Sequence record: OV754623 | Origin: Escherichia phage UGJNEcP1 | DNA length: 64,000 nt | Direction: 5' to 3' (one strand) | Part shown: one piece after another, positions 1 to 64,000 of the stretch | How positions within the stretch are numbered: position 1 is the stretch's first letter | Layout: each line of letters starts with the position of its first letter | Translations under genes and position numbers: made by a program | The notes under the pieces: generated by a model | What the model was told of the DNA's origin: nothing | The model's input: the letters and a program-made list of their open reading frames with translations, nothing else | Database searches by the model: none

Positions 1-104
1 CTAACTTCAGAATCTTTGATGCTCTGGCGTTGCAATCTCATTTTATTCTCCTCTTCACTTTTATTTGATAGGGCTACTATAACATAGCCCTATCTGATTG
101 TACA

Positions 105-509
105 CTACTTTTTAAAAGTTTTTTGCAAAAGTTTGATGATTTCGTCGACGTTGGTTTCATCTACGATACAATGGATTTTTGTTACACCTAAAGTTATACC
201 TTCGTTAGTAGGTTGAGGCTTTTCTAAAGTTACCTCAGTAAAGTACTCAATAAAGTATTTGAACTCGTCAGGATAAATCTCAAAATAAGTTTCAATTTCA
301 CCACCGGCAGAGCATACAGTACCATCTTCCATAGTTACACTTACTACGTTTGACGTATCGCTATCATAATCAGGTTCCATTCCGTTTACAACAAAACTAG
401 GCCCGTGGAGTTCAATCAATTTTAACATCTTAGCGTTATTATGTGGTGCTTCTTGAACAAAGTCGTCTTTAAATAAAGGGTTAATGATATAAGATTTTCC
501 GATTTCCAT
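105..509 (-). CDS. hypothetical protein downstream of gene 32 (frd-region small ORF)
   Basis: 134-aa ORF with SD-like GAGGAAA upstream of ATG; position downstream of 32 as in T4; no recognisable motif. Confidence 0.5.
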   Translation of the reverse strand: MEIGKSYIINPLFKDDFVQEAPHNNAKMLKLIELHGPSFVVNGMEPDYDSDTSNVVSVTMEDGTVCSAGGEIETYFEIYPDEFKYFIEYFTEVTLEKPQPTNEGITLGVTKIHCIVDETNVDEIIKLLQKTFKK

Positions 510-538
510 TTTGATTTCCTCATGTTGTTGATAGGTCT

Positions 539-567
539 ATACTAACACATCCAGGGAAGAAGTAAAC
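539..567 (-). promoter_or_regulatory. T4 early-type sigma70 promoter (minus strand: GTTTAC, 17 nt, TAGTAT)
   Basis: plus-strand gtaaac at 562-567 and atacta at 539-544 with 17-nt spacer, just upstream of ORF 105..509. Confidence 0.45.
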
Positions 568-597
568 AACTTTTTCGGCAATTTACAGATACTCAAA

Positions 598-616
598 AGG
601 GAGACCGAAGTCTCCC
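598..616 (-). terminator. intrinsic terminator hairpin with UUCG tetraloop after gene 32
   Basis: minus strand reads GGGAGAC-UUCG-GUCUCCC followed by UUUUGAG, immediately 3' of gene 32 stop. Confidence 0.6.
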
Positions 617-622
617 GATTTA

Positions 623-1525
623 TTATAGACCAGCTAACAGGTCATCGAGGTCACCATCATCAGAGGATGAGGTAGAGCTCATGAAGTCATCTTCAGTTTT
701 TGCAGAACTAAAGGCTTCCATGTCTTTATCAAAATCGTCAAGGTCAGAAGCAACTTTATCTGCAACAGAAGCTGCGGCAGCTGCTGCACCGCCCAGAGCG
801 GCAGTACCAAGAACCTTAGCGAAAGATTCATTTAATTTTTCAAAGGATTTGAACTGGTCTTTAGCCGTCAAAGTGGTAAGGTCTACCATCTGGTCATATA
901 GTTCTTTCTGGAATGCTTCATCATTAATACGAGGAATTTCAGATTGACCCAAGAATTTAGATTCGTCATAGTTGCTAAAACCAGAAACCTGCTTAGCTTT
1001 CAGAACGAAGTTAGCACCTTCAAATGGACAAGTAACATCAACTGGAGTTTCACCCATTTCGGTATCAACTGCAATCATTGCATTGATTTTGTCCCAAATC
1101 TTTTTACCGAAACGATATTTAAATACTTTACCTTCGTTATCTGGAGCTTGAGGGTCTTTAACAACCAGAATATTAGCCCAATAAGAAGTTTTACGTTTCA
1201 GTTGAGAATATTCAGTTTTGTTGGTATTGTACAGGTCATTTTTAATAATGTACTGACATACAGGACAAGAGTCGTAATCCCCATGTGTAGAAGAGCAATT
1301 TTCAATATACCATTTACCATTTTTCTTGAAACCGTGGTTAACAAGAATTGCAAATGGTAGTGCATCATCAGTTTTTGCTGGCAAGAAACGAATTACCGCT
1401 TGACCATTACCTGATGCATCTAGCTTCAGCTTCCATTCGCCTTTATCTTCTGAAGAGAAACCTTTGTTACCGTTCAGTTTAGCCATTTGAGCAGCGAGGT
1501 CAGCAGTAGATTTACGTTTAAACAT
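623..1525 (-). CDS. 32: single-stranded DNA-binding protein gp32
   Basis: 300 aa; N-terminus MFKRKSTA...[27 protein letters not shown] matches T4 gp32 as I recall it; acidic Ser/Asp-rich C-terminal tail. Confidence 0.95.
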
Positions 1526-1612
1526 TATATTTACCTTTATTTAGATTATTTAATTTATTTACAGTTGGTTGCTACGACACTTATACCTCGTAGCTGGTAT
1601 GTTTTATTTATA
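1526..1612 (-). promoter_or_regulatory. gene 32 leader: AU-rich (U)UAAA repeat operator, hairpin/pseudoknot candidate, and a late-promoter motif
   Basis: minus strand upstream of the AUG reads TAAATAAATTAAATAATCTAAATAAAGG; hairpin GCTACGA-loop-TCGTAGC at 1571-1594; TATAAATA on minus strand at 1605-1612. Confidence 0.5.
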
Positions 1613-1641
1613 AAGTAATTTTAACACGCAAGAAATAAAGC

Positions 1642-2295
1642 TTAATACTTACATGATTTGATTGTTTCTATGAACAATTTCTTAGCAGCATTTCCATCGA
1701 TTTGAAGTATTTTTCGATATGCCTTTAATTTGGTAGAATAATTTTGCCAGACTAAATTGTCGGTAAGTTCGTCATGCTTATCTATAATATTCAAGAATGA
1801 ATCTAACAACAAGAAGGTTTCAAATGAAATTATATTGCTTTGTAGCAATTTAAATATGTAGCTCGACTGAACTTTATTATTATAATCAAATATCTCTTGA
1901 AGCGCACTAACTTCCACTTTCTTACTGAAATAGTAGATGTTACGTACGTCTTCAGCAAACGTCTCCTTGGCTTGTTTGAGACGTCCAATGTATTCCCTAT
2001 AGAAAACTAATGCATCAGCGTCTGATATCTCACCAATCCATGCGTCTTGGTTAGCAACTAAGTTGCTTATGAATATCAAGGTGAGTTCCTTCAATTTATA
2101 TTTCTCTGCTAGTTTTTCAAAGAAATATTTATCTCGGCGTTTTTGATACGCATTATCCGAAACACGCATGCACCAGTTATATTTGATTACGTCATACCGA
2201 CCACCAAAATGGTTTTTGCACATCAAGTATAGTTTATATACTGATTTTCCATTAATATAACGTTCTCCATCAGGAGGCATGCGTATTTTAATCAT
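1642..2295 (-). CDS. 59: helicase loader gp59
   Basis: 217 aa, same length as T4 gp59; position between 33-side and 32. Confidence 0.85.
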   Translation of the reverse strand: MIKIRMPPDGERYINGKSVYKLYLMCKNHFGGRYDVIKYNWCMRVSDNAYQKRRDKYFFEKLAEKYKLKELTLIFISNLVANQDAWIGEISDADALVFYREYIGRLKQAKETFAEDVRNIYYFSKKVEVSALQEIFDYNNKVQSSYIFKLLQSNIISFETFLLLDSFLNIIDKHDELTDNLVWQNYSTKLKAYRKILQIDGNAAKKLFIETIKSCKY

Positions 2296-2971
2296 ATTTC
2301 CATCCGGGCCATTTTGAAGATTTAAGTCTATATGTAACTAAAGACGCAGAAATATTAAAAACATTTGAAACTTCTTTACACGAGGCGTATTTTATACCAT
2401 CAATAGTTATAGGTTTTTGTTTTTTAATAGTCCTTTCTCTAGAATGTGGTTTTGAATTTGCTATTCTAAGAGCTTCTTTAGTGGAATCAGGCATCGCCTT
2501 ATTCGTTTTTCTCCCTTTTCGGACTTTACTCAAGGCCAATTTGTGAGCTTCAGATAGTTTCTTACCCTTATTAGGGGACGGTATTTTTCTTTCTAGTCTT
2601 GTTTTAGATACTTTAGCCTTAGTCTCTTCAGATCTAGGTTTACCTAATTTAGAAAGTGAAATGGCCCTTTTAGCTTCATCACTTTGTTTTTTGCCAGGAC
2701 CACCTTTACCACCGGGAACTAAGTTATAAGTATCATCTCGCAAAACAAAATCTTCATTAACCAATTCTGCTTCTTTTTTATAGGCGTCCTTGTCATTATC
2801 ATATTCATAAAGAATTTCGGTATAAAAATTTTTTAGTCCATATTTAGCTTTGGCCGCTAATATAGCGCGGCCTGATCCAATATACCAATCTTTCTCTTTA
2901 TGTTTTTTATGTACGCCTATATAAATTTTACCATTTATTTTATTGGTAGTTTTATACACAACGTATTTCAT
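2288..2971 (-). CDS. GIY-YIG homing endonuclease (Seg-like free-standing HEG)
   Basis: N-terminal YVVYKTTNKINGKIYIGV GIY-YIG motif; Lys/Arg-rich C-terminal DNA-binding region with NUMOD-like repeats; 8-nt overlap with 59 and 4-nt overlap with 33. Confidence 0.8.
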   Translation of the reverse strand: MKYVVYKTTNKINGKIYIGVHKKHKEKDWYIGSGRAILAAKAKYGLKNFYTEILYEYDNDKDAYKKEAELVNEDFVLRDDTYNLVPGGKGGPGKKQSDEAKRAISLSKLGKPRSEETKAKVSKTRLERKIPSPNKGKKLSEAHKLALSKVRKGRKTNKAMPDSTKEALRIANSKPHSRERTIKKQKPITIDGIKYASCKEVSNVFNISASLVTYRLKSSKWPGWKYD

Positions 2972-3306
2972 AATAAGAAATCTAACGTATTAGTTTTTTC
3001 ACCACGAGCAACTGATGGGCGAAGCATGTTTTCGTCAATTGCTTCGCTTGTAATTTTTTCAACAATTCCTGTAGGAATAAATTTAGCAAATTGTGTTTCT
3101 GGAATAGAATTTTCTTCCAAGAAAGCAGTTGTTGCTTCTAAATAAGACATACCAAATTGTTCAACCATGGATTCAATAATGAATCCGTTTTCTTGCCGGT
3201 CAAGCAATTTAGCGATATCATCTTTATCGTGTTTTACTGCTAATTCTTGTTCAGATAAACCGGCCTCATCAACCGGTTTAATATCACTTAGTGAAAACTG
3301 TGTCAT
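2968..3306 (-). CDS. 33: late transcription co-activator gp33
   Basis: 112 aa; MTQFSL...ENGFIIE...EATTAFLEENSIPETQFAKFIP matches T4 gp33 as recalled. Confidence 0.9.
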   Translation of the reverse strand: MTQFSLSDIKPVDEAGLSEQELAVKHDKDDIAKLLDRQENGFIIESMVEQFGMSYLEATTAFLEENSIPETQFAKFIPTGIVEKITSEAIDENMLRPSVARGEKTNTLDFLL

Positions 3307-3553
3307 AAAGCTCGACTACCTCTTCGTTTTCAGCTTCAAATTGGTCACGAGCATCTTTATGATAAAGAGCTAACAAACGATTAAACATTTTTCCATCAAC
3401 GCCAAGCTCTTCTTTAGCACGAGTACGAATGTCTTTAATCAGTTCATTATAACCAGAAATTTTAAGTTTGTTATCGGAAGCTTCCTTGACTAGTTTAGCC
3501 AGTTCTTCACCATGCACATCTTGATTAAATTCAACTGCTTCTTTCTTAGCCAT
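3284..3553 (-). CDS. dsbA: late-transcription dsDNA-binding protein DsbA
   Basis: ORF 3284..3571; likely start at internal MAKKE giving about 89 aa as in T4 DsbA; synteny between 33 and rnh. Confidence 0.75.
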   Translation of the reverse strand: MAKKEAVEFNQDVHGEELAKLVKEASDNKLKISGYNELIKDIRTRAKEELGVDGKMFNRLLALYHKDARDQFEAENEEVVELYDTVFTK

Positions 3554-3560
3554 GTTTACC

Positions 3561-4478
3561 TCAGAATTCATTAATTACACTTGTTAATTTAGAAAGACCA
3601 GATTTTACAAAATATGAATAAATCTTGCCTTTAGGTTGTTGTTTATATGAGTTATAATACTCTATAATGGTTGAAGCAATATTATCAGGGATATAATCAA
3701 AATCAATGAGAACCAAATTTTCTTGATACCGTTTATATTCTTCTGCACTTAATAATACTTCAGCTTGAGAACGGTCGTTAGCAATTGCTTCAATAATTGA
3801 TGTTTTCATGCTCGGAGTTCGTTCACCTTCAACTCGAGTAAACCAGAAGTCACCACGAACTCGAACAGATGCGACACCATCCTTACGGTCACCTTTAAGA
3901 ATTTTAGTCATGCAATCAATTTCAGCAGAACCATTCTTAATTTTAACCCATTTTTTCTGTGGTGGCGACCACTGTTTAACGTTAGGATATTTGTGTAATT
4001 GTGTAAAGTCACCATCTGATGCAACAATACATACCTTATGTCCAGCTAATGACAAATATTTGGTTAATACACCAATATGGTCATCCGCTTCATACTTGTC
4101 AATATCCATTACAACGTATGGCATGTATTTCTTAATCTCATCAACAACTTGATGGAGTGCAGTAAAATATCCTTCCCAATCCCACTTTGAAGCTTCACGA
4201 TCGGTTTTACGATTTTTCTTGTAATAGTAAGCAAAGTCACGTCGCCAATAACCTGAAGTAGCATTATCCATACACAATACAAATTTTGTATAGCCTTGCT
4301 TACGGAACATCACTACGTTTTTACGAATTGAATTCAAGATTACATGGCGAACCATCGGAACAGTAATTTTATCGCCGTCTTCAAAGTTGTTTAATGCAGC
4401 TGCCAATGCAATGTTACTAAAGTCGGCAAGTGCAATACCTTCTTTGTAATCTTCATCCAACATCATTTCTAAATCCAT
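3561..4478 (-). CDS. rnh: RNase H (FEN-family 5'-3' exonuclease)
   Basis: 305 aa, same as T4 RNase H; synteny adjacent to gene 34. Confidence 0.9.
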   Translation of the reverse strand: MDLEMMLDEDYKEGIALADFSNIALAAALNNFEDGDKITVPMVRHVILNSIRKNVVMFRKQGYTKFVLCMDNATSGYWRRDFAYYYKKNRKTDREASKWDWEGYFTALHQVVDEIKKYMPYVVMDIDKYEADDHIGVLTKYLSLAGHKVCIVASDGDFTQLHKYPNVKQWSPPQKKWVKIKNGSAEIDCMTKILKGDRKDGVASVRVRGDFWFTRVEGERTPSMKTSIIEAIANDRSQAEVLLSAEEYKRYQENLVLIDFDYIPDNIASTIIEYYNSYKQQPKGKIYSYFVKSGLSKLTSVINEF

Positions 4479-4510
4479 ATGAACCTCTTGTTCAGTTAGT
4501 CAACTTGACT

Positions 4511-4540
4511 ATAGTAACACACTCATTTGAAAGCGTAAAC
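4511..4540 (-). promoter_or_regulatory. early-type promoter for rnh (minus strand)
   Basis: plus-strand gtaaac at 4535-4540 with TAnnnT -10 candidate about 18 nt away, upstream of rnh start. Confidence 0.35.
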
Positions 4541-4543
4541 TGG

Positions 4544-4551
4544 TATAAATA
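4544..4551 (+). promoter_or_regulatory. T4 late promoter TATAAATA for gene 34
   Basis: exact TATAAATA about 30 nt upstream of gene 34 AUG. Confidence 0.7.
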
Positions 4552-4581
4552 AGTATTATTGAAACAATAAAGGAAAAACGA

Positions 4582-7500
4582 ATGGCCGACATCAAACGTA
4601 AGTTCAGAGCCGAAGACGGTCTGGACGCCGGTGGCGACAAGATTGTTAACGTAGCATTAGCCGACCGTACAGTAGGTACAGATGGCGTAAACGTTGACTT
4701 CCTGGTACAAGAAAACACCGTTCAAGTATATGATTCTACGCGTGGATATAACAAAGGATTTGTTGTTCTTTATGACAACCGTTTATATCAAGCAATAAAT
4801 GATATCGTGTCTCCTTCAGGGGCATTTAACCTTTTACAATGGCGTGCAGTTCGTACCGATGCACAATGGATAACTGTCGCTTCTGGGACTTATCAACTTT
4901 CTTCAGGTGAATCTATTTCGGTTAACACTGGTGCTGGCAATGATATGGTTTTCACATTGCCAAATGCGCCGGTTGATGGTGATACTGTTGTTTTGGCTGA
5001 TATTGGTGGAAGAACCGGGACAGTTAAAGTACAGATTAACGCGTCTGTGCAGAGTATTTTAAACTTTAGAGGTGAACAAGTTCGTACAGTTTTAATGACG
5101 CGCCCACGTTCACAACTATTGTTTGTGTTTAGTAATCGCTTGTGGCAGATGTATATCATTGATTATGGTAAAGAATCAATCACTGTTACACCTGCGACAC
5201 CATATCAAGCACAAGCAAATGATTTTATCGTTCGTCGTTTTACTAGTGCAGCACCAATCAACATTACACTTCCACGTAATGCTAACAATGGCGATATAAT
5301 CACCCTAGTCGATTTAGATAAATTAAACCCACTGTATCATACAATTGTTAAAACATTTGATGATACAACGTCTATTGGTGAAGTCGGGACTCATATTGCC
5401 GAAGGCAGAAATGACTCTGACGCGTTTTTTGTTTTTGATGCTTCAAATAGTTTATGGCGTATATGGGAAGGCGACCAGAAATCGCGTCTTCGTATTATCC
5501 GTGCGGATTCAAATATTCGTCCAAATGAAGAAGTTCTTATTTTTGGCACAAATAACGCTACATCCGGAACTATTAATCTTACGCTGCCTACAGGAATTTT
5601 GAGTGGTGACACTGTTAAAATTTCAATGAACTACATGCGTAAAGGCCAAACAGTAAAAATTAAAGCTGCCGAAGGTGATACAATTGCTTCTTCTGTTGCA
5701 TTGCTTCAGTTCCCTAAACGTTCTGAATATCCACCTGATGCTCAATGGGTCTCTGTTACTGAACTAGAATTCAATGGCACTACTTCGTATGTTCCTGTAT
5801 TAGAATTAGCATATATTGAAGATACCGATTCCGACACTCATTATTGGGTTGTGCAACAGAATGTCCCTACGGTAGAACGTGTTGATGCTGGAACTGATGC
5901 TACACGAGCTCGTTTAGGTGTTATTGCTCTTGCTACTCAAGCGCAAGCAAATGTTGATTTAGAGAATACTCCAGCTAAAGAAGTGGCTATTACTCCTGAA
6001 ACGTTGGCAAATCGTACAGCAACTGAAGCTCGACGTGGTATCGCTAAAATTGCTACAACAGCACAAGTTAACCAGAATTCCACAGCAACATTTGTGGACG
6101 ATACTATTGTTACGCCTAAAAAACTAAATGAGCGTACAGCAACTGAAACTCGTCGTGGTCTTGCTGAAATTGCTACTCAGGCTGAAACCGATGCTGGTCT
6201 TGACGACACAACGATTATTACACCTAAGAAATTGCAGGCACGTCAGGGTTCTGAAACACTATCTGGTATAGTTAAATATGTATCAACTACTTCTGCTACT
6301 CCTGCTGAAACTCGTGGGGCAGCAGGCACTAACGTTTATAATAAAACCGTAAATAATTTAACTATTTCCCCTAAAGCCCTTGACCAATATAAAGCAACTT
6401 ATGCTCAACAAGGTGCAGTAATTTTAGCTGTTGATAGTGAAGTAATTGCTGGACAATCTCAAGCAGGTTATTCTCACGCTGTAGTAACTCCTGAAACACT
6501 ACATAAGAAAACTTCTACTGATGGACGTATTGGTTTAATTGAAATTGCTACGCAAGCAGAAACTAATACTGGGACTGATTATACACGTGCAGTAACGCCT
6601 AAGACGTTAAATGATAGGAAAGCTACGGAAGGAATATCCGGCATAGCCGAACTTGCTACGCAAGTTGAATTTGATACTGGAACTGATGATACTCGTATCT
6701 CGACTCCACTGAAAATTAAAACTCATTTTGATTCTTCTGACCGTACCAGTGTTAATTCTGATTCCGGACTTATTGAAGAAGGAACCTTGTGGAACCATTA
6801 TACTCTTGATATTTCTAAAGCAAATGAAACACAACGTGGTACACTTCGCGTAGCGACCCAGGCAGAATCTAATGCAGGAACTTTAGATGATGTTCTTATT
6901 ACTCCTAAAAAGCTTTTAGGGACTAAGTCCACTGAAACGTCTGAAGGCGTAATTAAGGTTGCTACTCGGGCTGAAACTGTAACAGGAACTTCTGCTAATA
7001 CTGCTGTATCTCCTAAGAATTTAAAATGGATTGTCCAGAACGAACCAACATGGGCTGCTACTACGGCAATTCGCGGATTCGTTAAAACTTCATCCGGTTC
7101 TATTACATTTGTTGGTAATGATACAGTTGGTTCAACACAACCTTTAGAATCATATGAGAAAAATAGCTATGCAGTATCACCATATGAATTAAACCGTGTA
7201 CTTGCTAACTATTTACCATTAAAAGCAAAAGCTGCTGACGCAAATTTATTAGATGGCCTAGATTCATCTCAGTTCATTCGTAGGGACATTGCACAGACGG
7301 TTAATGGTTCACTAACCTTAACCCAACAAACGAATCTGAGTGGCCCTCTTGTATCATCTAGTACCGCTACGTTTGGTGGATCAGTTTCGGCAAATAGTAC
7401 ATTAACTATTTCTAATACTGGAACGGCAACTCGTCTGATTTTTGAAAAAGGACCTCAGACTGGAACTAACCCAGTACAGACGATGACTATCAGAGTTTGG

Positions 7501-8457
7501 GGAAATCAGTTTGGTGGTGGTTCAGATACAACACGTTCTACCGTATTTGAAGTTGGCGATGAAACGTCTAATCACTTTTATTCTCAACGTAATAAAGCTG
7601 GTAATATAACGTTTAGCATTAATGGTACTGTAATGCCAATAAATGTTAACGCTTCGGGTTCATTGAATGCGAATGGCGTAGCAACATTTGGTAGTTCAGT
7701 TACTGCTAATGGCGAATTCATCAGCAAGTCTGCAAATGCTTTCAGAGCAATAAACGGTGATTACGGATTCTTTATTCGTAATGATGCTGCTAATACCTAT
7801 TTTATGCTCACTGCATCTGGTGATCAGACTGGCGGATTTAATGGATTACGTCCTTTGGCTATTAATAATGCATCTGGTCAAGTAACGATTGGTGAAAGCT
7901 TAATCATTGCCAAAGGTGCTACTATAAATTCAGGTGGTTTAACTGTTAACTCGAGAATTCGTTCTCAGGGTTCTAAAACTGCTGATTTATACACTCGTGC
8001 TCCTACTGCTGATACAGTCGGGTTCTGGTCAGTTGACATTAACGATTCAGCCACTTATAACCAATTCCCGGGTTATTTTAAAATGGTTGAAAAAACTAAT
8101 GAAGTGTCTGGACTTCCGTACTTAGAACGTGGTGAAGAAGTTAAATCCCCTGGTACTTTGACTCAGTTTGGTAATACGCTTGATTCTCTTTACCAAGATT
8201 GGATTACTTATCCAACGACACCGGAAGCGCGTACCACTCGCTGGACTCGTACATGGCAGAAAACTAAAAATTCTTGGTCAAGTTTTGTTCAGGTATTTGA
8301 TGGTGGAAACCCTCCTCAACCTTCTGATATTGGTGCTTTACCTTCTGATAATGCAACAATCGGAAACTTGACAATAAGGGATTTCTTAAGGATTGGTAAC
8401 GTCCGCATTATTCCAGACCCTGTGAATAAATCTGTTAAATTCGAGTGGATTGAATAA
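4582..8457 (+). CDS. 34: long tail fibre proximal subunit gp34
   Basis: 1291 aa (T4 gp34 about 1289 aa); internal repeats of a TPKKL/ATQAET motif; late promoter upstream; first gene of the 34-38 operon. Confidence 0.95.
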   Translation: MADIKRKFRAEDGLDAGGDKIVNVALADRTVGTDGVNVDFLVQENTVQVYDSTRGYNKGFVVLYDNRLYQAINDIVSPSGAFNLLQWRAVRTDAQWITVASGTYQLSSGESISVNTGAGNDMVFTLPNAPVDGDTVVLADIGGRTGTVKVQINASVQSILNFRGEQVRTVLMTRPRSQLLFVFSNRLWQMYIIDYGKESITVTPATPYQAQANDFIVRRFTSAAPINITLPRNANNGDIITLVDLDKLNPLYHTIVKTFDDTTSIGEVGTHIAEGRNDSDAFFVFDASNSLWRIWEGDQKSRLRIIRADSNIRPNEEVLIFGTNNATSGTINLTLPTGILSGDTVKISMNYMRKGQTVKIKAAEGDTIASSVALLQFPKRSEYPPDAQWVSVTELEFNGTTSYVPVLELAYIEDTDSDTHYWVVQQNVPTVERVDAGTDATRARLGVIALATQAQANVDLENTPAKEVAITPETLANRTATEARRGIAKIATTAQVNQNSTATFVDDTIVTPKKLNERTATETRRGLAEIATQAETDAGLDDTTIITPKKLQARQGSETLSGIVKYVSTTSATPAETRGAAGTNVYNKTVNNLTISPKALDQYKATYAQQGAVILAVDSEVIAGQSQAGYSHAVVTPETLHKKTSTDGRIGLIEIATQAETNTGTDYTRAVTPKTLNDRKATEGISGIAELATQVEFDTGTDDTRISTPLKIKTHFDSSDRTSVNSDSGLIEEGTLWNHYTLDISKANETQRGTLRVATQAESNAGTLDDVLITPKKLLGTKSTETSEGVIKVATRAETVTGTSANTAVSPKNLKWIVQNEPTWAATTAIRGFVKTSSGSITFVGNDTVGSTQPLESYEKNSYAVSPYELNRVLANYLPLKAKAADANLLDGLDSSQFIRRDIAQTVNGSLTLTQQTNLSGPLVSSSTATFGGSVSANSTLTISNTGTATRLIFEKGPQTGTNPVQTMTIRVWGNQFGGGSDTTRSTVFEVGDETSNHFYSQRNKAGNITFSINGTVMPINVNASGSLNANGVATFGSSVTANGEFISKSANAFRAINGDYGFFIRNDAANTYFMLTASGDQTGGFNGLRPLAINNASGQVTIGESLIIAKGATINSGGLTVNSRIRSQGSKTADLYTRAPTADTVGFWSVDINDSATYNQFPGYFKMVEKTNEVSGLPYLERGEEVKSPGTLTQFGNTLDSLYQDWITYPTTPEARTTRWTRTWQKTKNSWSSFVQVFDGGNPPQPSDIGALPSDNATIGNLTIRDFLRIGNVRIIPDPVNKSVKFEWIE

Positions 8458-8465
8458 GAGGTATT

Positions 8466-9593
8466 ATGGAAAAATTTATGGCTAAGTTTGGACAAGGATA
8501 CGTCCAAACGCCATTTTTATCGGAAAGCAATTCAGTACGATTTAAATTAAGCATAGCGGGCTCTTGCCCGCTATCAACATCTCCTGCTTATATTAAGTTC
8601 CAGGATAATCCACTTGGGTCTCAGGTTTTTTCCGTTGGATTAAACGTTCGTGTAATAAACCCTACAACAGGTACAGTAGTTGAATCTAAGACATATAATT
8701 TCTCTACTGAAAACGACACCACGTCAAGTGCATTTGTTACTTTCATGGACACATATGCTTCAAATTTTATATTTGCTCTTGTTACTAACGCTAAAACAAA
8801 CTTTCCACCTGAAGTTCTTGCATGGTTTAATAAAGCCGGAAGTTCTGCTATTCCATTAGCTCAACAAGTTTTAAATATAGTGGACATTTCTTATTCGGCA
8901 TTTTATATTTCTGGTAAGAATGCTATAGCACTAGAACATATTAAGTATAGTAATAAGAAAACTTCAACCGACTATAGTACACCACTTGATGTTGTGTATG
9001 ACACAATCGATGATATCGGTGCTACCGGCTTCCCTAGTCGTACGTATGAATCGTCAGACACATTTTTATCTGCCATTGGAGGTACTAATAATGAAATTAA
9101 AAGGATGCCTACAACATCCCTTATTACACCTCTCGCTGGGTATAAATTGAAGCCTGGAGATTTCCTTTATATGAAATTCCAACTAATGGCTGATGCCGAT
9201 TTGTTAGCACAAGGGACGACACGACTTTCTATTCGTTTCTTTAAATCTCCTTCTACTTCACCTATTTCATTTAAGGATACAAACTTTGATGGGGCTGCAG
9301 GTGAATGGAAGATATATGAAGACTACATAGAAATTCCTGCTGGTGCTGACGGGTTCACGATTTATTGTTATCGTACAGCTCCAGTCGGGCAAGGTGGATT
9401 AAGAAACGTTATATTCACTGAAGTATCATGTAATGGAAGCGTTTCAAAACCTGCCGAGTTTGGTATAAATGGTATTCGTGTAAATTATGTTTCAGAATCT
9501 TTAAGTGCCCCAGACATAATGACATTACCTACTCAATCTTCAACTGATACTGGTAAGGTATTTGGACAAGAATTTAAAGAAGCATCAGAATAA
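8466..9593 (+). CDS. 35: long tail fibre hinge connector gp35
   Basis: 375 aa (T4 gp35 372 aa); synteny. Confidence 0.85.
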   Translation: MEKFMAKFGQGYVQTPFLSESNSVRFKLSIAGSCPLSTSPAYIKFQDNPLGSQVFSVGLNVRVINPTTGTVVESKTYNFSTENDTTSSAFVTFMDTYASNFIFALVTNAKTNFPPEVLAWFNKAGSSAIPLAQQVLNIVDISYSAFYISGKNAIALEHIKYSNKKTSTDYSTPLDVVYDTIDDIGATGFPSRTYESSDTFLSAIGGTNNEIKRMPTTSLITPLAGYKLKPGDFLYMKFQLMADADLLAQGTTRLSIRFFKSPSTSPISFKDTNFDGAAGEWKIYEDYIEIPAGADGFTIYCYRTAPVGQGGLRNVIFTEVSCNGSVSKPAEFGINGIRVNYVSESLSAPDIMTLPTQSSTDTGKVFGQEFKEASE

Positions 9594-9598
9594 ATTTA

Positions 9599-9616
9599 GG
9601 GAGACTTCGGTCTCCC
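9599..9616 (+). terminator. hairpin with UUCG tetraloop plus U-tract after gene 35
   Basis: GGGAGAC-UUCG-GUCUCCC followed by AUUUUUG on plus strand. Confidence 0.55.
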
Positions 9617-9623
9617 ATTTTTG

Positions 9624-9631
9624 TATAAATA
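9624..9631 (+). promoter_or_regulatory. T4 late promoter TATAAATA for gene 36
   Basis: exact TATAAATA 25 nt upstream of gene 36 AUG, preceded by the hairpin. Confidence 0.7.
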
Positions 9632-9655
9632 TGGTATACATATAAGGAGACAACT

Positions 9656-10321
9656 ATGGCCGATTTAAAAGCTGGTAGTACAACTGGCGGTGCTGTTATA
9701 TGGCATCAAGGTAATTTCCCTTTAATGCCGGCAGGTGATGACGTCCTGTATAAAACGTTTAAACTCTATTCAGAATATAATAAGCCACAAGCGGCTGATA
9801 ACGATTTCGTTTCTAAAGCTAATGGTGGTACGTATGCCGCTCGAGTAACATTTAATAATGGTGTGCAAGTACCTTATGCCGTAAATAACACAAATCAAAG
9901 TGGTATTTATCCTGGCAATGGCGATGCTGCTACTTTTGATACAGCAAATATTGATATTGTTTCATGGTATGGCATTGGTTTTAAATCATCACAAGGATCT
10001 GCAGGTAGAACTGTTGTTGTTAACACTCGTACTGGTGATATCAGCACTAAAGGTGGTATTTATGCAACTGGTCCTGTCCGTTCTAACGCTACTGCTCCTA
10101 TAGCAGCGAATGACCTTACTAGAAAGGACTATGTTGACGGACGAATAAATATTGTTACGGATAACGCAAATTCCCGTGTATTGCGTAAAGGCGATACCAT
10201 GACTGGTACTTTAACAGCACCAAACTTTTTCTCACAGAATCCGGCGTCTGAGGCTAATCATGTTCCTCGTTTCGACCAGATTGTAATTAAAGATTCTGTT
10301 CAAGATTTCGGCTATTATTAA
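9656..10321 (+). CDS. 36: long tail fibre distal connector gp36
   Basis: 221 aa, same as T4 gp36; SD AAGGAG upstream. Confidence 0.9.
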
Positions 10322-10329
10322 GAGGACTT

Positions 10330-13300
10330 ATGGCTACATTAAAACAGATACAATTTAAAAGAAGCAAAGTGGCAGGAGTTAATCCTACTGCAGCACAATT
10401 AGCCGAAGGCGAATTAGCGATAAACTTAAAAGATCGAACTCTTTTTACTAAAGATGACCTCGGTAATATTATTAGCCTAGGCTTTGCTAAGGGTGGGGAT
10501 ATTAACGGTAATGTAACTCAAACTGGCGATTATTTACAAAACGGCACGTATAATCTCAATGGAAATCAGTTTGTTTATGCAGGAAAATACATTGAATTTT
10601 TACCTAAAACCACTGGAAATGGCGCTTGGGCTAACCAACATTCGAATAAAGCCCCTATCTTTACAGATTTAAGTTCAACTACTTCTGTTTCAGAATACCA
10701 TCCACTGATTAAACAACGCTATAAAGATGGAACTTTTTCTGCTGGTACATTAGTAAACGAAGGTAGTTTTAAATTCCATTATATTGATGAAACCGGGACT
10801 TCAAAATACTGGACTTTTAATCGAAACGGTAATTTTCAAGTTGATTCCGGAAGTTTATTAGTATCTAATGGATATTTAGTTACTCAAAGTAATATTGAAA
10901 CTAAAGCTGGTTCTTTAATTGGTCCTAAAGTTATTACCAAAAATATCAATGTGAGCACTAAATCTTGGGACACTAATATTGATACTGCATATGATTTAGT
11001 TTCATTACCGACTTGGCAGTATACTCCAACCGAAACAGATTTGGATACTAATGGTATAAACTACCTTCGTAAATTCCGCGGACATGTTTCTTCTGCTATT
11101 TTCCATGAAGTTGCTGATGCTCGTTCAGGTAAACCACAGAATATTTCGTATTGGACAGGACGTAATGCTGAAGTTTATCAATGGTCTTATACCACAGATG
11201 GGCGTATGTCTGTTGCTAATTCGATAGGTATAGGTCTTGCTGATGTTGGTGACCAAGGACGTTATCCATTGGTTTCGTTTGGTAAAGGTATTGCAATTGG
11301 TGACAATGATACTGGTATTAAATGGGTTCGTGACGGGGTTATCGATTTAGTTGCGAATGGTATTTCTGCCGGCACTATTCTTAATAACGGTATTAACAGT
11401 ACTAAAAAATTGATGGTTGGTTATAGTCGAGATTCTGGTTCTACTTGGGATTACCCAAATAACAACCAAGCAATGTTTACTGCGCGTACCGATGTTGATG
11501 GTAATAATAACGGTGACGGTCAGACTCATATCGGTTATAGTAGCAATGCCAAGATGTATCACTATTTCCGTGGCACTGGTCGTATGTCCGTTAGTATGGG
11601 TGATGGGCTTCTTGTTGAGCCTGGCATTTTAGATATTAAAACCAGTTCAAATAGGGTTGCTATTAGAGCAGATGGTACATTTGACTCAACCCAACGTATT
11701 TCAATGCGTACTGGGTTATTTTTATCAGGTGATGACAATACCAATGCTTTGACATTTAAAGCGCCTACAGGCGTTGACGGGACAAAAACCATTAACTGGG
11801 ATGCAGGTACTCGTAATGGTCAGAATAAAAATACTGTAACCATTAAAGCATGGGGTAACTCATTTAACGCTGAAAAGGGTAATAGAGAAACTGTATTTGA
11901 AGTATCAGATTCACAAGGTTATTATTTTTATGCTCAACGTACCAACCCGGCTTCTGGTGAAACAGTAGGTCCTGTTAACTTTAAATTTAACGGAACTGTC
12001 GAAACAGGCCATATCATAGGCCTTGGTAATATAAGTGCCTCCGGTACAGGTTCTTTTGGTGGCAATGTTACCATGACTAATGGCCTGTTTGTCCAAGGTG
12101 GTTCTTCTATTACAGGCCAAGTTAAAATTGGTGGAACAGCTGATGCATTAAGAATTTGGAATGCTGAATACGGTGCTATTTTCCGTCGTTCTGAAGATAA
12201 GCTTTATATTATTCCAACCCCGCAGAATGCTGGCGAATCAGGTGGTATTTCTAATTTACGTCCGTTCTATATTACATTAAGTACCGGTAAAGTTTCTATG
12301 GACCATGATGTAGATATCGGTGGTGGAATATTTAAAGTAGAAACTAGTGGAACAACAGCAGGGAAACGTATTACAGTTAATGCGGCGTCAGATGCTATTA
12401 GAATAAATGCCCCAACGCAAGAGTCTTCTAACTTTATTCAAGGACGTAAAGCAGATGTTACAAAATGGTATTTAGGTATTGGCGATGGCGGCAACGTCGT
12501 TCGTATGCATAGTTACACCTATTCACATGGTATTGCACTGAATTCTGATACTGTCGATATTACTAAACCATTAAAAGTTGGTAATGCTCAATTCGGTACT
12601 GATGGTAATATCACTGGTGGTTCTGGTAATTTTGCTAACTTGAATACCACAATAAATAACCTTAAGACAGATATTGTCTCAAGTTATCCAATTGGTGCTC
12701 CGATTCCTTGGCCTACTGATACACCTCCTGAAGGTTATGCCATAATGGAAGGCCAGACGTTTGATACTGACTTGTATCCTAAGTTAGCTGCGGTGTATCC
12801 TTCCGGCGCTCTGCCTGATATGCGCGGTCAAACTATCAAGGGTAAACCATCCGGGCGTGCTGTATTAAGTACAGAAGCAGACGGTGTTAAGTCACATAGC
12901 CATAGTGCAAGTGCGTCAAGCACGGATTTAGGTACTAAGACCACTTCTAGTTTTGATTACGGTAGCAAAACGACTTCAAGCTTTGATTATGGTACTAAAA
13001 CCAGTAATACTACTGGTAACCATAACCATACAGTGAGTGGTAATACTAGTGCCGCTGGTAATCACCAGCACTCACAGACAGGCCCAAGAGGACCTAGTAA
13101 CCAACCGACCGGGATATTTCCTAATGGGGCTACTCTAATTAGTGGGACTCAGGTTATTAGTTTTGGCCTAAGCAACGGTATCGTGCCTGGTACAAGCCAA
13201 TATATTGCAAAGTCGTCAACAGAAGGTAACCATACCCATAGTTGGTCAGGAACTACTAGCGCTACTGGTAACCATGCCCATACGGTAGGTATTGGTGCTC

Positions 13301-13443
13301 ATACCCATTCGGTAGGTATTGGTGCTCATTCTCATACTGTTGCAATTGGTTCCCATGGGCATACAATAACTGTAAATGCCACAGGAAATACAGAAAACAC
13401 TGTTAAAAACGTTGCTTTTAACTATATCGTTCGTTTAGCATAA
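10330..13443 (+). CDS. 37: long tail fibre distal subunit gp37 with His-x-His tip motifs
   Basis: 1037 aa (T4 gp37 1026 aa); C-terminal GNHTHSWSG...[23 protein letters not shown] HxH repeats. Confidence 0.95.
12931..13002 (+). repeat. tandem 30-nt direct repeat within gene 37 encoding (T)KTTSSFDYG twice
   Basis: actaagaccacttctagttttgattacggt followed by agcaaaacgacttcaagctttgattatggt; peptide [25 protein letters not shown]. Confidence 0.7.
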
Positions 13444-13449
13444 GGAGAA

Positions 13450-13463
13450 GGGACTTCGGTCCC
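13450..13463 (+). promoter_or_regulatory. UUCG-tetraloop hairpin between the gene 38 Shine-Dalgarno and AUG (also a possible gene 37 terminator)
   Basis: AAGGAG at 13442-13447, hairpin GGGAC-UUCG-GUCCC, then UUUUUAUAAU-AUG at 13474. Confidence 0.55.
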
Positions 13464-13473
13464 TTTTTATAAT

Positions 13474-14025
13474 ATGAAACTCTATCACTATTATTTTGAC
13501 ACTAAAGAATTTTACAAAGAAGAAAATTATAAACCATTAAAAGGCGTAGGATTTCCGGCTCATTCGACACCAAAAAAACCTTTAGACCCTAAAGAAGGCT
13601 ATGCTGTTATATTTGACGAACGCGAGCAAGAATGGGTATATGTTGAAGACCATCGTGGAAAAACAGTATGGACTTATGATAAGCAAAAAATTGTTATTGA
13701 CACTCCAGGTGCTCTTCAAAATGTTACTACAGAAGAACCTGGTGAATTTGACATTTGGACCGACGACGGGTGGAAGGAAGATGAAGCATATAAACGCGTA
13801 GTTCAACGTGATAAGAAAATTCATGAACTCTATAAATTATTCAGTGTTTTAAGTTCTCTTATTGACGCAGAGGTTGCTAATAGAGAAGAAAAACGAAAAT
13901 TTAAAGAGCTCAAAAAATTCTTTGCCCTTTTAGAAAAACATGAACATCTTGGCGGCGAATTCCCTAAATTCCCTGACCTTGAAAAAAAATCTATTGTCAA
14001 AGCGATTATAAATATCTTTAAGTAA
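13474..14025 (+). CDS. 38: tail fibre assembly protein gp38 (T4-type, short form)
   Basis: 183 aa as T4 gp38; no glycine-rich T2-type adhesin segments; synteny after 37. Confidence 0.85.
   Translation: MKLYHYYFDTKEFYKEENYKPLKGVGFPAHSTPKKPLDPKEGYAVIFDEREQEWVYVEDHRGKTVWTYDKQKIVIDTPGALQNVTTEEPGEFDIWTDDGWKEDEAYKRVVQRDKKIHELYKLFSVLSSLIDAEVANREEKRKFKELKKFFALLEKHEHLGGEFPKFPDLEKKSIVKAIINIFK
14007..14014 (+). promoter_or_regulatory. T4 late promoter TATAAATA for holin gene t
   Basis: exact TATAAATA inside the 3' end of gene 38, about 20 nt upstream of t AUG. Confidence 0.65.
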
Positions 14026-14034
14026 GGAGGTATT

Positions 14035-14697
14035 ATGGCAACACCAAAAGTGTCATTTTCGCCTAGTGATATTCTATTTGGGTTGCTAGATCGTATTTTC
14101 AAAGATAACGCTACTGGAAAGGTTTTAATGTCCCGAGTAGCGGTAATTATTCTTTTGTTCCTAATGGCACTAATATGGTACAAAGGAAGTATTTTGCTGG
14201 ATTATTATGTAAGAGCTAAGTATGATACTTATACTGAAATAATCCAAAAAGAACGAGCTTTACGTTTTGAATCTGCGGCTCTAGAACAACTGCAAATAGT
14301 TCATATCTCATCTGGTGCAGATTTTAGTGCTGTGTATTCTTTCAGACCTAAAAACTTAAATTATTTTGTCGACCTTATAGCTTATGAAGGCAAACTACCT
14401 AGCACAATTTCTGAAAAGTCGCTTGGTGGATTCCCGGTGGATAAAACGGCTAATGAATATATAATTCATTTAAGTGGCCGTCATTTCTCATCTAAATCAG
14501 AATTTGCATTTTTGCCTACAAAATCTAAGACTGCCGAACTTTCTTATATGTATAGTTGTCCATACTTTAATTTGGATAACATCTATGCTGGAACTGTGGC
14601 GATGTATTGGTATAAGGGGAATAATAATATACTTGAGGAAGATCGCTTAGCGGCTATATGCAACCAAGCGATCCGAATACTAGGAAGGGCTAAATAA
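14035..14697 (+). CDS. t: holin T
   Basis: 220 aa; KDNATGKVL.SRVAV and FESAALEQLQIVHISSGADFSAVYSFRPKNLNYFVD match T4 holin as recalled; single N-terminal TM segment. Confidence 0.95.
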   Translation: MATPKVSFSPSDILFGLLDRIFKDNATGKVLMSRVAVIILLFLMALIWYKGSILLDYYVRAKYDTYTEIIQKERALRFESAALEQLQIVHISSGADFSAVYSFRPKNLNYFVDLIAYEGKLPSTISEKSLGGFPVDKTANEYIIHLSGRHFSSKSEFAFLPTKSKTAELSYMYSCPYFNLDNIYAGTVAMYWYKGNNNILEEDRLAAICNQAIRILGRAK

Positions 14698-14970
14698 TTA
14701 GTTGTTAGAATACATCGCTAAATGACGATAAATATTTTCAAAACCTTCATTGAATTCACTAATCAGTGTTTTCTTTTCTTCGGCAGTTAAATTTGTAATT
14801 AGTTTTCTAAAAGAATTCTGATTTAGCTGCCGACCATCTTTTTTAATTCCAATCTCATTCAAGAATCCGATGAAACTTGCTCGGTCTTCAACAATATCTT
14901 CCCTAGAGAATTTAATCAAAATAGAAGCAATAGTAATAATTTCACGTACAATTTCAATATCTTTATTCAT
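14698..14970 (-). CDS. asiA: anti-sigma70 factor AsiA
   Basis: 90 aa; VREIIT.ASILIKFSREDIVE...FLNEIG matches T4 AsiA as recalled. Confidence 0.95.
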   Translation of the reverse strand: MNKDIEIVREIITIASILIKFSREDIVEDRASFIGFLNEIGIKKDGRQLNQNSFRKLITNLTAEEKKTLISEFNEGFENIYRHLAMYSNN

Positions 14971-15016
14971 AACGTTTTATTCATTCTACTTAGTTGATAT
15001 GGATATAGTACCATTA

Positions 15017-15232
15017 TCAGTGTTGATTGTAAACAGCTTTTTCTACGCTTTTAACGTAATTGACGTAGTCTTCCTGTTCGTACGAGTGTAAGGCTAAGAA
15101 CAGAGCTAATAGTTCATTATAGACTAAAGCCTCACGCTCGCGTTCGGCCTCTACTACGTTCTGAAGATTATGGCTCATACCGTTCCTTATAACTATCAAT
15201 ATAGTCCTGTATGTCGAAGAATGACATTTCAT
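15017..15232 (-). CDS. hypothetical small early protein
   Basis: 71-aa ORF in the asiA-motA interval; no motif recognised. Confidence 0.35.
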   Translation of the reverse strand: MKCHSSTYRTILIVIRNGMSHNLQNVVEAEREREALVYNELLALFLALHSYEQEDYVNYVKSVEKAVYNQH

Positions 15233-15467
15233 ATTCTAGGGCATTAAGAGCCCGTTCTTCAGTATAGTCAGAACCAAAGACGATAGTGATTTCACCAGGC
15301 TTCATGTGATTGAAATCAACACTAAAAGGAATACGAGAACATACTTCGTCTGCCATATCTGCAACAACACTACGATACACTTCTCGGTTAACCTGATAAA
15401 GCTCTGCAAGTTCTTCGCATCGAATAACAAGTTCAGTGGCAGGATTTTCTTTGATTTTAGTAAGCAT
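15168..15467 (-). CDS. hypothetical early protein
   Basis: ORF 15168..15554; internal Met at MLTKIKE is the more likely start; acidic. Confidence 0.4.
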   Translation of the reverse strand: MLTKIKENPATELVIRCEELAELYQVNREVYRSVVADMADEVCSRIPFSVDFNHMKPGEITIVFGSDYTEERALNALEYEMSFFDIQDYIDSYKERYEP

Positions 15468-15550
15468 AGTCTTTACCCTTATGTTTTTGTTTGCGTTTAG
15501 ATTGAAGTTCTGATTTCTTCTTGTCCTTATGGACAGAAGCCTTATTGAAA

Positions 15551-15769
15551 TCATGTTTTGCTACAAGATTGTTCATAATGATTTATAACCTCATTTAAGC
15601 ATTTATCGGTAAAAGAAAACTTTTTAGCCACAGAACATTCGATAATGTGCTCTTTCAAATCTTTAGAGTCGGTATATCCCATCTCAGTAATAAAGTGGCG
15701 AATTAAAGCTTTATTCTTATCATTGACAGAATTAAAATAATCTGCTTTAGAATCAATTATTCTCATCAT
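15551..15769 (-). CDS. hypothetical early protein
   Basis: 72-aa ORF, stop/start overlap with neighbour. Confidence 0.4.
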   Translation of the reverse strand: MMRIIDSKADYFNSVNDKNKALIRHFITEMGYTDSKDLKEHIIECSVAKKFSFTDKCLNEVINHYEQSCSKT

Positions 15770-16034
15770 CTAATTTCCTTAATTGATATTGCAACGAGCT
15801 AATAATTTCTTCATTCATTTTAATATACATGTCACACAAGAAAGATTTTAACCCGTCACGAATAATTGCTAACTTATCACCTTTACATAAATTGACCAAA
15901 TAAGGATGATCTAAAGCATCCCAACCAGGCTGATTAGCATACATACCATAGTTTTCTTCCATCATATGATTAAGACGTTTGATATCTTGGATACGTGTTT
16001 CAATAGCATCTTTCTGGAGTTGTTTAATATTCAT
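15753..16034 (-). CDS. hypothetical early protein in the arn region
   Basis: 93 aa; T4 arn (about 92 aa) lies between asiA and motA, but identity cannot be confirmed from sequence alone. Confidence 0.4.
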   Translation of the reverse strand: MNIKQLQKDAIETRIQDIKRLNHMMEENYGMYANQPGWDALDHPYLVNLCKGDKLAIIRDGLKSFLCDMYIKMNEEIISSLQYQLRKLDDENN

Positions 16035-16495
16035 TAATAAAGGTCCTCTGAATAAAGTTCTTTCTCACTTCCGCCACGTTCAATACGTACCTGTCCAGCA
16101 TATGTTGCAATAATCATTGCTTCTTCACGAGTCCAGTAATTAGAGTATTGGTCGATAAAGCCTTGGTCGTCACCACAAACTTGTTGCGAGACTAATTGAG
16201 GACCAACTATATCAAGTACTTCAGCCATATCTTTAGAGTAATGACGAACTCCAGGAATAACCAGAGTTCCACCGCTCTTCAATTTAAACCTATTAGCTGC
16301 ACATACTATAACACGTTGAACTTTTTGGTCATTATTCCAATAGCATGTTTGCCAACAGATTTCAGGAACTTCATTCATTATATCATCAGCAGAATAATTA
16401 TAACCGTAGGACTGGAATTTTTCTGCTAGACTTTCAGGAGTCTCACGAGACAAGGCCAAATCTAATAGCTCTAAACGTTCTTTAAATGATTTCAT
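16034..16495 (-). CDS. hypothetical early protein
   Basis: 153-aa ORF, tight packing with neighbours. Confidence 0.45.
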
Positions 16496-16836
16496 TTAAA
16501 CCATTCCTTAATACGTTGCCAAATAGATTTTTGTGCTTGTTTATTTACACCAATCGAACGAATAACTGGTTGTGACTGCTGATATTCTTTATAATCTTCT
16601 TTATAGATTTCGTAAGCTGCATCAACAAATGAACTGATCGCTGCCATGTAGTTTTTACGAAGACCACCAGGAGCTACTCCATTAGGGAATTCGGAATTTT
16701 CGCGAATAATTAAATATAACCCAGCTTTAACCTTTACAATTGTCCCTAAATAAGCCCCGTGGTACCAAATATCCCATCCTTCCTGAGTAGGTTCTGCACA
16801 TTTACGAAGTTCGTTAATAATATTCAGCTTATTCAT
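16492..16836 (-). CDS. hypothetical early protein
   Basis: 114-aa ORF with ATGA-type overlap to the downstream gene. Confidence 0.45.
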
Positions 16837-16846
16837 TATGTATTCC

Positions 16847-17479
16847 TCACAGTACGTTAGTTACAAGAGTAATGATTTCTTTGGACACATTAGGGAAGTC
16901 AATGTAAGTATATTTACCACCGATCTTAATCTTAACATCATTTTCAAGAGAAGTAAACAGCTTTGATTCAGTTTCTGACATGTTGTATGCAAAGATTCTA
17001 AGAGCGCCATCTCGTCGAATTTCAATTTGGCGAATGCCTAGAACTCGTTTAGCGAATCGAACTTCTAAGTTACTACGGTTTTCACCAATTTCTTTAACTT
17101 CAACTTTATCTTTAATATTTTCAAAAACAAAGTTTGCTAATTCATGCATTTCAGGAGTAACTCCACGTGCTTTTCTAGTGTTACGTTTCTGAAGAAGTTC
17201 TGGAGCATTTTCTTGGGCAAAGAGGTCTGCAGCTTTTTGGATAATATCCATTGCTTCGCCTGTTGCTATAAGTCCATCACCAGATTTTTCGACTAAACCT
17301 TTCTTAATCAATACACCAATGTTAGAGTTAACAACCGATGCATTGTATTCAGCTTCCAGAGCTTCACGGACATTAGCAGCAGTGGTGAAGTTGTTCTTAA
17401 TGATATAAACCATTATTGCAGCAGTTTTTTCATTCAGAGCGTTTTCAGAAGCTTTGATGATGTAAGTAACTTTAGACAT
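16847..17479 (-). CDS. motA: middle-transcription activator MotA
   Basis: ORF 16847..17539; likely start at MSKVTYIIKAS as in T4 MotA; NSNIGVLIKKGLVEKSGDGLI matches T4 MotA as recalled. Confidence 0.9.
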   Translation of the reverse strand: MSKVTYIIKASENALNEKTAAIMVYIIKNNFTTAANVREALEAEYNASVVNSNIGVLIKKGLVEKSGDGLIATGEAMDIIQKAADLFAQENAPELLQKRNTRKARGVTPEMHELANFVFENIKDKVEVKEIGENRSNLEVRFAKRVLGIRQIEIRRDGALRIFAYNMSETESKLFTSLENDVKIKIGGKYTYIDFPNVSKEIITLVTNVL

Positions 17480-17518
17480 TTTATTTCTCCAATTTGGTTG
17501 TTTTGTTTTGATATGTCT

Positions 17519-17547
17519 ATAATACCATGTTTGAAGCAAAAGTAAAC
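17519..17547 (-). promoter_or_regulatory. early promoter for motA (GTTTAC, 17 nt, TATTAT)
   Basis: minus strand GTTTACTTTTGCTTCAAACATGGTATTAT, then GGAG SD and AUG. Confidence 0.55.
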
Positions 17548-17584
17548 TTTATTTTGGGCTCTTTTTCAAAAGCCCTGGTAAAAT

Positions 17585-17800
17585 TTACAAACTCATTTCT
17601 TTAATAAGGCTAATAAGTTTTGCCTTTTTAGAACGAAGCTTTTCTAAATGATGCCCATTTGAACCGCGAACCACTAAAGAATTGATTTCAACTTCTAAGA
17701 AATTTAATTCTTCAACAAGTGCTTTACGGAGAGCATTCATACCAGGTTTAACTTTACCGAAACGAGTAGTTGTGTTTTGAGTTAATTTCATTTTAGACAT
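17585..17800 (-). CDS. hypothetical small basic protein (motA.1 position)
   Basis: 71 aa; begins MSK as MotA does and shares the same promoter/leader sequence. Confidence 0.5.
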   Translation of the reverse strand: MSKMKLTQNTTTRFGKVKPGMNALRKALVEELNFLEVEINSLVVRGSNGHHLEKLRSKKAKLISLIKEMSL

Positions 17801-17839
17801 TTTATTTCTCCAATTTGGCTGTTTTGTTTTGATAGGTTT

Positions 17840-17868
17840 ATAATATCATGTTTGAAGCAAAAGTAAAC
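17840..17868 (-). promoter_or_regulatory. early promoter, near-identical copy of the motA promoter
   Basis: minus strand GTTTACTTTTGCTTCAAACATGATATTAT; about 73 nt near-identical to 17470-17545. Confidence 0.55.
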
Positions 17869-17896
17869 TGTTTTCGTGAGAAAAAAATGCACAAAA

Positions 17897-17912
17897 GGGA
17901 GCTTCGGCTCCC
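17897..17912 (-). terminator. hairpin terminator after gene 52
   Basis: GGGAGC-loop-GCUCCC followed on the minus strand by UUUUGUGCAUUUUUUU. Confidence 0.5.
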
Positions 17913-17988
17913 TAATCATGTTTGTCTAACCAATACAGCCAAATCACTAGTGCAGCTATTGCACCGAGAAATCCTAAGGCTAGGGCAC

Positions 17989-19314
17989 TCAAAGTGCCTC
18001 CAAGTCTTTAGTGTACTCTGTCACAACATCAGTAGACTTCCAATACTCGTTTTCTTCTTTCTTAGCTTTAGCTTCTTCTGCTAGTTTACGTGCTTCGTCG
18101 GAAGTGATATGGAAGATGTTAAGACCTACCAGTTTATCGACATGTTCTTTATACATTTCGATTTGTGCTAGCTCTTCAGTCAAAGCTTTACGAGTCTTGC
18201 CTTGAATCACAATTTCACCGGCAATAACTTTTTTGATGAAGTGTGCCTTAGCAAAAGCAAGTTTAAATGCTTTTTCAGATTCAAGGATTTTGTTGTCAAT
18301 ACGTTTCTGAACGTAAGTCTTACGGACTTCAACAAAATCTTTGATTAAGTCCACTACGTTATCGTAGACCGCTAATTTACCCTTTTCATTAATCACTGTG
18401 ATGTTTTGTGAACGACGTTCGATGAGACTAAAATCTTTCATGATTTTTTCGTGACGTAGCTCTTCATCATCAGGAAGCGAGTACTCTTTACGGAACTTCA
18501 CCTTAAACCCAAAGCCGTGTTCACCACAATCATCTTCCCATGAGATTAGACCTTTGTCTTCCAACGGGTCAAGAACCTTACTCACATACGTTTCACGGTC
18601 GAATTTATATGGGATTTCAGTTATCTGCATTTGAGTGCGAGATGTGAACTTATATGTTCCGTGAATCTCATAACGCCCATCAACTTCATGTACTTCACCA
18701 CGGAATTCCGGGAATTCAACTTTTGGCTTAGTGACATTTTTACCTTGAAGAGCTTGTAATACAGCCTTTTTAACTGATTTAAAACTATGAGGCAGAATAT
18801 TTGTTGCGTAACCGGTTGCAATACCAGAGACGCCATTCAAAAGAACTGTCGGAATAATAGGAAGATAGAATTTTGGTGGAACGTGTTCTTTATCTTCATG
18901 AGCTGGAGCGTATTCAGTATCTTTATAGACATTATAGAAATTTTTACTTACACGAGCAAAAATATAACGAGATGCTGCAGCTTTTTGGACTGTTCTAGAA
19001 CCAAAGTTGCCCTGGCCGTCTAACAGTGGATAGTTGTTGTTCCATGTGTTAGCCATCAATGCACCTGCATCTTGTGCAGAAGATTCGCCATGATGATAAC
19101 CTAAATCTGCAACACCTCCTGCAATTGACGCAAGTTTATGAAATTTTTCTTTATTACCACGAGCCAAATCTAATGCCCGATGAACAACAAAACGTTGAAC
19201 CGGCTTAAATCCATCAATCATGTTTGGGATTGCACGGTTTTCAACGGTGTACATCGCATATGCTAAGGCTTCGTTATCAATAATACTTTTTAGATTACGA
19301 GAATTCAATTGCAT
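17989..19314 (-). CDS. 52: DNA topoisomerase II medium subunit gp52 (GyrA-like)
   Basis: 441 aa (T4 gp52 442 aa); GyrA-like N-terminal region with DGFKPVQRFVVHRALDL and active-site Tyr region. Confidence 0.9.
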   Translation of the reverse strand: MQLNSRNLKSIIDNEALAYAMYTVENRAIPNMIDGFKPVQRFVVHRALDLARGNKEKFHKLASIAGGVADLGYHHGESSAQDAGALMANTWNNNYPLLDGQGNFGSRTVQKAAASRYIFARVSKNFYNVYKDTEYAPAHEDKEHVPPKFYLPIIPTVLLNGVSGIATGYATNILPHSFKSVKKAVLQALQGKNVTKPKVEFPEFRGEVHEVDGRYEIHGTYKFTSRTQMQITEIPYKFDRETYVSKVLDPLEDKGLISWEDDCGEHGFGFKVKFRKEYSLPDDEELRHEKIMKDFSLIERRSQNITVINEKGKLAVYDNVVDLIKDFVEVRKTYVQKRIDNKILESEKAFKLAFAKAHFIKKVIAGEIVIQGKTRKALTEELAQIEMYKEHVDKLVGLNIFHITSDEARKLAEEAKAKKEENEYWKSTDVVTEYTKDLEAL

Positions 19315-19318
19315 ATTT

Positions 19319-19459
19319 TCACCATATTAATGAACGAATAACCATTATAACATCTGAAATGAAAAGCACTACTTGGATTAGTCCAAACATCACACCATAA
19401 TACAGAACCGTAAGCAACAACAAGAGCCCGAAGGCTCCTGCTAAGATTTTCTTAATCAT
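19319..19459 (-). CDS. small hydrophobic protein (52.1 position)
   Basis: 46-aa ORF below the 60-aa track cutoff: MIKKILAGAFGLLLLLTVLYYG...; overlaps neighbours out of frame. Confidence 0.3.
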   Translation of the reverse strand: MIKKILAGAFGLLLLLTVLYYGVMFGLIQVVLFISDVIMVIRSLIW

Positions 19460-19604
19460 TACTCGCCTTTAACACGTTAAGAAGAGCTAAGACCGCTAAG
19501 GTGCCTTGTGATACGGCTTGTTGAAATACTGTTGTTTCGCCTGTAACTAAAGTGTTAACGAATAAAAACAACCAACACAGCAATGCAATAATCCATGATA
19601 CCAT
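19452..19604 (-). CDS. small membrane protein (ac position)
   Basis: 50-aa ORF MVSWIIALLCWLFLFVNTLVTGETT...; position of T4 ac between ndd and 52; below track cutoff. Confidence 0.35.
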   Translation of the reverse strand: MVSWIIALLCWLFLFVNTLVTGETTVFQQAVSQGTLAVLALLNVLKASND

Positions 19605-19656
19605 TTTAATTACCTCAAAAATAAATTAAAGGACTATTAAGCTAGGCCCGTATAAA

Positions 19657-20103
19657 TTAGTAACTCTGCAGAATGAATTTGAAATTATCTGCCAGAAGAC
19701 GGTTCATTTCAGTGAGTGTTTGATATTCTGATGTATGATTGCGAGTGAATGCCAGAGCCAATTGTCCTTTACCATAACCAGTAGTCAGGGGTTTCATGTT
19801 CTTAGCTGCAACAAAGATTACATCATATTCAATATTGTTAGTGCCCATAGTACGGGCTAGTTGTGAACGGCCTTGACGAATGTGAGAAAGAATTGCATCC
19901 AACCCTTGTTTAGAACGTTGACGTCCTACAAAGAATCGTGCTGCTACTTGTCGCCAATCAGATGAACCTTTAACAAAGAAGTAAAAACCTTCACGAGAAC
20001 GAAACTCTTTAGAAACTTCAGAACCGTATTCACCATTACGAACTACTGCAACAACTTCACCGCCAACTGCCAGAAGGTCTTTACGAGTTAAATATTTGGA
20101 CAT
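19657..20103 (-). CDS. ndd: nucleoid disruption protein Ndd
   Basis: 148 aa; [13 protein letters not shown]...[14 protein letters not shown]...[38 protein letters not shown] matches T4 Ndd as recalled. Confidence 0.85.
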
Positions 20104-20179
20104 GCTAATTTCCTCAATTGATTAATGTTTTTGTAATCCATGAGAGCATTATACTCTGCTCTCAAGAGTTTGTACAATT

Positions 20180-20380
20180 TTATTCGGCCATATCAGAACG
20201 TTCAAAAAGCTCTTCAACAGTTAAACATTCAGTGTCATCCTCAATAAAGAATCGAGTCCAACACGTTGGGGCGATACAGTTATGAGTTTGTCCGGCGATA
20301 GAAGCTACACGAATAAGCTGCTGACCGTTATTCAGAACAAATTTTTCACCAATTTCAACATCTTTAAAAAGCTTAGCCAT
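20180..20380 (-). CDS. hypothetical small protein
   Basis: 66-aa ORF in the ndd-denB interval. Confidence 0.4.
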   Translation of the reverse strand: MAKLFKDVEIGEKFVLNNGQQLIRVASIAGQTHNCIAPTCWTRFFIEDDTECLTVEELFERSDMAE

Positions 20381-20630
20381 TTTGTGTTCCTCATGTTTCA
20401 GTAGGACTACTATACCATAATCCTACCTTGTTGTAAACAATTAAATTACATTAAAATATGTTAAAGCCAACCATGTTCCTGTGAACGAACACGCAATGTA
20501 AAAACCCGTATCGCAAATTGTTCTTAGTACAATAAGAAGTGCATTTTTCATAAGTACCTCAATGCAATTGAAAATATTATACAAATCATAGGGATACTAA
20601 GCAACCATATTCCGATCCACATTTTAGAGC

Positions 20631-20894
20631 TCATAGCTCAACTTCCGCCAGTTCCATATATCCTTTGTTGATAGTCTCTTTAAGGTCTTTAGAAAGAATG
20701 ACATTAAAATGGTCGTTCATATGTCCGTTAACTAAACGAGTTATTTCGGCTTCAGATGACATATAAGGCACGTCTGAGTCCCAATGAGATAGTCCCAAAT
20801 GGGTATAAATCATCCCTTCGTCATCTGCAGTGTTGTACATTGAAACAAATTCGCCTGTTACTTTATGTTTTGCGTAGAAAAATTTAAATTTCAT
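20631..20894 (-). CDS. hypothetical small protein
   Basis: 87-aa ORF with an early promoter upstream. Confidence 0.45.
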   Translation of the reverse strand: MKFKFFYAKHKVTGEFVSMYNTADDEGMIYTHLGLSHWDSDVPYMSSEAEITRLVNGHMNDHFNVILSKDLKETINKGYMELAEVEL

Positions 20895-20920
20895 AATGTT
20901 ATCCTCTTTTAGATAGGACT

Positions 20921-20950
20921 ACTATAACATAGTCCTACTTAGTTGTAAAC
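20921..20950 (-). promoter_or_regulatory. early promoter with a palindrome spanning the -10 element
   Basis: minus strand GTTTAC-AACTAAGTAGGACTATGTTATAGTAGTCCTA; inverted repeat taggacta/tagtccta around the -10. Confidence 0.45.
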
Positions 20951-20962
20951 ACTTTTATGAAA

Positions 20963-21520
20963 TTAAAGATGAAGATACCACCCGTTGTAGTTGCTCTTGC
21001 GGACGATTTTCTTTAGGTCTTCATGGTCTCCCACAAACTTTATAGAATAAGAGAAGACGTCAGGTGAGGTTTCTTTGACATCTAATATAATAATGCAATC
21101 TGCGACTCGATGATTCAAGAAGGGCCCTATATTGATTCCATTACCACCCGGATAATCACCGCTGTATCCTGTGGTAACCGAAATCCATTTAGAATCTATC
21201 TGATGGGTCTTTACTTCTACGCGTAGACCACAGTACTTAGGATGAGCTAAAACGTCCCACGCATACGTGTACGGGTCTTCTACGTCTTCAATACCTTTAT
21301 TAACATATCCGTCTAGCCAATTTGCTACTACGTACTCTGCAAAGACCGCAACCTTACAACGTCGAACTACATCTTCTTTGTTTTGGTCAGGATTTTGGCT
21401 CAGGGAATACCGAGCAGTGTCAGCAATCTTCACCTTCATTTCACTAGTCAAAAACTCATTCGACAGGATAAATGTCGGAAGATTCTTCAGTCTCAACAGT
21501 CCCAAGTTCGTCTTTACCAT
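20963..21520 (-). CDS. denB: endonuclease IV (DenB) candidate
   Basis: ORF 20963..21583; start at internal MVK gives 185 aa, the T4 DenB length; synteny between ndd and rIIB; sequence identity not verified. Confidence 0.5.
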   Translation of the reverse strand: MVKTNLGLLRLKNLPTFILSNEFLTSEMKVKIADTARYSLSQNPDQNKEDVVRRCKVAVFAEYVVANWLDGYVNKGIEDVEDPYTYAWDVLAHPKYCGLRVEVKTHQIDSKWISVTTGYSGDYPGGNGINIGPFLNHRVADCIIILDVKETSPDVFSYSIKFVGDHEDLKKIVRKSNYNGWYLHL

Positions 21521-21743
21521 AGATACCTCTGATGTGTAGTTCGCCAAAATAAATGCGGTCACCTTCTTCAAGATATTCAGCATCTACAGATGGAATTTCA
21601 ATAACAACTTCGTCGCATTCTAACCAGCCGTAGTGTGCATCACCAGGATGTTTTACCAATTTAGCACAATAAACTGATTTACACTTATGATGACCACGAA
21701 GATTAGCAATTTTGGATTCTGATACGTCAAATGGATGAATCAT
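21456..21743 (-). CDS. hypothetical protein between rIIB and denB
   Basis: 95-aa ORF with several Cys/His; overlaps the N-terminus of the denB ORF. Confidence 0.4.
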   Translation of the reverse strand: MIHPFDVSESKIANLRGHHKCKSVYCAKLVKHPGDAHYGWLECDEVVIEIPSVDAEYLEEGDRIYFGELHIRGIYGKDELGTVETEESSDIYPVE

Positions 21744-21763
21744 AATTACCCCTAAAGAAAAAA

Positions 21764-21779
21764 GGGGACCGAAGTCCCC
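21764..21779 (-). terminator. UUCG-tetraloop hairpin terminator after rIIB
   Basis: minus strand GGGGAC-UUCG-GUCCCC followed by UUUUUUCUUUAG. Confidence 0.6.
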
Positions 21780-21784
21780 AATTA

Positions 21785-22732
21785 TTATTCTGCAAATAAT
21801 TCAGTAACGTCTGAAATTACTTCATAACGACATGTACGCATCTTAGCATCACCATAGTCAACTGGGATGGATACAACATCACGTGGATGAACTTTAACCT
21901 TAACAACTTTATCTGAGCTAGAACCAAAGTAACGAATATATGATTTAGCACAAACGTGGAGACCGCGAGAACAGGTTTGTGTATCATCGTCGTTAACTCG
22001 AGTACGAGGCATTGAAACAACTTTACCAGGCGAGTTATCAAATGTGCCACTATAGCAATCTAAATAGTCTTTACGAACTACTTTCCATGCATAGAAATAC
22101 CCATCTTCAGTGATTTCAATATCGTTTGCAACCAAGAAGTCGAATAAACGTTGTACAGCTTTTTCGCTTGGGTTTTCTAACAGGTTTTCAAGGAATGGCA
22201 GATAGAATTTAAAGTCTTCACCTTTTTCCATGGAATCAATAATACGGTTAACCAGCCCTGAACGAATCTCTATACCTTGATAAAATAAACTACCACCTTC
22301 AATAGTAACATTACCGTCAACAAACTTACTAATAGCTTTCTTGATGTTAATAAGTTCGACAGCTTTACTAAGGTTTCCTGCGACCAAATTAGCTTTAATT
22401 TCTTCAAAATTTGCATGACTTGATGGGGTCGCATTGTATGCTACGCGTCCTTCAATGATTGAAATAAATTTAGATGACGCGTTCCATATGATTTCAGGAC
22501 GATGTCCGCCGATAATAGGTTCATCATTTTCTGGAACTTCTTCGATTACATAAGAGGCATCGTTTGCTTCAGGGACAACGCCTTCAGCTTTAAAATTCTT
22601 AACAATCTTACGAAGAGTATCTGTTGAAATGTCGAAGTAATCGGCAATTTCTTTACGAGTCCATTTGCCTGATTCAACCAGGCCGTAAGCTTCTAACTGT
22701 TCTTCTTGGGACAAGCATTTGATATTGTACAT
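21785..22732 (-). CDS. rIIB: rIIB protein
   Basis: 315 aa; MYNIKCL..., IIWNAS.KFISI, GGSLFYQ.IE.RSGLV.RI.DSMEKGE.F.FY.PFLENLLENPS.KAV.RLFDFLVANDIEITEDGYFYAWKVVR match T4 rIIB as recalled. Confidence 0.95.
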   Translation of the reverse strand: MYNIKCLSQEEQLEAYGLVESGKWTRKEIADYFDISTDTLRKIVKNFKAEGVVPEANDASYVIEEVPENDEPIIGGHRPEIIWNASSKFISIIEGRVAYNATPSSHANFEEIKANLVAGNLSKAVELINIKKAISKFVDGNVTIEGGSLFYQGIEIRSGLVNRIIDSMEKGEDFKFYLPFLENLLENPSEKAVQRLFDFLVANDIEITEDGYFYAWKVVRKDYLDCYSGTFDNSPGKVVSMPRTRVNDDDTQTCSRGLHVCAKSYIRYFGSSSDKVVKVKVHPRDVVSIPVDYGDAKMRTCRYEVISDVTELFAE

Positions 22733-22741
22733 AATGTTTCC

Positions 22742-24955
22742 TTATTTGGCCGCTTCCACGGCCTTCATGAATTTAACGATTTGAGCGACCTGTTCTTTTG
22801 AAAGAGTACCACGTCGTCCCATGTATTCTGACACAATATGATAATTGGTTTCAAATTCAATAACCATTTTATCATCATTATCGTAAGCATTATCTTTAAG
22901 CTTATCGAAAATTTTAGCACACAATTCTAACTTCCTGTTCAGGTCTGTATTAGTAGCACCTGCGAATCGATTCCATCCCCAGCGATTATTTACTGTTGAG
23001 AGTTTTGCAAAGTCTTTACTGATTTCTTTGTTCTTAGAGCTAAAATACTTACTAAGGAAGTTAAGCTCTTCATTACGAGTAATATGATTCAAATAAGGCT
23101 GTGCTCTACGACTTGGTGATACATACTCATCATAATCTACTTTATCGATTAGCATAATATAGTCATTAATTGATTTTTCAAACAAACATTCTACTTCACC
23201 AAGTTTACGAACTTTCTTAGCAATCTGTGGGCGAACTACAGTGAACTCTTTAATACCTGACAAATCGGCAATACGAGTCAAGAAATTAGAATCATAGTTC
23301 AACCAACCTTTATCTGCGTCAAGACATTCAGCGTTAGAACGATTACGAATTACAACATAACCTTGAATCTCATCAGCTTTACCGGCCGGAATAAAGAGAT
23401 CTTCTGATACCCAAACATCGTTTTCATTCTTAAAGAACCGATGAGCACTCGGCGATTTAGGACGAGGCTGCGATGAACGTTCTTTAACTTCAATCCACGG
23501 TTTAACTAATGCAAGAATTTCAGATGTCTTATAAAATTTAAGGCTATCACCAGCGAAAATAACCTTTAATCGTTCCAGAAGTTTCATTGCAACTTCATCT
23601 TCCGGGTTAATGAATAATACGCTACTACCCCATCCGGAAGGAACCTTATCAACGAGTGTTGATGCATCGGTGGAAGTCAAAGCATCGTTCAGAGCACGCA
23701 TCATTGGTACGCGGCCTTTCACATCGTCAATAACGATATCAATATGCTTACGACTAATACCTAGCAGGCTATTAATTGAAATAGTTGCAGACGAGCTTCC
23801 GCTTTCACGAATACGACGAAGTCGTGGGTCTGAAACGATATCATATACAACGCCAAGGTTGCACCATTCAGGTCCCATTTTAAAACGTTTGTACAACTCA
23901 GAATAAGTTAGTTGTTCTTTAGAGTATTTCAGTGATTCAATATTAGAACCGGCTTTTTCCATATATTTACGAGCAGAGTAACCAAGAGAATCGATTTCAC
24001 GGAATACATGACGTGGATATTCACAATCAATCCATTTCTTAGAATCTTCAGCAAATAATTTTGCATCGATTTCTGCAACACGTTTATGGATATTTGCTAC
24101 TGTACGTTTATCAAATGACAATGCTTCACGAGACGGGGCTACATCTAGTTCACCCATAGGGAATTTAATATAAGCTGTAGTGCATCGCGTCATCATCCAT
24201 GTTTGTTCTTTAATAACACTTCCGATTGGATATACAATACCGCCATAAACAGCCATGATATTACCACGTTCACCCCATGGAGCTTCCTTGGCCAAATATA
24301 CATCGTCAAATTCAGGAAAGTATTTAATATCTTTAACACCGCGAACTTCTGCAATATCACCTAGAGGACGCATAACATATGCAATTTCAGATGCGAACTT
24401 TTCAAAATCTTCTGGGTTAACAGGTACAACTACTTCTACACCCGTACGGTCATCAGGACCCATCTTATCTACAAAGGTTGGCTTAATCTGTGGACCACTG
24501 TCATCTTGGTAGATTACGTAACCACGAACTTCACCGTTGTGATAAGACGTAAGGTTAAACGTATCAGTATATGCTAGCGGAGCTTTAGAGCCGAGTCCGA
24601 ATCCACCAATGAAATCGTTACTCGATGTTTTAGTTGAAGCAAAATATGAGTTATAGATTCCTGGCTCTTCGTCATTACCTCGAATGGTGAAATCACTCAT
24701 ACCAGGACCAAAGTCTCGAACTACAAAACGTGGGTCTAAACGACCTGGTGCCTGAACAATAAACTTATCAGTGCAACCATTAAGAATTTGTCCATCGATA
24801 CAGTTTGTGATTAATTCACGTACACAAGCCAATTCTTTGTTTGTATAAAGGTCATTAGACAAAATCTTATAAACTTTGCTATTGCCTTGAATAGTAAATG
24901 CTGTGCTCTTACCGCCTGAACCAATAATCGTTTCTTTAGCCGTTTCAATAATCAT
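22742..24955 (-). CDS. rIIA: rIIA protein
   Basis: 737 aa (T4 rIIA 725 aa); synteny directly upstream of rIIB. Confidence 0.95.
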   Translation of the reverse strand: MIIETAKETIIGSGGKSTAFTIQGNSKVYKILSNDLYTNKELACVRELITNCIDGQILNGCTDKFIVQAPGRLDPRFVVRDFGPGMSDFTIRGNDEEPGIYNSYFASTKTSSNDFIGGFGLGSKAPLAYTDTFNLTSYHNGEVRGYVIYQDDSGPQIKPTFVDKMGPDDRTGVEVVVPVNPEDFEKFASEIAYVMRPLGDIAEVRGVKDIKYFPEFDDVYLAKEAPWGERGNIMAVYGGIVYPIGSVIKEQTWMMTRCTTAYIKFPMGELDVAPSREALSFDKRTVANIHKRVAEIDAKLFAEDSKKWIDCEYPRHVFREIDSLGYSARKYMEKAGSNIESLKYSKEQLTYSELYKRFKMGPEWCNLGVVYDIVSDPRLRRIRESGSSSATISINSLLGISRKHIDIVIDDVKGRVPMMRALNDALTSTDASTLVDKVPSGWGSSVLFINPEDEVAMKLLERLKVIFAGDSLKFYKTSEILALVKPWIEVKERSSQPRPKSPSAHRFFKNENDVWVSEDLFIPAGKADEIQGYVVIRNRSNAECLDADKGWLNYDSNFLTRIADLSGIKEFTVVRPQIAKKVRKLGEVECLFEKSINDYIMLIDKVDYDEYVSPSRRAQPYLNHITRNEELNFLSKYFSSKNKEISKDFAKLSTVNNRWGWNRFAGATNTDLNRKLELCAKIFDKLKDNAYDNDDKMVIEFETNYHIVSEYMGRRGTLSKEQVAQIVKFMKAVEAAK

Positions 24956-24967
24956 ATTTTTCTCTCA

Positions 24968-25168
24968 TCACAAGTTACGTTTAAAAATTTCTGCCACTTC
25001 GAGAAGTTCTTCTTTAGTAGCTGTATCGGTTTGTATTTTATATCGAATTTCTTTAAAGCGTTCTTTAAAGGACTCTGCTGACTCGATATCAAAAAATCTT
25101 TGGATAAGCCGGAATTCCCGGAGCACTGCTTTATCAAAAAGTTCCAAGTCCACGTTATATGTTCTCAT
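24968..25168 (-). CDS. hypothetical small protein (rIIA.1 position)
   Basis: 66-aa ORF immediately upstream of rIIA. Confidence 0.5.
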   Translation of the reverse strand: MRTYNVDLELFDKAVLREFRLIQRFFDIESAESFKERFKEIRYKIQTDTATKEELLEVAEIFKRNL

Positions 25169-25260
25169 AATATTCTCTTCAGTAGATTCCTAGGGCACTA
25201 TTACTAAAGACCATATAATCTATCATCTTATGTGTAATAGTGCCTCAGGCTATTCAGGAT

Positions 25261-26361
25261 TTACGCTGTGAAGATTTTATCCCACATCGCAACAACTGCA
25301 TCTCGGTTATACTTCTTCCATACTGCTTCAGCACGTTTAACTCGAGCTTCGTATGTGTCAGTGAATTCTAATACAGCTTTTGTGTAAAGCGCAACTACTT
25401 CTTTCTTAGGAGTAGAGGAATCAATTTCTACACGCACAGTATCTGGGTCGTATTCGAATGTCGCATGAGGATAATCCTTAAAAACTAACTGGATTACAGG
25501 GACACCTTTAGAGATGGCTTCAATAGAACTATTCTCTACAGTACCTGTGTCAGGACACGTATTAATAAGTGCTTTAGCTGTTTTAAGACGTTCCATAATT
25601 TCACTGTGTGGAGCATCAATAATAACAGGATATTTAGCTGGTGGCGCCCATTTGCTTGGACAGTATCCTGCACCATTTTCGCCTAGTGCTTTAATCGCTT
25701 CAAGAGCAACATCAGTACGACGCATTTTAGTGTCATAACGTTGTGCACTAATAATCAGATCCGTCGCCGGAAGAACTTCTGGCTTTTCAGTCAAACAAAT
25801 AACCGGATAATCTTCGGCTTCAAACAACGGATTTGCTCGCCAATAATCATAATCAATTTTGTCAGTCAGACCTGAAGTCATATAACAATATTTGCGTTCA
25901 AATTCACGGAAGGCTTTAGTAGGAGCATAACTCTTACCACCATTCTTATGAATTTGAATAGTCTGGTCCCAAATTTGAACAATGCCACGAGATACCGGTT
26001 CAAATGGTGTTGCCATAAAATTCTTATGAACTTTAGAGAGACCTGCGTCTTTAATTGCCTGAACGGTTAGTTTAGTCGGTTCCATAGTAACAACAAAATC
26101 GTATTCATGGATGCCGGCTAGTTCAACAATCTTACGAGCCATAGTATAACTCATACCTAGACTGAATTTAGTCAGATGACCAACAGGATGATGATTAACT
26201 TTCCAATCACCAAATGTGTCATTATCAAAACCGATATAATCAATATCAGCACCGATGGACACAAGATATTTCAACACGTTCAAATGAACCGCTTCAAGAC
26301 CACCTTGTACACGGTCAGGATTAAATGGGACTGCACGAGATGGGATAAACATAACTTTCAT
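25261..26361 (-). CDS. putative GT4-like GT-B glycosyltransferase; candidate DNA sugar transferase
   Basis: 366 aa; N-terminal RVQGGLEAVHLNVLKYLVSIG resembles the GT4 GG.E..V..L...L...G motif; C-terminal TGTVENSSIEAISKGVPVIQ resembles the GT4 EGFG...EAMA.G.PVI donor-binding motif. Confidence 0.65.
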   Translation of the reverse strand: MKVMFIPSRAVPFNPDRVQGGLEAVHLNVLKYLVSIGADIDYIGFDNDTFGDWKVNHHPVGHLTKFSLGMSYTMARKIVELAGIHEYDFVVTMEPTKLTVQAIKDAGLSKVHKNFMATPFEPVSRGIVQIWDQTIQIHKNGGKSYAPTKAFREFERKYCYMTSGLTDKIDYDYWRANPLFEAEDYPVICLTEKPEVLPATDLIISAQRYDTKMRRTDVALEAIKALGENGAGYCPSKWAPPAKYPVIIDAPHSEIMERLKTAKALINTCPDTGTVENSSIEAISKGVPVIQLVFKDYPHATFEYDPDTVRVEIDSSTPKKEVVALYTKAVLEFTDTYEARVKRAEAVWKKYNRDAVVAMWDKIFTA

Positions 26362-26387
26362 AATTAAGCCTTATTAAAATTAAAATG

Positions 26388-26405
26388 AAGCTCCCGAAGG
26401 AGCTT
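26388..26405 (-). terminator. UUCG-tetraloop hairpin at the 3' end of gene 39
   Basis: minus strand AAGCUCC-UUCG-GGAGCUU overlapping the gene 39 stop. Confidence 0.4.
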
Positions 26406-28221
26406 AGGACATCCATTCTTTACGAAGTTCTGAATCATCACCCATCAACATTTCAAAGAGTTCTTTCCAATTTTCAGGAAGTTTAACTACGTCGTACACA
26501 GGGTTCTGAATCATTTCACGATATTCTGACTTTTCAAGGGAGCCTAATCCCTTGATGTATCTAATACTATGCTTAGGCAGTGTATCTTTAACTTCTTCAT
26601 ACTCAGCTACAGTATAAAACCATTTTTGAGTTTTGCCAATTTGTGCAATAATTACAGGCGTTTTAACAAAACGAATACGTCCTTGTTCAAACAATTCAGG
26701 CCAATTACTAAAGAAAGCAAGCAAAGCCGGATAGATACTTCCAAGACCGTCGTGATCTGCATCGGTCATAATTGCAATATTACGATAGTTCGTATTCTCT
26801 GCCTTTTCACCAAGAATAAGACCTGTGATAGCACAGATATCGAAGAGCTCTTTGTTCTTCATCATATCGGCATATGACATACCCCAGCTATTCATCACCT
26901 TACCACGTAATGGGAATCCACCGTGTAGTTCACGGTCACGAACATCAATGAGATAACCAATTGCCGAATCACCTTCTGTTAAAAACAATGTTGTATCTGC
27001 ATCTTTACCGCATTGGTTAGCTTTAATATGCTTATGAACCTTAGCTTTAGTTGCCTTTTTAGCTGCTTTAGTTTCTGCAGCCTTTTCTGCCGCCAATTTA
27101 CGAGCTAATGCTGCTTCAACAATAGGCATAATCAAGGCTTCGTTTTTAAGAAGTGCCTGAGCAATTTTCTTAGCATCTAATTGGATATGATTACGAATAT
27201 CACCGTACGTTGACGTTAAACGCTCTTTAGTCTGAGAATCAAAACGCATGTTGCTCATGTCTCTAATAAACATCAACATTGTGAGACATTCTTTAACACG
27301 AGCTTTAGTGACTTCAATACCCTTATATTTCTTTTTAATACCTGGCAAAAGATGTTCACAGATATCATCCATTACACATTCAACATGATGACCACCATTT
27401 TTAGTATGGATGTTATTCACATAAGTTAAATGACGGAAGCCATCTGGTGATGTTGTGAATGCTATAGAAACTTTATCATTTTCTTGAATGATGTTATCTT
27501 CACCAAATTGTTTAGCAAATCGTTTAAAATTACCATCAACCTTTTTACCATTAAATGTGAACTTGATATCAGGATAAACGACTGCCAATGTTTGAAGTCG
27601 GTCTAAAGTAATATCTAAATAAATTTGAGATAAATTGTGCTCTTCAAACGAAGAGAAATCAGGAGTGAAGATTACTTTAGTGCCTTTACCTTTAGATTTC
27701 TTAGAAGACCATGATTTGTTTTCCATTCCATTTGAACAGTTAACAGTGATTTCATTTTCGCCATCTGACGTAATGCCTGTAAACAACGTAGAGAAGATAT
27801 TAGTTAAACTACTCCCGACGCCATTCATACCACCAGTCTTGCGTTCAGAGTCATCACCAAAGTTACCACCGGCCTTTGGAATAGTCCAGGCTGCTACAGG
27901 CCCAGGAATTTGTTCACCTGTTTGGTCGGTAACTAAACCTTGAGGAATACCACGTCCGTTATCTTCCACCGAAACTTGATTATTTTTAATTTGCACATCA
28001 ATTTTATTTGCAAACTTAAATGATGTACGAATAGCTTCATCAACCGAGTTGTCAATAATCTCATCGATTAATTTAACCAGACCAGGAACATATTCAACTT
28101 GTTGATATTTACCAAACAAAAAACGCTCATGTGCTTCTTTAGCTGAAGAACCAATATACATACCACTGCGTTTCTTAATATGTTCTACATCCGACAATAC
28201 CTTAATTTCATTTTTAATCAT
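26404..28221 (-). CDS. 39: DNA topoisomerase II large subunit gp39, unsplit (GyrB-like, includes the T4 gene 60 portion)
   Basis: 605 aa single ORF with GHKL ATPase and TOPRIM regions; T4 splits this into 39 and 60. Confidence 0.9.
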   Translation of the reverse strand: MIKNEIKVLSDVEHIKKRSGMYIGSSAKEAHERFLFGKYQQVEYVPGLVKLIDEIIDNSVDEAIRTSFKFANKIDVQIKNNQVSVEDNGRGIPQGLVTDQTGEQIPGPVAAWTIPKAGGNFGDDSERKTGGMNGVGSSLTNIFSTLFTGITSDGENEITVNCSNGMENKSWSSKKSKGKGTKVIFTPDFSSFEEHNLSQIYLDITLDRLQTLAVVYPDIKFTFNGKKVDGNFKRFAKQFGEDNIIQENDKVSIAFTTSPDGFRHLTYVNNIHTKNGGHHVECVMDDICEHLLPGIKKKYKGIEVTKARVKECLTMLMFIRDMSNMRFDSQTKERLTSTYGDIRNHIQLDAKKIAQALLKNEALIMPIVEAALARKLAAEKAAETKAAKKATKAKVHKHIKANQCGKDADTTLFLTEGDSAIGYLIDVRDRELHGGFPLRGKVMNSWGMSYADMMKNKELFDICAITGLILGEKAENTNYRNIAIMTDADHDGLGSIYPALLAFFSNWPELFEQGRIRFVKTPVIIAQIGKTQKWFYTVAEYEEVKDTLPKHSIRYIKGLGSLEKSEYREMIQNPVYDVVKLPENWKELFEMLMGDDSELRKEWMS

Positions 28222-28271
28222 GTTGTCTCCTCGTTATGAAGGTATTCTATCATCCGAAATCTAAAGCAAAA

Positions 28272-28285
28272 AGGGCCGAAGCCCT
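28272..28285 (-). terminator. UUCG-tetraloop hairpin terminator
   Basis: minus strand AGGGC-UUCG-GCCCU followed by UUUUUGCUUUAG. Confidence 0.5.
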
Positions 28286-28728
28286 TATTTAAATTTAATT
28301 TTCTGAAGTGCATCAATTGCAGCTAAACGCCCTTGTTCACTTTTAACTGTAATGACCACATCGCCTGATACGATCACCGAACCATCAACAAATTCTATAG
28401 AGCCTTTTTTGAAATCGACAGCTGTATCTGGTTCCGGAACTTCTTCAAAGAATTTAAATTCTGCACCATAAATCAGAATATCACCTTGCATACTAATGAT
28501 TGTACGTCTAGGTCCATCGGTTTCAGCGGCAATCATTGAAACACCATAACCAATCATCTCTTCTACAATAAAATCTCTTGATAATAAAACTGTATGCAGA
28601 GTAGTGTTAAGACGTTTACCAGTTGTATTAAGAATTCTCAAGAAATTATCTTCTTGACCTTTGATAATACGATATTTCTTACCAACTTCAAAACCTTTAA
28701 AACCTTTAAAAGCCGTATTAAAAGCCAT
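28285..28728 (-). CDS. hypothetical protein (goF/39.x region)
   Basis: 147-aa ORF; no motif recognised. Confidence 0.45.
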   Translation of the reverse strand: MAFNTAFKGFKGFEVGKKYRIIKGQEDNFLRILNTTGKRLNTTLHTVLLSRDFIVEEMIGYGVSMIAAETDGPRRTIISMQGDILIYGAEFKFFEEVPEPDTAVDFKKGSIEFVDGSVIVSGDVVITVKSEQGRLAAIDALQKIKFK

Positions 28729-28730
28729 AA

Positions 28731-28910
28731 TTAACCCTTCTTAAGTAAGTCGTAAAAACCACCGTTCACATGTTTAGGAGCAGAAACCCGACGAGTAGAC
28801 AGACGATGACATTCAGGGCAAACATCGTTTTCTCGTTCAGAAATCCTTTTAATTTTTTCATATTCATGACCACAATCTTCAGATTGACATTTATAGTCGT
28901 ATAACGGCAT
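28731..28910 (-). CDS. FmdB-family zinc-ribbon protein
   Basis: 59-aa [24 protein letters not shown]...CPECH matching the FmdB zinc-ribbon pattern; TAATG overlap with upstream ORF; below track cutoff. Confidence 0.5.
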   Translation of the reverse strand: MPLYDYKCQSEDCGHEYEKIKRISERENDVCPECHRLSTRRVSAPKHVNGGFYDLLKKG

Positions 28911-29341
28911 TATTGTTCCTTAAAATGTGCTTTCAACATTTGATACAAAGACCATGCCTGGTCGTTATTTTCGATAGTAATCGTCATCACAGGAAATTCA
29001 GACAATTCGTCAAGTTCATCAGAATCTTGCTCTTCAGACGCTTGATATGGATTTCCAACTTCGTCAAAGAACTCTGCTTCATTCGTGGAGAGCCAGATAA
29101 AGTTTTCATCAAGGATATCACCGCCTGTTGCGTATCCAACCGTGCCAGTAGATGTTAAAATTTTAGTAGGACGTCCGAGATGGTCAACATCTAATACTTT
29201 AAATGGTTCCATGCCAAGACGTCGTGCATAAATCCCATTATCAGTGTGGTCTTTAATAAACTCTTCTTGGGCACGTTTATCTATAAATTGATACCATGAG
29301 TTAACGCGGAATTTATTAGCCATTAGTAAGTTTCCTTCCAA
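28910..29341 (-). CDS. hypothetical acidic protein
   Basis: 143-aa ORF with acidic C-terminal stretch. Confidence 0.45.
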
Positions 29342-29595
29342 TAAGTTGTACCATTTTCAGTGATTTCACGGAAGATACCATAGATAGGCATTTCATCGCC
29401 GAGTTTTTCGTAAACGTAAACCACTTCGGTGTAGCATAAAAATTCAGTCCAGTTTTTCTGTACAACAACTAAATCAGGATTAAACAGAACATCTTCAAAC
29501 TCATCGATGTTTGAATCGGTAGTTACGTTTTTAATGATTTGACGTTTCATAATATTCTCCTCTTGTTTTGATAGGTCTATAGTATCATAGACCAT
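29323..29595 (-). CDS. hypothetical small protein
   Basis: 90-aa ORF, possibly starting at internal MKRQ. Confidence 0.4.
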
Positions 29596-29607
29596 AGTTG
29601 TTGTACA

Positions 29608-30132
29608 TCATTTTAGCAAAATAAAATCAACTTGTTCTGCCAATGAACGTCTGAACATTAATTGACAACTTCCAAGGATGAAATCAGGTGCTTCATAGAC
29701 CGCGATGTAGTATCCTTTAGCTTTCAAGAGTTCAACATCCACCTGGTCATCAAACCATGCATAGACCGCGTCAACACTTTCAAATCCAAAATAGAACTCT
29801 TGAGCCCAATCTTCGCTCAATTCAAATGTGTGCTCAATTCTATGGTATCTTAAGGTATTTTGTTCAAGGAGTTTGTCTTCATTTACTGTAGGACGATTAG
29901 GGACATTATAGTTGTCGCCATGATGGTAGAAGTTACCTGAGAGTATTCCATGCTTATCAAGGAACTCCCATGTTTCTTCAGAGTTGTCGGTGCCCGACCA
30001 ACCGTATGGCGAACGAGGTTCTTTATTCCAAGAGGTTTCCCAAATTCTGACGGCTTTACCGTCTTCAATAGCAATTCCTGGTAATGATTCACGTTGAGTA
30101 CAAAAACTACGTTCTACTCGGTAAACTAACAT
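29608..30132 (-). CDS. hypothetical protein
   Basis: 174-aa ORF with an early promoter upstream. Confidence 0.5.
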   Translation of the reverse strand: MLVYRVERSFCTQRESLPGIAIEDGKAVRIWETSWNKEPRSPYGWSGTDNSEETWEFLDKHGILSGNFYHHGDNYNVPNRPTVNEDKLLEQNTLRYHRIEHTFELSEDWAQEFYFGFESVDAVYAWFDDQVDVELLKAKGYYIAVYEAPDFILGSCQLMFRRSLAEQVDFILLK

Positions 30133-30158
30133 ATTATTCTCCTCTGGTTGATATGGTT

Positions 30159-30187
30159 ATAATATCAAAACCAGAGGAGAAGTAAAC
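30159..30187 (-). promoter_or_regulatory. early promoter flanked by an inverted repeat
   Basis: plus gtaaac 30182-30187 and ataata 30159-30164; arms cctctggtt/aaccagagg flank the -10 region. Confidence 0.45.
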
Positions 30188-30191
30188 AACT

Positions 30192-30611
30192 TTATGCAAA
30201 AGATGCTGGACAATATTTTTTGATTTGGAACTCAGGAACTACCATGAACTGACCAGCAAAAACAATGTTATAAAGCTTGACGCCATCTTCAACCCATTGG
30301 TCACTGATGAACCCAGCGACTTGATTCGTTGTCCACGGTGTTCCGTCTGTCGCAGAGGCAATGGTGAACTTGTGGTCTTTTACAACTAAAACCGATCTGC
30401 ACAGTTTCCATTTGAACGCTTTTTCTTCCGGTTCAATGAATTGGCTTTTAACGTAACCAATGTTACCATCGGCGTCACGAACTTTAATTTCGTTACGTCC
30501 AAAAACAGGATCACTCACATAAAGAACTTCAACCAACTTCCCGGCAACTTTAGAGCGAGAAGCATCCGATACGTGTACATAATCACCAATAGAGAGATTT
30601 GCAATATTCAT
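30192..30611 (-). CDS. paralog A of a three-member tandem family (shared C-terminal DQW.EDG domain)
   Basis: 139 aa; C-terminus GFISDQWVEDGVKLYNIVFAGQFMVVPE shared with the two upstream ORFs. Confidence 0.6.
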   Translation of the reverse strand: MNIANLSIGDYVHVSDASRSKVAGKLVEVLYVSDPVFGRNEIKVRDADGNIGYVKSQFIEPEEKAFKWKLCRSVLVVKDHKFTIASATDGTPWTTNQVAGFISDQWVEDGVKLYNIVFAGQFMVVPEFQIKKYCPASFA

Positions 30612-30620
30612 AATAATTCC

Positions 30621-31085
30621 TTAAGCTTTACGAGGAGACACATAGCGAGTGATTTCAGATTCTTCAACAACTCGGAAGTCACCTAAGAATACAATATTGT
30701 ATAGCTTTTTACCATCTTCAACCCATTGGTCGCTGATGAAGCCGCACATAGTATCAGTTTTGCTTGGATAACCGTATTCGTCGATGTAATCAAATTCTTT
30801 ATCGGTTATAAATTCAACGCCTTTGCAAAGGGCCCATTTGAACTGTGTAGTAGGCTCAACGATATCGCTTGAAGCAAATTGGACTCGTATATGTTTTTCC
30901 AGGAATTTAGGACTTACGTAAGCATACTGGGCATCTTGTCCGCCAAAACTCGGGATGATTCGAACTTTAACTTCTTTAACACGTCCCATGCCGTTAGTAC
31001 GAAGCCCTGCTACTTCAACCAGACGACCTGCAGCTTTAGAACGAGAAGCAGGAGATACACGAAGGATTTCACCAATAGTAATCAT
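30621..31085 (-). CDS. paralog B of the tandem family
   Basis: ORF 30621..31148; likely start at MITIGEIL; N-terminus parallels paralog A and C-terminus GFISDQWVEDGKKLYNIVFLGDFRVV. Confidence 0.6.
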   Translation of the reverse strand: MITIGEILRVSPASRSKAAGRLVEVAGLRTNGMGRVKEVKVRIIPSFGGQDAQYAYVSPKFLEKHIRVQFASSDIVEPTTQFKWALCKGVEFITDKEFDYIDEYGYPSKTDTMCGFISDQWVEDGKKLYNIVFLGDFRVVEESEITRYVSPRKA

Positions 31086-31115
31086 AATTTCTCTCTCTTT
31101 GTTTAAATTGAATTC

Positions 31116-31144
31116 ACTATACTCCATCCATCCTTGGATGTACA
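31116..31144 (-). promoter_or_regulatory. early-type promoter in front of paralog B
   Basis: minus strand TGTACA-TCCAAGGATGGATGGAG-TATAGT; spacer nearly identical to the promoter in front of paralog C. Confidence 0.4.
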
Positions 31145-31147
31145 ACA

Positions 31148-31642
31148 TTAATTAAGGATATTAACCACAGCACTACGTGGAACAACACTAAAATCACCAG
31201 CATGAACAACGTTAATAAGTTCAACACCATCTTCAATCCACTGGTCAGTTACCCATCCACTCACTGGACCTGCGAACGGACGTCGAATTGAAACGGCTTT
31301 ACACAACAAATCAGTAGGCTCAATAGGCTTAATCAGAGTACCGTACATACAAGCGATGTCCATATCAAAGTGGAGACCATCTTTAACAGGTGCTTCTTCA
31401 ATCAACAGTTCAAAGTCTGTGCTTGGAAGGGCGGTAGTAGAAATTGTACCGTATGAATTTTTAATTTCTAAGAATAACCAAGGGCCTTCAGCTTGTTTGA
31501 TGAAGTTAACAATAGTGAAACTATTACCTTGAGTGGCACCTAAAATTTCACAAAACTTTTCATAAGCTCGCACTGAAGCACCGTACCAATTGATTTGTTT
31601 TTCGTCTTTCAGGATGTAAGTAGCCGTAGTATTGATATTCAT
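31148..31642 (-). CDS. paralog C of the tandem family
   Basis: 164 aa; distinct N-terminus but shared C-terminal GWVTDQWIEDGVELINVVHAGDFSVVPR. Confidence 0.6.
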   Translation of the reverse strand: MNINTTATYILKDEKQINWYGASVRAYEKFCEILGATQGNSFTIVNFIKQAEGPWLFLEIKNSYGTISTTALPSTDFELLIEEAPVKDGLHFDMDIACMYGTLIKPIEPTDLLCKAVSIRRPFAGPVSGWVTDQWIEDGVELINVVHAGDFSVVPRSAVVNILN

Positions 31643-31673
31643 AATGTTTTTCCTGTTTGGTTAAGATAGAAAG

Positions 31674-31703
31674 ATTATACTCCAACCATCCTTGGTTGTA
31701 AAC
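31674..31703 (-). promoter_or_regulatory. early promoter in front of paralog C
   Basis: minus strand GTTTAC-AACCAAGGATGGTTGGAG-TATAAT. Confidence 0.5.
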
Positions 31704-31707
31704 TGTT

Positions 31708-32385
31708 TTATCGCTGTTTTACACTTAACGGGTCAGGATTCTCAGGGACATCTTCAAGGCCAAGCGCATAACGCTGGGCATATTTTAACATCAAAATATC
31801 TTTAGCACAATCATGAATACTATCATGGGCAACGAATCCTTTTAGCGTACCCATCGGTAATGGACACATACTTAATCCTCGTGTCAACGAGTAAGCTTCG
31901 ATTGCCGTACGAATATCACGTTGAGCCCAGAATTTAACAGGTTCTAATTTATCAGTATCAATATCTGGTTCAAGAACACCTTCATCACGATAGAGGTCAC
32001 GAATCAAATCGACCAAGATTGGGAAGTCAAAGCTCATACCACGACACCACATCTGTGATTTCCATTGGTCAACTTTATTAGCTCGACAATAATCTAAAAA
32101 GATTTTAATGCCTTCAAGCGTAGTGACATCGTCTTCAGACGGAGCCAAGTTTTTACGTGCTTCAGCCGATTGTTCTTTCCACCATTTCATAGTTGATTTA
32201 GCGAAAACTCGCTTCCCTTTCTGAGAAGCTAAATTAAATTTAATTCGCTTACCTCGTTGAACAAGTTCTTCGAATGATTCAACAACTTCAGGGTCGGAAT
32301 TATATGCAATAACCGCAAGGTCAATAACGGCCGCTTTTGATGTATTGCCGAATGTTTCAAAATCTATAATAACATCAGTGCTCAT
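31708..32385 (-). CDS. dexA: exonuclease A (DEDDh 3'-5' exonuclease)
   Basis: 225 aa (T4 DexA 227 aa); IIDFETFG Exo I motif and C-terminal H..D motif; synteny next to dda. Confidence 0.8.
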   Translation of the reverse strand: MSTDVIIDFETFGNTSKAAVIDLAVIAYNSDPEVVESFEELVQRGKRIKFNLASQKGKRVFAKSTMKWWKEQSAEARKNLAPSEDDVTTLEGIKIFLDYCRANKVDQWKSQMWCRGMSFDFPILVDLIRDLYRDEGVLEPDIDTDKLEPVKFWAQRDIRTAIEAYSLTRGLSMCPLPMGTLKGFVAHDSIHDCAKDILMLKYAQRYALGLEDVPENPDPLSVKQR

Positions 32386-32394
32386 AATTTTCTC

Positions 32395-33708
32395 TCAAAT
32401 AAAATGGACGTCAAACCGACCACGAGTTGTGCCGACATACAATAACTGTTTAGCTAATTCTGAATCGGCATAATGGATACACGGTGTATAAACAAAGGCC
32501 GTGTCAACAGACATACCCTGGGCCTTATGGAAGGTTGATACAGGTAGTGCCTTCACCTTAGTGAACATACGTTTAGCATCCCAGAATTCGCTCCATGGAG
32601 CTTTACCACCTTTATTCCAGAATTTGTATGTTTCTGCGGTCTTAGCCAAAAACAAATTGAATTTATAAAGCTCTTCTTCAGAAGAAATAACCTTTATATC
32701 TTCGCGGATGTATTCTTCATCATCCCCATATGTTTCTACTGTAAGATTCCAGTATCGTATCATATATTCGCCTGAAACACCACGTGCTTTAACGAATGTA
32801 GACGTTTCTACAGCATCTCGAATACGAACGAATTGCCCGTTATTGAAAAGCATTTCAGTCATATTTTTGCCATCTAGCTTGTACGTCTTAGTAAATGGCT
32901 CTTGTAGAACAATGACTTCGTCTTTAATAAATGGTTTTTCTGTTTCAAGAAGTTTTCGGCGAATAATTGAATTTAACTTGTCCACCGACTTATTTGTGAA
33001 TGCCATCATTCGATTTTCGAAAAGGTCTTCAGGAGTTTTAACGACGTTAAAATAGTTCATCATATACGATTTAAGGTCTGTATATCCATGAACACCGTGT
33101 CCATCAACTACTTTATCGTAAATCCATTTGCCATTACGAATATCAGTCGCAACATCAATAATTGGTGCATTGCTACGTTTAACTTCTGTAAGGTTGCATT
33201 GCACGAAGTCTTTGTGAGTGAAGAAAGGACTTAGATACGCAGTTGATTCGCCTGGGTCTACCGGACGAATCTGGCATCGGTCGCCGATTCCAATTACTGT
33301 ACACCATTTAGGGATACTAGCTAACATTATTTTAAACAGAGAACGGTCGCACATTGACGCTTCATCAAATAACAGTACACGACACAAGGCTAAGTCGGGA
33401 ACCTTTTTCTGTTCAAACAATACGTTTTCTTCGTATGTAGTTGGGTTGATTTTAAGAATGCTATGAATAGTCGATGCTTCTTGACCCGCAAGTTTGCTTA
33501 GAACCTTTTTAGCAGCATGTGTAGGGGCTGCTAAAATAATACCTGATTCTCCAGAAGAAATAAGGGCTTCAACGATGAATCTAGTAAGGGTTGTTTTACC
33601 TGTACCAGCAGGTCCATTAATAGTTACATGATGTTTCTTTTCTTTAATAGCTTTCATAACAACGTTGAAGGCGTTTTTCTGGCCTTCAGTCAAATCATCA
33701 AATGTCAT
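32395..33708 (-). CDS. dda: Dda DNA helicase (SF1B)
   Basis: 437 aa; MTFDDLTEGQKNAFN.VMKAIKEKKHHVTINGPAGTGKTT and downstream motifs match T4 Dda as recalled. Confidence 0.95.
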   Translation of the reverse strand: MTFDDLTEGQKNAFNVVMKAIKEKKHHVTINGPAGTGKTTLTRFIVEALISSGESGIILAAPTHAAKKVLSKLAGQEASTIHSILKINPTTYEENVLFEQKKVPDLALCRVLLFDEASMCDRSLFKIMLASIPKWCTVIGIGDRCQIRPVDPGESTAYLSPFFTHKDFVQCNLTEVKRSNAPIIDVATDIRNGKWIYDKVVDGHGVHGYTDLKSYMMNYFNVVKTPEDLFENRMMAFTNKSVDKLNSIIRRKLLETEKPFIKDEVIVLQEPFTKTYKLDGKNMTEMLFNNGQFVRIRDAVETSTFVKARGVSGEYMIRYWNLTVETYGDDEEYIREDIKVISSEEELYKFNLFLAKTAETYKFWNKGGKAPWSEFWDAKRMFTKVKALPVSTFHKAQGMSVDTAFVYTPCIHYADSELAKQLLYVGTTRGRFDVHFI

Positions 33709-34016
33709 CGTAAAGTCCCTGCAATTGGAATACTAACAATACGGCCTGTGTCCAGAATTCGTTGATACAATCTTTGCGTCTCCGCATCTAGTTTAACGTG
33801 TTTCATTTCAAGCTTATTAAACCAGAACTTACGCGGAGTTTCGACCATTCTTAGAGCTCCCATTTTTAAATCTGTTTTATACTGTGTTTTCAAAGTATCG
33901 AAAACTTTATCTGCAATATCCTTTCTAAAAAATACTGCAGGACGATGCTCATCAAGTGGAACCGGGACAGTAAATCCTTCCATATCTCGATAAACTATTG
34001 CATATACATAAACCAT
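33705..34016 (-). CDS. hypothetical protein (dda.1 position)
   Basis: 103-aa ORF with ATGA overlap with dda. Confidence 0.5.
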   Translation of the reverse strand: MVYVYAIVYRDMEGFTVPVPLDEHRPAVFFRKDIADKVFDTLKTQYKTDLKMGALRMVETPRKFWFNKLEMKHVKLDAETQRLYQRILDTGRIVSIPIAGTLR

Positions 34017-34018
34017 AA

Positions 34019-34765
34019 TTAACCTTTAATCAGTTGGAATAATGATGCGCTAAGTGGTAAGCCACGTTTCAATTTTAATTTACCAATGAAACCAATCTTT
34101 TCAAAACGTTGCAGACCTTGGATAACTTTATCATATGTATCGAAAAGCGATTCAGCGTCAGTTAATTTAGTTTTAGTTTTCCAGTCAGAGCCTTTAAGAA
34201 GAACGTTGAGTTTAGTAAGTTCATGGCCTTCTGCTTGATGTGAGCCGTTAATGCGTGCTTTCAAAGCAACAATTCTAAGTTTAGATTCGTTAGATAAAGG
34301 TTGATTTTTCATCATGTTCGCCATATGCTTAACACGATTTTCACGTTTTGCTCGGATTTTTAAAATAGTACCATAAACCTTTTTAATTTGGGCCCATTTC
34401 TTCTCGTCGAGATTAAGTTTCTCTACTTTACGAACAGAAGGATTAGCGATACGTCTTGCAATAGCATCACGTTTCTCAATAAGTTCTTCTAATGTTAAAT
34501 CAGAACGAGCCGTGTTATATTTTTTCTTAACTGGGATAACATTACCTTTAATGTAGCCTATATCATTATTAAAACGTTCTAAGGATAATTTCTCACCTTC
34601 AACAGAGTTATTGAAAGATTCACCTGAGTAAGCGCAGACCTTTTGATCAAGAATGTTTTTAAGGTAATTAAAGTCTAAGTTAAAATCCTTAGAGCGTCTC
34701 TTCGCAGAAGCTCTGGTGTGGTCAAGACGACGATTGATTTTGTTAATTTTATTATTTGATAACAT
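34019..34765 (-). CDS. hypothetical basic protein (srd position)
   Basis: 248 aa, Lys/Arg-rich; T4 srd (about 250 aa) occupies this slot; identity unverified. Confidence 0.5.
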   Translation of the reverse strand: MLSNNKINKINRRLDHTRASAKRRSKDFNLDFNYLKNILDQKVCAYSGESFNNSVEGEKLSLERFNNDIGYIKGNVIPVKKKYNTARSDLTLEELIEKRDAIARRIANPSVRKVEKLNLDEKKWAQIKKVYGTILKIRAKRENRVKHMANMMKNQPLSNESKLRIVALKARINGSHQAEGHELTKLNVLLKGSDWKTKTKLTDAESLFDTYDKVIQGLQRFEKIGFIGKLKLKRGLPLSASLFQLIKG

Positions 34766-34918
34766 AATATTTTCCTCTGTCTTACGGACGTTAAGGTCAT
34801 TTAGCTGATAAGCTTATAATATCATGCCCTCAGGTAGTGTACACTCTTTTTTCATGAAATGCTTTAATTTTTTATGTGTTATAATGGTTCTGAGTTCCAT
34901 CCGGTTATTCCAATTCAG

Positions 34919-35527
34919 TCAGTAACTGACAATAGACAGATTCCAGATTGTATAACGTCCATCCTGAATAATAGAATCTACACACAGTGTAGTCCCTATA
35001 GGGAGCATAAATTCACATTCGTCAGATATAAGTCTAGCATTAGACCGTCTTGTCGCTTCAGGGAAAGCTCCATTGAACTCACAAGATGGCGCAGCCAGAA
35101 TCATGTTAAGCATATGTTCACGGAAGTTGAAAGCAAATGGTGCATCTTTGATGCAGAACATATTAAATGTTCCGTAAAAATTATACGAAGCAAAGTTACG
35201 TGCTACACCGAACACTGGGCTGAAGCTCATTACTCTGTCAAATTTAATAATACTACCAATGCCTTTATCATCGAGTGTGGCCATAGTTTTCTTAGAGATT
35301 CCACGATACATTGTCTCAGGAACAGAAGACGTCCAATTTCTACGAACGATTGAACTTAACTCCTGTTGAATACAGTCTGGCTTGTTTTCCATACACTGCC
35401 AAAGGACACTTTGTTCAATGTCGCTGAATTGACTATCAATTTCGTACTGCAATACATCTTGATATTCGGGGTTTTGAGCACGACGAACCATTTCTTCAAT
35501 TTCACACTCGTTATACGGCATAAACAT
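34919..35527 (-). CDS. modA: ADP-ribosyltransferase, ModA/ModB family
   Basis: 202 aa; R-S-E-type ART motif candidates MYRGI, FSPVF, SDECEF; tandem with a paralog; T4 modA/modB lie after srd. Confidence 0.6.
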   Translation of the reverse strand: MFMPYNECEIEEMVRRAQNPEYQDVLQYEIDSQFSDIEQSVLWQCMENKPDCIQQELSSIVRRNWTSSVPETMYRGISKKTMATLDDKGIGSIIKFDRVMSFSPVFGVARNFASYNFYGTFNMFCIKDAPFAFNFREHMLNMILAAPSCEFNGAFPEATRRSNARLISDECEFMLPIGTTLCVDSIIQDGRYTIWNLSIVSY

Positions 35528-35584
35528 TTTGGTTTCTCCTGTGGTTGATAAAGGTATAGTATCATCATCGGAAGAGTTTGTACA

Positions 35585-36166
35585 CTAAAAATTCAACATT
35601 TTCAAATGAATGATTTTGTATAATCGAGATAAAGGGTCATACTCTAACTCTTCGATTTCCACAATCTCAAATCTAGAGATACTTGAAACCATGTACTCTT
35701 GTTCAGATTCAATCATATCTAGGACATCAACACGTGTTTCTTCCATAACATGCTTAGGGTTCTTTCCGGCGAGTACAATATTAACCATGTTTTGGTAGTA
35801 ATCAAAAATGAATGGAGCATTCCTGAGACTAAGAATAGTGTACGTCTGATATTCCCATCTCCCAGAGAATTGACGAGCTGTACTGAAATCAGTTGTGAAC
35901 GATGTTACTCGTCCAGGAGACCAATGGCATCCAACAGAAAGAAGTGAAAGACGTTCTACTTCTTCTGGAGTTACACCACGGTAAAGTTCTACTGGTACTG
36001 TAGAAGTCATATGCTTACGAACAAGATGGTCTAATTCATAGTGGAAATCCGGGTCTTCCTTAGAATCGGTGCAAGCCCAGAGAATGTTTTGTTCTTGGCG
36101 GGTGAATTTGTTATCAATAAGATTTGTTAGGTATTCACGTTCTTGAAGTTCAGATTGACATGTCAT
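35585..36166 (-). CDS. modB: ADP-ribosyltransferase, ModA/ModB family (second paralog)
   Basis: ORF 35585..36199; LYRGV, FSTA, ESEQEY motif candidates; paralogous to the adjacent ORF. Confidence 0.6.
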   Translation of the reverse strand: MTCQSELQEREYLTNLIDNKFTRQEQNILWACTDSKEDPDFHYELDHLVRKHMTSTVPVELYRGVTPEEVERLSLLSVGCHWSPGRVTSFTTDFSTARQFSGRWEYQTYTILSLRNAPFIFDYYQNMVNIVLAGKNPKHVMEETRVDVLDMIESEQEYMVSSISRFEIVEIEELEYDPLSRLYKIIHLKMLNF

Positions 36167-36383
36167 GATAGACCTCCATTTAAAGATAAAGCCTATCATA
36201 ACACGAGAGGAGGGAATGTAAACTACTTTTTAAGCTTTCCTACTAAAGGACCATCAGGACCAGGTTGTTCTAACATGAATAACGATGCTTTAAAAAGCAA
36301 TGTCAACCCTTTCACCATTCGATACCATGTCTCAAAGTCTTTTTCCTTAATTTCTAGTAAGAATTTCTCTTTAAATTTCTCTT

Positions 36384-36572
36384 TCATTTCCAAGGACTCC
36401 ATGGTGGAGGGTCGTCATAATAAGATGCAAGGTCTTTCAGGGCTTCAACAGGTAAACTAAAGCCATGACGCTGTATAATACTATCTAGTTCATCAACAAG
36501 TTCACTACGATGCACTTTAGGAGCCTCAACTTCAGGCTCGTCAAACATACTCATAAGGTCCATATTATTCAC
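36384..36572 (-). CDS. hypothetical small acidic protein
   Basis: 62-aa ORF. Confidence 0.4.
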   Translation of the reverse strand: MNNMDLMSMFDEPEVEAPKVHRSELVDELDSIIQRHGFSLPVEALKDLASYYDDPPPWSPWK

Positions 36573-37029
36573 CTAAATAAAAACTAGGCTGCTCGGAGAA
36601 TGTTTCTAGCGCTACACCTTTTGTCTTAAAAAATTTCCAAATAGCTCGTTGCAAATGGATTAAATCTGCTAATGATGTAATAAAGTATTTTTTGGCAAAA
36701 TATTTATGGTCTCGCTTTTCAAACAAGTCTAAACGCTTTTCAGGATTCACATAAACGGCATTTTCCGTAGATTCATAACCTAAGTCCTTTATGCCTTCTT
36801 CAAGACTAAACGGAGAATTTTTAGAACGAGTAATAGCTCCAACTCGCTCTACACGAATTTTGTAACCTTTAGGAATCTGCAATTTGCAGAATTCTTCTAC
36901 GATATATTGCGGATTATTTAGACTTTTGTTAATGAGAATAGCTATTTCTAGTGGAGTCTTATCTTCCACTGGTATATGTTTAAATGACTTGGCTTCAAGC
37001 AAATACATTTTAAATAACATAGCATCCAT
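36565..37029 (-). CDS. hypothetical protein
   Basis: 154-aa ORF, overlapping start/stop with neighbours. Confidence 0.5.
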   Translation of the reverse strand: MDAMLFKMYLLEAKSFKHIPVEDKTPLEIAILINKSLNNPQYIVEEFCKLQIPKGYKIRVERVGAITRSKNSPFSLEEGIKDLGYESTENAVYVNPEKRLDLFEKRDHKYFAKKYFITSLADLIHLQRAIWKFFKTKGVALETFSEQPSFYLGE

Positions 37030-37208
37030 TATAATTTCCTCGATGGTTCACCCATATAAAGTTTTACAATACGTTCGCCTTCATCTTCGACGAGCTTTTC
37101 TTCATGTTTCTGGAATTCTTTAGCCATATTCTCTTCAAGAACATCCAGCCAATCTTCTGGACCGACACCATCGTCCCAGCTTTTAAACCATTTAACTATC
37201 TTGTTCAT
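37029..37208 (-). CDS. hypothetical small protein
   Basis: 59-aa ORF MNKIVKWFKSWDDGVGPEDW...; TAATG overlap with downstream gene; below track cutoff. Confidence 0.4.
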   Translation of the reverse strand: MNKIVKWFKSWDDGVGPEDWLDVLEENMAKEFQKHEEKLVEDEGERIVKLYMGEPSRKL

Positions 37209-37393
37209 TCGCAGCTCCCTGAGCTTGAATCACAATCAGAATAACTTGACCCAGAATCACCAGACCAAGACGATACATATGAATGATTATAACTTGAAGA
37301 GTTTGAAGCAGACTTAGGACGAATAACTTCTTCCATCATTCCGTCACCGATATATTCCCAACTTTTTTCGTGTGTATCAGGAATAGGCATCAT
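37205..37393 (-). CDS. hypothetical small protein with Ser/Tyr-rich tail
   Basis: ORF 37205..37516 trimmed to internal MMPIP start to avoid overlap; C-terminus SSYNHSYVSSWSGDSGSSYSDCDSSSGSCE. Confidence 0.3.
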   Translation of the reverse strand: MMPIPDTHEKSWEYIGDGMMEEVIRPKSASNSSSYNHSYVSSWSGDSGSSYSDCDSSSGSCE

Positions 37394-37406
37394 ACCTTCG
37401 CCTGGT

Positions 37407-37634
37407 TTAACAGCAAACAACTTCTTCAGTATCGTAAGCATTAATTGTTCCTCGAACAAAACGAACACCACCATTATCCCAGCGGATTTCGGCATTAAAT
37501 TTGACGTCTTCACCATCCATCATGAATGAGTGTACGACTACATCATCGTAATATCCAAGACCGTATTTCAACGAAACTTCTTGAGCAATCAAAGCACCTA
37601 ATGTGTTATTAGGTTTAATCCAACGATTTAACAT
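37407..37634 (-). CDS. hypothetical small protein
   Basis: ORF 37407..37703, likely start at internal MLNRW. Confidence 0.35.
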   Translation of the reverse strand: MLNRWIKPNNTLGALIAQEVSLKYGLGYYDDVVVHSFMMDGEDVKFNAEIRWDNGGVRFVRGTINAYDTEEVVCC

Positions 37635-37712
37635 ATTGTTCTCCTCTTGAGTAAGTAAGAATATCTTAACACAGTTTTTAGCGGTTGTAAACTGTAGAAA
37701 CAAAAAAAAAAA

Positions 37713-37730
37713 GGAATCCCGAAGGATTCC
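37713..37730 (-). terminator. UUCG-tetraloop hairpin terminator after soc
   Basis: minus strand GGAAUCC-UUCG-GGAUUCC followed by a run of 11 U. Confidence 0.7.
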
Positions 37731-37738
37731 TAAATTAT

Positions 37739-37975
37739 TTAACCACTTACTGGTGTAGGGGTAAACATTGCAGCGTTCTTAGTTTTCCAGTCAGCTGCAT
37801 CAGAAACTACAGTAGAATAAGCTGCCTTTTCAGAAGGAAAGGTCTGATAATGAGAATCTGCAATCCGATGTTCGTTTGAATAAATCTCAAACGGTACAGA
37901 AACTTCCATACCTTTAACTTCTTTGCCTTCACCAGCCGGACGTGTAAAGGTTTTGATATTAACGTAACCACCCAT
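37739..37975 (-). CDS. soc: small outer capsid protein Soc
   Basis: 78 aa; GYVNIKTF and HYQTFPSEKAAYSTV match T4 Soc as recalled. Confidence 0.85.
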   Translation of the reverse strand: MGGYVNIKTFTRPAGEGKEVKGMEVSVPFEIYSNEHRIADSHYQTFPSEKAAYSTVVSDAADWKTKNAAMFTPTPVSG

Positions 37976-38020
37976 AATTAACTCCTTTGTTGTTTAATTA
38001 CAGGTGTATTTATAACTTAA

Positions 38021-38557
38021 TCAGTAACCATTATCCTGACGTTCAAAGTTGTGTTGGTTTTTCAAGTAGTAAAGTTTAAAGATTTCTTCTGCAGTGAGTC
38101 CAAGACCCTGGAACATATTCAGAACAAAGTGGAGGATATCAATCATTTCAAATTTAATTTCAAGCTGGTCTTCAGGAGACAGTTCATCGATACGACGATT
38201 TCGATATTCAGCATGTTGTGCTTTCCAAGGCTTCCATACAGAGCTAGCGGCTTTTTCACCATTGCTCATACCACCGAGTGAAGTCAGCAGTTCACGGAAT
38301 TCATCATCAATATAATCTTTCTGATTACGCAGCCAATCAACAACATCACCAGCAGTGGCCAATTCATCAGGATGTTTGTTATGTTCAGGCTTGTCATTTG
38401 CCAGACGAACCTGTAAAGATTTCTGCATATCAAGCATTACCTGCAGTGGGTCTTTATCTTCGTGAATCAGAGCATTAAAATAAGCTTCTTCCGCTTTATC
38501 AACACCAGAAATAAGTTGTGAACATTCGTTAAAGTGTGCCATTATTTTTCCTTTCAA
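38021..38557 (-). CDS. 56: dCTPase/dUTPase gp56 candidate (all-alpha NTP pyrophosphatase)
   Basis: 178 aa (T4 gp56 171 aa); acidic E..E....E..D-like pattern; synteny between soc and 61. Confidence 0.55.
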   Translation of the reverse strand: MKGKIMAHFNECSQLISGVDKAEEAYFNALIHEDKDPLQVMLDMQKSLQVRLANDKPEHNKHPDELATAGDVVDWLRNQKDYIDDEFRELLTSLGGMSNGEKAASSVWKPWKAQHAEYRNRRIDELSPEDQLEIKFEMIDILHFVLNMFQGLGLTAEEIFKLYYLKNQHNFERQDNGY

Positions 38558-38630
38558 TTCAGTATAAGAGAGTTAATTTTAACATTAATTTTATAAAGCG
38601 TAATAAATAATAGGTAACTAAGGAGATATT

Positions 38631-38828
38631 ATGTTTAAACTTCCATCGTTAATCAACGCTATTAAAGGCAATAAAAAGAAAACTGCTATCGCTGCAATAG
38701 TTGTAGGTGGCATTATTTCATGGAACTTCGGGATTGCACCATTGTTAGTTGCCCATGGTATTATAGTTCCTTCTGTTCCATTGGATACTGTAGTTGATTT
38801 GGCCTTTGCTATTATAGGGCTTGTTTAA
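38631..38828 (+). CDS. hypothetical small membrane protein on the plus strand
   Basis: 65 aa, two hydrophobic segments; AAGGAG SD 7 nt upstream of AUG; opposite orientation to its neighbours. Confidence 0.35.
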   Translation: MFKLPSLINAIKGNKKKTAIAAIVVGGIISWNFGIAPLLVAHGIIVPSVPLDTVVDLAFAIIGLV

Positions 38829-39847
38829 ATCTTCGAATAACGAGATAATCTCATTTTAGCATGCAACCCACTTGAAATATTCTGTTTCATATATTCTAAA
38901 ATTTCTTGTGGTGTTGCATTTTCTTTCATTACCATATCATTCACATCCTTTGATCTCCACGGAGCTCGGTCCCAGAACATGACACGTTCGCCTGCATCAA
39001 CTAATCGCTTCATGCGAGCTATAGTATCCGGATGCCTAGGTTCATTATCCATTACCCATACCCGACGTTCTTTAAATGGTACCACATCTAAATCTATTGA
39101 GCCGCCTGTAATAGCGATTGCATTGGGTATGAATAAACTATCAATAGGGCCTTCCATTACCCAGACGTCTCCTTCCTTAACACGTTCAACACCATAAATT
39201 TTTGTTGCAGACTCAAACGCTTTAATAGTGATATATTTCTGAGGAGCATCTTTACGAAGTGCACGTCCTTGGAATGACTCGGCCTTACCATCTTTATTAA
39301 AAATAGGAATCACTAAACGTGGTTCGGGAATCTCTTTCTTGTACGTACCAGGTTGAATCTTGTTGACCAATTTAGGCCATTCTAATGTGAACCATAATCT
39401 GTTCCATGATTCTTTAGGAATACACCGAGACTTGACATATTTCACAATAGGATGCTCTTCAGGCAACTTGTCCAGACGAGAACAAGACGGCAAAGAATTT
39501 ATAGTCTTTTTCTCCGGTTCTGGTTTATGTTCAGGAACCTTTTCAATTTTTGGTTCCATTCTAGCTTTTTCTTTACGAACTTCCATTAGATATTCGCGAT
39601 AAAGCTCTTCATCATACTCTTTTAAGTATCCAGAAATTGTATTATGGTATTGACAGTTATAGCAATGTACATTACCAGGAGTACCGCCATAATACCATCC
39701 GCGAGCTTTCATTGCATCTGTCTGGGAGTCGCCACAAACTGGACAACGAAACGTTAATTTAAATGTGCTTGAATTATTGATTTGTCTAAAACGAGGGAGG
39801 TGAGAAAACGCACGATAAGCAAATTCATTATCTATCCATTCAGCCAT
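38825..39847 (-). CDS. 61: DNA primase gp61
   Basis: 340 aa (T4 gp61 342 aa); N-terminal zinc ribbon CPVCGDS...CYNC and TOPRIM-like region. Confidence 0.9.
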   Translation of the reverse strand: MAEWIDNEFAYRAFSHLPRFRQINNSSTFKLTFRCPVCGDSQTDAMKARGWYYGGTPGNVHCYNCQYHNTISGYLKEYDEELYREYLMEVRKEKARMEPKIEKVPEHKPEPEKKTINSLPSCSRLDKLPEEHPIVKYVKSRCIPKESWNRLWFTLEWPKLVNKIQPGTYKKEIPEPRLVIPIFNKDGKAESFQGRALRKDAPQKYITIKAFESATKIYGVERVKEGDVWVMEGPIDSLFIPNAIAITGGSIDLDVVPFKERRVWVMDNEPRHPDTIARMKRLVDAGERVMFWDRAPWRSKDVNDMVMKENATPQEILEYMKQNISSGLHAKMRLSRYSKI

Positions 39848-39886
39848 AGTATTCTCCAGAGGCCTTAAATTAATAAGGCCATCATA

Positions 39887-40381
39887 TCACAACTTATTAA
39901 TATTTACTTTAATTCGCTTTCTTTTCTTGGAAGGAATTTGTTCTGGACCTTTATTTACGACTGCACCTGAAGTAGTTCCTGATGCAATAGCTTGAGGACT
40001 GCCACCTGAATCACCAGCAACCATATCCTCAAATAAAGGGAGTTCTTTAAATATTTCTTTCTGTTGTTCTTCCGTAATGTTATAGCGTGAAGCTACAGCA
40101 CTCCAGGCAGACATCATTGAGGCCATTCCATTAAGACCTGGAACAGTGCTCATCATTCGCTTCATTGAACGAACTGAAGCATGAAAAGGTGTATAAGCCG
40201 CTTTCTCTTCAGGAGTGGAAGGGCGTTTAAGAACACTTCCACGTTCATCGATGATTTTGGCTTCATACGCTTTCCATTCGGTAAAAGGTTTTTGCATTAG
40301 TCGAATAAACTTATATGCGTAAACAGAATCTATTGCAGTGTTAATAATACCCATAGGTACCTCCTGAGTATATTTAATCAA
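39887..40381 (-). CDS. hypothetical protein (61.1 position)
   Basis: 164-aa ORF. Confidence 0.5.
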   Translation of the reverse strand: MIKYTQEVPMGIINTAIDSVYAYKFIRLMQKPFTEWKAYEAKIIDERGSVLKRPSTPEEKAAYTPFHASVRSMKRMMSTVPGLNGMASMMSAWSAVASRYNITEEQQKEIFKELPLFEDMVAGDSGGSPQAIASGTTSGAVVNKGPEQIPSKKRKRIKVNINKL

Positions 40382-40571
40382 TTACAAAGATTGCTTTGTC
40401 ACCATTTATATCTGTGACTTCATATGTAGTGCCTTCATACTGTGGAATATTCCAAATTACACCATCATTAGCTTTTACGCTAATATGGCATTGGTGTTTT
40501 GAAACAACTTCATAATCTTCAAAACTTGTAAAAACACTAATTTTAGAACCAGTGCAAATTGCAGTAGTCAT
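40374..40571 (-). CDS. hypothetical small protein
   Basis: 65-aa ORF with overlapping start/stop. Confidence 0.4.
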   Translation of the reverse strand: MTTAICTGSKISVFTSFEDYEVVSKHQCHISVKANDGVIWNIPQYEGTTYEVTDINGDKAIFVID

Positions 40572-40572
40572 T

Positions 40573-41232
40573 TTAACCTCGATTCATAAATGCATTAAAT
40601 ATTTGGTCATCAACAGAAATTTCTAATTCGACTTCAATTGCTTCAGCCTTTTCTTCAGGCGGTAATTCGTATCCACACACTACAATTTTTTCATCGATAT
40701 CAAAATATACAGAAGCAATATGATTAATGTTATTTTCAGTTAAGTCCAAATCAACATCAACATCTTTTTGACCTTCACTTAAAGGATAACTAATACGGGT
40801 TATTTTATTATCTTTAACAAAGAGTCCGCCAACATACTCTGTACTACGTTTGAAGTTTACACGTTTCCGAATTGAAAGATATGATGCATCTTTACCGTGA
40901 GCTCGGCTCATAGGACATAATGAATAGCTAGAATAAGAGATGTCAAATCCTACACCTTCAATATGAGCCAACGTATCATGATTAAACCAATTATAATCAT
41001 ATGCCAAATCCATTATATTGTAATATGTGAAAGGCACAGGATTAACATCATATGTTGTACCTTTAAAATCCGCCCATGCAACGATTTCGTTATCTTTAAC
41101 AATTACAAAAATTACACCAATATGGTATCCATTATTATTTTCATTCGGCGTTATATTATAACATTGTGCATTAGGAAATTTACCATATTTAAATGGCGCA
41201 TTTTTGTGCATATAATAAATCATATTATTCAC
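40573..41232 (-). CDS. hypothetical protein (61.2 position)
   Basis: 219-aa ORF. Confidence 0.5.
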   Translation of the reverse strand: MNNMIYYMHKNAPFKYGKFPNAQCYNITPNENNNGYHIGVIFVIVKDNEIVAWADFKGTTYDVNPVPFTYYNIMDLAYDYNWFNHDTLAHIEGVGFDISYSSYSLCPMSRAHGKDASYLSIRKRVNFKRSTEYVGGLFVKDNKITRISYPLSEGQKDVDVDLDLTENNINHIASVYFDIDEKIVVCGYELPPEEKAEAIEVELEISVDDQIFNAFMNRG

Positions 41233-41518
41233 CTGTGATTTCGGTTACGATATCTTTGTTATCGAAATTAGGGTCACAATACAAAACATAGTTGTACTGC
41301 ATGATACCGCCAGACTTAAGTTGTTCAACAACTTTATTAACCATATTAGGACGGTCTCGTTTAGTGATGTTCATGATATCAGAGAAGATTTGTTGTTCAA
41401 CATCTTCTTGATTTGCAGTCATTGACCACTCACAGAGGTCTTTATCATAACCTGCCGTAACTGGAGCCGGTGCACATGATACTGCAAGTAAGATTGCTGC
41501 CAATGATAACTTTTTCAT
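41225..41518 (-). CDS. sp: Spackle (Sp), periplasmic superinfection-exclusion protein
   Basis: 97 aa with signal peptide; GYDKDLCEWSMTA, IMNI.KRDRP, QLKSGG.MQYNYVLYCD match T4 Sp as recalled. Confidence 0.8.
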   Translation of the reverse strand: MKKLSLAAILLAVSCAPAPVTAGYDKDLCEWSMTANQEDVEQQIFSDIMNITKRDRPNMVNKVVEQLKSGGIMQYNYVLYCDPNFDNKDIVTEITGE

Positions 41519-41581
41519 TTTAACTCCTTAGTTGATTTGATAGGACTACTATACTATAGTCCATCTATAATGTAAACAAGT

Positions 41582-41830
41582 TTATTCTTTTTCGCGAATA
41601 ATAATTACTTGTTGAGGCTGCTGAGCAGATTTCTTTTCGGCAACGATAGACCAAATTAAAGTTCCAATCCAACCAACCATCGTCCAGTTAAAGAGTAAAG
41701 ATACAAAGAAGATTGCTGCTGTGCTTTTTGTGCCACGAATAAGTGCGATTACCCAAGGCAACATGTAAATGATGATTGAACCAATACCTGCGATTAAAAC
41801 TGCTACTGAACTAGCCACGAATAATTCCAT
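41582..41830 (-). CDS. small inner-membrane protein (two TM segments), immunity-like candidate
   Basis: 82 aa, two hydrophobic helices; adjacent to sp; function unverified. Confidence 0.45.
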   Translation of the reverse strand: MELFVASSVAVLIAGIGSIIIYMLPWVIALIRGTKSTAAIFFVSLLFNWTMVGWIGTLIWSIVAEKKSAQQPQQVIIIREKE

Positions 41831-41891
41831 GATAATTTCCTCTTGATTTGTTATGTTTATAGTATCTTATTTTAACTTTGGTGTAAACCAA

Positions 41892-42260
41892 TTAATTAAA
41901 TTTGTTTAAACGTTCAATACACTGGACGTAGTTATTCGCGATTTGTTTCTGGGTAGGCTCTTTACCAGTTGTTTCAACATAGCGAATGAATGCGATTTCA
42001 GTAGCCTGTAAGCAATGTTCTTTAACGCGTTGTTCCTTTGACAATGCTACAGTATCAGAGTCACGATAACGTTGAGCATGAGCGTCAGCTTGAATCATTC
42101 GATTACCTACAGTAACCGGGTCTTCCACTTCAACTTTAGGTTGTTCATATTGTTTAACATTCGGATTGTAAATCAGTTGGCCAACGTTATTAGGGATAAA
42201 GCCATGAGCACCACATCCGGTTAATCCGAATACCATTGCTAAAGCGATTAATTTTTTCAT
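41892..42260 (-). CDS. putative lipoprotein
   Basis: 122 aa; signal peptide with lipobox LTGC. Confidence 0.55.
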   Translation of the reverse strand: MKKLIALAMVFGLTGCGAHGFIPNNVGQLIYNPNVKQYEQPKVEVEDPVTVGNRMIQADAHAQRYRDSDTVALSKEQRVKEHCLQATEIAFIRYVETTGKEPTQKQIANNYVQCIERLNKFN

Positions 42261-42320
42261 TTCAATTTCCTCTGTAGTTGATAGAAAGATAGTAACACAG
42301 TATGTGGTGCTTGTAAACAG

Positions 42321-42578
42321 CTATTTTAAACTTTTGCGAAATTTGCGTTTTTCTTGACGAATCTGTCGTTTAGTCGGACGTACAGCAAATTTAACGAAGT
42401 CCACTTTGCCGTGTGGAAACTTTTCAGATGCTTCACAATCCATCATTAGTTCCCATCCTTCCAAAATAAGAGCTTTCCATTGGGTAGTTGATGCAAATTC
42501 GTATGTTGATGGTTTAAACACAGTTGAATACATATTAACCTCTGAAGTCTGCTTCAAAAACTTTCTCATCATTAACAA
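42321..42578 (-). CDS. hypothetical small basic protein
   Basis: 85-aa ORF. Confidence 0.4.
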   Translation of the reverse strand: MLMMRKFLKQTSEVNMYSTVFKPSTYEFASTTQWKALILEGWELMMDCEASEKFPHGKVDFVKFAVRPTKRQIRQEKRKFRKSLK

Positions 42579-42726
42579 ATGCTTTAACTAATGCATTGTT
42601 CACTTCAGCAAGTTGTACCGCAACCCACTCGATTTCTTCGCGATCACCTGATAACATGATATCTTTAGTGAACATCTCACCGCTTTTAAACCAACCGATA
42701 AAAGTAACTTTAGTTAATTTGCTCAT
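42535..42726 (-). CDS. dmd: Dmd antitoxin (inhibitor of RnlA/LsoA-type toxins)
   Basis: ORF 42535..42747; start at internal MSKLTKV gives about 63 aa; V.F.GWFK...MFTK.I and AEVN.ALVKAF..D.KV.E.D.RG match T4 Dmd as recalled. Confidence 0.75.
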   Translation of the reverse strand: MSKLTKVTFIGWFKSGEMFTKDIMLSGDREEIEWVAVQLAEVNNALVKAFVNDEKVFEADFRG

Positions 42727-43040
42727 ATTTCCTCGCAAAATGCCCATTCAGCGTGATAAACTGTAGCGCCTTTAGTATCATTCATTTGAACTACATCTAC
42801 CGGAGAAATTACTCGATAGAGACGTGGTTCACCTCCATAAGAGCGTGCTGCTCGTCCTGCATAAATCTTTGCTAAACCGATATCTTCGGTAAAGAATACA
42901 CGATCCAAGTTTTTCTTACGTCCTGTTTCAGACAGAACTCCTGTTTCTTCAGGAGGACAAAGCATGTTTTCGATGTTAGCTGAACTACTTGAACCGTGAT
43001 AAAAAATCTTAAATTCTGCTTTACAATCGATGGTTTTCAT
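42723..43040 (-). CDS. hypothetical protein
   Basis: 105-aa ORF. Confidence 0.45.
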   Translation of the reverse strand: MKTIDCKAEFKIFYHGSSSSANIENMLCPPEETGVLSETGRKKNLDRVFFTEDIGLAKIYAGRAARSYGGEPRLYRVISPVDVVQMNDTKGATVYHAEWAFCEEI

Positions 43041-43095
43041 TTTGTTCTCCAGTAGTTGATAGGTCTATAATAACACAACTACTGGAGAAGTAAAC

Positions 43096-43470
43096 TTAAA
43101 AACGTAATTTAGATATATCTGCGTTGATTTCGTTTTGGTTTGCGTCGTATGCAATTAAACGAACCGCTTTAGATGGGTCATTCAATGCATAGAAATGATG
43201 GAACATTGCTCGAACGATATCACCATTTACGAGTTCTACCTGGATAGGAGAACCTTTTTCGAGTTGGAAATGTTCATAAGCTTTGATGGTTCGTAGATAA
43301 TCAAGTTTTTGATTTCCAGCTCCAACTATTTGTACGATACGTTTGCCCATGTTTTCCATACGAGATACAATAGTTTTAGGAGCAAGAATAACGTAGGTTG
43401 CCAGCGGAGAAACTACTTCAACAGTTGTGTTTTCGGTGATTGCAGTAAAAATTGCTTGAGACATATTCAT
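43096..43470 (-). CDS. hypothetical protein
   Basis: 124-aa ORF downstream of gene 41 with a promoter-like sequence upstream. Confidence 0.5.
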   Translation of the reverse strand: MNMSQAIFTAITENTTVEVVSPLATYVILAPKTIVSRMENMGKRIVQIVGAGNQKLDYLRTIKAYEHFQLEKGSPIQVELVNGDIVRAMFHHFYALNDPSKAVRLIAYDANQNEINADISKLRF

Positions 43471-43535
43471 AATGTTTTCCTCTTGGTTTGTGTAAGTGCA
43501 TCATATCATGCCTAGAGGAAGATGTAAACCCCGAA

Positions 43536-43553
43536 AGGAGACCGAAGTCTCCT
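43536..43553 (-). terminator. tetraloop hairpin after gene 41
   Basis: AGGAGAC-loop-GUCUCCU; U-tract on the plus side, GTTTAC promoter element follows on the minus side. Confidence 0.4.
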
Positions 43554-43558
43554 TTTTA

Positions 43559-45001
43559 TTAAAATTTTAACTCATTGGCTAAGCTATCTAGGTCAGCACG
43601 TGTTGCTTTGGCTTTACCTACGCGTTCCGTACGATTCACCTCTGCCTGACGCATCTGAGCACCTGCGTTTTCATTTACTGTGTTAGGTGTGTTCATGCCT
43701 TCTTGCTCAATCTCAATCCATTTCTGGTTGCCTTTACGTACACCCATCAGGAATTTATTCCACTTATTCTTATCACCATAACGTGATTTGATTTGTTTGA
43801 TAAGTTGTTGTTCGGCTTGTGCAAGTTCTTCGGTTTCAATTACAGCCAACATGAAATCTGCCGTTGCTGGTAAACCTGCTGATTCTGCGATATCACTCAT
43901 GTTCATGTCTGAAGCATCCCATGCTGCACGTCCTACTTGAGCTGCAGTCCATAGAACTGTTTCAGATTCTACTGCTAATGCACGAAGTTCTTCTGCGATA
44001 GCTTTAACTAATGTGTAGCTATTTTCAGTGTAAACTCTGATACGACAAGACCCACAAATACCTAAGTAATCAACCATGATTACAGATGGCACAAAGTTCT
44101 TCTTAAGTTTTAACTCATTAAGCAATGCACGGAATGTATTAGCATTAGCTCCACCAGTAGGATACTGTTTAACTACTAAACGTCCTAATGTGGATTTTGA
44201 ACGCCATTTTTCCATCTTGGCTTTATATTCAGCATAAGATACGTTACCATCATCGATATCATCGAGTGATACGTCAAGCATGTTTGCATCTATACGCTTA
44301 GCACAAACTTCTTCAGCCATTTCCATGGAAATATAAAGAACATTATGTCCTGTTTGAAGATAATCTGCAGCAAGTGAACAAAGGCCTAAAGATTTACCAA
44401 CGTTAACACCTGCCATTAAAACGTTTAGTGTACCAGTTTCAGCACCGCCTTTGGTGATTTTATTCAAAATGTTTAATTTGAACGGGACCTTACGTGCTTT
44501 GTTCAGATAAGAAAGCCAGCGTGCTTCGTAGTCTTCCATCCAGTCATGTCCAACATAACTATCGAACGAAATTGAAAGTGCTTGACGCATAATATCAGGA
44601 ATAGCTCCTACATCAGGCATTTTCTTGTTACGTTGTTCTGGAGGTAGTTCAGCATTAGACTGAATCTCAATGATTTTGGACGTAGCATTATACATCGCTT
44701 TTTGCTGGACATATTTCTCAGTTTCTTTAACCAACCATTCGTGGTCTTCAGGAGTATCAGCCAATTTTTCAATTAGGTCTGAAGTTCCTTTATATTCGGC
44801 TTCAGTTAAAGAACTGTTATCTAAAGCCACCTTTAATGCATTGATAGATGGCATTGCATTATATTCGTTAACGTGGCTCTTTATAATTTTAAAGACATTT
44901 TTTGCCGGTCCACGCTCAAAGTAATCAGAATCCATATAAGGCCAGACCTTAGAAAAATAAGCCTGGTCATATACTAGATGAGACAAAATAATTTCTACCA
45001 C
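43559..45001 (-). CDS. 41: replicative DNA helicase gp41 (DnaB-like)
   Basis: 480 aa (T4 gp41 475 aa); Walker A GVNVGKS and DnaB-family C-terminal domain. Confidence 0.95.
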   Translation of the reverse strand: MVEIILSHLVYDQAYFSKVWPYMDSDYFERGPAKNVFKIIKSHVNEYNAMPSINALKVALDNSSLTEAEYKGTSDLIEKLADTPEDHEWLVKETEKYVQQKAMYNATSKIIEIQSNAELPPEQRNKKMPDVGAIPDIMRQALSISFDSYVGHDWMEDYEARWLSYLNKARKVPFKLNILNKITKGGAETGTLNVLMAGVNVGKSLGLCSLAADYLQTGHNVLYISMEMAEEVCAKRIDANMLDVSLDDIDDGNVSYAEYKAKMEKWRSKSTLGRLVVKQYPTGGANANTFRALLNELKLKKNFVPSVIMVDYLGICGSCRIRVYTENSYTLVKAIAEELRALAVESETVLWTAAQVGRAAWDASDMNMSDIAESAGLPATADFMLAVIETEELAQAEQQLIKQIKSRYGDKNKWNKFLMGVRKGNQKWIEIEQEGMNTPNTVNENAGAQMRQAEVNRTERVGKAKATRADLDSLANELKF

Positions 45002-45010
45002 GATAACTCC

Positions 45011-45373
45011 TTAAAAGAATTTAAATTTTTTCTTGGCCCGTTCATTAAAAGCTTGTTGTACTTGCATTGTAACACATTTTTCAACATGTGGTGCAAGTTC
45101 TGCTTTTCTGTCCTGGTCAAGAACTGCAAAGTCCATTACGATTTTACCATCAACCCAGTCTAGTTTTGTAATATAGACTATATGATGGGAACCATCTTCA
45201 AGTGTAATCAGAATCTCTTGAATGACATTTTCCATTGCTGAACGGATAATTTTAAGAGATTCATTAAACACTCGTTCTTTGCGAATGTCTTCCCCTTCCG
45301 AAGAAGGGGATTCATCAACGATTTCTAGATTTAAATCATCGAGATTATTCATCGAAATCTTCCATTTCGTCAA
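45011..45373 (-). CDS. 40: gp40 candidate (head vertex assembly chaperone)
   Basis: 120 aa (T4 gp40 114 aa); synteny between 41 and uvsX. Confidence 0.55.
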   Translation of the reverse strand: MTKWKISMNNLDDLNLEIVDESPSSEGEDIRKERVFNESLKIIRSAMENVIQEILITLEDGSHHIVYITKLDWVDGKIVMDFAVLDQDRKAELAPHVEKCVTMQVQQAFNERAKKKFKFF

Positions 45374-46517
45374 GGTCGTTTTCTATATCTGCTGCAGACG
45401 GAGCATCAGAAGTTTTAACCGGAACTTTAGTTGTTGCTTTGCAATTAATAAGGTCATTAACAGCGTCATCAACTTCTTTAATAGAAGAGATAGCACCTAG
45501 TTTATATTTAGTTTCAATTGCATCTCGGAAAGGTTTGTGTTTAAACAAAGGTCCCCAGAATTCTACACAATCAGTAGCTTTAGCACGCCATGATTTTTCT
45601 TCACGAATCATTTCACCTGTTTCTTCGTCAAGGAATTCGCGAGCATACCAACCGGCTTTAGGCTTAACTACAAAACCAATTTCAGTTGCCATTTCTAACA
45701 AGCCACTGAATGGGTCAATACCGCCATCAAAATTAACCGTGATTGGGAAAGTAGATTTTTCTTTAACGGTGCGAGATTTTTCTGCTTTCAACGTGAAGTC
45801 ATAACCGGTCAATTCTGTACCTTCTTTAACCTGACGTTTAGAGATAAAAAATACCGTGTTGGCAGAATAAAGAATACCTGTACCACCGCCCATAATCTCT
45901 TTAGGATACAATCCGCCAATTTCCATTGCGGTATGGTTGATTGCAACACATGGAATATCTTTAATAGTCAGATAAGGAGTCACAATACGGAACAGAGATT
46001 TAAGTGCCTTAGCACGAGACATATCACCTACAACTTTCTCGTTCAACGCATCTTCGGTTTCTTTCTTAGATGCAGTATTACCGATTGAATCGATAAAGAT
46101 AATAACTTTATCACCGCGTTCAATCGCGTCAAGCTGATTAGTCATATCAACTTTAAGTTGTTCGACTGACTGAATTGGTGTATGAACTACACGGTCTAAA
46201 TCAACACCCATTGAACGAAAATAAGATTCTGAAGCACCAAATTCTGAATCATAGAACAAACAAATTGCATCTTTATATTTCTTCATATATGCTGCAACCA
46301 TAGTTAGTCCAAACAACGTTTTAAAGTGTTTAGAAGGAGCAGCAAAAATAGTCAAGCCTGATTGCAATCCTGCATTCAGAGCACCACCTAATGCAATATT
46401 CAACATCGGAATACGAGTAGGGACTTCATCACGATTATTAAACAGCTTAGACTTAGTCAAGTCTGCAGTCATTTTAGAAGTAGAAGCTTTAATCAGACGA
46501 GATTTTAAATCAGACAT
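45345..46517 (-). CDS. uvsX: UvsX recombinase (RecA-like)
   Basis: 390 aa (T4 UvsX 391 aa); RecA-fold Walker A region and acidic C-terminus. Confidence 0.95.
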   Translation of the reverse strand: MSDLKSRLIKASTSKMTADLTKSKLFNNRDEVPTRIPMLNIALGGALNAGLQSGLTIFAAPSKHFKTLFGLTMVAAYMKKYKDAICLFYDSEFGASESYFRSMGVDLDRVVHTPIQSVEQLKVDMTNQLDAIERGDKVIIFIDSIGNTASKKETEDALNEKVVGDMSRAKALKSLFRIVTPYLTIKDIPCVAINHTAMEIGGLYPKEIMGGGTGILYSANTVFFISKRQVKEGTELTGYDFTLKAEKSRTVKEKSTFPITVNFDGGIDPFSGLLEMATEIGFVVKPKAGWYAREFLDEETGEMIREEKSWRAKATDCVEFWGPLFKHKPFRDAIETKYKLGAISSIKEVDDAVNDLINCKATTKVPVKTSDAPSAADIENDLDEMEDFDE

Positions 46518-46615
46518 TGTATTTTTCCATAGGCATCATTATATTTTACTCATGTTTAAAAGATAAGATGATTATATACTAAGAGTTATACAGCATTTAA
46601 AACTTTAAATGGCTC

Positions 46616-47164
46616 TTAACGAGCCCATTTAATGATTTCTGTAATCAAATTATTACGTTCGCTTGCATTAAATCCTATAACTTTGTTAGAACCATCATGA
46701 TTAAGTAATTGATACGTTTGGATTTTGTTATGAATTGCAAACTCTTCAAAATGTGAAATGACTGTATTAAAACCGAATGAAGACAAAGTAATAAGGTCGT
46801 CTTCAAAACTTTCAGTCATTTCGTTACGTGTTAAAATAATTGTGAACACATCATGGTTTTGGCAAAGACGAACATAATCCTGTTCATAAACGTCAAGAAC
46901 CGAGTCCGCATCTTGTCGAATACGTCCATAAACCCAGTTACTAATATATCCACGGTCTAATAGATAAATCTTAGTAGGGTCTAAATAATTCAACATCGTT
47001 TCGAAACAGCCAACTTCATTTCGAGACTTAACATCGAAACGCCCATCAACTGTTCGTTTAGGGAAATCAATCTTTACATATCTTTCACTAATTTCCATTA
47101 TATCATTAATGAAAGTTGTTTTACCAGCATTATCCGGCCCGTCTACTAAAATAATTTTAGCCAT
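46616..47164 (-). CDS. P-loop kinase (thymidylate/deoxynucleoside-kinase-like fold)
   Basis: 182 aa; Walker A GPDNAGKTT and downstream LLDRGY (DR motif); occupies part of the T4 beta-gt slot. Confidence 0.6.
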   Translation of the reverse strand: MAKIILVDGPDNAGKTTFINDIMEISERYVKIDFPKRTVDGRFDVKSRNEVGCFETMLNYLDPTKIYLLDRGYISNWVYGRIRQDADSVLDVYEQDYVRLCQNHDVFTIILTRNEMTESFEDDLITLSSFGFNTVISHFEEFAIHNKIQTYQLLNHDGSNKVIGFNASERNNLITEIIKWAR

Positions 47165-47165
47165 T

Positions 47166-48065
47166 TTATTCCTCGATTACGACATCTTCGTATTTAGGTA
47201 TATTATACGGTGAAGAAATTAAAGCATTAAAGTAGATGAACTCACCAAGACCTGGATGGAATACTTCTTCAGGATTTTCGAAATATTGAATCTTCGGACG
47301 TCCTTTAAGAATTTGATAGTACTCAGTTTTAGTTGGATTAAAAATTCGAATCAGCGCTTCTTCAGGATACTTATTTCTGTCGAAACTATTATTTGGATCA
47401 GTTATATAAAGCGGTTGACCTAATTGAATTGCGCATTCAACCACTTGTTCAAAACGATAGCATGGGTCACTAATTCGAAATGGATGAAAAATACCATCTA
47501 GATGAATAGGAGCCAAATCACCTACAAGACGCTGCATGACGGAAGGACGTATAACTTTCTGCGTTACGATAATCTTATTACCATCTGCACCTGCGTTAAC
47601 CAGCACTTCTTTTTGACGTTCATTCAACATAGTAGTTTGAAGTGAACGATTAACAGACAACATGTCGGTTTTTAAGAATTCATCAATATAAAAACGTGGT
47701 TTATTAGGGTCTGCAGTGATATTGAAATTGAATTCTACATCAAAAGCGCCGTCATATCCAGTGATATCTGTGATTAGAAAATCACAATCATAATAAGCAA
47801 TTAATGAATCAACCACAAATTCATTTTCAGACCAAAAATATTTACGAGTGTTATACGCGTTATCTTTATACCATAATGGAACAAACTTAAATTCTGGGAA
47901 AAGACGTTCACATTCTTTAATATCAGATGCATTACGTGGATATGTAATCACATCACCCGGATTAGCACGGTGCAAATGAAGTTGGAAGTTGCCATCCTTA
48001 AGGATAGCATACTGTCCAGTTTCATAAGACCGCATACTCAAGATAGGTACGCGGAAAATAGCCAT
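47166..48065 (-). CDS. hypothetical protein in the beta-gt slot (candidate transferase)
   Basis: 299 aa; no confident motif; positional replacement of T4 beta-glucosyltransferase; stop/start abutting neighbours. Confidence 0.5.
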   Translation of the reverse strand: MAIFRVPILSMRSYETGQYAILKDGNFQLHLHRANPGDVITYPRNASDIKECERLFPEFKFVPLWYKDNAYNTRKYFWSENEFVVDSLIAYYDCDFLITDITGYDGAFDVEFNFNITADPNKPRFYIDEFLKTDMLSVNRSLQTTMLNERQKEVLVNAGADGNKIIVTQKVIRPSVMQRLVGDLAPIHLDGIFHPFRISDPCYRFEQVVECAIQLGQPLYITDPNNSFDRNKYPEEALIRIFNPTKTEYYQILKGRPKIQYFENPEEVFHPGLGEFIYFNALISSPYNIPKYEDVVIEE

Positions 48066-48781
48066 TAGTCAAGGAATCCTTTAACATAATCAAAATCACG
48101 TTCAAACACATGGGCACTTACCATGGTATGAGTATAATCACCAACTTCTACACCACATTCGTTAGCGATATAATGAAGTAATTTTCCTTGGAGATAAAAA
48201 TCCAACTGCATAACAACAGCACAGTTCTGGGAACGCATATGACAGTGGGTATAAAGCTTACCATCACGAATATAATAAGTCACTGAGTCAGTACATGGAT
48301 ATTCAAGCGTTTCGTCCGAATCAAGCAAAGCCTGATCAGAACTTTCTAGAATTTGGAACACAACTCTTCGGGAGTTAGGCTTCTCTTTAAGTTCTTTTAG
48401 AAGAGCTGGTAATTGAGCCGCAATGCGAGGGCCATAGAAAGTGTTGAAGTTCGCCGGCAAAACATCTGATTTTGGTTTAGAAATAAATTTAGCGACATTA
48501 GGATATGCCTTAAACGCTTCTTCTGCGTTGGTACCACCAGAAATCATAAACTTCCAGAAGTCTTCGGCATATTCATAAGAGATGCGGTTAATACGTGGGT
48601 CGGTCATTTTGAATGATGATGGAGTGTCAACAACCACTGTCATAGACCCAATTTCATTACAACGTCCAATACGAGAATCAGTTACGAATTCCGGGTTTTC
48701 TAAAATTTCACGATTGACTGCTTTAAATGCGGCTTGAAAATCTGCGGCTTTGATATATTTCATTGTGTTATGTTTTCCCAT
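48065..48781 (-). CDS. 42: thymidylate-synthase-fold pyrimidine C5-modifying enzyme, probable dCMP hydroxymethylase gp42
   Basis: 238 aa; YPCTDSVTYYIRDGKLYTHCHMRSQN has the catalytic-Cys and R/S motifs of the TS/dCMP-hydroxymethylase fold; synteny. Confidence 0.65.
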   Translation of the reverse strand: MGKHNTMKYIKAADFQAAFKAVNREILENPEFVTDSRIGRCNEIGSMTVVVDTPSSFKMTDPRINRISYEYAEDFWKFMISGGTNAEEAFKAYPNVAKFISKPKSDVLPANFNTFYGPRIAAQLPALLKELKEKPNSRRVVFQILESSDQALLDSDETLEYPCTDSVTYYIRDGKLYTHCHMRSQNCAVVMQLDFYLQGKLLHYIANECGVEVGDYTHTMVSAHVFERDFDYVKGFLD

Positions 48782-48823
48782 GTTTACCTCAATACAATTT
48801 ATTATATACTCAATTCGTAAAGC

Positions 48824-49063
48824 TTATTTGAATTTCTTGACAATGTTGATATAACGTAAAGCTTCAGCATCGATACTTCCAAGAACACTATGAAGAAATG
48901 CATCAGCGTAATATTCTAGTTGAACAGGTTCTTTAATCACTTTAGCCGCTTTAGTTTCAAACAGGCCCATCAGGGCCTTTTTAAGAATTTGTTCGTTAGT
49001 GTTCAGTTTAATAGTCAAAATCTCTTCGTTAAGTTGGTGGTTAAAAGTTTTTCTAGAAATCAT
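48824..49063 (-). CDS. hypothetical small protein
   Basis: 79-aa ORF with ATGA-type overlap with the upstream gene. Confidence 0.45.
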   Translation of the reverse strand: MISRKTFNHQLNEEILTIKLNTNEQILKKALMGLFETKAAKVIKEPVQLEYYADAFLHSVLGSIDAEALRYINIVKKFK

Positions 49064-50220
49064 TCCGGGTACCTCAAAGCGTCATCAGAGTTAGTTATAT
49101 CAATAATAGATATAGAGTTTTCTGCTAACCCGTTTTTAGATAATTGACGTTTATAATATCTTTCACAATATGTACACGTCGTCCCGCAGATTTCATTAGC
49201 ACAATCGAAATCTGGATGTCTGAACCACCTTTTTTCTAAAAAGCCATCTAACAAAGAGGTTTCAATATTTACTGTATGTGAAAACTCAGTTTCGTTTTCA
49301 AGAGTGAAAATAGTCTCTAAAGGCTTCCACAGTTCTAACAAATTACCTTCAAACTTTTCAGAAGCGTATGCTTCAAGAACTTTCAAAATGTAGTCTGTGC
49401 TACCTGTACGTCCTGAAACTTTGAATTGAGTGATACCAATATCATTATAAAGTTTCAAATCTTGAGGACGAACAAAACGAGTTCTCAACCAGTTAAATGG
49501 GTCTGTATCACGAGCTTTAATACAGTGCTGCATAGGATATCCGTTTAAGGATTTAGCATCATCGGCTGTAACATCAGTACTATGGAAAATATAGCAAGAG
49601 TCACGATAGCTACAATGTGTTGTATACCCTTTACCAGCATTAGAACAGAACTCATTTACAAGAACTTCAAATATTATATTGTTCTTATTGCAAAACTCTG
49701 CTGCACGCTTCAGGAAAGAAACTGAACGGTTCTTATGAATTCCACAGCAGACCTTTTTGATATTATATTGGTCATGCAAGTATTTGATTTGAGTTACAGC
49801 ATCGACATGTAGAATTGTTGAAACTTCAATCTCAATGTCTTTATTGACTTCACGAACAATTTCCATAACAACAGGGTTAGCGATAGTAATACGCCATACG
49901 CCTATTGACCAAAGATACTGAACATAATCCTGAATAGCTTTCTTCTTCCACTCAACTAGTTCTCTTTTTGAACCAGGATTTATCGTGTTGAGTGTATAGT
50001 TAAAGCAAATACCTAATTCGTTACAACGTTTAACGTAATCTTCTAACATCTTTTTGTCAACGTCAGGAAGCCTAAAATCAGGTCTGGCTGCTACAAAAGC
50101 CATTTCTCTTGTAGAGCCGTATACTTCATTTATCAAGCTATTAGGATAAGTTTTATTGAGCTCTACGATTTTATCAAGAAGAGCTAAATCAAAATTCGTT
50201 CCGATTTTAAAAGTATTCAT
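49060..50220 (-). CDS. U32-family (collagenase-like / Fe-S hydroxylase-like) enzyme candidate
   Basis: 386 aa; NYTLNTIN and VLVNEFCSNAGKGYTTHCSY resemble U32 TIM-barrel motifs (partial match to the E.F..G..C....G.C..S signature); C-terminal C-x4-C-x3-C-x2-C cluster. Confidence 0.45.
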   Translation of the reverse strand: MNTFKIGTNFDLALLDKIVELNKTYPNSLINEVYGSTREMAFVAARPDFRLPDVDKKMLEDYVKRCNELGICFNYTLNTINPGSKRELVEWKKKAIQDYVQYLWSIGVWRITIANPVVMEIVREVNKDIEIEVSTILHVDAVTQIKYLHDQYNIKKVCCGIHKNRSVSFLKRAAEFCNKNNIIFEVLVNEFCSNAGKGYTTHCSYRDSCYIFHSTDVTADDAKSLNGYPMQHCIKARDTDPFNWLRTRFVRPQDLKLYNDIGITQFKVSGRTGSTDYILKVLEAYASEKFEGNLLELWKPLETIFTLENETEFSHTVNIETSLLDGFLEKRWFRHPDFDCANEICGTTCTYCERYYKRQLSKNGLAENSISIIDITNSDDALRYPE

Positions 50221-50274
50221 TTTTTACATCTCGCGTTAATTGATGCGATGGTTTTTTTGCAGGTCTTACTTAAA

Positions 50275-50679
50275 TTATTGTAGATTCGGTTTATATGATT
50301 TAAATGTTTCGAATTCGCCTTTATTCATAAGAGCTTTGAATTCGTCAGGACGCATAGCTTTGTCGTCGATAATCCAATCATATACTGGTTTATGTGTTAG
50401 CAAATTATGGTACTTCAAGCCAATGTTTGCCAAGTTCTGAATCAGACTTGGGAGAATGTCAATTGCTATACGACCAGGACCTACTGACTTCATACCGCGA
50501 GCAGTGTAAAGCGTTATGGTATGCCCTGCATCATACAGGGCATTAATGGCAGACACCATTTCGACGTCTGGTTTGAAGTTCACGTAATCACGATTGTTAT
50601 TCCACTCTGTTATACAATCATCGACATCAAAACAAAGATTAAGCATGTTTTCTACACGGTGCATTAGATTCGTTCCCAT
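50275..50679 (-). CDS. HAD-superfamily phosphatase-like protein
   Basis: 134 aa; LCFDVDDCIT (DxD motif I), TLYTARG (motif II), IIDDK (motif IV). Confidence 0.55.
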   Translation of the reverse strand: MGTNLMHRVENMLNLCFDVDDCITEWNNNRDYVNFKPDVEMVSAINALYDAGHTITLYTARGMKSVGPGRIAIDILPSLIQNLANIGLKYHNLLTHKPVYDWIIDDKAMRPDEFKALMNKGEFETFKSYKPNLQ

Positions 50680-52349
50680 TGATGAGTGATATCGCCACCG
50701 ATTGGACGATAAGAAACACCAGTTTCTTTATCAGTTAGTACCCATTTACCAGGATTTTTTGTAATCAGAGTAGCCGTTACAGGCTCTGCTACGTCATAAC
50801 TAATAGAGCCGTCTTGAAGTACACGGCCCATGTTACGTAATTGCTTAGTCAGAAGTTCCATACCTTTATAATATGCGGCTACCGCTTTAAGTGGATTATT
50901 CTTGAAATAACCACCTAATGCAATCCAGATAATTGCCACCGCCAAATGATGATACTCGTTAAACGAACTCATCTTTCCATATTTGTAAATTAATGGATTG
51001 ATGTTAATAGTCACATTACAAGTTGTTTCATCAATAGTAAACTGTCCCCAGGTCGGATTAGCATTGAATTCATCATAACCTGAAACAGCATAAAGCACTT
51101 TAGCTTCATCGTACAATTTTGGCCCGTAAATCTTGGTTTCGCCAAAATATCCACGAGGGTCGATAAACTTGACTTCGCCGTTATCAGTAATCATAGTATT
51201 ACTGAAGTTCGGGTCACCGTGAATAACAGAGTACTGTCCCTGAGAACGGTTATGATAACGAATAAGGTGTTCTAAAGCTTGTTTCAGCATTGGCTTCAGA
51301 CGTCCAATCTTAGTGTAGTTCACGTGTGTGATTTTACCAAATGAATCAATCAATGGTTGAATGCTTTCACAACGATCAATAACTTTCGTATAGAATTCTT
51401 TAGTGAAATCACGACGAACAGTTTCAGGACTTACAAAATAAGTGTCTGTGCTGAATTTCAGTGCATCTAAAATTGCATCAACAATTTGTGGACGAGCAAG
51501 ACTTGATTTGGATTTAATATATTCAAATGCCGGCTTACCTTTAATGCGTTCCATTTCAAAGTTATTTTCATTAACAGAAACTAACTGAGGAACTGAATCT
51601 GATTTCACTTTAAGATACCATGAAATCTCATCTTTCTGAAGAGCTCGGCCCTGTTCGGTTAATGCGAATTTAGTTACAGTTTCTTCACCAATTTCAACTG
51701 CATTAAAACTACGATTAAGTTCACGAACTTCATGAGCCTTTTCAAGTTTAGGCATATCACCTAAATCAATTAGATTCATAAGCTCTGATTTATTGAATGC
51801 ACTCCCGTAAAGGAATTCTACAAAATCACGTCCTTTGCAATATTCGTGAATTTCCTCATCAGTAGAACCCATGTAGAATTCCCAGTCTTTGAACTGATAA
51901 ATTCCTACAACATTACCACCTGTTGAACCTACGTTAGTGATATTTTCACCGTCGAAATTATATCGACATTCGTCACCCTTAACATAGATTGCGTTAACAT
52001 TCCAAGACCATGAACCAAAATCAGGAATAATATCACACCAGTTAACAATTACGTTATGGCCGTCTAAATCTTTGTGTAATTTAGCAAGAGCATAAGCAGA
52101 ACCATACGCTTCATCAACTGTACGAATAGTCACATTGAACCCTTCTTGCTCACAATAAGCTCGAACAGTTTCAGCAAATTTTGAATGAACTACTACAATA
52201 ATTTCATCTGCGCCAAGGTCAGAATAAATTGTATACAAATTGCTCAGAATAGTGTCTTGTTTATAGTTAACAAGCACCTTAGGAATATGATGCGTTATTG
52301 GATACAAACGAGTTGCCAGTCCAGCACCAAGAATAACAGCTTTTTTCAT
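50664..52349 (-). CDS. bifunctional sugar-1-phosphate nucleotidyltransferase / APH-like sugar kinase
   Basis: 561 aa; N-terminal MKKAVILGAGLATRLYPITHHIPKVLV (nucleotidyltransferase G-loop); C-terminal VIHGDPNFSNTMI...FIDPRGYFGE (HGD...N and ID motifs of the aminoglycoside/choline-kinase fold). Confidence 0.75.
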   Translation of the reverse strand: MKKAVILGAGLATRLYPITHHIPKVLVNYKQDTILSNLYTIYSDLGADEIIVVVHSKFAETVRAYCEQEGFNVTIRTVDEAYGSAYALAKLHKDLDGHNVIVNWCDIIPDFGSWSWNVNAIYVKGDECRYNFDGENITNVGSTGGNVVGIYQFKDWEFYMGSTDEEIHEYCKGRDFVEFLYGSAFNKSELMNLIDLGDMPKLEKAHEVRELNRSFNAVEIGEETVTKFALTEQGRALQKDEISWYLKVKSDSVPQLVSVNENNFEMERIKGKPAFEYIKSKSSLARPQIVDAILDALKFSTDTYFVSPETVRRDFTKEFYTKVIDRCESIQPLIDSFGKITHVNYTKIGRLKPMLKQALEHLIRYHNRSQGQYSVIHGDPNFSNTMITDNGEVKFIDPRGYFGETKIYGPKLYDEAKVLYAVSGYDEFNANPTWGQFTIDETTCNVTININPLIYKYGKMSSFNEYHHLAVAIIWIALGGYFKNNPLKAVAAYYKGMELLTKQLRNMGRVLQDGSISYDVAEPVTATLITKNPGKWVLTDKETGVSYRPIGGDITHQWERI

Positions 52350-52390
52350 GTTGAAGTCCTCATTGGTAAGTAGGAGTATTGTACACTATT

Positions 52391-52534
52391 CTAGTTAAAG
52401 CATTCATACTTTGCTTGTAGTCCAATCATAATCCATCCGATTATAAGAGTCGGAATCATTACCGGAGCCGTTAAGCTCCAGTAGATAGTCATGACAAGCA
52501 TCAATAGTAAAAGTCCTATTGTTATTGCTTTCAT
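52391..52534 (-). CDS. small hydrophobic peptide
   Basis: 47-aa ORF MKAITIGLLLLMLVMTIYWSL...; ATGA overlap with the SIS gene stop; below track cutoff. Confidence 0.3.
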   Translation of the reverse strand: MKAITIGLLLLMLVMTIYWSLTAPVMIPTLIIGWIMIGLQAKYECFN

Positions 52535-53166
52535 TGTTCGCCTCGTAACATGGCACCTAGTGCACCGCCTGGATGGAACTTAAGGAAGTCATTAGAGGTA
52601 AATCCACGTTCAGACGAAAGGTTGATAGCAAACGTATCGATAAGCGCTAACAACAATGTAGTGGACATAGTCGGAGCCAGAGAATTCTCATCAACCTCTA
52701 CCGCGATGCCTGTACAGAAAGAGTAATCAAAAAGGGCTTCATTTTCTTGCGGAATGTCTGGGTTACAATGCAACAGAATCTGTTTGACGTTCGGTCGAAT
52801 CATTTTAAGATGCTTAGCCACGCCTATCATTTCTTCAGTTTTACCAGAACGACTAATATGAATCAACACATCATTAGGCGCAATGAATCCTGCGTCACCG
52901 TGAGAATAATGTCCAGTGTTCAAGTACATACTCGGGATACCGAGTGAAGCAAATGTCTCAGAAGCTTTAGTTGCAATATTAGCATTCTTACCAACACCTG
53001 TAATAATTACTCGGCTTTCATAATTACTAAGTCCAGGGCGTCGAAGAGTTTCTAGAATAGCATTATAACGAGCAGGGTTTTGACTAATTACTTTGGCCAT
53101 AGCGGCCAAAGAAGAAGCTTGTTTTATGATTGCGTCAATAGCGATAGTAATAGGAGTAGTTTTCAT
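52531..53166 (-). CDS. SIS-domain sugar-phosphate isomerase (arabinose-5-phosphate isomerase / GmhA-like)
   Basis: 211 aa; ITGVGKNANIA and HISRSGKTEE are canonical SIS phosphosugar-binding motifs; no CBS domains. Confidence 0.75.
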   Translation of the reverse strand: MKTTPITIAIDAIIKQASSLAAMAKVISQNPARYNAILETLRRPGLSNYESRVIITGVGKNANIATKASETFASLGIPSMYLNTGHYSHGDAGFIAPNDVLIHISRSGKTEEMIGVAKHLKMIRPNVKQILLHCNPDIPQENEALFDYSFCTGIAVEVDENSLAPTMSTTLLLALIDTFAINLSSERGFTSNDFLKFHPGGALGAMLRGEQ

Positions 53167-53206
53167 ATTTCTCTCATTTAATTAGTTTACCGTCCATGGC
53201 ATTATA

Positions 53207-55918
53207 TCAAAAATCGAACATATCGAACAGAGATGCTTTCTTCTCGTAATCGAGTTTCGCTGCTGATGTGAATCCTTCAAGTGGTTTAATAAATGTCTTC
53301 TCAAGGAGAACAGTGTAGTCCATCCAATGAAGTACGTCGTCTTTAATTAAATCTGTGATTTCCGTACCAGAAGGCCATGCGATACATTTATCACCGAATG
53401 GGTTTCCATCACGTAAAGGCAGAACGTATACCTTTTCGCCTTCTACAACTTGTGGAGCATCAATATTACCTTTGATAGCTCGGTTATATGTCAGAATTCC
53501 ACGAATATGGAACGGGCATTTAGGTCCTGGATATCCACCTACATCATATTTAGCAATGTTATTCGCAGAAGATACCGACGCGATGCTAATATAATTCAAT
53601 TGACGGAATTCTTTTTCAAACTCTTTAAAATATTCTTGTAATGATTCTTCACCTTCTTGAAGCATACGACGAATACATTCTTTAAGAGCTTTCTGTACTG
53701 CTTTAGGAGTCGAAGATTTCTGAGTCTCTAGACCCATGATTTTGAGTTTAGGCTCAGCGTAACGAGTACCTTCCATATCCCACACGTTTAATGCATAACG
53801 TTTCTTACCAGTCCAGAATCCACCAATACCTTTAGAACCGAGCGGAGGTCCAGCGATAGCTTCTCGGTCCATGAACATTAAGTGTTGTTTATTGTTCATG
53901 TATTCACACATTTCACGGAAACCTTTATCAATAGCTGGTTCCATACGTTCACGTGCAAACTTATCTAAGAAGTCTACCCAATGGTTGGTATCACGGAATT
54001 TAGATTCACCAACCTTATCGATAATTTTATCAGCAGATACGTAAATAGAGTCTGTATCACCATAAAGAACGAAAGCTTCACCTTCTGTGCCACAAACTTC
54101 ATTCAGATATTCATTAACTTTACGTTCAATCCACTGTAAAGCCATTTGACCAAATGTTGTGATTGCAGTTGCATTACGCAAATCGTAATAACGGAACCAA
54201 ACGTTGCCAAGTGCACCATAAAGCGAGTTGATGAGCAATTTACGGTTAATCTGTGCAGTCATACCTGCAACTTCAGTACGTTGAGCTCTAAACAACATTT
54301 CATTAAGAGATTTAGCAGACAACTTTTTAATCTTTTCTTTAATCTCATCGCTGAAGTCGAAACGATAATCAACATCTAATGGTTCGTCAACAGAAAGATT
54401 AGGATTATGCAATGCCTCTTTAATTATTTCACCATTACGTTGAGCTGCAAGCATGTAACCTTTATGTTCTTTACGTTGATTAAAGACCTTAGTTATTTCA
54501 GTTGGAACTACACCATCACGGTCTTTATAATACATCATGCCGTTAGGAGAACAACTGTACACATCTGAAGGACGTTCAGCGATTGCGTTAATATAATCAT
54601 GCAATGGAGCTACTTTAAACGTTCCTGCTATTGTTTCCGGGCTAATATTCACTTGGCGAATAATACTTGGATACAGAGATGTAAGGTCGAAACTCATTAC
54701 ATATTTGTATCGATTTGGAATAGGTTCCTTAACAAAAGCACCCGGGTAAGGTTGAACTGGATGCGAACGACCTTGTGGAATCACCTTGTTTTGTTCTTTA
54801 AGGCTATTAAAAATAATAGCGTCCCAAGTTTTAATTGGACTGAACACAGATTGAATCTGAATTTTAGCATAATAACCCATGTCCAAACTCAAGTTGATGA
54901 ACTGACGCTTAGCATCAATTTGCAATACACGATACACGTCGATAATGTTATAAGAAATATATCGTTGGTGATTGCTTTCACGAAGCTTAGAAATAGGGCC
55001 GTCATATTTCAGTTTACCAACGTTCAATTCAAATTCTGAAATGTAATCCAGAGAATACGACGGTTGATTAGTAAAAGAGAATTTTTTGTAAAGGTCGATG
55101 TAATCAAGAACAGAGATACCGAACAATGTAATGATTTCACGAGAACCATACATGTTTTCGATAACTTTAACACGAGTTTTACGATGTGGTGATAAACGTT
55201 TCGCAGTAGATTCGCCAAAAATATTCTTGATTCGGTTATACACATATGGAATATCAAATGACTCAACGTTCCATCCGGTTAAAATGACAGGAGTTTTCTG
55301 TTGCCAGAAGTTGAGATATTCCATCAACAATTCTTTTTCGTTATCGAACGGCATATAAACGATTTTATCGATAATTTCAGATGGAACCTCATCACCACCT
55401 TGTTCTTGAAGCTTAGCAGCGATTTCAATAGACCATTCTTCTACATTACCGTATGGAGAATTCAATAGATCAAATACGTAGAACCTGTCGTCAATTGAGT
55501 CATAATGGGTGATAGCATCAATCGGATGTTTTGCTTGTGACGGCTCAGGGAACCCGTCCGGAGATGTTACTTCGATGTCGAAGTTAGCCACACGAATTTT
55601 TGTATGGTCGTATTTGATTTCATAGTTATAAGTGTCAGACAAATACGCCAATTTGAAATCGTCCATGCCAAGTGCTTCAAGTCCGATATCTTCCATGCGT
55701 TTAATCCATTGGGAGGCATCACGCATATTAGCGAACAACTTACGAGTACACGGCTTACCGTAGATATCGAAATATTTCGTAGCCTGACTTTCCGGACAAT
55801 GAGCAAACAGTGATGGTTTATATTCTACTTCACGAGTACGTTCACGGCCATTAGAATCGATGTAACGTTCAAAAATTGAATCACCAATCTGTTCAACCGT
55901 TAAGTAAAATTCTTTCAT
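53207..55918 (-). CDS. 43: DNA polymerase gp43 (family B)
   Basis: 903 aa; N-terminus MKEFYLTVEQIGDSIFERYIDSNGRERTRE matches RB69 gp43 as recalled; exonuclease FDIE and polymerase YGDTDS motifs. Confidence 0.97.
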   Translation of the reverse strand: MKEFYLTVEQIGDSIFERYIDSNGRERTREVEYKPSLFAHCPESQATKYFDIYGKPCTRKLFANMRDASQWIKRMEDIGLEALGMDDFKLAYLSDTYNYEIKYDHTKIRVANFDIEVTSPDGFPEPSQAKHPIDAITHYDSIDDRFYVFDLLNSPYGNVEEWSIEIAAKLQEQGGDEVPSEIIDKIVYMPFDNEKELLMEYLNFWQQKTPVILTGWNVESFDIPYVYNRIKNIFGESTAKRLSPHRKTRVKVIENMYGSREIITLFGISVLDYIDLYKKFSFTNQPSYSLDYISEFELNVGKLKYDGPISKLRESNHQRYISYNIIDVYRVLQIDAKRQFINLSLDMGYYAKIQIQSVFSPIKTWDAIIFNSLKEQNKVIPQGRSHPVQPYPGAFVKEPIPNRYKYVMSFDLTSLYPSIIRQVNISPETIAGTFKVAPLHDYINAIAERPSDVYSCSPNGMMYYKDRDGVVPTEITKVFNQRKEHKGYMLAAQRNGEIIKEALHNPNLSVDEPLDVDYRFDFSDEIKEKIKKLSAKSLNEMLFRAQRTEVAGMTAQINRKLLINSLYGALGNVWFRYYDLRNATAITTFGQMALQWIERKVNEYLNEVCGTEGEAFVLYGDTDSIYVSADKIIDKVGESKFRDTNHWVDFLDKFARERMEPAIDKGFREMCEYMNNKQHLMFMDREAIAGPPLGSKGIGGFWTGKKRYALNVWDMEGTRYAEPKLKIMGLETQKSSTPKAVQKALKECIRRMLQEGEESLQEYFKEFEKEFRQLNYISIASVSSANNIAKYDVGGYPGPKCPFHIRGILTYNRAIKGNIDAPQVVEGEKVYVLPLRDGNPFGDKCIAWPSGTEITDLIKDDVLHWMDYTVLLEKTFIKPLEGFTSAAKLDYEKKASLFDMFDF

Positions 55919-55978
55919 TTAATTTCCTTTAGACGAGTTATTGTCTTTTGTTTGTTGATGAACTTATTATACTCCAAA

Positions 55979-55994
55979 TGGGACCGAAGTCCCA
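55979..55994 (-). terminator. UUCG-tetraloop hairpin between regA and gene 43
   Basis: minus strand UGGGAC-UUCG-GUCCCA followed by UUUGGAG and a TATAAT element. Confidence 0.45.
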
Positions 55995-55999
55995 TTGCT

Positions 56000-56368
56000 T
56001 TAATTACCAATTGTATATTTTGCTTTCAAAGTCCAGTCATCTTTCTGTTTAAAAGAGATAACACGGAAGTTATTAGTCAGGCCAAACAGATCTTCACGAG
56101 CAGAGTCTTCAATAACAATCAAGCCCCAGTCTTCAAGCAACTGAGCAATCGAATCACGTCGCTGATAGTCTTCACCATCAATATCAACCTGACGTCCGTC
56201 CATACGCAGCATTTCTTTAAAGTGGACGATGTAGTATTTACCTTGCTTTTGGAGGATATGACAGGACTGATAAAGGACTTTATCCTTGTTATTAGCGATG
56301 CCCATACGGGTCAGAGTCTCTTTGACTTTCAGAAAATCTTCGGGGTTCTTCAATTTAATTTCGATCAT
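56000..56368 (-). CDS. regA: translational repressor RegA
   Basis: ORF 56000..56377, start at MIEIKL gives 122 aa; PEDFLKVKETLTRMGIANNKDKVLYQSCHILQK matches T4 RegA as recalled. Confidence 0.9.
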   Translation of the reverse strand: MIEIKLKNPEDFLKVKETLTRMGIANNKDKVLYQSCHILQKQGKYYIVHFKEMLRMDGRQVDIDGEDYQRRDSIAQLLEDWGLIVIEDSAREDLFGLTNNFRVISFKQKDDWTLKAKYTIGN

Positions 56369-56370
56369 TT

Positions 56371-56934
56371 TTACCATTCCAATGCTAATTTTTTAAATTG
56401 TTTTTGTTCTTTCACATTTTTTGTAACTTCTTTGAGAAACTCATCAGTGACCATGGCCTTCAGTTCTTTAAGGACTATTGGCAACTTGTTATTTTTTTCA
56501 AGGAGCCGCTTATACTCGGTAGCATCATTCATGTTGATTGTGTAATGTTTCATCAACAGTTTGATAACTAGTAACTCTGAAGTGTCTTCGACTAGTTTAG
56601 CCCATTTAGAGAATCGACGACCACGCGGAATTGCCGCCATCATATAGTTGAAGTGCGCTTCATCACTTAATTCAGAACCGACTAAGTTCATCATGTAAAC
56701 AGCTGGCATACATTCTGGGAACTGGGATAATGAGTTCTCAACCATAAATTTTGAGTAGTCGACCTGAGCAATTGACATAGGTTTCTTTTCATTAATAGCA
56801 TTAATGATTTTAAAGAATTCGTTCTCAGGTTTTTCTTTAAACATGTCAGCGCATTTTTGAATCGCATCAGCGTCGTTAGACTTCCATGCGATTTGGTGCT
56901 CGTTAAGTTGGACGTCATCATCAAATAAGTTCAT
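56371..56934 (-). CDS. 62: clamp loader small subunit gp62
   Basis: 187 aa as T4 gp62; synteny. Confidence 0.85.
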
Positions 56935-56935
56935 A

Positions 56936-57898
56936 TTATTTCCAAGTCAATTCACAAGTCAATTGAAGAAGCATATACATAACATGTAATTCAATATTAC
57001 TAGCTAGTCCATGAAACTTATTATTTTCACCTGCAATTTCATAAAGCGAAATAATACTTTTACCAGGTGCAACTTGGTCATAACATTCTGAAACTAATTT
57101 ATCGATGAACCATGAATAATCTGCAGCGTATTTTGGAGCTAATGCACGAAGTTGTTTGATATCTTTGTTCTTCATTGCTTCGATAACATCAGAGACTGTG
57201 CCACGGTCATTAGTTACGATAGACAGAATACCTGCATCAAGAACACCTTTAGACGAGTACTGGTCTAATTGACCAATTGTACGACGAAAGTCCGGGAAGT
57301 TCTTTTTAACAAGAGCTGCAACAACTTTCATATCAGCGATTTCAATATTTTCGTTCTTACAGATTTCAACCATACGATGAATCATTTTCTTCATCATTGA
57401 GATTTTATCTTCTTCGGTTGGACGTCCGAATTCGATAACTCGACAACGACTACGTAACGGTTCGATAATTCCATCGATGTTGTTGGCAGTAATAATAATA
57501 GAACAGTTACTAGAGAATTCTTCCATGAATGTACGAAGGTGTCGTTGTGATTCAGCAAGGCCACTACGGTCAAATTCATCGATAACGATAACTTTCGGCT
57601 TGCCTTCCATTGAGACTGAACGAGCAAATGCAGTTAACGGACCACGCACAAAATCAATCTTACAATCAGAACCGTTGACGAACATCATTTCGGCATTGAT
57701 ATCATTACATAATGCTTTTGCTACGGTTGTTTTACCGGTACCAGGAGATGGAGAGTGTAAAATAATATGAGGAAGTTTTCCTTTAGATACTAAAGACTTG
57801 AATGTTTCATGGTCATACGCAGGCAGAATACATTCGTCAATGGAAGAAGGACGATATTTCTGTTCTAGAATGTGTTCTTTGGAATTGATAGTAATCAT
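56936..57898 (-). CDS. 44: clamp loader large subunit gp44 (AAA+)
   Basis: 320 aa; Walker [11 protein letters not shown], Walker B VIVIDEFD. Confidence 0.92.
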
Positions 57899-57973
57899 GT
57901 AATTTTCCTCATTATCATTAAACTGGAGGATTTCTCCTCCATAATCGTATCACAATAAATGTAAAGCTTTGAC

Positions 57974-58660
57974 TTAGAAGTCGTGAGTAGAATCGGCTTC
58001 CATCGCAATAACATAACTTACTTGAGAGCTTTCAAACTTGGCTGCAACTTTATCACCAGCTCCCCACAACATTACTTTATAGTTACCTGGCTGGATTTTC
58101 ATATTAGCCATATTGATTACGAAGTTAAAGTTGTTAGAACCATCATAATCGGTAAGAGTTAAAGAATACTTAGGACGAGTTAGTCCAGAATCTTCAACTT
58201 TATTATAGCCATTGATAACAATTTTACCATCTTTATTTGTAATAGCAATTGTATCAATCTGAAGACCACGTGAAACTCGAAGCAATTGTTGAAGGTCTTC
58301 AGCTTTAATTTCAGTAATCACAGAAGCCACTGGGAATTGAATTGGCTTATTAGGAAAAACAATAGTGCTCTTGTCAGCGGCAGGCCAATAAACTGTGGAA
58401 CGTGTATCTGCAATTTTAATATTGCCATCGGTGTGCATTGAAATTTCAGCATCATCAGACACTAGACTCAAAATGCTTAAGAAGCTATTCAAATCATAAA
58501 GTGCTACGTCAAAATCAATTTCATCAGAGATATTTGCTTCCGCATAAGTGGTGCCATTAACTGCACGAGTCATAATAAATTTACCTTGACTCAGCAGAAT
58601 GCCAGAGTTAATAGAGGCAAAGTTTTTCAGAATAGCGATAGTATCTTTAGACAGTTTCAT
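57974..58660 (-). CDS. 45: sliding clamp gp45
   Basis: ORF 57974..58675, start at MKLSKD gives 228 aa as T4 gp45; synteny. Confidence 0.88.
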   Translation of the reverse strand: MKLSKDTIAILKNFASINSGILLSQGKFIMTRAVNGTTYAEANISDEIDFDVALYDLNSFLSILSLVSDDAEISMHTDGNIKIADTRSTVYWPAADKSTIVFPNKPIQFPVASVITEIKAEDLQQLLRVSRGLQIDTIAITNKDGKIVINGYNKVEDSGLTRPKYSLTLTDYDGSNNFNFVINMANMKIQPGNYKVMLWGAGDKVAAKFESSQVSYVIAMEADSTHDF

Positions 58661-58702
58661 TTTATTTCCTTTCAAGACAATTCAAAGTTTATAACAAATT
58701 TA

Positions 58703-59119
58703 TTATGCAGCAACCATCTGCTTTTTAATAGCTTCAGGCAGTGATTCAATATATTCTGGAATTTTAGAAGCAACAATTTCGCCAGCTGCAATTAGTTGTT
58801 CGTCGGCATCAACACAATAGAAATCTTCCAGACGCTCAGAACCGTCTTTATCAAGAACGATTTTTCCGCCGGCTTCAATAGAATCTTTATAGTGCTTACG
58901 CATCAGATGAATCCACATATCAGATACATCGTTATCAATAAAACCATAAATCATAAAACGAGTTTCTTGTGGCAAAGATTGGAGTTTTTTAGCACTTGCG
59001 TCATCACAATGCAGGACCCATGCTTTACGAACACGATTATGGTTATGTGGGTTAGCGTCAGTACGGATAGAAGTAACTTTCAGATCAGCAGCAGTGAAAC
59101 CTTTAGCAGTAGTAAACAT
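58703..59119 (-). CDS. rpbA: RNA polymerase-binding protein RpbA candidate
   Basis: 138 aa; synteny between 45 and 46. Confidence 0.55.
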   Translation of the reverse strand: MFTTAKGFTAADLKVTSIRTDANPHNHNRVRKAWVLHCDDASAKKLQSLPQETRFMIYGFIDNDVSDMWIHLMRKHYKDSIEAGGKIVLDKDGSERLEDFYCVDADEQLIAAGEIVASKIPEYIESLPEAIKKQMVAA

Positions 59120-59131
59120 ATTATTTCTCTC

Positions 59132-59332
59132 TTATTCGTAGAAGTCGGTAACTGTCCATGCGGAATTGCGATTAGACATTATTTTATTATACTCATCTTT
59201 AAAAGCAGATTTGAGCATTTGTTCAGTAACAATATGTTCTTCACCTGAAAACGTATTGGTCAAAACATATTTTTTAATTTCAGGGACAACGAGAAGATGT
59301 TGGCCAGTTGAATACTCCATGTTGTTCTCCAT
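59132..59332 (-). CDS. hypothetical small protein (45.2 position)
   Basis: 66-aa ORF. Confidence 0.45.
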   Translation of the reverse strand: MENNMEYSTGQHLLVVPEIKKYVLTNTFSGEEHIVTEQMLKSAFKDEYNKIMSNRNSAWTVTDFYE

Positions 59333-59374
59333 TTAATTTGATGTGGTCATTATAACCACATCGTGTTAAAGCGT

Positions 59375-61063
59375 TTATGAAACAGTCATTACAGTAAATC
59401 GTCCAACTTTGCTCATTTGAAGATGTTGTCCATAACGTTGAGGGTCATGGTCTCGATGAGAGATAATGAACACATTAGTATTTTGTAAACTTCCAAGAAT
59501 GGTATCTATAGCCTTAACAGCCTCAGAATCGACAGCCCCGTCAAAAACCTCATCAAGAATCAGAGTGTTGATTTTAACGCCAGAGACCTTTTCAGCAATA
59601 TCTCGCCATGTAAACAACAATGCGATATCGATACGTGCCTTTTCACCTTGACTAAATGAAGCGTAACTAAAATCTTCACGACCACGTGATTTTATAGATT
59701 CATTGAATTCTTCGTCAATAGAAAACACGTAATCAGCTTCCATGATTTTAAGATAATGGTTAATCTGCTTGTTAAACAGAGGCACATATTTTTTAATGAT
59801 AGCACCTTTAATACCAGAATCTTTTAACATATCTGTGATAATACCACGATGGTATTTTTCAAGAACGATATCCGATTTTGTCTTAATGATTTTATCAAGT
59901 TCTTTTTGAAGCAAAGCTATCTCATCAGCATGGTCGATAAATTCTGCTGAGGCTTGCTCTATTGCAGCTTTAACTTTCTTAGCTTTATCAATAGTGGCAA
60001 TCATTGCTTGTTTCTTGGTACGAATATCAGATGCAAGGTCCTGTTTAGTCTTAACATTAGCTCTATATTCGTCCACTAGGACACTCAGATTATCTCTGTG
60101 ACATGTAAGTTGCTCGAATGAGTGATTACATTCGTGAAGCTTATCGGTAATCTTAGAGACAATAGGATCACCCTGGTGCAACTGTGATGCACAAGTAGGA
60201 CATGTACCGCCATCGTGATACATCTTAATAACTTTGTTATATGAGTCAATTTTAGATTTAATCAAGAACGCTTCTTGTCCTATCTTGTTGAATGCCTCAG
60301 TAGGGTCCTCATCAAGAACGATATTAAGTAGTCGCTCATTAGCTTCTTCGATTTCTGCTTTTAATGAACGAGCTTCTTTGGCTAGGTCGTCATACATATT
60401 CTGTAGACGCGCTACATTATCACCAGATAATTTCTTTTGACGTTCGATATTCTCGTTATAAATCTTAATTTGTTGGATAATACCATCTTTCTTGGCATCG
60501 AGAACTTGTCCCTGGGAATTAAGTTCTCGAACTTGAGCCTTATTGATTTTATCCATTTCAGCGAGTGTGCCGACTTCTAAAAGGTCTTCGACAAGTTTTC
60601 TACGAGCAGGGGTGCTAAGAGCCATGAAAGGGGTATACCCTGCCGTCCCAAGCACAACGATTTGTTTAAAAGACGCGTATGACATTCCGATGCTACGTTC
60701 AAATTCTTCTTGGAAGTCACGACTGCTGGCAGATTCATCAAGACGAACACCGTCAACGGAGATTTCGAAAATATTGGGCTTTTGGCCGCGTTTAATGAAG
60801 TATTTTTTACCATCGAATTCCATCCAAAGCTCAACTAAGAGCTCTTTCTTGTTCGTGCTATTAATGATTTGTCCTTTCTTAACATCACGAAATGGTTTAC
60901 CGAAAAGTCCGAAAGTAATGGCTTCTAACATCGTAGATTTACCGCCGCCGTTTTTTCCAGTGATTAATGTCTTTTGGACTTTATCTAATTGGATATCAAT
61001 AGGATTCCCACCTACCGACATGATGTTTTGATAACGAACACGATTTAATTTAAATGATTTCAT
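59375..61063 (-). CDS. 46: recombination nuclease ATPase subunit gp46 (Rad50/SbcC-like)
   Basis: 562 aa; Walker A GKNGGGKST, coiled-coil middle with CPTC zinc hook, C-terminal signature/Walker B LILDEVFD. Confidence 0.93.
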   Translation of the reverse strand: MKSFKLNRVRYQNIMSVGGNPIDIQLDKVQKTLITGKNGGGKSTMLEAITFGLFGKPFRDVKKGQIINSTNKKELLVELWMEFDGKKYFIKRGQKPNIFEISVDGVRLDESASSRDFQEEFERSIGMSYASFKQIVVLGTAGYTPFMALSTPARRKLVEDLLEVGTLAEMDKINKAQVRELNSQGQVLDAKKDGIIQQIKIYNENIERQKKLSGDNVARLQNMYDDLAKEARSLKAEIEEANERLLNIVLDEDPTEAFNKIGQEAFLIKSKIDSYNKVIKMYHDGGTCPTCASQLHQGDPIVSKITDKLHECNHSFEQLTCHRDNLSVLVDEYRANVKTKQDLASDIRTKKQAMIATIDKAKKVKAAIEQASAEFIDHADEIALLQKELDKIIKTKSDIVLEKYHRGIITDMLKDSGIKGAIIKKYVPLFNKQINHYLKIMEADYVFSIDEEFNESIKSRGREDFSYASFSQGEKARIDIALLFTWRDIAEKVSGVKINTLILDEVFDGAVDSEAVKAIDTILGSLQNTNVFIISHRDHDPQRYGQHLQMSKVGRFTVMTVS

Positions 61064-61314
61064 ATGTATTCTCTTCGAATGAAGTCCTCTACATATTTTA
61101 ACATGTCATCTCTATCAGCAAAATATTCATCTAGTTCTGCATACATGACAACACCTGGTGCGTACTCACAGGTAACATACATTGTTCCAAAGAAACGAGG
61201 AGTTGTCTCCTCGTAATTCTCAGTCCATTCAACGATACCAATATAACCGTCACCAATACTAAATTCGTGACGATGGATTTCATAATCAGTCTTCGTCATT
61301 ATACGCATCCTCAA
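61060..61314 (-). CDS. hypothetical small protein (46.1 position)
   Basis: 84-aa ORF with ATGA overlap. Confidence 0.5.
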   Translation of the reverse strand: MRMRIMTKTDYEIHRHEFSIGDGYIGIVEWTENYEETTPRFFGTMYVTCEYAPGVVMYAELDEYFADRDDMLKYVEDFIRREYI

Positions 61315-61543
61315 TACACGCTTCGGCCATTTTAAGAATAGAGCCAGGAGTATCGTTGTCCATTATATTAAAGCTAAATTCAATAGCCCAGTCAGTGCAG
61401 ACATGAACTGCTTTAACTTCATTGCCTTCAACGCGTAATGGCTCAATCCAATACTTGATAGTGTTCTCGAATCCATCATCATCTTTAACGTCCATTTCAA
61501 CTTCAAGCCTGAGTCCAGCATTGTTAAATTCATCTAAAGTCAT
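61286..61543 (-). CDS. hypothetical small protein (46.2 position)
   Basis: 85-aa acidic ORF. Confidence 0.5.
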   Translation of the reverse strand: MTLDEFNNAGLRLEVEMDVKDDDGFENTIKYWIEPLRVEGNEVKAVHVCTDWAIEFSFNIMDNDTPGSILKMAEACIEDAYNDED

Positions 61544-62559
61544 TGTGTTGCCTCAACATAAAGTTCGTTGGAATATTTGACCAGCGCTTCTCTGTCTTCA
61601 TCTGAGATATCCGGAATCGCGTCAATATATTCTTTAATGATATCTTGAAGCGATTTAATCTCGATTTCCTGGTCGTCATCAGATTCAACACTGTTATCAA
61701 CTTTAGAAACCATGCGAAGAGAGTGAACTACTTTTTCAAGTTCAGATTCAAACTTAGTCAACTCTGAATCAATTTCTGATACTATAACACGTACGGCTAG
61801 ATTAGTATAATCAGAATAATTGATTTTGCCTTTAAACGGATAAGTGATTCGTCGATGCCATGTTGTTTCATTAGGAATAAATTCCATACGTTCAACATCA
61901 GTGTCAAATACCCAGAATCCGCGAGGGTCGTTCTCATCACCTGCAGTAAGGGTCCATGGTGTCCCAATATATTTGACGTTAGCAGCTTCAGAGATTGTGT
62001 GGAAGTGGCCAGAACAGACTTGTTTATAGGTCTTTAAGAAATCAGGTTCAAGCCCATGAGACTTCATTCCTTTATAGAAATAAAAGCCATTCAGTTCCCA
62101 GTGCCCAACACAATACGCTGCGGAAGAAGTCTTGATGTGCTCTAAGATTTCACCTGTATTTTCTTCACACATCCATGGAACGATATCAATCAGACATCCA
62201 TCAAAATCTACAGTAGTTGGATGCTCATAAATAGTAAAGTTTTCAAATTGAGTTAACAATTCAGAAACAGTGTTAGGTGTTATTGTATTCTTAAACGCCA
62301 TGTCATGGTTTCCTACCGTGACATGAACGTGAATGCCTGCTTTAGAAATCATATCAACGATTTCACGATTGAATTCCATCGTACGATGTGTTATTGCTTT
62401 ACGGACGTCAAACCAATCACCGCACTGAATCCAAGTTTTAATCCCGTGTTTCTTAGAGTATTCAATTGCTTGACGAATACCATCACGTTGAATGTCTTGA
62501 ACCCATGGGTCGTCTTGTTTGACTCCGATATGGAAGTCGCCTAAGTACAAAATTTTCAT
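61540..62559 (-). CDS. 47: recombination nuclease gp47 (Mre11/SbcD-like)
   Basis: 339 aa as T4 gp47; phosphoesterase motifs LGDFH, GDWFD, GNHD, GHFH. Confidence 0.93.
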   Translation of the reverse strand: MKILYLGDFHIGVKQDDPWVQDIQRDGIRQAIEYSKKHGIKTWIQCGDWFDVRKAITHRTMEFNREIVDMISKAGIHVHVTVGNHDMAFKNTITPNTVSELLTQFENFTIYEHPTTVDFDGCLIDIVPWMCEENTGEILEHIKTSSAAYCVGHWELNGFYFYKGMKSHGLEPDFLKTYKQVCSGHFHTISEAANVKYIGTPWTLTAGDENDPRGFWVFDTDVERMEFIPNETTWHRRITYPFKGKINYSDYTNLAVRVIVSEIDSELTKFESELEKVVHSLRMVSKVDNSVESDDDQEIEIKSLQDIIKEYIDAIPDISDEDREALVKYSNELYVEATQ

Positions 62560-62610
62560 ATTATTTCCTCATTAGTTAATTCATTTTATCATCCGTTTAT
62601 AAAGCAAAAA

Positions 62611-62628
62611 AGGAACTCCGAAGAGTTC
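62611..62628 (-). terminator. UUCG-tetraloop hairpin terminator upstream of gene 47
   Basis: minus strand GGAACUC-UUCG-GAGUUCC followed by UUUUUUGC. Confidence 0.6.
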
Positions 62629-62841
62629 CTATCCACATAGTACACCATACAGAGGCTCATTTGAACTTTTAAATCGAATGGGCTTGTATGTAATAGTTCC
62701 TTCGGCTTTAGCTTTATCATAAGACTCTTTAAAACGTCTCATTCTTTCTGCTTTGCCTTTACGGATTTTATCGAAATTTTCAGAAGTCGGGATGTTCGTC
62801 ATGCATAAGCACCTCTCAGAAAATGCCTAAATCAATTTCTC

Positions 62842-63063
62842 TCATCGTTTCCACCATTTCTTAACTTGAAATGAATCGACCCACACGAGTTGTTTTGGGT
62901 CTGCCTTTACAATAGGCGGACAAATTTCTGTAATAGAACCGTCGTGATATTCCTTTTCAGAAATTTTAACACAAAGAGGACCTCCCAATTTAAGGGTGAA
63001 CCCTGCGTTCAGCTTCAGACGTTTAAACTTTGTTTGAACTAGCGCCATTAATGATGTCCTCAA
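62842..63063 (-). CDS. hypothetical small protein
   Basis: 73-aa ORF in the 47-55 interval. Confidence 0.4.
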   Translation of the reverse strand: MRTSLMALVQTKFKRLKLNAGFTLKLGGPLCVKISEKEYHDGSITEICPPIVKADPKQLVWVDSFQVKKWWKR

Positions 63064-63346
63064 TAGCCTGACGAGTAGTAACCCACTGGATTTTAATTAA
63101 CTTGTCATTATATGGTTGTCGTAGAATATCCCGAGATTTCTTAATAGCATATTCGTAAGCTTCGAAGTTGTTTTGAATTGCTGCTTCTTGAGCGTGAGCA
63201 TAAAGACGGTTTAGTTCAAAACGATTCTTTTTAAGAATCTTTTCGGATTTTTTACGTGCTTCAGCTTCATTTTTCTTTTGGATTTCTTGTAGCATTTTAG
63301 CTACTGCATCTTCTGCTTCTTTATTTTCAATAATCTCGGTAGTCAT
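63023..63346 (-). CDS. hypothetical protein
   Basis: 107-aa Lys/Glu-rich ORF. Confidence 0.45.
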   Translation of the reverse strand: MTTEIIENKEAEDAVAKMLQEIQKKNEAEARKKSEKILKKNRFELNRLYAHAQEAAIQNNFEAYEYAIKKSRDILRQPYNDKLIKIQWVTTRQAIEDIINGASSNKV

Positions 63347-63347
63347 A

Positions 63348-63563
63348 TTATCTCATTAAATTAAAATAAAAACGTCCATCCTCTTCAATACAGAACTCAT
63401 ACTCAACCGGAGTCCCATTTATCGAAAATGACACGTCGTGTGGGTTCAAAGGGTCGATGTCAAAATTAATTTTAAATTCACGACCCAACAGTTTTACCAA
63501 ATAAGGGATTGCTTCGTCAAAAGGTTCTTCTAAGTAGTTAGAGATGTCAATTGTCGTCCTCAT
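63348..63563 (-). CDS. hypothetical small protein
   Basis: ORF 63348..63641, trimmed to internal MRTT start to limit overlap with gene 55. Confidence 0.4.
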
Positions 63564-64000
63564 ATAAAAAATCCAAACTAGGCGAATCGCTAACAACTTC
63601 CTTCTTTTCAGCCCCAGGAGCTTTATAAGCGGATTCTTCATAATGCGTCATTTTATCGTAGATGTCTTGAATAAACGTTTCATCTACCAACGCTACCATA
63701 TCATCGTCATGACTGTCGTAGACATTATGAACGAAGTAACTATATTTCTTTGCAACTTCCTTACGTTCTTTTTTGATACGTTGGACAAAAGCATTAAAAC
63801 AAGCTCGAGTTATGTATGCATGTGGGTTATTGTACTTAGTTTCGTCGAAATTATGAAGTCCCTTAATAGAGGCTTCAATCCCATCTGCAATCATCTCCTG
63901 CTTCCAAGACTGGGTATATCCTGAAAAGTTGAAACGTTTAGACAGGCCTTCGGCAATAAGCATAATTGCTAAACCGATGGTATCATTCTGACGAATAATT
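63547..64000 (-). CDS. 55: late sigma factor gp55 (N-terminus beyond window end)
   Basis: [41 protein letters not shown] and downstream sequence match T4 gp55 as recalled; ORF continues past position 64000. Confidence 0.9.

Follow-up and report, generated by a model that had tools for sequence, protein, structure and literature searches.

The stretch analysed here (64,000 nucleotides of Escherichia phage UGJNEcP1, record OV754623; the window) comes from the genome of a T4-like coliphage (Mosigvirus, RB69-like) and shares 99.97% identity with Escherichia phage UGJNEcP2. Short hairpins with a four-nucleotide loop lie at the ends of many of its genes, among them gene 32 (623-1525, annotated as hypothetical), gene 35, rIIB, gene 41 and regA (Table 1). 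The initial annotation had listed nine such hairpins and called two more, at 17897 and 43536, similar; every one of these 11 is present, and in each the loop gives TTCG on one of the two strands and is closed by a C-G pair. Their stems are GC-rich as described but somewhat longer than the 5 to 7 bp given, the perfect Watson-Crick stems measuring 6-9 bp with 3-5 G-C pairs. Searching the window for perfect stems of 5 bp or more around a TTCG or CGAA loop yielded 14 hairpins, 13 of them with a C-G closing pair and 5-9 perfect pairs, i.e. C(TTCG)G or its complement. Two of the 13 (19424-19437 and 45291-45310) are additions to the initial list, and both lie shortly 3' of stop codons. The fourteenth, at 7953, is found with the same sequence in T4 gene 34 and is probably a chance match outside the set. 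The 13 elements carry no annotation in the GenBank record of UGJNEcP2, and an Rfam scan of the whole window on both strands gave no match at gathering score.

Table 1. Hairpins in the window with a TTCG or CGAA loop and a perfectly paired stem of 5 bp or more.
Position	Strand	Hairpin	3' tail	Location
599..616	-	GGGAGAC-UUCG-GUCUCCC	UUUUGAGUAU	6 nt past gene 32 stop
7953..7966	+	GAGAA-TTCG-TTCTC		mid-gene 34; A-T closing pair, no gene end nearby
9599..9616	+	GGGAGAC-UUCG-GUCUCCC	AUUUUUG	5 nt past gene 35 stop
13448..13465	+	AAGGGAC-UUCG-GUCCCUU		between Shine-Dalgarno GGAG (13444-13447) and gene 38 AUG (13474)
17896..17913	-	AGGGAGC-CGAA-GCUCCCU (mRNA strand)	UUUGUGCAUUUUUUU	begins inside stop codon of unannotated 26-aa ORF (17912-17992)
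19418..19443	-	GAGCC-UUCG-GGCUC core (19424-19437)	UUGUUGUUGC (weak)	14 nt past stop of ac-like small gene (19452-19604)
21764..21779	-	GGGGAC-UUCG-GUCCCC	UUUUUUCUUU	5 nt past rIIB stop
26388..26405	-	AAGCUCC-UUCG-GGAGCUU	CAUUUUAAUU (weak U-tract)	overlaps stop codon of topoisomerase gene 39
28271..28286	-	AAGGGC-UUCG-GCCCUU	UUUGCUUUA	upstream of gene 39
37712..37731	-	AGGAAUCC-UUCG-GGAUUCCU	10-11 U	7 nt past stop of soc-like virion protein gene
43534..43555	-	AAAGGAGAC-UUCG-GUCUCCUUU	CGGGG	3 nt past gene 41 helicase stop
45291..45310	-	UCCCCUUC-UUCG-GAAGGGGA		34 nt past uvsX stop, inside 5' part of overlapping gene 40
55977..55996	-	AAUGGGAC-UUCG-GUCCCAUU	UGGAGUAUAAU	3 nt past regA stop, upstream of DNA polymerase gene 43
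62611..62630	-	AGGAACUC-UUCG-GAGUUCCU	UUUUUGCUUUA	overlaps stop of small hypothetical gene

In 300 dinucleotide shuffles of the window, TTCG/CGAA hairpins numbered 0.65 ± 0.81, with a maximum of 4, against the 14 observed. The hexamer CTTCGG/CCGAAG occurs 33 times (15.9 ± 4.0 in shuffles); 11 of these copies fall in intergenic DNA, which makes up 5.4% of the window (P = 7e-7), and all 11 form hairpins. One could regard the hairpins as a by-product of base composition or codon usage, the more so as the tetramer TTCG itself is unenriched (506 observed, 501 expected), but the hairpin-context count, the intergenic excess and the conservation discussed below refute this idea, the probability of which we consider negligible. 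ViennaRNA predicted the expected hairpin for each element, at -10 to -17 kcal/mol (-13.4 for 599, -15.7 for 13448, -16.5 for 19424 and -17.3 for 45291). On the mRNA strand the loop reads UUCG in 12 of the 13 (P = 0.0017), the exception being 17896. The proposed placement at gene ends holds for all 13, their starts ranging from 2 nt inside to 35 nt past a same-strand stop codon; 11 are intergenic and the remaining two lie inside an overlapping ORF, 14-34 nt past a stop. The genome-wide motif search that had been suggested, carried out on UGJNEcP2, confirmed this arrangement: an ORF ends within 80 nt upstream, in the UUCG orientation, for 25 of 26 UUCG hairpins.

The elements differ in what follows the stem. 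Roughly eight of the 13 have a U-tract (599, 9599, 13448, 21764, 28271, 37712, 62611 and, loosely, 17896), with a weaker one at 26388; a canonical U-tract is absent in four or five, namely 19424, 43534, 45291 and 55977, and 26388 if it is counted with them. The initial statement that U-tracts follow the hairpins therefore stands well for those it placed at 598, 9599, 13450, 21764, 28272, 37713 and 62611, weakly for 26388, and fails for 55979 (AUUUGGAGUA). Likewise, 43536 resembles the others in its hairpin but not in a U-tract, and 17897 in its hairpin, with the UUCG on the antisense strand. Seven strictly terminator-like sites were found in sense-strand intergenic DNA of the window, and all seven are UUCG hairpins. 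At 19424, G-U pairs can extend the stem to 11 bp, and the hairpin occupies the first codons of the next, overlapping gene. The hairpin at 45291 has no U-tract; rather than terminating transcription, it more likely contributes to RNA structure or stability. A literature search for transcript 3'-end maps (Term-seq or ONT-cappable-seq) of this phage, of T4 or of other T4-like phages found nothing usable, and the T4 GenBank record annotates no terminator features.

Several hairpins had been said to lie directly upstream of promoters, and T4-type promoter motifs indeed occur within 40 nt downstream of seven of them. The late promoter motif TATAAATA (9624-9631, upstream of gene 36) begins 8 nt past the 9599 hairpin. 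MotA boxes (TGCTTTA) overlap the U-tracts of 28271 (box at 28262-28268, with TAGAAT 12 nt further on, together a middle-promoter motif upstream of gene 39) and of 62611 (box at 62600-62606, with TAAAAT 11 nt further on, upstream of gene 47). Early-type GTTTAC -35 elements lie 3' of four hairpins: 32 nt downstream of 599; 28-37 nt downstream of 17896, there together with a MotA-box motif; in an early-type promoter 20 nt downstream of 37712; and adjoining 43534, as GTTTACA, a 17-nt spacer and TATGAT. The tail of 55977 includes a -10-like TATAAT.

The hairpin at 13448 and that of T4 gene 38 are orthologous, and the former alone among the 13 splits a Shine-Dalgarno sequence from its start codon. 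The T4 g37-g38 junction has the same order (Shine-Dalgarno, UUCG hairpin, AUG). Split ribosome-binding sites were described for T4 genes 38 and 25 (Nivinskas et al. 1999; Malys and Nivinskas 2009; reviewed in PMC3014915), and the hairpin's role in T4 gene 38 translation is documented: RNA structure cuts a spacing of 22 nt to 5 nt (PMC3014915). Here the linear spacing of 26 nt, too long in itself, becomes 8 nt with the hairpin folded, within the 5-11 nt expected of a bridging hairpin of this type. In addition, 13448 may terminate gene 37 transcripts, since a run of five U lies 3' of its GC core.

At orthologous junctions in up to 40 T4-like relatives the UUCG is retained and the stems differ. 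UUCG is found in 19 of 26 relatives after gene 32, in 19 of 28 at the g35/36 site (with TATAAATA next in nearly all), in 3 of 3 at the 19424 site, in 16 of 23 after rIIB (on at least five different stems), in 27 of 35 at the soc site and in 17 of 40 after gene 41, many of the latter with U-tracts. Conservation is patchy across lineages: UUCG occurs in only 5 of 29 relatives at the gene 39 site, which makes 26388 lineage-variable, and in 7 of 26 at the regA site. At the uvsX/40 site a hairpin is present in 36 of 37 relatives with varying loops (UUCG 10, CUAGU 9, UCAG 6, others). For 62611 the gp45-based search returned two loci and thus a single relative for comparison. Compensatory changes were seen in 5 of 9 pairs at the soc site and likewise at the gene 32 site, with a covariation score reached in none of 500 shuffles, these counts coming from loop-anchored 22-mers and hence leaning towards the structure; the 22-mers were chosen because MAFFT, applied to the 50 nt following soc, misaligned shorter stems.

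Such uniformity could also reflect common descent within the genome, the hairpins being copies of a mobile or duplicated repeat (REP- or MITE-like) rather than a selected design. The 599 and 9599 hairpins do share an identical 18-mer (GGGAGACTTCGGTCTCCC), and stems of GGGAGAC and GGGAC are found at other places in the genome of UGJNEcP2. However, their flanks are unrelated, with similarity ending at the hairpin, and at least nine different stems occur in the window; across genera, UUCG hairpins at corresponding junctions differ in their stems, even where gp32 is only 37% identical, and the same stem-loop design is found in at least 120 IMG/VR contigs, many with unlike sequence contexts. We consider such a repeat very improbable. 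The dedicated family of terminators or RNase-protective elements proposed initially is supported by the gene ends, U-tracts and conservation, with the amendment that its members are functionally mixed and share a design without being homologous repeats.

The 17896 hairpin differs from those of three relatives solely in its 4-nt loop, which is reverse-complemented (UUCG in the relatives, CGAA here); it represents an inverted-loop form of a UUCG hairpin that relatives retain. On the mRNA strand its CGAA loop is non-stabilising, yet the hairpin persists. Its reading as a terminator for the opposite strand was rejected, as both its U-tract and the UUCG of the relatives are on the minus strand. The soc sites of two relatives (L182 and L183) likewise differ by a loop inversion. 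Loop inversions in quasi-palindromes arise by intramolecular template switching (Ripley-type mutations) and are known from chloroplast spacers; those at 17896 and at soc are alike in kind, a mutational side-phenomenon that leaves the function of the element unexplained.

Inversions of this kind indicate that DNA-level hairpin events do occur at these sites, and the stems are perfect inverted repeats, several of them detected on both strands. The elements might then be palindromes acting as DNA (sites bound by proteins, signals for recombination or packaging, targets of nucleases, or cruciforms) rather than as RNA. We judge this highly improbable, given the asymmetry of the loop, with UUCG on the transcribed strand here and genome-wide, the confinement of the U-tract to the sense side, the tie to stop codons, and G-U pairs in orthologues that fit pairing of the sense-strand RNA only. 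On the opposite strand, the G-U pairs at the g35 site (GAGCC/GGUUC) would correspond to A-C mismatches, which argues for a role at the RNA level.

The choice of loop raises a further question, that of a specific phage or host protein (a nuclease, antiterminator or RNA chaperone) recognising UUCG, which would make the hairpins regulated switches and not passive caps. UUCG is far commoner than other stable tetraloops: in enterobacterial T4-like loci, UUCG caps 61 of 298 GC-rich hairpins with tetraloops and GAAA caps 10, and of 73 IMG/VR contexts with one fixed stem and U-tail (TTAGGGAGC-NNNN-GCTCCCTTT), 55 have a UUCG loop and none has CGAA. The initial annotation had also raised sensitivity to RegB or RNase E. 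Against recognition, orthologous sites accept other stable tetraloops and variants in place of UUCG (UCCG, UACG, UUUG, GAAA, GCAA and even the inverted CGAA), no candidate binding protein was identified, and secondary structure in RNA inhibits RegB instead of attracting it (PMC3014915). The preference for UUCG in IMG/VR contigs of unlike context fits a generic thermodynamic or polymerase-level reason, and we hold protein recognition to be very unlikely. Its stronger form is slightly less likely still: the near-exclusive UUCG would mark recognition by a dedicated factor, and loop-inversion alleles such as 17896 would be natural loss-of-function variants that alter read-through into the motA region. 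If that were true, the hairpins would be regulated elements.

Very probably, then, the hairpins are T4-type C(UUCG)G-capped elements of the mRNA strand at cistron ends, serving as terminators or 3' caps, as structural elements and, once, as a bridge within a ribosome-binding site; a hairpin at a gene end thus covers at least three roles. As the polymerase passes the end of a cistron, the unusually stable C(UUCG)G tetraloop would make the hairpin nucleate quickly and tightly, and folding driven by the loop may let a stem of 6-9 bp suffice in a genome that is rich in AT and leaves very little space between genes. From their sequence, we infer that the hairpins with U-tracts act as intrinsic, probably partial, terminators, and that a 3' end made at the hairpin would be capped against 3'-to-5' exonucleases. 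Those without a U-tract would most likely be structural or stability elements only, within polycistronic RNA. GGAG inside the stems would be shielded from RegB by the inhibition mentioned above. The 13448 hairpin would additionally, or instead, loop out 18 nt and bring the gene 38 Shine-Dalgarno sequence near its AUG, as in T4. Where an early, middle or late promoter directly follows, hairpin and promoter may form a compact terminator-promoter module, and in two such modules the U-tract would also serve as the upstream part of the MotA box.

The import of these results beyond annotation is small: they confirm a Mosigvirus with classical T4 cUUCGg-capped terminators fused to promoters, and the gain is the list of 13 elements. 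With a conserved loop, variable stems and the occasional exchange or inversion of a loop, the comparative tables could be used in terminator design as a natural mutagenesis set, and such short hairpins could be handy compact terminators in phage engineering.

C(UUCG)G hairpins in T4 mRNA, as Tuerk and colleagues are said to have described in 1988, possess extraordinary thermal stability and block reverse transcriptase. As in T4, the elements of the window consist of CUUCGG with complementary arms, are mostly intergenic and lie on the mRNA strand. In a 1990 survey ascribed to d'Aubenton-Carafa and co-workers, UUCG is also reportedly the over-represented tetraloop of intrinsic terminators in E. 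coli and its phages. The hairpins share with intrinsic terminators the GC-rich stem, the 4-nt loop, the position 3' of a stop codon and, in about eight, the U-tract, but differ from them in the four or five of 13 that lack a U-tract and in the two that lie inside an overlapping downstream ORF. A passage in PMC8948821, which cites Tuerk 1988, mentions that CUUCGG hairpins are abundant in T4 intergenic regions. For T4-like genomes, RB69 among them, TransTerm predicted terminators at g35/36 and downstream of g32 (Nolan et al. 2006, PMC1524935), the one at g35/36 in all six T4-like genomes studied (PMC1524935). The phenomenon was thus known from T4 in 1988 (Tuerk et al.) and predicted for these two RB69 sites in 2006, and the pattern is real but ordinary. 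By our own count T4 has 20 C(UUCG)G hairpins, including orthologues of those at the soc (15303-15324), uvsX/40 (22329-22348) and regA/43 (29952-29969) sites, and its g35/36 and g37/38 junctions carry UUCG hairpins with imperfect stems. The loop of the gene 32 terminator is CUAGA in T4 and UUCG in this phage, and the 43534 hairpin after gene 41 has no counterpart in T4; the genus is different, and nothing essential differs between T4 and this Mosigvirus.

The whole window contains 116 hairpins in which a perfect stem of 5 bp or more encloses a four-nucleotide loop, with TTCG/CGAA by far the commonest loop (14/116). This abundance is non-random: dinucleotide-preserving shuffles (n = 300) gave 0.65 ± 0.81 such hairpins (maximum 4) versus the 14 observed, which rules out chance recurrence. 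The hexamer CTTCGG/CCGAAG occurs 33 times versus 15.9 ± 4.0 in shuffles. TTCG as a bare tetramer is not enriched in the window; it is therefore the hairpin setting that carries the signal. Of the 33 hexamers, eleven fall in the 5.4% of the sequence that is intergenic (P = 7e-7), and each of these forms a hairpin. Every one of the eleven hairpins listed in the initial annotation is present; two more, 19424 and 45291 (hairpins are named by start position), are nominally intragenic and lie 14 and 34 nt, respectively, past the stop of a gene that overlaps the beginning of its downstream neighbour. All 13 fold as expected in ViennaRNA (-10 to -17 kcal/mol), and an Rfam scan of the window found no family covering them. 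A fourteenth match (7953) lies midway along gene 34, has an A-T pair closing its loop, and is probably due to chance.

A 6-kb piece of the window matched 200 T4-like phage records, with 100% identity to Escherichia phage UGJNEcP2 (Mosigvirus, RB69 group). The whole window is 99.97% identical to UGJNEcP2, the differences being four substitutions, one 12-bp insertion and one 1-bp insertion. Gene coordinates are those of the UGJNEcP2 annotation carried to the window, with a clean translation for every complete coding sequence; the coding density is 94.6%, leaving 3,432 intergenic bases. The 12-bp insertion (28706-28717) is in frame, lies near the 5' end of a hypothetical gene (28285-28728, - strand) and creates two nearly identical tandem copies (TTAAAAGCCGTA / TTAAAAGCCATA). 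The genes holin t (+) and asiA (-) converge at 14697/14698 with zero intergenic bases, and the hairpin scan found no terminator-like hairpin near this junction; late and early RNAs may therefore overlap there in antisense.

Gene blocks, early-type promoters with an inverted repeat at the -10 hexamer, and hairpins with atypical tails
Feature	Position	Strand	Remark
Genes 32, 59, 33, dsbA, rnh	1-4478	-	transferred annotation
Late tail-fibre genes 34-38, holin t	4582-14697	+	transferred annotation
Early/middle genes asiA, motA, 52, rIIB/A, 39, dda, soc, 61, 41, uvsX	14698-64000	-	transferred annotation
Early/middle genes 43, regA, 62/44/45, 46/47, 55	within 14698-64000	-	transferred annotation
Early promoter	42-104	-	
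Early promoter	20104-20179	-	
Early promoter	20381-20630	-	
Early promoter	20895-20962	-	
Early promoter	29551-29607	-	
Early promoter	30133-30191	-	
Early promoter	41519-41581	-	
Early promoter	43041-43095	-	
Early promoter	59321-59374	-	
Hairpin	43534		tail CGGGG
Hairpin	45291		tail AGACAU
Hairpin	55977		tail UGGAGU
Hairpin	19424		tail UUGUUGUUGC
Hairpin	26388		tail only CAUUUUAAUU

The hairpins are biased towards the mRNA strand, UUCG being on the locally transcribed strand in 12/13 (one-sided P = 0.0017), and they lie close to stop codons. Read in the UUCG orientation, 25 of the 26 UUCG hairpins of the complete UGJNEcP2 genome come within 80 nt after the end of an ORF of 40 or more codons; for T4, by the same cut-off, the count is 16 of 20. 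That the hairpins are palindromes at the DNA level is contradicted by this strand bias, by U-tracts on one side only, and by the G-U pairs in the stems of some relatives, which are A-C mismatches on the other strand. To count as a strict terminator, a site needed a stem of 5 bp or more that included 3 or more G-C pairs, a 3-8 nt loop, and no fewer than 5 U in the 8-nt stretch beginning 0-2 nt past the stem; the count covered the first 60 nt after same-strand stop codons. Eight sites emerged: one is inside gene 35, and all seven intergenic ones are UUCG hairpins. The UUCG hairpin is thus the preferred terminator design in this phage, as the initial annotation had proposed. These seven are putative terminators, but termination is implausible by tail at 43534, 45291, 55977 and 19424, and weak at 26388. 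The soc terminator's U-tract (37692-37711; poly-A on the + strand) has one base more than its UGJNEcP2 counterpart, at position 37702, either a homopolymer length polymorphism or a sequencing difference.

Motif matches also support the earlier observation that several hairpins stand directly upstream of promoters, these being predicted promoters rather than mapped starts. A late promoter (TATAAATA) begins 8 nt past the 9599 hairpin. At 28271 and 62611 the U-tract merges into TGCTTTA, which matches the MotA-box core in the T4/RB69 consensus for middle promoters cited by Nolan et al. 2006 (PMC1524935), with TAGAAT or TAAAAT 11-12 nt beyond. After 599, 17896, 37712 and 43534 comes GTTTAC, an early-type -35 element that recurs all over the window, with a correctly spaced -10. 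In many early-type promoters (GTTTAC, spacer, TATAGT/TATAAT) an inverted repeat brackets or includes the -10 hexamer (e.g. TAGGACTATGTTATAGTAGTCCTA), an arrangement that T4 and other relatives share at the site following gene 41; judging from the sequence, read-through RNA across these promoters would form hairpins of 9-14 bp. Some 75 nt containing an early -35, a MotA-box-like motif, a -10, a ribosome-binding site and the first codons (ATGTCT) are near-duplicated at 17480-17584 and 17801-17875 (-), one copy ahead of motA and the other ahead of the small gene before it.

Conservation was followed in about 190 IMG/VR loci around rIIB, gp32, gp41, gp45, gp39 and gp36, by locating the upstream gene's stop with tblastn, inspecting the next 100 nt, and scoring the best hairpin in non-identical relatives only. 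UUCG was found after gene 32 in 19/26 relatives, gene 35 in 19/28, rIIB in 16/23, soc in 27/35, gene 41 in 17/40, uvsX in 10/37, and regA in 7/26. Stems vary by lineage (after rIIB: GGGGAC, AAGGGC, GGAGGC, GGGGC, AGGGAC). Copies of a mobile repeat are contradicted by these many different stems, by the unrelated flanks, and by positions conserved across genera. Substitutes for UUCG are mostly near variants or other stable tetraloops (UCCG, UACG, UUUG, GAAA, GCAA), and such tolerated variants fit poorly with the unlikely reading that a specific factor recognises the loop. Compensatory changes occur at the soc and gene 32 sites: both sides changed in 5/9 pairs, 92-97% of cells are paired, and 0/500 shuffles reached the covariation score, in loop-anchored alignments whose hairpin anchoring biases towards structure. 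UUCG is the top loop among GC-rich tetraloop hairpins of enterobacterial T4-like loci (61/298) and of distant loci with gp32 about 40% identical (16/174). An orientation-controlled IMG/VR scan with one stem and U-tail and a free loop (TTAGGGAGC-NNNN-GCTCCCTTT) matched at least 120 contigs; in 73 distinct contexts among the matches listed, the loop was UUCG in 55 and CGAA in none, so that the loop preference reaches contigs well past close relatives. The exact TTAGGGAGC-UUCG-GCTCCCTTT is carried by at least 120 viral contigs (L223-L301), many with unlike surroundings, and in several contexts among the matches listed is preceded by a second UUCG hairpin (ACUAC-UUCG-GUAGU). The strong hairpin at 45291-45310 (-), in the 5' coding part of gene 40, lacks a U-tract; a hairpin 31-60 nt past the uvsX stop is kept in 36/37 T4-like relatives with differing stems and loops (UUCG, CUAGU, UCAG, GAAG, GAAA), and this looks like RNA structure conserved within a coding region.

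The exception in loop orientation is 17896-17913, with CGAA on the mRNA (-) strand and a U-rich tail (UUUGUGCAUUUUUUU) on that strand too. Three Mosigvirus contigs (L189 8094-8282, L193 and L156), 91-93% identical over the spacer, share this stem exactly but show UUCG on the mRNA strand. Relative to them, the four loop bases of the window and of UGJNEcP2 are therefore cleanly inverted, which looks like a quasi-palindrome template-switch inversion. One IMG/VR contig has a like flip at its soc terminator (L182 vs L183). The 17896 hairpin starts within the stop of a 26-codon ORF lacking annotation (17912-17992, -; TTG start, MSALALGFLGAIAALVIWLYWLDKHD, hydrophobic peptide) and so also obeys the rule of lying right after a stop codon. 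This ORF overlaps the end of gene 52, as motA.1 does in T4, and by that shared position only may be its counterpart.

The mechanism we infer draws on established knowledge of the cUUCGg tetraloop and of intrinsic termination: the loop would lend a short stem added stability and fast nucleation, and hairpin plus U-tract would release RNA polymerase. Release would probably be partial, because long polycistronic RNAs are also made from T4-type genes. The hairpin left at the 3' end should impede the 3' exonucleases that act on T4 mRNA, namely RNase II, RNase R and PNPase (PMC3014915). Members without a U-tract would best be taken as elements of RNA stability or structure. GGAG is present in several of the stems; since secondary structure shields GGAG from RegB (PMC3014915), the RegB link raised in the initial annotation is probably one of protection. 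A further hairpin, AGAC-AAUAACUC-GUCU at 55931-55946 (-), with UAAC in its loop, precedes the gene 43 start codon (55918) by about 10 nt and resembles the T4/RB69 gp43 translational operator described in PMC3014915.

The 13448 hairpin separates GGAG (13444-13447, directly past the gene 37 stop) from the gene 38 AUG (13474); the two are 26 nt apart when linear and 8 nt with the hairpin folded out. The T4 g37-g38 junction has the same layout, likewise with a UUCG loop, and there structure cuts a 22-nt spacing to 5 nt and destabilising mutations reduce translation (PMC3014915). From this layout and record, 13448 is the orthologue of the known translation-enhancing hairpin of T4 gene 38. It may also end some gene 37 transcripts, because a U run comes after it.

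Our contribution is small: it comprises the hairpin list for this particular phage, two members beyond those first listed, a division of the set by function, and the inverted loop. The UUCG hairpin phenomenon itself was reportedly described by Tuerk et al. in 1988. Terminators were predicted between genes 35 and 36 in six of six T4-like genomes including RB69, and after gene 32 in five of six (Nolan et al. 2006, PMC1524935); given that report and these predictions, the finding is already known.

Follow-up and report, generated by a model that had tools for sequence, protein, structure and literature searches.

The DNA analyzed here, referred to as the window, is a 64,000-nt stretch of the genome of Escherichia phage UGJNEcP1 (record OV754623). 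Its first 3 kb are 100% identical to Escherichia phage UGJNEcP2 and 93–98% identical to many Mosigvirus (RB69-like) phages, and on this similarity we assign the source of the window to the RB69-like T-even phages (Mosigvirus). The genes and the terminator considered below are as follows, with the evidence for each in parentheses.

105–509, minus strand: frd.2-like ORF (ORF list; annotations of relatives)
599–616, minus strand: intrinsic terminator after gene 32, GGGAGAC-UUCG-GUCUCCC followed by UUUU (terminator scan; annotated in phage SA79RD)
623–1525, minus strand: gene 32, 300 aa, both the repressor and the regulated gene in the reading proposed here (ORF list; Pfam PF08804 gp32, E = 2e-60)
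1642–2295, minus strand: gene 59 (helicase loader), upstream of gene 32 (Pfam T4_Gp59_N and T4_Gp59_C; annotations of relatives)
2288–2971, minus strand: GIY-YIG / I-TevI-type homing endonuclease gene, 227 aa (Pfam I-TevI_DNA-bd, NUMOD3, and SegE_GIY-YIG)
2968–3306, minus strand: gene 33 homologue (annotation of relatives)

The leader of gene 32 lies within the 116 nt that separate this gene from gene 59 and is therefore read on the minus strand. It is numbered throughout on that strand from the A of the AUG at 1525, such that position −N corresponds to 1525+N. A plus-strand ORF at 1487–1618 (43 aa, TTG start) was without support, and nothing on the plus strand calls for explanation. A scan of 400–2600 for sigma-70 promoters stayed at chance level (nine hits vs. 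7.6 expected).

The protein encoded by the ORF at 623–1525 is 92% identical to RB69 gp32 over 278 aligned residues and 82% identical to T4 gp32 over 268, and by these alignments the gene downstream of the leader encodes a gp32 orthologue. The 21 of 278 aligned residues that differ from RB69 gp32 fall mostly within residues 181–240. At the nucleotide level this corresponds to the most diverged part of the gene, nt 481–720, which retains only 72–84% identity to RB69 per 120-nt block, against 90–97% in the blocks on either side and 100% in the leader from −76 to −1; the distribution suggests a mosaic or recombinant segment inside gene 32. The terminator at 599–616 is a strong one; it lies 7 nt past the gene 32 stop codon and scores on the plus strand as well, and its RB69 homologue was predicted by TransTerm (Nolan et al., 2006). 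The homing endonuclease gene between genes 59 and 33 is absent from RB69. In T4, segG lies between genes 59 and 32, and in phage VR5 an endonuclease gene sits directly upstream of gene 32, so that the gene 32 neighborhood appears, from gene order in these genomes, to be a recurrent target of homing endonucleases.

In the mRNA sense the leader reads ...UAA GCUUUAUUUCUUGCGUGUUAAAAUUACUU UAUAAAUA AAAC AUACC A GCUACGA GGUAU AAGUG UCGUAGC AACCAACUGUAAAUAAAUUAAAUAAUCUAAAUAAAGGUAAAUAUA AUG, and it contains the following elements.

1526–1570, minus strand: A/U-rich, unstructured arm of the proposed operator, −45 to −1 (motif count; near-zero folding energy; identical RB69 segment)
1561–1569, minus strand: conserved box ACCAACUGU, one base 3′ of the pseudoknot (AACUG counts; leader listings)
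1571–1600, minus strand: H-type RNA pseudoknot, −75 to −46 (pseudoknot scan; covariation; energies; invariance in Mosigvirus; RB69 RNase V1 data)
1600–1596 with 1587–1583, minus strand: stem 1, 5 bp, AUACC with GGUAU
1595, minus strand: loop 1, a single A
1594–1588 with 1577–1571, minus strand: stem 2, 7 bp, GCUACGA with UCGUAGC
1582–1578, minus strand: loop 2, AAGUG
1605–1612, minus strand: TATAAATA, −10 element of a predicted T4-type (gp55-dependent) late promoter, −87 to −80 (exact motif; invariance in Mosigvirus; SA79RD annotation; RB69 prediction)
1610–1650, minus strand: predicted MotA-dependent middle promoter (RB69 homologue; boxes read from the sequence)

Between the pseudoknot and the AUG, the segment from −45 to −1 consists of 26 A, 12 U, 3 G, and 4 C (84% A+U), and the folding energy of −45 to +15 is only −1.1 kcal/mol, which fits an unstructured operator arm and bears out an earlier note on this DNA that had described an unstructured A/U-rich stretch here. 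The same note had counted five UAAA/UUAAA motifs in it. The cluster is present, but the number is six, with UAAA at −36, −32, −27, −18, −14, and −8 (first bases 1561, 1557, 1552, 1543, 1539, and 1533), and UUAAA occurs only once among them, at −27/−28. Six UAAA were reached in just 0.05% of composition-matched shuffles of the 46 nt (P = 5e-4), and no other place on either strand of the whole 64 kb holds at least six UAAA per 46 nt. The Shine-Dalgarno sequence AAGGU, at about 1533–1537, is itself part of the arm, which runs on to the AUG. Folding of the whole 131-nt leader was no stronger than that of shuffles (z = −0.05), but this score carries no information, as the leader is expected to be largely unstructured and the folding does not model pseudoknots.

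The stable hairpin that had been reported upstream of the repeats, GCUACGA...UCGUAGC, was recovered with 7 bp, arms 10 nt apart, and an energy of −8.6 kcal/mol. The 30-nt element from 1571 to 1600 has a minimum free energy of −9.4 kcal/mol vs. −3.7 ± 2.1 in shuffles, 1.6% of which equal it; the stability of the hairpin by itself is modest, and it is covariation that makes it convincing. AUACC (1600–1596), 5′ of the hairpin, can pair with GGUAU (1587–1583), the first five of the bases between its arms, which makes the whole an H-type pseudoknot, conserved in homologous leaders. The earlier view of a hairpin with a pseudoknot nearby was thus right as to the pseudoknot but not as to a separate hairpin next to it, since the hairpin is stem 2 of the pseudoknot. 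Stem 1 has an energy of −4.1 kcal/mol as an isolated hairpin, and because ViennaRNA cannot score pseudoknots its support comes from covariation and published V1 data.

For the comparative analysis, gp32 loci were taken from IMG/VR, metagenomes, and a phage collection, and their leaders were scanned by a fixed-geometry pseudoknot search. Ten distinct variants share the architecture at the homologous site, just 5′ of a conserved ACCAAC-type flank. They were placed in one alignment (A3) comprising the window/RB69 type, T4, a T2-like type (L014), Klebsiella phage Marfa (Marfavirus), a close relative of Marfa (L033), the Klebsiella KPN6/pKp20 type (Jiaodavirus), Serratia phage CHI14 (Winklervirus), Escherichia phage VR5, L023, and L025. 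Standard pairs fill 95.8% of the pseudoknot cells in A3 (100% in stem 2 and 89.6% in stem 1), a figure to be read knowing that these sequences were chosen by the pseudoknot scanner within homologous leaders, which favors pairing. All failures are confined to the outermost pair of stem 1. Double-sided changes occur in 8 of the 12 pairs; columns 14 and 31, for example, hold C-G in five sequences and U-A in the other five. The covariation score of 0.687 compares with 0.215 ± 0.037 for shuffles, none of 500 reaching it, and when the 3′ partners were moved out of register by 1 to 3 columns, pairing fell to 23–50% and the score to at most 0.19. This register control, together with the conserved flanks and the pattern seen at individual pairs, leads us to consider an artifact of selection unlikely. 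Sequence comparison across several T4-like genera thus supports both stems of the pseudoknot. A relaxed-loop version of the scanner returned 10–13 on almost any leader, even those lacking the homologous element, and was set aside as non-discriminating. An Rfam cmscan of 1–5000 with E up to 10 gave only chance hits to SNORA1 and MEG8, both elsewhere, and as no family matched, no curated model was applicable to the leader.

The hairpin could instead be taken for a rho-independent terminator of gene 59 transcription that is not part of any operator. It does lie downstream of the gene 59 stop codon, and in the record of phage SA79RD (OL960576; L001 2062–2095, equivalent to about 1562–1595 of the window) the homologous hairpin is labeled a terminator on the basis of WebGeSTer. 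The stem is followed, however, by AACCAACUGUAAAU, which has no U tract, and for this reason the SA79RD label is probably a mis-annotation. Our terminator scan of 400–2600 was silent on the hairpin, yet it found the true gene 32 terminator, and no TransTerm terminator was predicted between genes 59 and 32 of RB69 (Nolan et al., 2006). Between its arms the hairpin carries GGUAU, which covaries with the upstream AUACC, a relationship that a terminator does not need. With a late promoter upstream, the hairpin falls inside the resulting transcript, and polycistronic transcripts extend into gene 32 in T4 (review PMC3014915). Given the missing U tract, the lack of a scan or TransTerm call, and the loop covariation, we reject the terminator reading, which we regard as extremely improbable, and treat the hairpin as stem 2 of the pseudoknot in the gene 32 leader.

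The leader can be interpreted against direct experimental data, since from −76 to −1 it matches that of RB69 at 76 of 76 positions, and the RB69 leader has been experimentally characterized, which supports its interpretation as an operator. By comparison, identity to RB69 is 89% over the first 834 nt of gene 32 and 78% at third codon positions. With the leader identical at every position and gp32 at 92%, the operator is under stronger constraint than the protein. The bases numbered in the RB69 study (G-61, C-42, U-20, U-14, G-10, G-9, and U-2) all match the window at the same positions. In that study, A-1 to A-45 of the leader were hypersensitive to DMS and DEPC and insensitive to RNase V1, i.e., unstructured, and the pseudoknot segment was V1-sensitive (Borjac-Natour, Petrov, and Karam, 2004, Virol J 1:4; PMC535899). 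The footprint of RB69 gp32 on its own leader was strong between U-14 and G-61 and weak between U-2 and G-9, T4 gp32 protected C-42 to G-61 of the same RNA, and RB69 gp32 repressed its own synthesis both in vivo and in vitro (PMC535899). By analogy, the gp32 of this phage, 92% identical to that of RB69, probably binds and represses in the same way, with the pseudoknot as its likely nucleation site and the arm as a probable lattice for cooperative binding that would occlude the ribosome-binding site.

The arm might also be read without a gp32 lattice, mainly as a target of RegA or as an A/U-rich translational enhancer or landing pad for S1. Unstructured A/U-rich leaders generally favor initiation, and the folding energy of the arm is in keeping with this. 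RegA sites are A+U-rich and unstructured (review PMC3014915), and an in vitro selection study of RB69 RegA, by its title in the reference list of the same review, reports UAA triplets. RegA, however, acts on many mRNAs, whereas the UAAA cluster is unique to this leader in 64 kb, and the footprint and the translational repression by RB69 gp32 were obtained on this exact sequence (PMC535899). Neither a RegA target nor an enhancer accounts for that footprint. Both would be compatible with control by gp32, and an enhancer and a gp32 lattice can coexist in one arm. We consider it unlikely that the arm serves mainly these other functions, and we retain the gp32 lattice as its probable role.

Upstream of the pseudoknot, the late-promoter motif that the earlier note had pointed out is an exact TATAAATA at 1612–1605, in the intergenic gap 79 nt from the AUG, and it is invariant in nine Mosigvirus leaders, as is the pseudoknot. 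The motif is not enriched in the AT-rich window (five found vs. 7.4 expected). Four of the five copies nevertheless lie outside ORFs of at least 80 aa, and all five point at a downstream ORF on the same strand; this placement counts, since sites scattered at random would not show it in a phage genome where coding is so dense. The copy in the leader is annotated as a late promoter in phage SA79RD (OL960576), and for RB69 a late promoter (Pl:147067) was predicted with the low score of 7.5 (Nolan et al., 2006, supplement file 4), which gap-free alignment carries over to 1594–1636 of the window. As the T4 late-promoter motif spans −13 to −6 relative to the start (PMC1524935), the late transcript is predicted to start at ∼1599, at most one base from the 5′ end of the pseudoknot. 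A MotA-type middle promoter is also predicted in RB69 (Pm:147081, score 18.1; Nolan et al., 2006, supplement file 4), and transferred by gap-free alignment it would occupy 1610–1650, overlapping the late promoter region. T4 middle promoters have a MotA box (GCTT...) some 12–15 bp ahead of a TAnnnT −10 element. The window has a MotA-box-like GCTTTA at 1641–1636, slightly beyond the segment 1526–1612 of the earlier note, and a −10-like TAAAAT at 1623–1618.

The proximity of promoter-like elements to the pseudoknot extends beyond Mosigvirus. In the window, in L025, and in the CHI14-type leaders (L022/L023), stem 1 is preceded by TATAAATA at a distance of 3–5 nt, and the Marfa-type and KPN6-type (L097) leaders have TATAAT 7–9 nt from stem 1. 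No T4 message is more stable than that of gene 32, and every gene 32 transcript of T4 is cut back by RNase E to −71, a point just 5′ of the pseudoknot (review PMC3014915). The T4 −71 site is four bases from the T4 stem 1. With AAUUA as the model of the T4 −71 site for RNase E, we found none adjoining stem 1 of the window, the nearest being at −95 to −91 (1616–1620). From the positions of the promoter-like elements and of the T4 cut, we infer that the mature 5′ ends of gene 32 messages in general would fall at or near the pseudoknot.

With such 5′ ends, the pseudoknot could be chiefly a stabilizer of the mRNA against 5′-end-dependent attack by RNase E, repression being secondary. The stability and trimming of the T4 message speak for this, as do TATAAATA or TATAAT near stem 1, through which primary transcripts too would begin at the pseudoknot. 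On the other side, the pseudoknot and the UUAAA elements are both essential for repression in T4 (review PMC3014915), and RBG32-delta-op, a truncated RB69 clone that lacks pseudoknot elements, was among the constructs with which autogenous repression was demonstrated (PMC535899). Stabilization is also compatible with operator function and no replacement for an operator. A 5′ pseudoknot may therefore contribute to the unusual stability of gene 32 mRNA; that this is its main role, ahead of nucleating gp32 on the operator, is possible but on balance doubtful.

Taken together, the pseudoknot, the UAAA arm, the gp32 gene downstream, and the full identity with RB69 agree with the T4-type gp32 translational operator that the earlier note had recognized in the leader. 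We are highly confident in identifying the element, with its proximal promoters, as the operator for autogenous translational control of gene 32 in an RB69-type (Mosigvirus) phage. In the model adopted from T4 and RB69, the leader would act in two parts, the H-type pseudoknot from −75 to −46 and the 45-nt unstructured arm that continues through the Shine-Dalgarno sequence to the AUG. When gp32 is in excess of the available single-stranded DNA, it would nucleate at the pseudoknot and its 3′ flank and spread cooperatively along the A/U-rich arm until the ribosome-binding site is covered and initiation is blocked. Newly formed single-stranded DNA would titrate gp32 off the leader and allow translation to resume. 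A transcript from the TATAAATA late promoter would have its first base no more than about one base away from where the pseudoknot begins, and a MotA-type middle promoter is predicted about 12 nt farther upstream, so that mature messages would begin at or near the pseudoknot, much as they do in T4 once RNase E has cut at −71. Read-through transcripts from gene 59 would carry the operator as well.

Among the Mosigvirus leaders (alignment A4), the UAAA array at 1541–1560 of the window changes length in steps of whole 9-nt units, UAAAUAAUC, of which zero, one, or two extra are present: one in p000y (L246) and L084 and two in Shf125875 (L244). The leader of PhAPEC2 (L245) has an extra UAAAUAAA-like unit. 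Judged from these leaders, the length of the presumed lattice is evidently free to vary and the nucleation site is not.

Beyond this genus, the pseudoknot with compensatory changes is common to Mosigvirus, the T4 group, Winklervirus, Marfavirus, Jiaodavirus, and the VR5 group, a survey result that bears on the remark of a review that autocontrol in diverse T4 relatives needs study (PMC3014915). In many T4-like phages gene 59 stops 10–27 nt before the gene 32 AUG, leaving no room for the pseudoknot; CC31-type loci are examples (L005–L009, L011, L013, L016–L017, L026, and L104). Other leaders have a spacer in which the scan detected no compact pseudoknot (e.g., L019–L021 and L197–L198). RB49 has been reported to lack the pseudoknot (PMC535899; PMC3014915), in agreement with our leader survey. 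A further group (L178, L192/193, L195, L233, and L031) keeps a perfectly complementary 7-bp stem 2 with longer loops of 13–20 nt; for these large-loop variants we claim conservation of stem 2 only. The tail after stem 2 is ACCAAC in L178, L192/193, and L233 and AACAAC in L195, with none such in L031, which resembles Yersinia phage TG1. L178 has almost no A/U-rich arm before its AUG.

The best-conserved part of these leaders is the box ACCAACUGU, whose family consensus is AA(A/C)AACUGU(U/A)AA. AACUG occurs between −60 and −11 in 53 of 64 distinct gp32 leaders vs. 8% of control 50-nt windows from the same loci, an excess that could be inflated by shared descent and A-rich context. The box falls within the strong footprint of RB69 gp32. 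Beyond the window, leaders with the box include L005, L009, L016, L026, L104, and L197. Leaders without a compact pseudoknot have one to four copies, and two to four where gene 59 ends near gene 32. In the CC31-type leaders, three copies lie inside the 3′ end of gene 59 in three different reading frames, and protein coding therefore cannot explain them. We tentatively raise the idea, which we think rather improbable at present, that the box might be an unrecognized sequence-specific element of gene 32 leaders, perhaps an ancestral nucleation or recognition site for gp32 or another factor, to which the pseudoknot would be a lineage-specific addition. A description of the box was not found in the literature searched, most older subscription papers being outside its reach. 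We also looked at ACCAACUGUAAAUAA, which shares an 11-nt match, AACTGTAAATA, with CC31-type leaders, as a "ghost" of the ancestral gene 59 3′ end (N-C-K-stop vs. K-N-C-K-Y-stop of the CC31 type). As the similarity further upstream is poor, this stays a speculation.

The gp32 leader operator as such is already known, being a textbook case of autogenous translational control, and this exact sequence was dissected in RB69 in 2004; the only additions made here are the comparative table of covariation and the AACUGU box. For annotation, the hairpin should not be labeled a terminator, as it is in at least one related GenBank record, and gene 32 of Mosigvirus phages can safely carry a pseudoknot operator together with the late and middle promoters. 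The AACUGU box offers a cheap target for mutagenesis.

Of the known systems, the RB69 operator is the closest, sharing the same pseudoknot, six UAAA motifs, and Shine-Dalgarno/AUG context. The late and middle promoter sequences upstream are also the same, with five substitutions between −116 and −77. RB69 differs in being another Mosigvirus isolate, in 21 of 278 gp32 residues, and in having no homing endonuclease gene between genes 59 and 33.

The leader also aligns with that of T4 gene 32, the comparison that had been proposed as a check, and the pseudoknot arms and the A/U-rich arm are largely conserved. Architecture and order are the same, with a 7-bp stem 2, a 1-nt loop 1 (A), and the loop 2 AAGUG, the pseudoknot being followed by ACCAACUGU and then by the A/U-rich repeat arm to the AUG. 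Stem 2 differs by a compensatory change of U-A to C-G (T4 GCUAUGA/UCAUAGC, window GCUACGA/UCGUAGC), and stem 1 is AUACC/GGUAU (5 bp) in the window vs. UGCC/GGUA (4 bp) in T4, with two changed pairs. The arm of the window is about 6 nt longer and built of UAAA units, whereas T4 has mostly UUAAA. In T4, moreover, segG overlaps the 5′ part of the pseudoknot and TATAAATA is absent from the position immediately upstream.

The T2-like leader L014 (UGACC a GCUAUGA GGUCA uacaucg UCAUAGC), which we take to be the T2 sequence, aligns column for column with the window element but has a loop 2 of 7 nt rather than 5 nt and another stem 1 sequence. The NMR structure of the T2 gene 32 mRNA pseudoknot (2TPK; Holland et al., 1999, cited in PMC3014915) is likewise an H-type pseudoknot, with two coaxially stacked stems. 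A more distant parallel is the operator of E. coli rpsO, where ribosomal protein S15 also represses its own mRNA via a pseudoknot in the translation initiation region. There, both sequence and protein are unrelated to those of gene 32, and S15 traps the ribosome on the mRNA instead of cooperatively coating an unstructured arm.

Follow-up and report, generated by a model that had tools for sequence, protein, structure and literature searches.

Genes 33 and 59 are neighbours in T4, where no gene lies between them and an ATGA joins the one to the other. At the same junction, Escherichia phage UGJNEcP1 (record OV754623) carries a further ORF, which raises the question of what this ORF encodes, how it comes to be present in some phages and absent from others, and what has kept it there. 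Our analysis covered a stretch of 64,000 nt (the window), which is 100 % identical over the window to Escherichia phage UGJNEcP2 (Mosigvirus).

The ORF at the 33/59 junction and its predicted expression

The following features define the junction:

3654..3678, minus strand: nearest upstream MotA-box/-10-like motif (T4 middle-promoter type), at the 3′ end of rnh (pattern search)
2968..3306, minus strand: gene 33, late-transcription co-activator, upstream neighbour (PF16805, E 3e-26)
2968..2971, minus strand: ATGA junction, gene 33 stop over endonuclease ATG (sequence)
2288..2971, minus strand: free-standing homing endonuclease gene of the I-TevI/Seg GIY-YIG type, 227 aa (ORF, PHROG 314, TIGR01453, hhalign, OV877511 label)
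2288..2295, minus strand: 8 nt overlap ATGATTAA, endonuclease end and gene 59 start (sequence)
1642..2295, minus strand: gene 59, helicase loader, downstream neighbour and putative target gene (Pfam T4_Gp59_N/C, PF08993/PF08994, E 1e-49/1e-44)

A preliminary description of this DNA had placed the gene between 33 and 59 with overlapping termini, and both overlaps were read in the sequence. At the upstream end, the TGA of gene 33 (2968–2970) shares bases with the endonuclease ATG (2969–2971), giving a 4 nt coordinate overlap (ATGA). At the downstream end, the gene 59 ATG (2293–2295) falls within the last codons of the endonuclease, whose TAA (2288–2290) lies within gene 59 codons 2–3, an overlap of 8 nt. 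The 227 aa ORF, which opens with ATG, matches PHROG 314 ('homing endonuclease', E 2e-56) and has 640 homologues at E≤1e-5; taken together with its match to TIGR01453, these results indicate that it is not a chance ORF. It is annotated as 'homing endonuclease' in OV877511. A tblastn search of the 64 kb window with eight T4 endonucleases matched this ORF only and found no other Seg, Mob or I-Tev paralogue, and segG is absent from the 32/59 junction of the window. The ORF is an already-annotated, ordinary representative of a known class of homing endonuclease genes (HEGs), and this gene itself is uncharacterized.

The ATGA that links 33 to 59 in T4 and in the HEG-less phage vB_Eco_F31 serves as the endonuclease start in HEG-plus phages. 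In the sister genera Dhakavirus, Karamvirus and Winklervirus, the endonuclease ORFs open with the first 8 nt of gene 59, ATGATTAA, and the octamer is remade at the 3′ end of the cassette, hence the gene 59 start is restored. The cassette is flanked by a direct repeat, of which 2288..2295 is the right-hand copy, and the order and coupling chain becomes 33, HEG, 59. The ORFs of the sister genera start ATGATTAA(A/G) (M-I-K), whereas in the Mosigvirus copy the ATT codon has been lost, leaving M-K.

No Shine–Dalgarno sequence was seen upstream of the endonuclease ATG, a motif search found no late-promoter motif (TATAAATA) inside the gene, and a pattern search found no MotA-box or middle-promoter motif inside 2288–2971. 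The MotA-box/-10-like pattern gave 12 matches across the window against 3.98 expected. A sigma-70-like scan gave 18 matches against 13.4±3.3 expected, not above chance and uninformative. The motif at 3654..3678 lies ahead of dsbA, 33, the endonuclease gene and 59, and is a candidate promoter of a polycistronic mRNA. We infer that the endonuclease would be expressed via termination–reinitiation coupling, which has been discussed for Seg and Mob genes; many seg and mob genes are promoterless and overlap an upstream ORF (PMC2988022). Compared with Seg genes by criteria taken from the same review, the gene is free-standing, lies in the same orientation as its neighbours, contains no internal late or middle promoter motif and overlaps the upstream ORF.

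The name of TIGR01453 and several GenBank labels suggest a group I intron-encoded gene. This assignment was rejected: no Rfam family (group I intron or other RNA) matched at E≤1 in 1500–3800, and the gene is flanked by two distinct genes. The 'group I intron endonuclease' labels in GenBank are thus misnomers, given the lack of an Rfam match and the direct abutment of 33 and 59 in HEG-less phages.

Domain architecture and catalytic residues

Three regions were delineated within the protein:

2702..2971, minus strand: N-terminal GIY-YIG catalytic domain, aa 1–90 (alignments, model, Foldseek 1mk0)
2426..2701, minus strand: basic helical linker with NUMOD3-type repeats, aa 91–182 (Pfam NUMOD3, model, pI)
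2294..2425, minus strand: C-terminal I-TevI-type helix-turn-helix DNA-binding domain, aa 183–226 (PF20987, 1i3j_A matches)

TIGR01453, the model of the I-TevI family, spans aa 4–225 with a score of 74 bits (cutoff 56), and hhalign aligned the protein to full-length I-TevI over 187 columns at 97.7 %. PF20987 matches at aa 183–226 (E 3.4e-12) and Pfam NUMOD3 scores 24.6 bits against a cutoff of 20.4, whilst aa 91–227 contain 37 K+R against 12 D+E, with a pI of 10.5. In an AlphaFold model (pLDDT 84.6), the catalytic domain has the order beta-beta-alpha-beta-alpha, with block pLDDT values of 82–94 over aa 1–90, and the linker forms helices at 98–108, 115–128, 141–152 and 162–173. The two best matches of the model in a Foldseek search of the PDB were the DNA-binding and catalytic domains of I-TevI: the top match was 1i3j_A (probability 1.00), joined by 1mk0 (probability 1.00, 95 columns, TM(target) 0.65), and UvrC (1yd5) was matched weakly. 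A phmmer search of PDB sequences matched the C-terminal domain (1i3j_A) only and missed the catalytic domain.

The GIY-YIG motif, which the preliminary description had called clear, is visible by eye yet falls below threshold in Pfam, where SegE_GIY-YIG (PF19835) scores 22.4 against a cutoff of 25 and PF01541 does not match this sequence; the orthologues in IME540 and L031 exceed the Pfam GIY-YIG threshold. With the Pfam models sub-threshold, the protein is assigned to the superfamily through TIGR01453, hhalign and the fold match, profile and structural results that also confirm the motif. The same analyses, together with the pI of 10.5, agree with the earlier reading of a free-standing GIY-YIG endonuclease with a basic C-terminal DNA-binding region. 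Judged from sequence and model, the protein has the full I-TevI/Seg architecture of GIY-YIG domain, basic NUMOD3 linker and I-TevI-type helix-turn-helix.

The GIY and YIG motifs correspond to V4-V5-Y6 and Y17-I18-G19, which the model places on strands 2–10 and 16–23. Residues Y6, Y17, G19, H21, Y30, G32, E67, Y82 and N83 are invariant in an alignment of 37 homologues. Y6, Y17 and G19 align with Y6, Y17 and G19 of I-TevI, and N83 with I-TevI N90, in both the MAFFT and hhalign alignments; these four positions also align to T4 SegA, SegD, SegF and SegG. The Glu column (E67) is common to the Seg proteins and its I-TevI register is ambiguous, the counterpart of I-TevI E75 being E67, E69 or E73 depending on whether MAFFT or hhalign is followed. 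No Arg aligns with I-TevI Arg27, and the I-TevI segment 'EKRWKRH' stands opposite a gap in both alignments. Since T4 SegA, SegD and SegF likewise have no aligned Arg27, the missing Arg looks like a subfamily trait; SegA and SegF are listed as active endonucleases (PMC2988022, Table 1). R35 and K43 are candidate stand-ins. Mutated catalytic residues would have spoken against the preliminary description, and the invariance of the two Tyr residues, the Gly, the Glu and the Asn shows the opposite; the gene is intact and the endonuclease probably active.

I-TevI, the endonuclease of the T4 td group I intron, shares the collinear full-length layout of GIY-YIG domain, linker and PF20987 helix-turn-helix. 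However, I-TevI is intron-encoded, whereas the 33/59 endonuclease is free-standing between separate genes and has neither an alignable Arg27 nor a zinc finger. The Cys4 zinc finger of I-TevI is absent from the linker (the single Cys is C198, and hhalign leaves a gap opposite I-TevI ~125–167), and its place is taken by NUMOD3-type helices. The closest T4 paralogue is SegD (33.5 % identity over 98 % of the length), which has the catalytic pattern 'YIG.H....D.Y.GSG....A..KYG..NF..EIL' in common with the 33/59 endonuclease. SegD differs in lying between genes 23 and 24, antisense to its neighbours, and in its C-terminal helix-turn-helix, which gives a weak match to Pfam HTH_17 and none to PF20987; its activity was given as not determined in a 2010 review (PMC2988022).

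Distribution of the gene and the diverged patch in gene 59

The preliminary description expected the gene to vary in presence among T-even phages, and comparison of 33/59 junctions agreed with this. The gene is carried by 28 of 154 Mosigvirus records and is thus not universally conserved at the locus; the other 126 have the exact empty site, so that the insertion is a clean 676 bp presence/absence polymorphism. The HEG-minus junction in vB_Eco_F31 reads TTATTATGATTAAA, with the exact ATGA. HEG-plus phages are spread over several ICTV species, and in four of four flanking-gene trees they intermingle with HEG-minus phages; both kinds of genome are also mixed inside single ICTV species.

Elsewhere, occupancy is sporadic: four records in Dhakavirus, one record plus metagenome contigs in Karamvirus, and 5/10 in Winklervirus. 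The orthologues from Dhakavirus (IME540, AnYang, LQ5), Karamvirus (KMB20) and Winklervirus (CHI14, CBH8, LC53, Kc304) share 47–61 % aa identity with the Mosigvirus protein and occupy the same insertion point. Their domain order is the same, and they too overlap 33 by the 4 nt ATGA and share bases with the start of gene 59. Relative to the Mosigvirus copy, the linker is ~30 aa shorter in Karamvirus and Winklervirus, and a displaced stop in the Winklervirus orthologue extends the overlap with gene 59 to 26 nt. The KMB20 gene, annotated at 132 aa, was considered as a degenerate copy and rejected as such; a full 199 aa ORF is intact, and the short ORF is therefore an annotation error and not decay.

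Comparison of HEG-plus and HEG-minus genomes (2–8 per class per genus) revealed a diverged patch at the start of gene 59:

2203..2274, minus strand: gene 59 nt 22–93, substitution patch linked to the endonuclease gene (SNP table, identity comparisons)

Across the four genera, identity between HEG-plus and HEG-minus genomes is 62–92 % in the patch and 98–100 % in gene 59 nt 94–330. The patch starts at nt ~22–24 and its distal edge lies at nt 78–93 in 4/4 genera, and the differences are mostly at synonymous sites. On the gene 33 side, Winklervirus and Karamvirus genomes of the two classes are almost identical over the final 150 nt of the gene. Lineages compared in the absence of the HEG, among them Tequatrovirus and HEG-minus Karamvirus, showed no excess divergence at the patch. 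A HEG-plus-type patch also occurs in about 20 HEG-less Mosigvirus records, as would be expected of resistant alleles after HEG loss. Based on these comparisons, we infer that the patch may represent an obligatory co-conversion/immunity tract, and the cleavage site probably lies near its distal end, at gene 59 nt ~80–95 (window ~2200–2218).

Transfer of the patch between genera along with the HEG was considered and rejected, as HEG-plus patches are no more alike across genera than HEG-minus ones. No universal HEG-linked amino acid signature was found in gp59; at residue 28, HEG-plus and HEG-minus phages differ in Mosigvirus and in Karamvirus, in opposite directions. The patch could alternatively be a historical recombination scar with no immunity role. 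The geometry of the co-conversion tract of SegG was reportedly described by Liu et al. in 2003.

T4 SegG (32/59) and SegF (56/soc) resemble the 33/59 endonuclease in being free-standing, in having no promoter of their own, in lying beside an essential replication gene and in being sporadic among close relatives (PMC2988022). SegF and SegG cut within the neighbouring gene; for SegG this is gene 32, and the cut does not coincide with the SegG insertion site (PMC2988022, Table 1). The cut in an adjacent gene and the obligatory co-conversion of the T4 systems would have their counterpart here, with gene 59 as the target in place of gene 32 or 56. SegG is not a close homologue, and found no match in the window by tblastn.

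Proposed homing, loss and alternative explanations

The HEG is under purifying selection: all of the eight sampled copies are intact at 684 nt, and pN/pS is 0.12. Fifteen aa sites vary, seven of them in aa 183–227 and three in the 90 residues of the catalytic domain. Synonymous diversity in the HEG (0.118) is on a par with gene 59 (0.125), and between-genus divergence of the HEG (~57 %) matches that of its flanks, with between-genus identities of 47–61 % for the HEG against 55–63 % for gp33, dsbA and rnh. Because both measures equal those of the flanks, the HEG is of long standing in these lineages, and loss, rather than recent invasion, could account for much of the polymorphism.

We consider it very probable that the gene is an intact, selectively maintained, free-standing I-TevI/Seg HEG that would home via a cut in gene 59 and co-conversion, and this is the best explanation of the data. 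By analogy with T4 SegF and SegG, the dsbA-33-59 message would include the endonuclease gene, and reinitiation would yield a low level of the protein. In a mixed infection, the enzyme would cut the HEG-less allele within the 5′ end of gene 59, at the site predicted above, and T4-type recombinational break repair would copy the HEG together with the cut-to-HEG stretch from the HEG-plus genome. Substitutions in that stretch would shield the HEG-plus genome. Such a mechanism would account both for the patch linked to the HEG in gene 59 and for a distribution that is sporadic and independent of clade across the four genera.

An alternative is that the gene is an old resident, acquired by an ancestor common to these genera, that is only being lost, through precise deletion via the ATGATTAA repeats in most lineages, with no present-day homing; phages that retain it would gain some benefit, for instance the exclusion of competitors or an adjustment of gp59 translation. 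The flank-like pS and between-genus identity of the HEG are in keeping with long residence, as are the HEG-less genomes with a HEG-plus-type patch, and the 8 nt direct repeats would permit exact excision. Nevertheless, we regard this account as improbable, given the interleaving of HEG-plus and HEG-minus phages in every flanking-gene tree and inside single ICTV species. The sharp HEG-linked patch beside nearly identical DNA implies ongoing exchange around a protected unit, and homing maintains exactly this, namely a nuclease under purifying selection with its catalytic residues intact. Nor do loss and homing conflict, since the standard HEG life cycle includes both. Less probable still is a catalytically dead derivative that has kept sequence-specific DNA binding only, for example as a repressor akin to I-TevI autorepression. 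No part of the protein is better conserved than the catalytic domain, and its nine invariant residues hold in all 37 homologues, which argues against such a derivative even though the Pfam GIY-YIG score is under the cutoff and variable sites are concentrated in the DNA-binding end. The missing counterpart of Arg27 would also suit a dead enzyme, but this pattern is common to the active SegA and SegF.

The patch itself could be unrelated to targeting, and mark instead a general recombination or mutation hotspot or the scar of the original illegitimate insertion. In favour of this, patch sequences are not common to different genera, and two Karamvirus HEG-plus genomes are only 74 % identical to each other there. 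We judge it unlikely, since HEG-free comparisons reveal no excess divergence and the patch recurs with the same boundaries in four genera, on the gene 59 side only, which fits the co-conversion geometry of SegG with its cut away from the insertion site. If the patch does reflect homing, it is conceivable, and we suggest this tentatively, that the HEG and the first ~90 nt of gene 59 form a co-inherited nuclease-plus-immunity unit that has evolved in parallel in four Tevenvirinae genera. Because recombination between the HEG and the cut site would make a self-sensitive genome, the interval would be kept linked and would diverge to 62–83 % identity, with the DNA only a few bases beyond homogenised to 98–100 %. 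Parallel divergence of the patch, together with the fastest-changing DNA-binding end, would suggest an ongoing arms race over target and specificity in an essential replication gene. A cassette without its own start would also hijack the translational coupling from 33 to 59, so that gp59 synthesis would run through a selfish gene.

The 33/59 HEG reveals no new mechanism. With it the T-even catalogue gains an eighth-type Seg locus. The gene occurs in Mosigvirus and Dhakavirus, whose members include RB69 and JS98, and a 2010 survey listed both of these phages as having no homing endonucleases (PMC2993671). Our literature search found no description of a 33/59 endonuclease. There are also misannotations to correct, namely the truncated ORFs and the intron labels. 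Four well-sampled genera that feature in phage therapy collections are polymorphic at the locus, which makes it a handy natural system in which to study intronless homing, the length of co-conversion tracts and resistance of the target site. Finally, the 33/59 HEG could help to explain why genomes are locally mosaic, and markers excluded, near the replication genes 32 and 59.

The open reading frame between genes 33 and 59

The window is a Mosigvirus genome segment (T4-like, RB69 group), in which positions 1400-3700 share 100% identity with Escherichia phage UGJNEcP2 (OV877511). Minus-strand genes run in the order frd2-like, 32, 59, the ORF under study, 33, dsbA and rnh; gene 34 comes next, on the plus strand. 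The preliminary description placed a homing endonuclease gene (HEG) between 33 and 59 with overlapping termini; the coordinates and overlaps (4 nt with gene 33, 8 nt with gene 59) are correct, because the start and stop codons concerned can be read in the sequence.

Features of the 33/59 region
2971 to 2288, minus strand: HEG ORF, 227 aa, ATG start
2969-2971, minus strand: HEG ATG, overlapping the gene 33 TGA (2968-2970) as ATGA, 4 nt
2288-2290, minus strand: HEG TAA, built from gene 59 codons 2-3; gene 59 ATG at 2293-2295; 8-nt overlap
3654-3678: nearest MotA-like motif, ahead of dsbA

In function and architecture, the HEG product belongs to the Seg-type free-standing GIY-YIG homing endonucleases, and its DNA-binding module is I-TevI-like. 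It scored 74 bits with NCBIfam TIGR01453 (I-TevI family; aa 4-225; cutoff 56) and matched PHROG 314 'homing endonuclease' (2e-56), and full-length I-TevI was collinear with a profile built from 37 homologues (hhalign 97.7%, E 2e-12). The Pfam GIY-YIG models fell slightly under threshold (SegE_GIY-YIG, 22.4 versus 25). An AlphaFold model made from the 37-homologue alignment (mean pLDDT 84.6) has an N-terminal domain ordered beta-beta-alpha-beta-alpha, and its top two PDB matches were the I-TevI DNA-binding (1i3j) and catalytic (1mk0) domains, each with probability 1.00. Residues Y6, Y17, G19, E67 and N83 are invariant in 37/37 homologues; Y6, Y17, G19 and N83 align to I-TevI Y6, Y17, G19 and N90 and to T4 SegA, SegD, SegF and SegG, while the register of the catalytic Glu differs between two aligners. 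These matches, the fold and the invariant residues bear out the GIY-YIG assignment. The basic C-terminal DNA-binding region was likewise confirmed, with a pI of 10.5 over the last 137 residues and Pfam matches to NUMOD3 and PF20987 (I-TevI DNA-binding domain; aa 183-226, E 3.4e-12). The HEG and its product show the features of the class that could be checked, namely the motifs, the fold, the modular build, a position outside any intron as a gene of its own, and a sporadic occurrence in which the empty site is exact.

The nearest T4 paralogue is SegD (33.5% identity across 98% of the length). Unlike I-TevI, the HEG protein lacks the zinc finger, having a single Cys, and has no residue aligned to Arg27, a gap shared with T4 SegA, SegD and SegF. 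I-TevI is also intron-encoded, whereas the HEG does not lie within an intron. Many GenBank records already annotate the gene, as 'homing endonuclease', as 'Seg-like' or, in error, as 'group I intron endonuclease' (e.g. MK373778, WFbE185; OR062947, 348Ecol098PP). We rejected the last of these, as an Rfam search of window 1500-3800 gave no match and the gene is flanked by two distinct genes; with no intron present, the label is a carry-over of the TIGR01453 family name. A literature search found no paper describing the 33/59 endonuclease.

Distribution and age

Comparison of the 33/59 junction in relatives bore out the suggestion that the gene's presence varies among T-even phages. The 59/HEG boundary was matched by 154 Mosigvirus records, of which 28 have the HEG and 126 do not, so the gene is far from universally conserved at this locus. 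In HEG-less phages the span covered in the record is shorter by exactly 676 bp; their empty site reads ...GATTTCTTATTATGATTAAAATACGC..., with the gene 33 TGA overlapping the gene 59 ATG, the same arrangement as in T4, where no gene is inserted. HEG-plus phages occur in the ICTV species mar005p1, shsm521, JS09 and 25307 (one mar005p1 record, OZ035759, lacks the gene), and neighbour-joining trees built for gene 32, the distal part of gene 59, 33+dsbA and rnh conflict in topology, with HEG-plus and HEG-minus genomes interleaved in them.

A distinct homologue clade (47-61% identity) occupies the identical junction, with the same ATGA overlap, in three further genera. Homologues outside the 33/59 clade showed ≤46% identity and lie at other loci. 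A 2010 survey reported no HEGs in RB69 and JS98, the type phages of Mosigvirus and Dhakavirus (PMC2993671).

HEG-plus phages at the 33/59 junction of other genera
Dhakavirus: IME540, LQ5, AnYang; 4 of ~49 close records
Karamvirus: KMB20 and metagenomic contigs; 1 of ~33
Winklervirus: LC53, CHI14, CBH8, Kc304; 5 of 10

All eight sampled Mosigvirus HEG copies are intact (684 nt each), with a mean pS of 0.118 and pN/pS of 0.12, against 0.03-0.08 in genes 59, 33 and rnh. Variable amino acid sites were fewest in the catalytic domain (3 in 90 residues) and most frequent in the helix-turn-helix domain (7 in 45). Since HEG pS approximates that of gene 59 and its GC content (32.9%) matches that of the neighbouring genes, these sequence measures indicate a long-resident gene rather than a recent import.

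Several annotations at these loci merit comment (L-numbers denote extracted comparison loci, in their own coordinates). In Enterobacter phage vB-EclM_KMB20 (OL828291; L045:1150-1749), the HEG is annotated merely as a 132-aa hypothetical protein (1351-1749); decay was rejected in favour of a start-site miscall, since the complete 199-aa ORF is there and its GIY-YIG domain is intact. In vB_Eco_F31 (OP870147; L002:1743-2396), the annotation of gene 59 begins at an internal Met (212 aa, 1743-2381); a start at the conserved ATG, which overlaps the stop codon of gene 33, yields the canonical, T4-like 217-aa gp59. T4 carries segG at the adjacent 32/59 junction (PMC2988022), and Dhakavirus has an orthologue there (58% identity to T4 SegG) in IME540 (L003:4345-4962), AnYang (L049:3096-3713) and LHE83 (L048:2399-3034), labelled 'hypothetical' in IME540 and AnYang and without a Pfam match; two Seg endonuclease genes therefore bracket gene 59 in IME540 and AnYang. 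The 59/32 spacer in the window is 116 bp and lacks segG. Two IMG/VR T4-like contigs (L021/L022:2160-2456; gp59 ~60% identical) carry ~300 bp extra between rnh and dsbA relative to other T4-like loci.

Cassette structure and expression

In Dhaka-, Karam- and Winklervirus the HEG ORF starts ATGATTAA(A/G), encoding M-I-K. This start is identical to the opening 8 nt of gene 59, and the same 8 nt recur at the HEG 3' end, so the cassette is flanked by an 8-nt direct repeat. The HEG takes the former coupled start codon of gene 59 as its own and provides gene 59 with a replacement. Loss of the ATT codon has left the Mosigvirus copy with ATG-AAA-TAC. In Winklervirus of the LC53/CHI14 type (L030:3569-3594 and L014), HEG-plus and HEG-minus alike, gene 59 opens ATGATAACG (M-I-T), without the TAA that ends the HEG in other genera, so that the HEG frame continues for 26 nt inside gene 59 (...YYDNDSHAS*).

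No Shine-Dalgarno sequence precedes the HEG ATG, and neither a T4 late motif (TATAAATA) nor a MotA-type middle-promoter motif was found inside the gene. In these respects it resembles segC, segF, mobE and others, which are promoterless cassettes, translationally coupled or scanning (PMC2988022). The sequence GGATGGA, 4-10 nt upstream of the gene 59 ATG and set by the conserved C-terminal W-K/N-Y codons of the HEG, is a possible weak Shine-Dalgarno candidate for gene 59. Across the window, the MotA-box plus -10 pattern TGCTTNA-N11-13-TANNNT occurred 12 times (e.g. 3654-3678, 6797-6822, 28244-28268, 37286-37310, 47202-47226) against 3.98 +/- 2.25 expected, a count reached in 0/100 shuffles; this excess is consistent with the use of T4-type middle promoters by this Mosigvirus.

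A gene 59 patch linked to the endonuclease gene

In an alignment of the flanks of 8 HEG-plus and 7 HEG-minus Mosigvirus genomes, differences clustered at window positions 2204, 2205, 2212, 2214 and 2236 (gene 59 nt 60-92). One allele (gp59 ...KNHFGG...) was found in 8/8 HEG-plus genomes and a T4-like ...KQHFNG... in 5/7 HEG-minus genomes; the gene 33 side showed no association with HEG presence. The signal is much stronger in other genera.

Identity of HEG-plus versus HEG-minus genomes in gene 59 (nt 22-93, the patch; nt 94-330)
Winklervirus: 68-69%; 100%
Karamvirus: 62-72%; 98%
Dhakavirus: 83%; 99%
Mosigvirus: 88-92%; 98-99%

The patch ends distally at gene 59 nt 78-93 in all four genera, and its changes are largely synonymous (22 nt versus 4 aa in Winklervirus). 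The final 150 nt of gene 33 differ essentially not at all between HEG-plus and HEG-minus Wink- and Karamvirus. When genomes of HEG-free groups, among them Tequatrovirus and HEG-minus Karamvirus, were compared within their own group, this region showed no excess divergence, and no patch sequences common to different genera were found. One IMG/VR locus (L018:3001-3652, UViG_2700989062) is 1 nt longer, with a gene 59 frameshift ~19 codons in, inside the patch; the Enterobacter phage PG7 match likewise exceeds its relatives by 1 nt, and the L018 frameshift may be either genuine or an artefact of sequencing.

SegF is listed as cutting within gene 56 and SegG within gene 32, in both cases at a distance from where the endonuclease gene itself is inserted (PMC2988022 Table 1). 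We infer that a tract of this kind, asymmetric, with sharp bounds and linked to the HEG, is the outcome expected of intronless homing initiated by a cut close by. In work by Liu et al. from 2003, SegG homing is said to co-convert the interval from the cut to the gene. Here, the break-to-HEG interval would be co-converted along with the HEG, and a HEG-plus genome would need a cleavage-resistant version of the target. Recombination separating the two would yield a self-sensitive genome, so that the interval would stay linked and diverge while the DNA just beyond it was homogenised. Given the extent of the tract and the need for co-conversion, the cut or recognition site probably lies near gene 59 nt ~80-95 (window ~2200-2218). 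The ~20 HEG-less Mosigvirus records with a HEG-plus-type patch (AV111, F2, LF82 series and others) are in keeping with the phase of the HEG cycle in which the gene is lost; exact excision could take place through the ATGATTAA repeat.

Our analysis supports the original interpretation of the HEG and adds to it the fidelity of the insertion site across genera, the borrowed start codon and the HEG-linked patch in gene 59, which provides a concrete, testable prediction of the endonuclease target.

Follow-up and report, generated by a model that had tools for sequence, protein, structure and literature searches.

Matched outgoing and returning repeat units in the probable receptor-binding tip of a T4-type long tail fibre

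The distal long tail fibre protein of phage T4, gp37, ends in a needle, domain D11 (residues 882-1009), which is divided into a stem (882-931 and 960-1009) and a tip (932-959) (PMC6957217). [quoted passage not shown] The chain doubles back at the head to give a six-stranded needle, and related fibres have six or seven di-His motifs and have been noted to vary in needle length (PMC12609058). In phages of the T2/T6 type, gp38 is an adhesin of about 260 amino acids (aa) with glycine-rich motifs, and T-even adhesins are known to exchange cassettes between conserved motifs (PMC3157838, citing Tetart 1996 and 1998).

We analyzed a window of 64,000 nucleotides from Escherichia phage UGJNEcP1 (sequence record OV754623), in which a + strand gene at 10330..13443 encodes a gp37 of 1037 aa, the distal subunit of the long tail fibre. 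This assignment is based on the open reading frame (ORF), on matches to the Pfam domains Collar, gp37_trimer and Gp34_trimer, on alignment of aa 759-1037 with the T4 gp37 tip, the sole structure of its kind to have been solved (PDB 2XGF, chain residues 2-242; phmmer E = 1.8e-88), and on near identity to a homologue in Escherichia phage UGJNEcP2, a Mosigvirus, where the protein carries the annotation long tail fibre distal subunit (99.6% aa identity, and 99.9% nucleotide identity across the 844 nt at the 3' end). Megablast with these 844 nt matched 216 phage records and, among the matches listed, 27 records span the whole tip in one ungapped piece. The gene order, gp35-gp36-gp37-gp38-t-asiA, is the same as in the T4 long tail fibre locus. 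On the 3' side, gp37 is followed by a 183-aa Caudo_TAP protein, by holin T and then by a 90-aa ORF on the opposite strand, in the position that asiA occupies in T4 and UGJNEcP2. The source is a Mosigvirus-like T-even phage. An earlier sequence-only reading had taken the region 12900-13390 for the gp37 tip, and both the gp36 and gp38 flanks and the 2XGF match bear this out. This region falls in the final 180 codons of gp37. On neither strand does an ORF of 60 aa or longer, other than gp37 itself, overlap it, which rules out an overlapping or antisense gene of that size.

The gene downstream of gp37 (gp38; 13474..14025, + strand) encodes a T4-type tail fibre assembly chaperone (PF02413, Caudo_TAP) in which 120 of the 183 residues are identical to T4 gp38 (66%). 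Its length, its Caudo_TAP type and this level of identity to the T4 chaperone exclude a T2/T6-type adhesin. A + strand hairpin with a UUCG loop (13445..13467; -15.7 kcal/mol, z = -4.55) separates the stop codon of gp37 from the start codon of gp38. Within 13442-13476, the hairpin GAGAAGGGAC-UUCG-GUCCCUUUUU is flanked by AAGGAG, directly past the gp37 stop codon, and by the gp38 ATG, 27 nt downstream. A terminator pattern scan made no call for this hairpin, and we rejected a terminator. T4 gene 38 has a split ribosome-binding site, in which a hairpin juxtaposes the Shine-Dalgarno sequence and the start codon; the arrangement between gp37 and gp38 resembles it and may be of the same kind. At the gp35 position, a 375-aa ORF (8466-9593), whose equivalent coding sequence in UGJNEcP2 is annotated as long tail fibre proximal connector, matches the Pfam family ILEI (interleukin-like EMT inducer) over aa 58-129 (E = 6e-7; 30.3 bits against a cutoff of 27), a surprising family name for a phage fibre protein.

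All parts of the tip are encoded on the + strand. The needle is directly preceded by a phage tail collar domain, the knob from which it emerges, with a core at aa 789-836 (12694..12837; PF07484, E = 1.9e-11, 44.2 bits against a cutoff of 24) that aligns with the D10 region of T4 (domain limits as in PMC6957217). The first HxH motif of the outgoing strand (A1, SHSHS; aa 856-858, 12895..12903) aligns with T4 H883/H885. It is followed by three tandem 10-aa units free of His (12925..13014), found by repeat search and as a 10-aa gap in T4, which has only two. At the DNA level these are 30-nt units at 12925-12954, 12955-12984 and 12985-13014, the third of which is degenerate. Farther out, in the distal outgoing stem, HxH motifs 2 and 3 (A2, aa 898-900; A3, aa 912-914; 13021..13071) are 14 aa apart and align with T4 H915/917 and H929/931. 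The head, or tip subdomain (aa 915-967; 13072..13230), comes next and is the predicted receptor-contacting part. In the distal returning stem, HxH motifs 4 and 5 (D1, aa 968-970; D2, aa 982-984; 13231..13281) are again 14 aa apart and align with T4 H966/968 and H980/982. Repeat search and a 9-aa gap in T4 define the last part, a returning-strand HxH array with 9-aa spacing (aa 982, 991, 1000 and 1009; 13273..13362). This array has three 27-nt intervals compared to two in T4, with 22/27 identity between units, and the extra unit reads VGIGAHTHS.

The sequence-only reading had described a tandem 10-residue TSSFDYG repeat encoded by a 30-nt direct repeat with synonymous divergence, and this description holds. 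The TSSFDYG peptide occurs at aa 872-878 and 882-888 (nt 12943-12963 and 12973-12993), and the middle of the three units corresponds to the duplication. The two good 30-nt copies are identical at 23 of 30 positions and differ by five synonymous codon changes and one Thr to Ser change; the duplication is therefore old rather than recent. The same reading had counted at least ten HxH motifs, which is too many: the whole protein contains exactly eight, at aa 856, 898, 912, 968, 982, 991, 1000 and 1009 (nt 12895-13362). The seven motif contexts that it listed are all present, and it omitted SHSHS at aa 856, which starts 5 nt before the region it had delimited. We also observed that the segments on either side of the head, 13015-13064 and 13225-13274, are direct repeats of each other (72% over 50 nt; 14/24 aa). 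As the A2-A3 and D1-D2 segments are direct repeats, the two head flanks are homologous, and this homology could also favour deletion or duplication of the head.

Relative to T4 gp37, the stem is longer on both strands. The needle HxH motifs of T4 are at residues 883, 915, 929, 966, 980, 989 and 998, giving spacings of 32, 14, 37, 14, 9 and 9, whereas the spacings in the protein described here are 42, 14, 56, 14, 9, 9 and 9. Each of the seven iron-binding HxH motifs of T4 has an HxH counterpart here in the alignment. The difference in the stem consists of an additional 10 aa in the outgoing strand, an extra FDYG unit, and an additional 9 aa in the returning strand, one more GAHxHxV unit, which is the source of the eighth HxH. 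Collar and stem are 57-70% identical to those of T4, the C-terminal 40 residues are nearly identical, and the two proteins share gene position and chaperone partner. By contrast, the head has 56 rather than 37 residues between its flanking HxH motifs and is only 13% identical. Being 19 aa longer and so divergent, it need not have the specificity of T4 for LPS and OmpC.

Because Gly, Ser, Thr and His abound in the region, we asked how far the HxH clustering and the peptide repeat could be a compositional coincidence, or low complexity without a specific role. In the last 182 aa, 16 of 16 His residues fall in the eight HxH pairs, and when this segment was shuffled 20,000 times the mean number of HxH motifs was 1.3, the maximum was 6 and no shuffle reached 8. 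The His columns are invariant across an alignment of 45 diverse homologues, and the solved structure that the region matches directly has iron bound by these residues (PMC6957217). The 2XGF match, the invariant columns and the shuffling together refute the coincidence reading, to which we give next to no credence.

The case for metal binding lies in the one-to-one alignment with the iron-binding residues of T4 and in the invariance of the His columns. By homology, the HxH motifs of this gp37 would bind iron, with eight metal sites predicted compared to seven in T4. The parallel to T4 iron coordination drawn by the sequence-only reading stands as far as homology and the seven aligned motifs go, and the iron role in this protein is a prediction from the alignment. 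The predicted eighth site would imply a slightly higher iron load per fibre, a marginal change for ideas about phage-bound iron. An AlphaFold2 monomer model built from the 45-sequence alignment was poor (mean pLDDT 57, pTM 0.28; pLDDT about 45-60 in the needle), as expected given an intertwined, metal-bound trimer. Foldseek with this model returned 2xgf_A as the top match (E = 4.5e-16), with a geometry that is meaningless (TM 0.32-0.39, rmsd 11.4). The alignment and the matched outgoing and returning modules imply a chain that would double back at the head within an intertwined trimer.

We surveyed 268 of roughly 2,300 database homologues, parsing HxH spacings in three sets and computing the number of 10-aa units as (first gap - 12)/10. 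Among 118 complete sequences from 90%-identity clusters, a first gap of 32 occurred with two 9-aa gaps in 74 and a first gap of 42 with three 9-aa gaps in 44; mixed states were absent from this set. Representatives of 50%-identity clusters (n = 128) showed the states 22/1 (1 sequence), 32/2 (79), 41-42/3 (40), 52/4 (5) and 62/5 (1), and two further representatives conform if an extra or lost HxH is allowed. Loci from IMG/VR added one 52/4 and two 32/2. Thus, about 265 homologues have as many 10-aa units as 9-aa HxH intervals, from 1/1 to 5/5, with one exception. The distal 14-aa modules are likewise matched (0/0, 1/1 or 2/2) in 244 of 246 sequences. Individual homologues depart from the common lengths: P0248 combines one proximal pair with two distal 14-aa pairs, and the number of proximal pairs is five in P0168 (spacing 62, then five of 9) and four in L009.

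Fitch parsimony on a UPGMA tree built from the collar and C-terminal flanks only required 34 changes for each of the two characters and 34 for the joint state. On this flank tree the 10-aa and 9-aa counts never separate, although the states are dispersed over it. The coupling could arise in part from exchange of whole needle cassettes among homologues that are related and highly mosaic, rather than from repeated independent double indels. Given that the unit numbers match, the TSSFDYG duplication and the additional HxH form the outgoing and returning halves of a single stem-lengthening module; the rule thereby accounts for the joint occurrence in this protein of an additional FDYG unit and an eighth HxH. 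Published contacts in T4, G921-F970 and H929-G964 (PMC6957217), would correspond to an antiparallel register of i + j about 1892, extrapolated from only these two contacts. Such a register would set T4 unit 893-902 against the 9-aa HxH unit around 998-990, and unit 903-912 against the one around 989-980. The matching of 10-aa and 9-aa units is the one modestly new point of this analysis: in the literature examined, di-His number and needle length variation are noted (PMC12609058), and we did not find the rule stated.

The exception, L001 (IMGVR_UViG_3300030021_000020), is a metagenome contig of 10.5 kb with three 10-aa units and two 9-aa intervals. At 1800-2310 its DNA is nearly that of the window sequence (3' end) minus one 27-nt unit. 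L001 may represent a real unmatched stem, or slippage product, or it may be an assembly error; accordingly, either the coupling is not absolute or the assembly of this contig is wrong.

This exception bears on the proposal, made by the sequence-only reading, that the repeats are a likely hotspot for host-range variation. In its strong form, the tandem repeats would act as a contingency-like hotspot, their number shifting readily by slippage or unequal crossing-over and altering host range. The range of one to five units across the family and the resemblance of L001 to the window sequence less one unit are in line with such a mechanism, as is a hypervariable region reported from nt 2665 of T4 gene 37 onward, which is where the repeat region starts (PMC4281060). 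Three observations count against it. The 30-nt copies descend from an old duplication, as their synonymous differences indicate. In Yersinia phage phiD1 and Escherichia phage mobillu, DNA identity to the window is 93-100% in the collar, the FDYG repeats, the 9-aa array and gp38, but falls to 35-45% in the head (about 13080-13200, between HxH motifs 3 and 4). Finally, changes by matched pairs only, in all but one of about 265 sequences, argue for structural constraint and not for free variation. We therefore regard a contingency-like hotspot as unlikely.

Laboratory host-range mutants of T4 gene 37, described by Tetart in 1996, are said to have duplicated a small C-terminal segment and thereby expanded their host range; second-hand accounts reportedly differ as to whether duplications, point mutations or recombinants were involved. 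A recent duplication of this type is ruled out here by the divergence of the copies in both arrays and by an arrangement common to many phages and prophages.

Since close relatives keep the repeats and differ in the head alone, the head, and not the repeats, is probably the short-term hotspot of host range. Repeat number, which the sequence-only reading had proposed to compare among related phages, does vary, but at family depth and, L001 excepted, solely in matched pairs; the claim of that reading for the repeats as a hotspot is mostly unsupported. Heads also occur in more than one stem context. The head type found here is present on 7-site prophage fibres (P0007-P0010), and another head type occurs on both 7-site and 8-site stems (P0017 compared with P0020-22). 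Together with the identity profile, this is the kind of cassette exchange known from T-even adhesins (PMC3157838).

This mosaic pattern raises the question of whether the GxHxH "His boxes" serve chiefly as short islands of DNA homology for recombination of head cassettes, a role that would add to, and not replace, a structural role in metal binding. Identity to phiD1 and mobillu drops at about 13020-13080, at A2/A3, and recovers at about 13200-13260, at D1/D2, so that both transitions fall at His boxes. Carriage of one head type by the 8-site stem of a T-even gp37 and the 7-site stem of an E. coli prophage, and the sharing of the tip among T-even, lambda Stf, P2-like and Felixounavirus fibres, point in the same direction. 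However, the His pairs are retained in the protein despite diverged DNA, with synonymous differences between copies and invariant His columns, which indicates selection on the protein, and in T4 loss of either H929 or H931 abolishes plaques (PMC6957217). On this evidence we consider the arguments for and against recombination as the chief role of the boxes to be evenly balanced.

We conclude that the region very probably encodes the tip of a long tail fibre of T4 type, a receptor-binding needle whose stem is a stack of matched modules and whose specificity lies in the head. The sequences themselves show the homology, the aligned motifs, the sites of the indels, the coupling across the family and the mosaicism; metal binding, the geometry of the trimer, pairing in space between 10-aa and 9-aa units and contact of the head with the receptor are inferences. 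As in the homologous T4 gp37, three chains would exit the collar, run outward to a small head and return to the collar, forming a six-stranded stem. Each HxH, contributed by three chains, would place six His residues around a single buried metal ion (iron in T4). In the proximal stem, a 10-aa outgoing unit without His (xDxGxKTTSSF, with the FDYG motif) would pair with a 9-aa returning GxHxHxVxI unit, giving three such pairs in this protein and two in T4. Receptor specificity would reside in the head, aa 915-967, which would be swapped as a cassette between the conserved His-box flanks, and folding of gp37 would rely on the downstream gp38 chaperone.

More tentatively, and with rather less than even confidence, we suggest that the stem is a length-adjustable ladder that changes only by matched 10-residue and 9-residue pairs, from one to five, and that needle length is a selectable trait. 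If so, selection on length might, for example, allow the tip to reach receptors through LPS, O-antigen or capsule of differing thickness, and unmatched stems such as that of L001 would be rare, poorly fit intermediates.

For annotation, these results fix the call as an adhesin tip, belonging to a long tail fibre of T4 type, and indicate that host specificity be sought in the head, at aa 915-967, and not in the repeats. For fibre engineering in phage therapy and diagnostics, head cassettes evidently fit either 7-site or 8-site stems. Stem units are best added or removed as matched 10-aa/9-aa pairs, and crossovers are best placed so that both halves of the stem derive from parents with equal unit number.

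Essentially the same protein is present in UGJNEcP2, HY126, SSE1, pEK20, slur03 and JM10 (Mosigvirus/Tequatrovirus), whose records annotate it as long tail fibre distal subunit and pass over the repeats without comment. The gp37 proteins of phiD1, mobillu and phage GiZh have the same 8-site stem (42, 14, x, 14, 9, 9, 9) with a different head cassette, leaving 55 or 37 residues between the flanking HxH motifs. Tips of the side tail fibres of lambdoid, P2-like and Mu-like prophages and of Felixounavirus fibres (lambda Stf; Bas63 LTF/STF) have the same collar, doubled-back HxH needle and head (PMC12609058). They follow the same unit-matching rule but differ in having unrelated N-terminal shafts and mostly six or seven HxH motifs, and some are without the distal 14-aa module pair. 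Several tip-bearing homologues (P0054, P0061, P0062, P0065, P0066 and P0068) are labelled terminase large subunit, tape measure protein or short-chain fatty acid transporter; such odd names probably reflect annotation errors or the fusion of gene calls within prophage regions. The distal fibre of T2/T6-type phages, in which gp37 is capped by the gp38 adhesin, is encoded at the same T-even locus, whereas here gp38 is a T4-type chaperone and gp37 bears its own tip. The tip described here is thus a genuine feature of an ordinary and known kind, nearly identical in public phage genomes.
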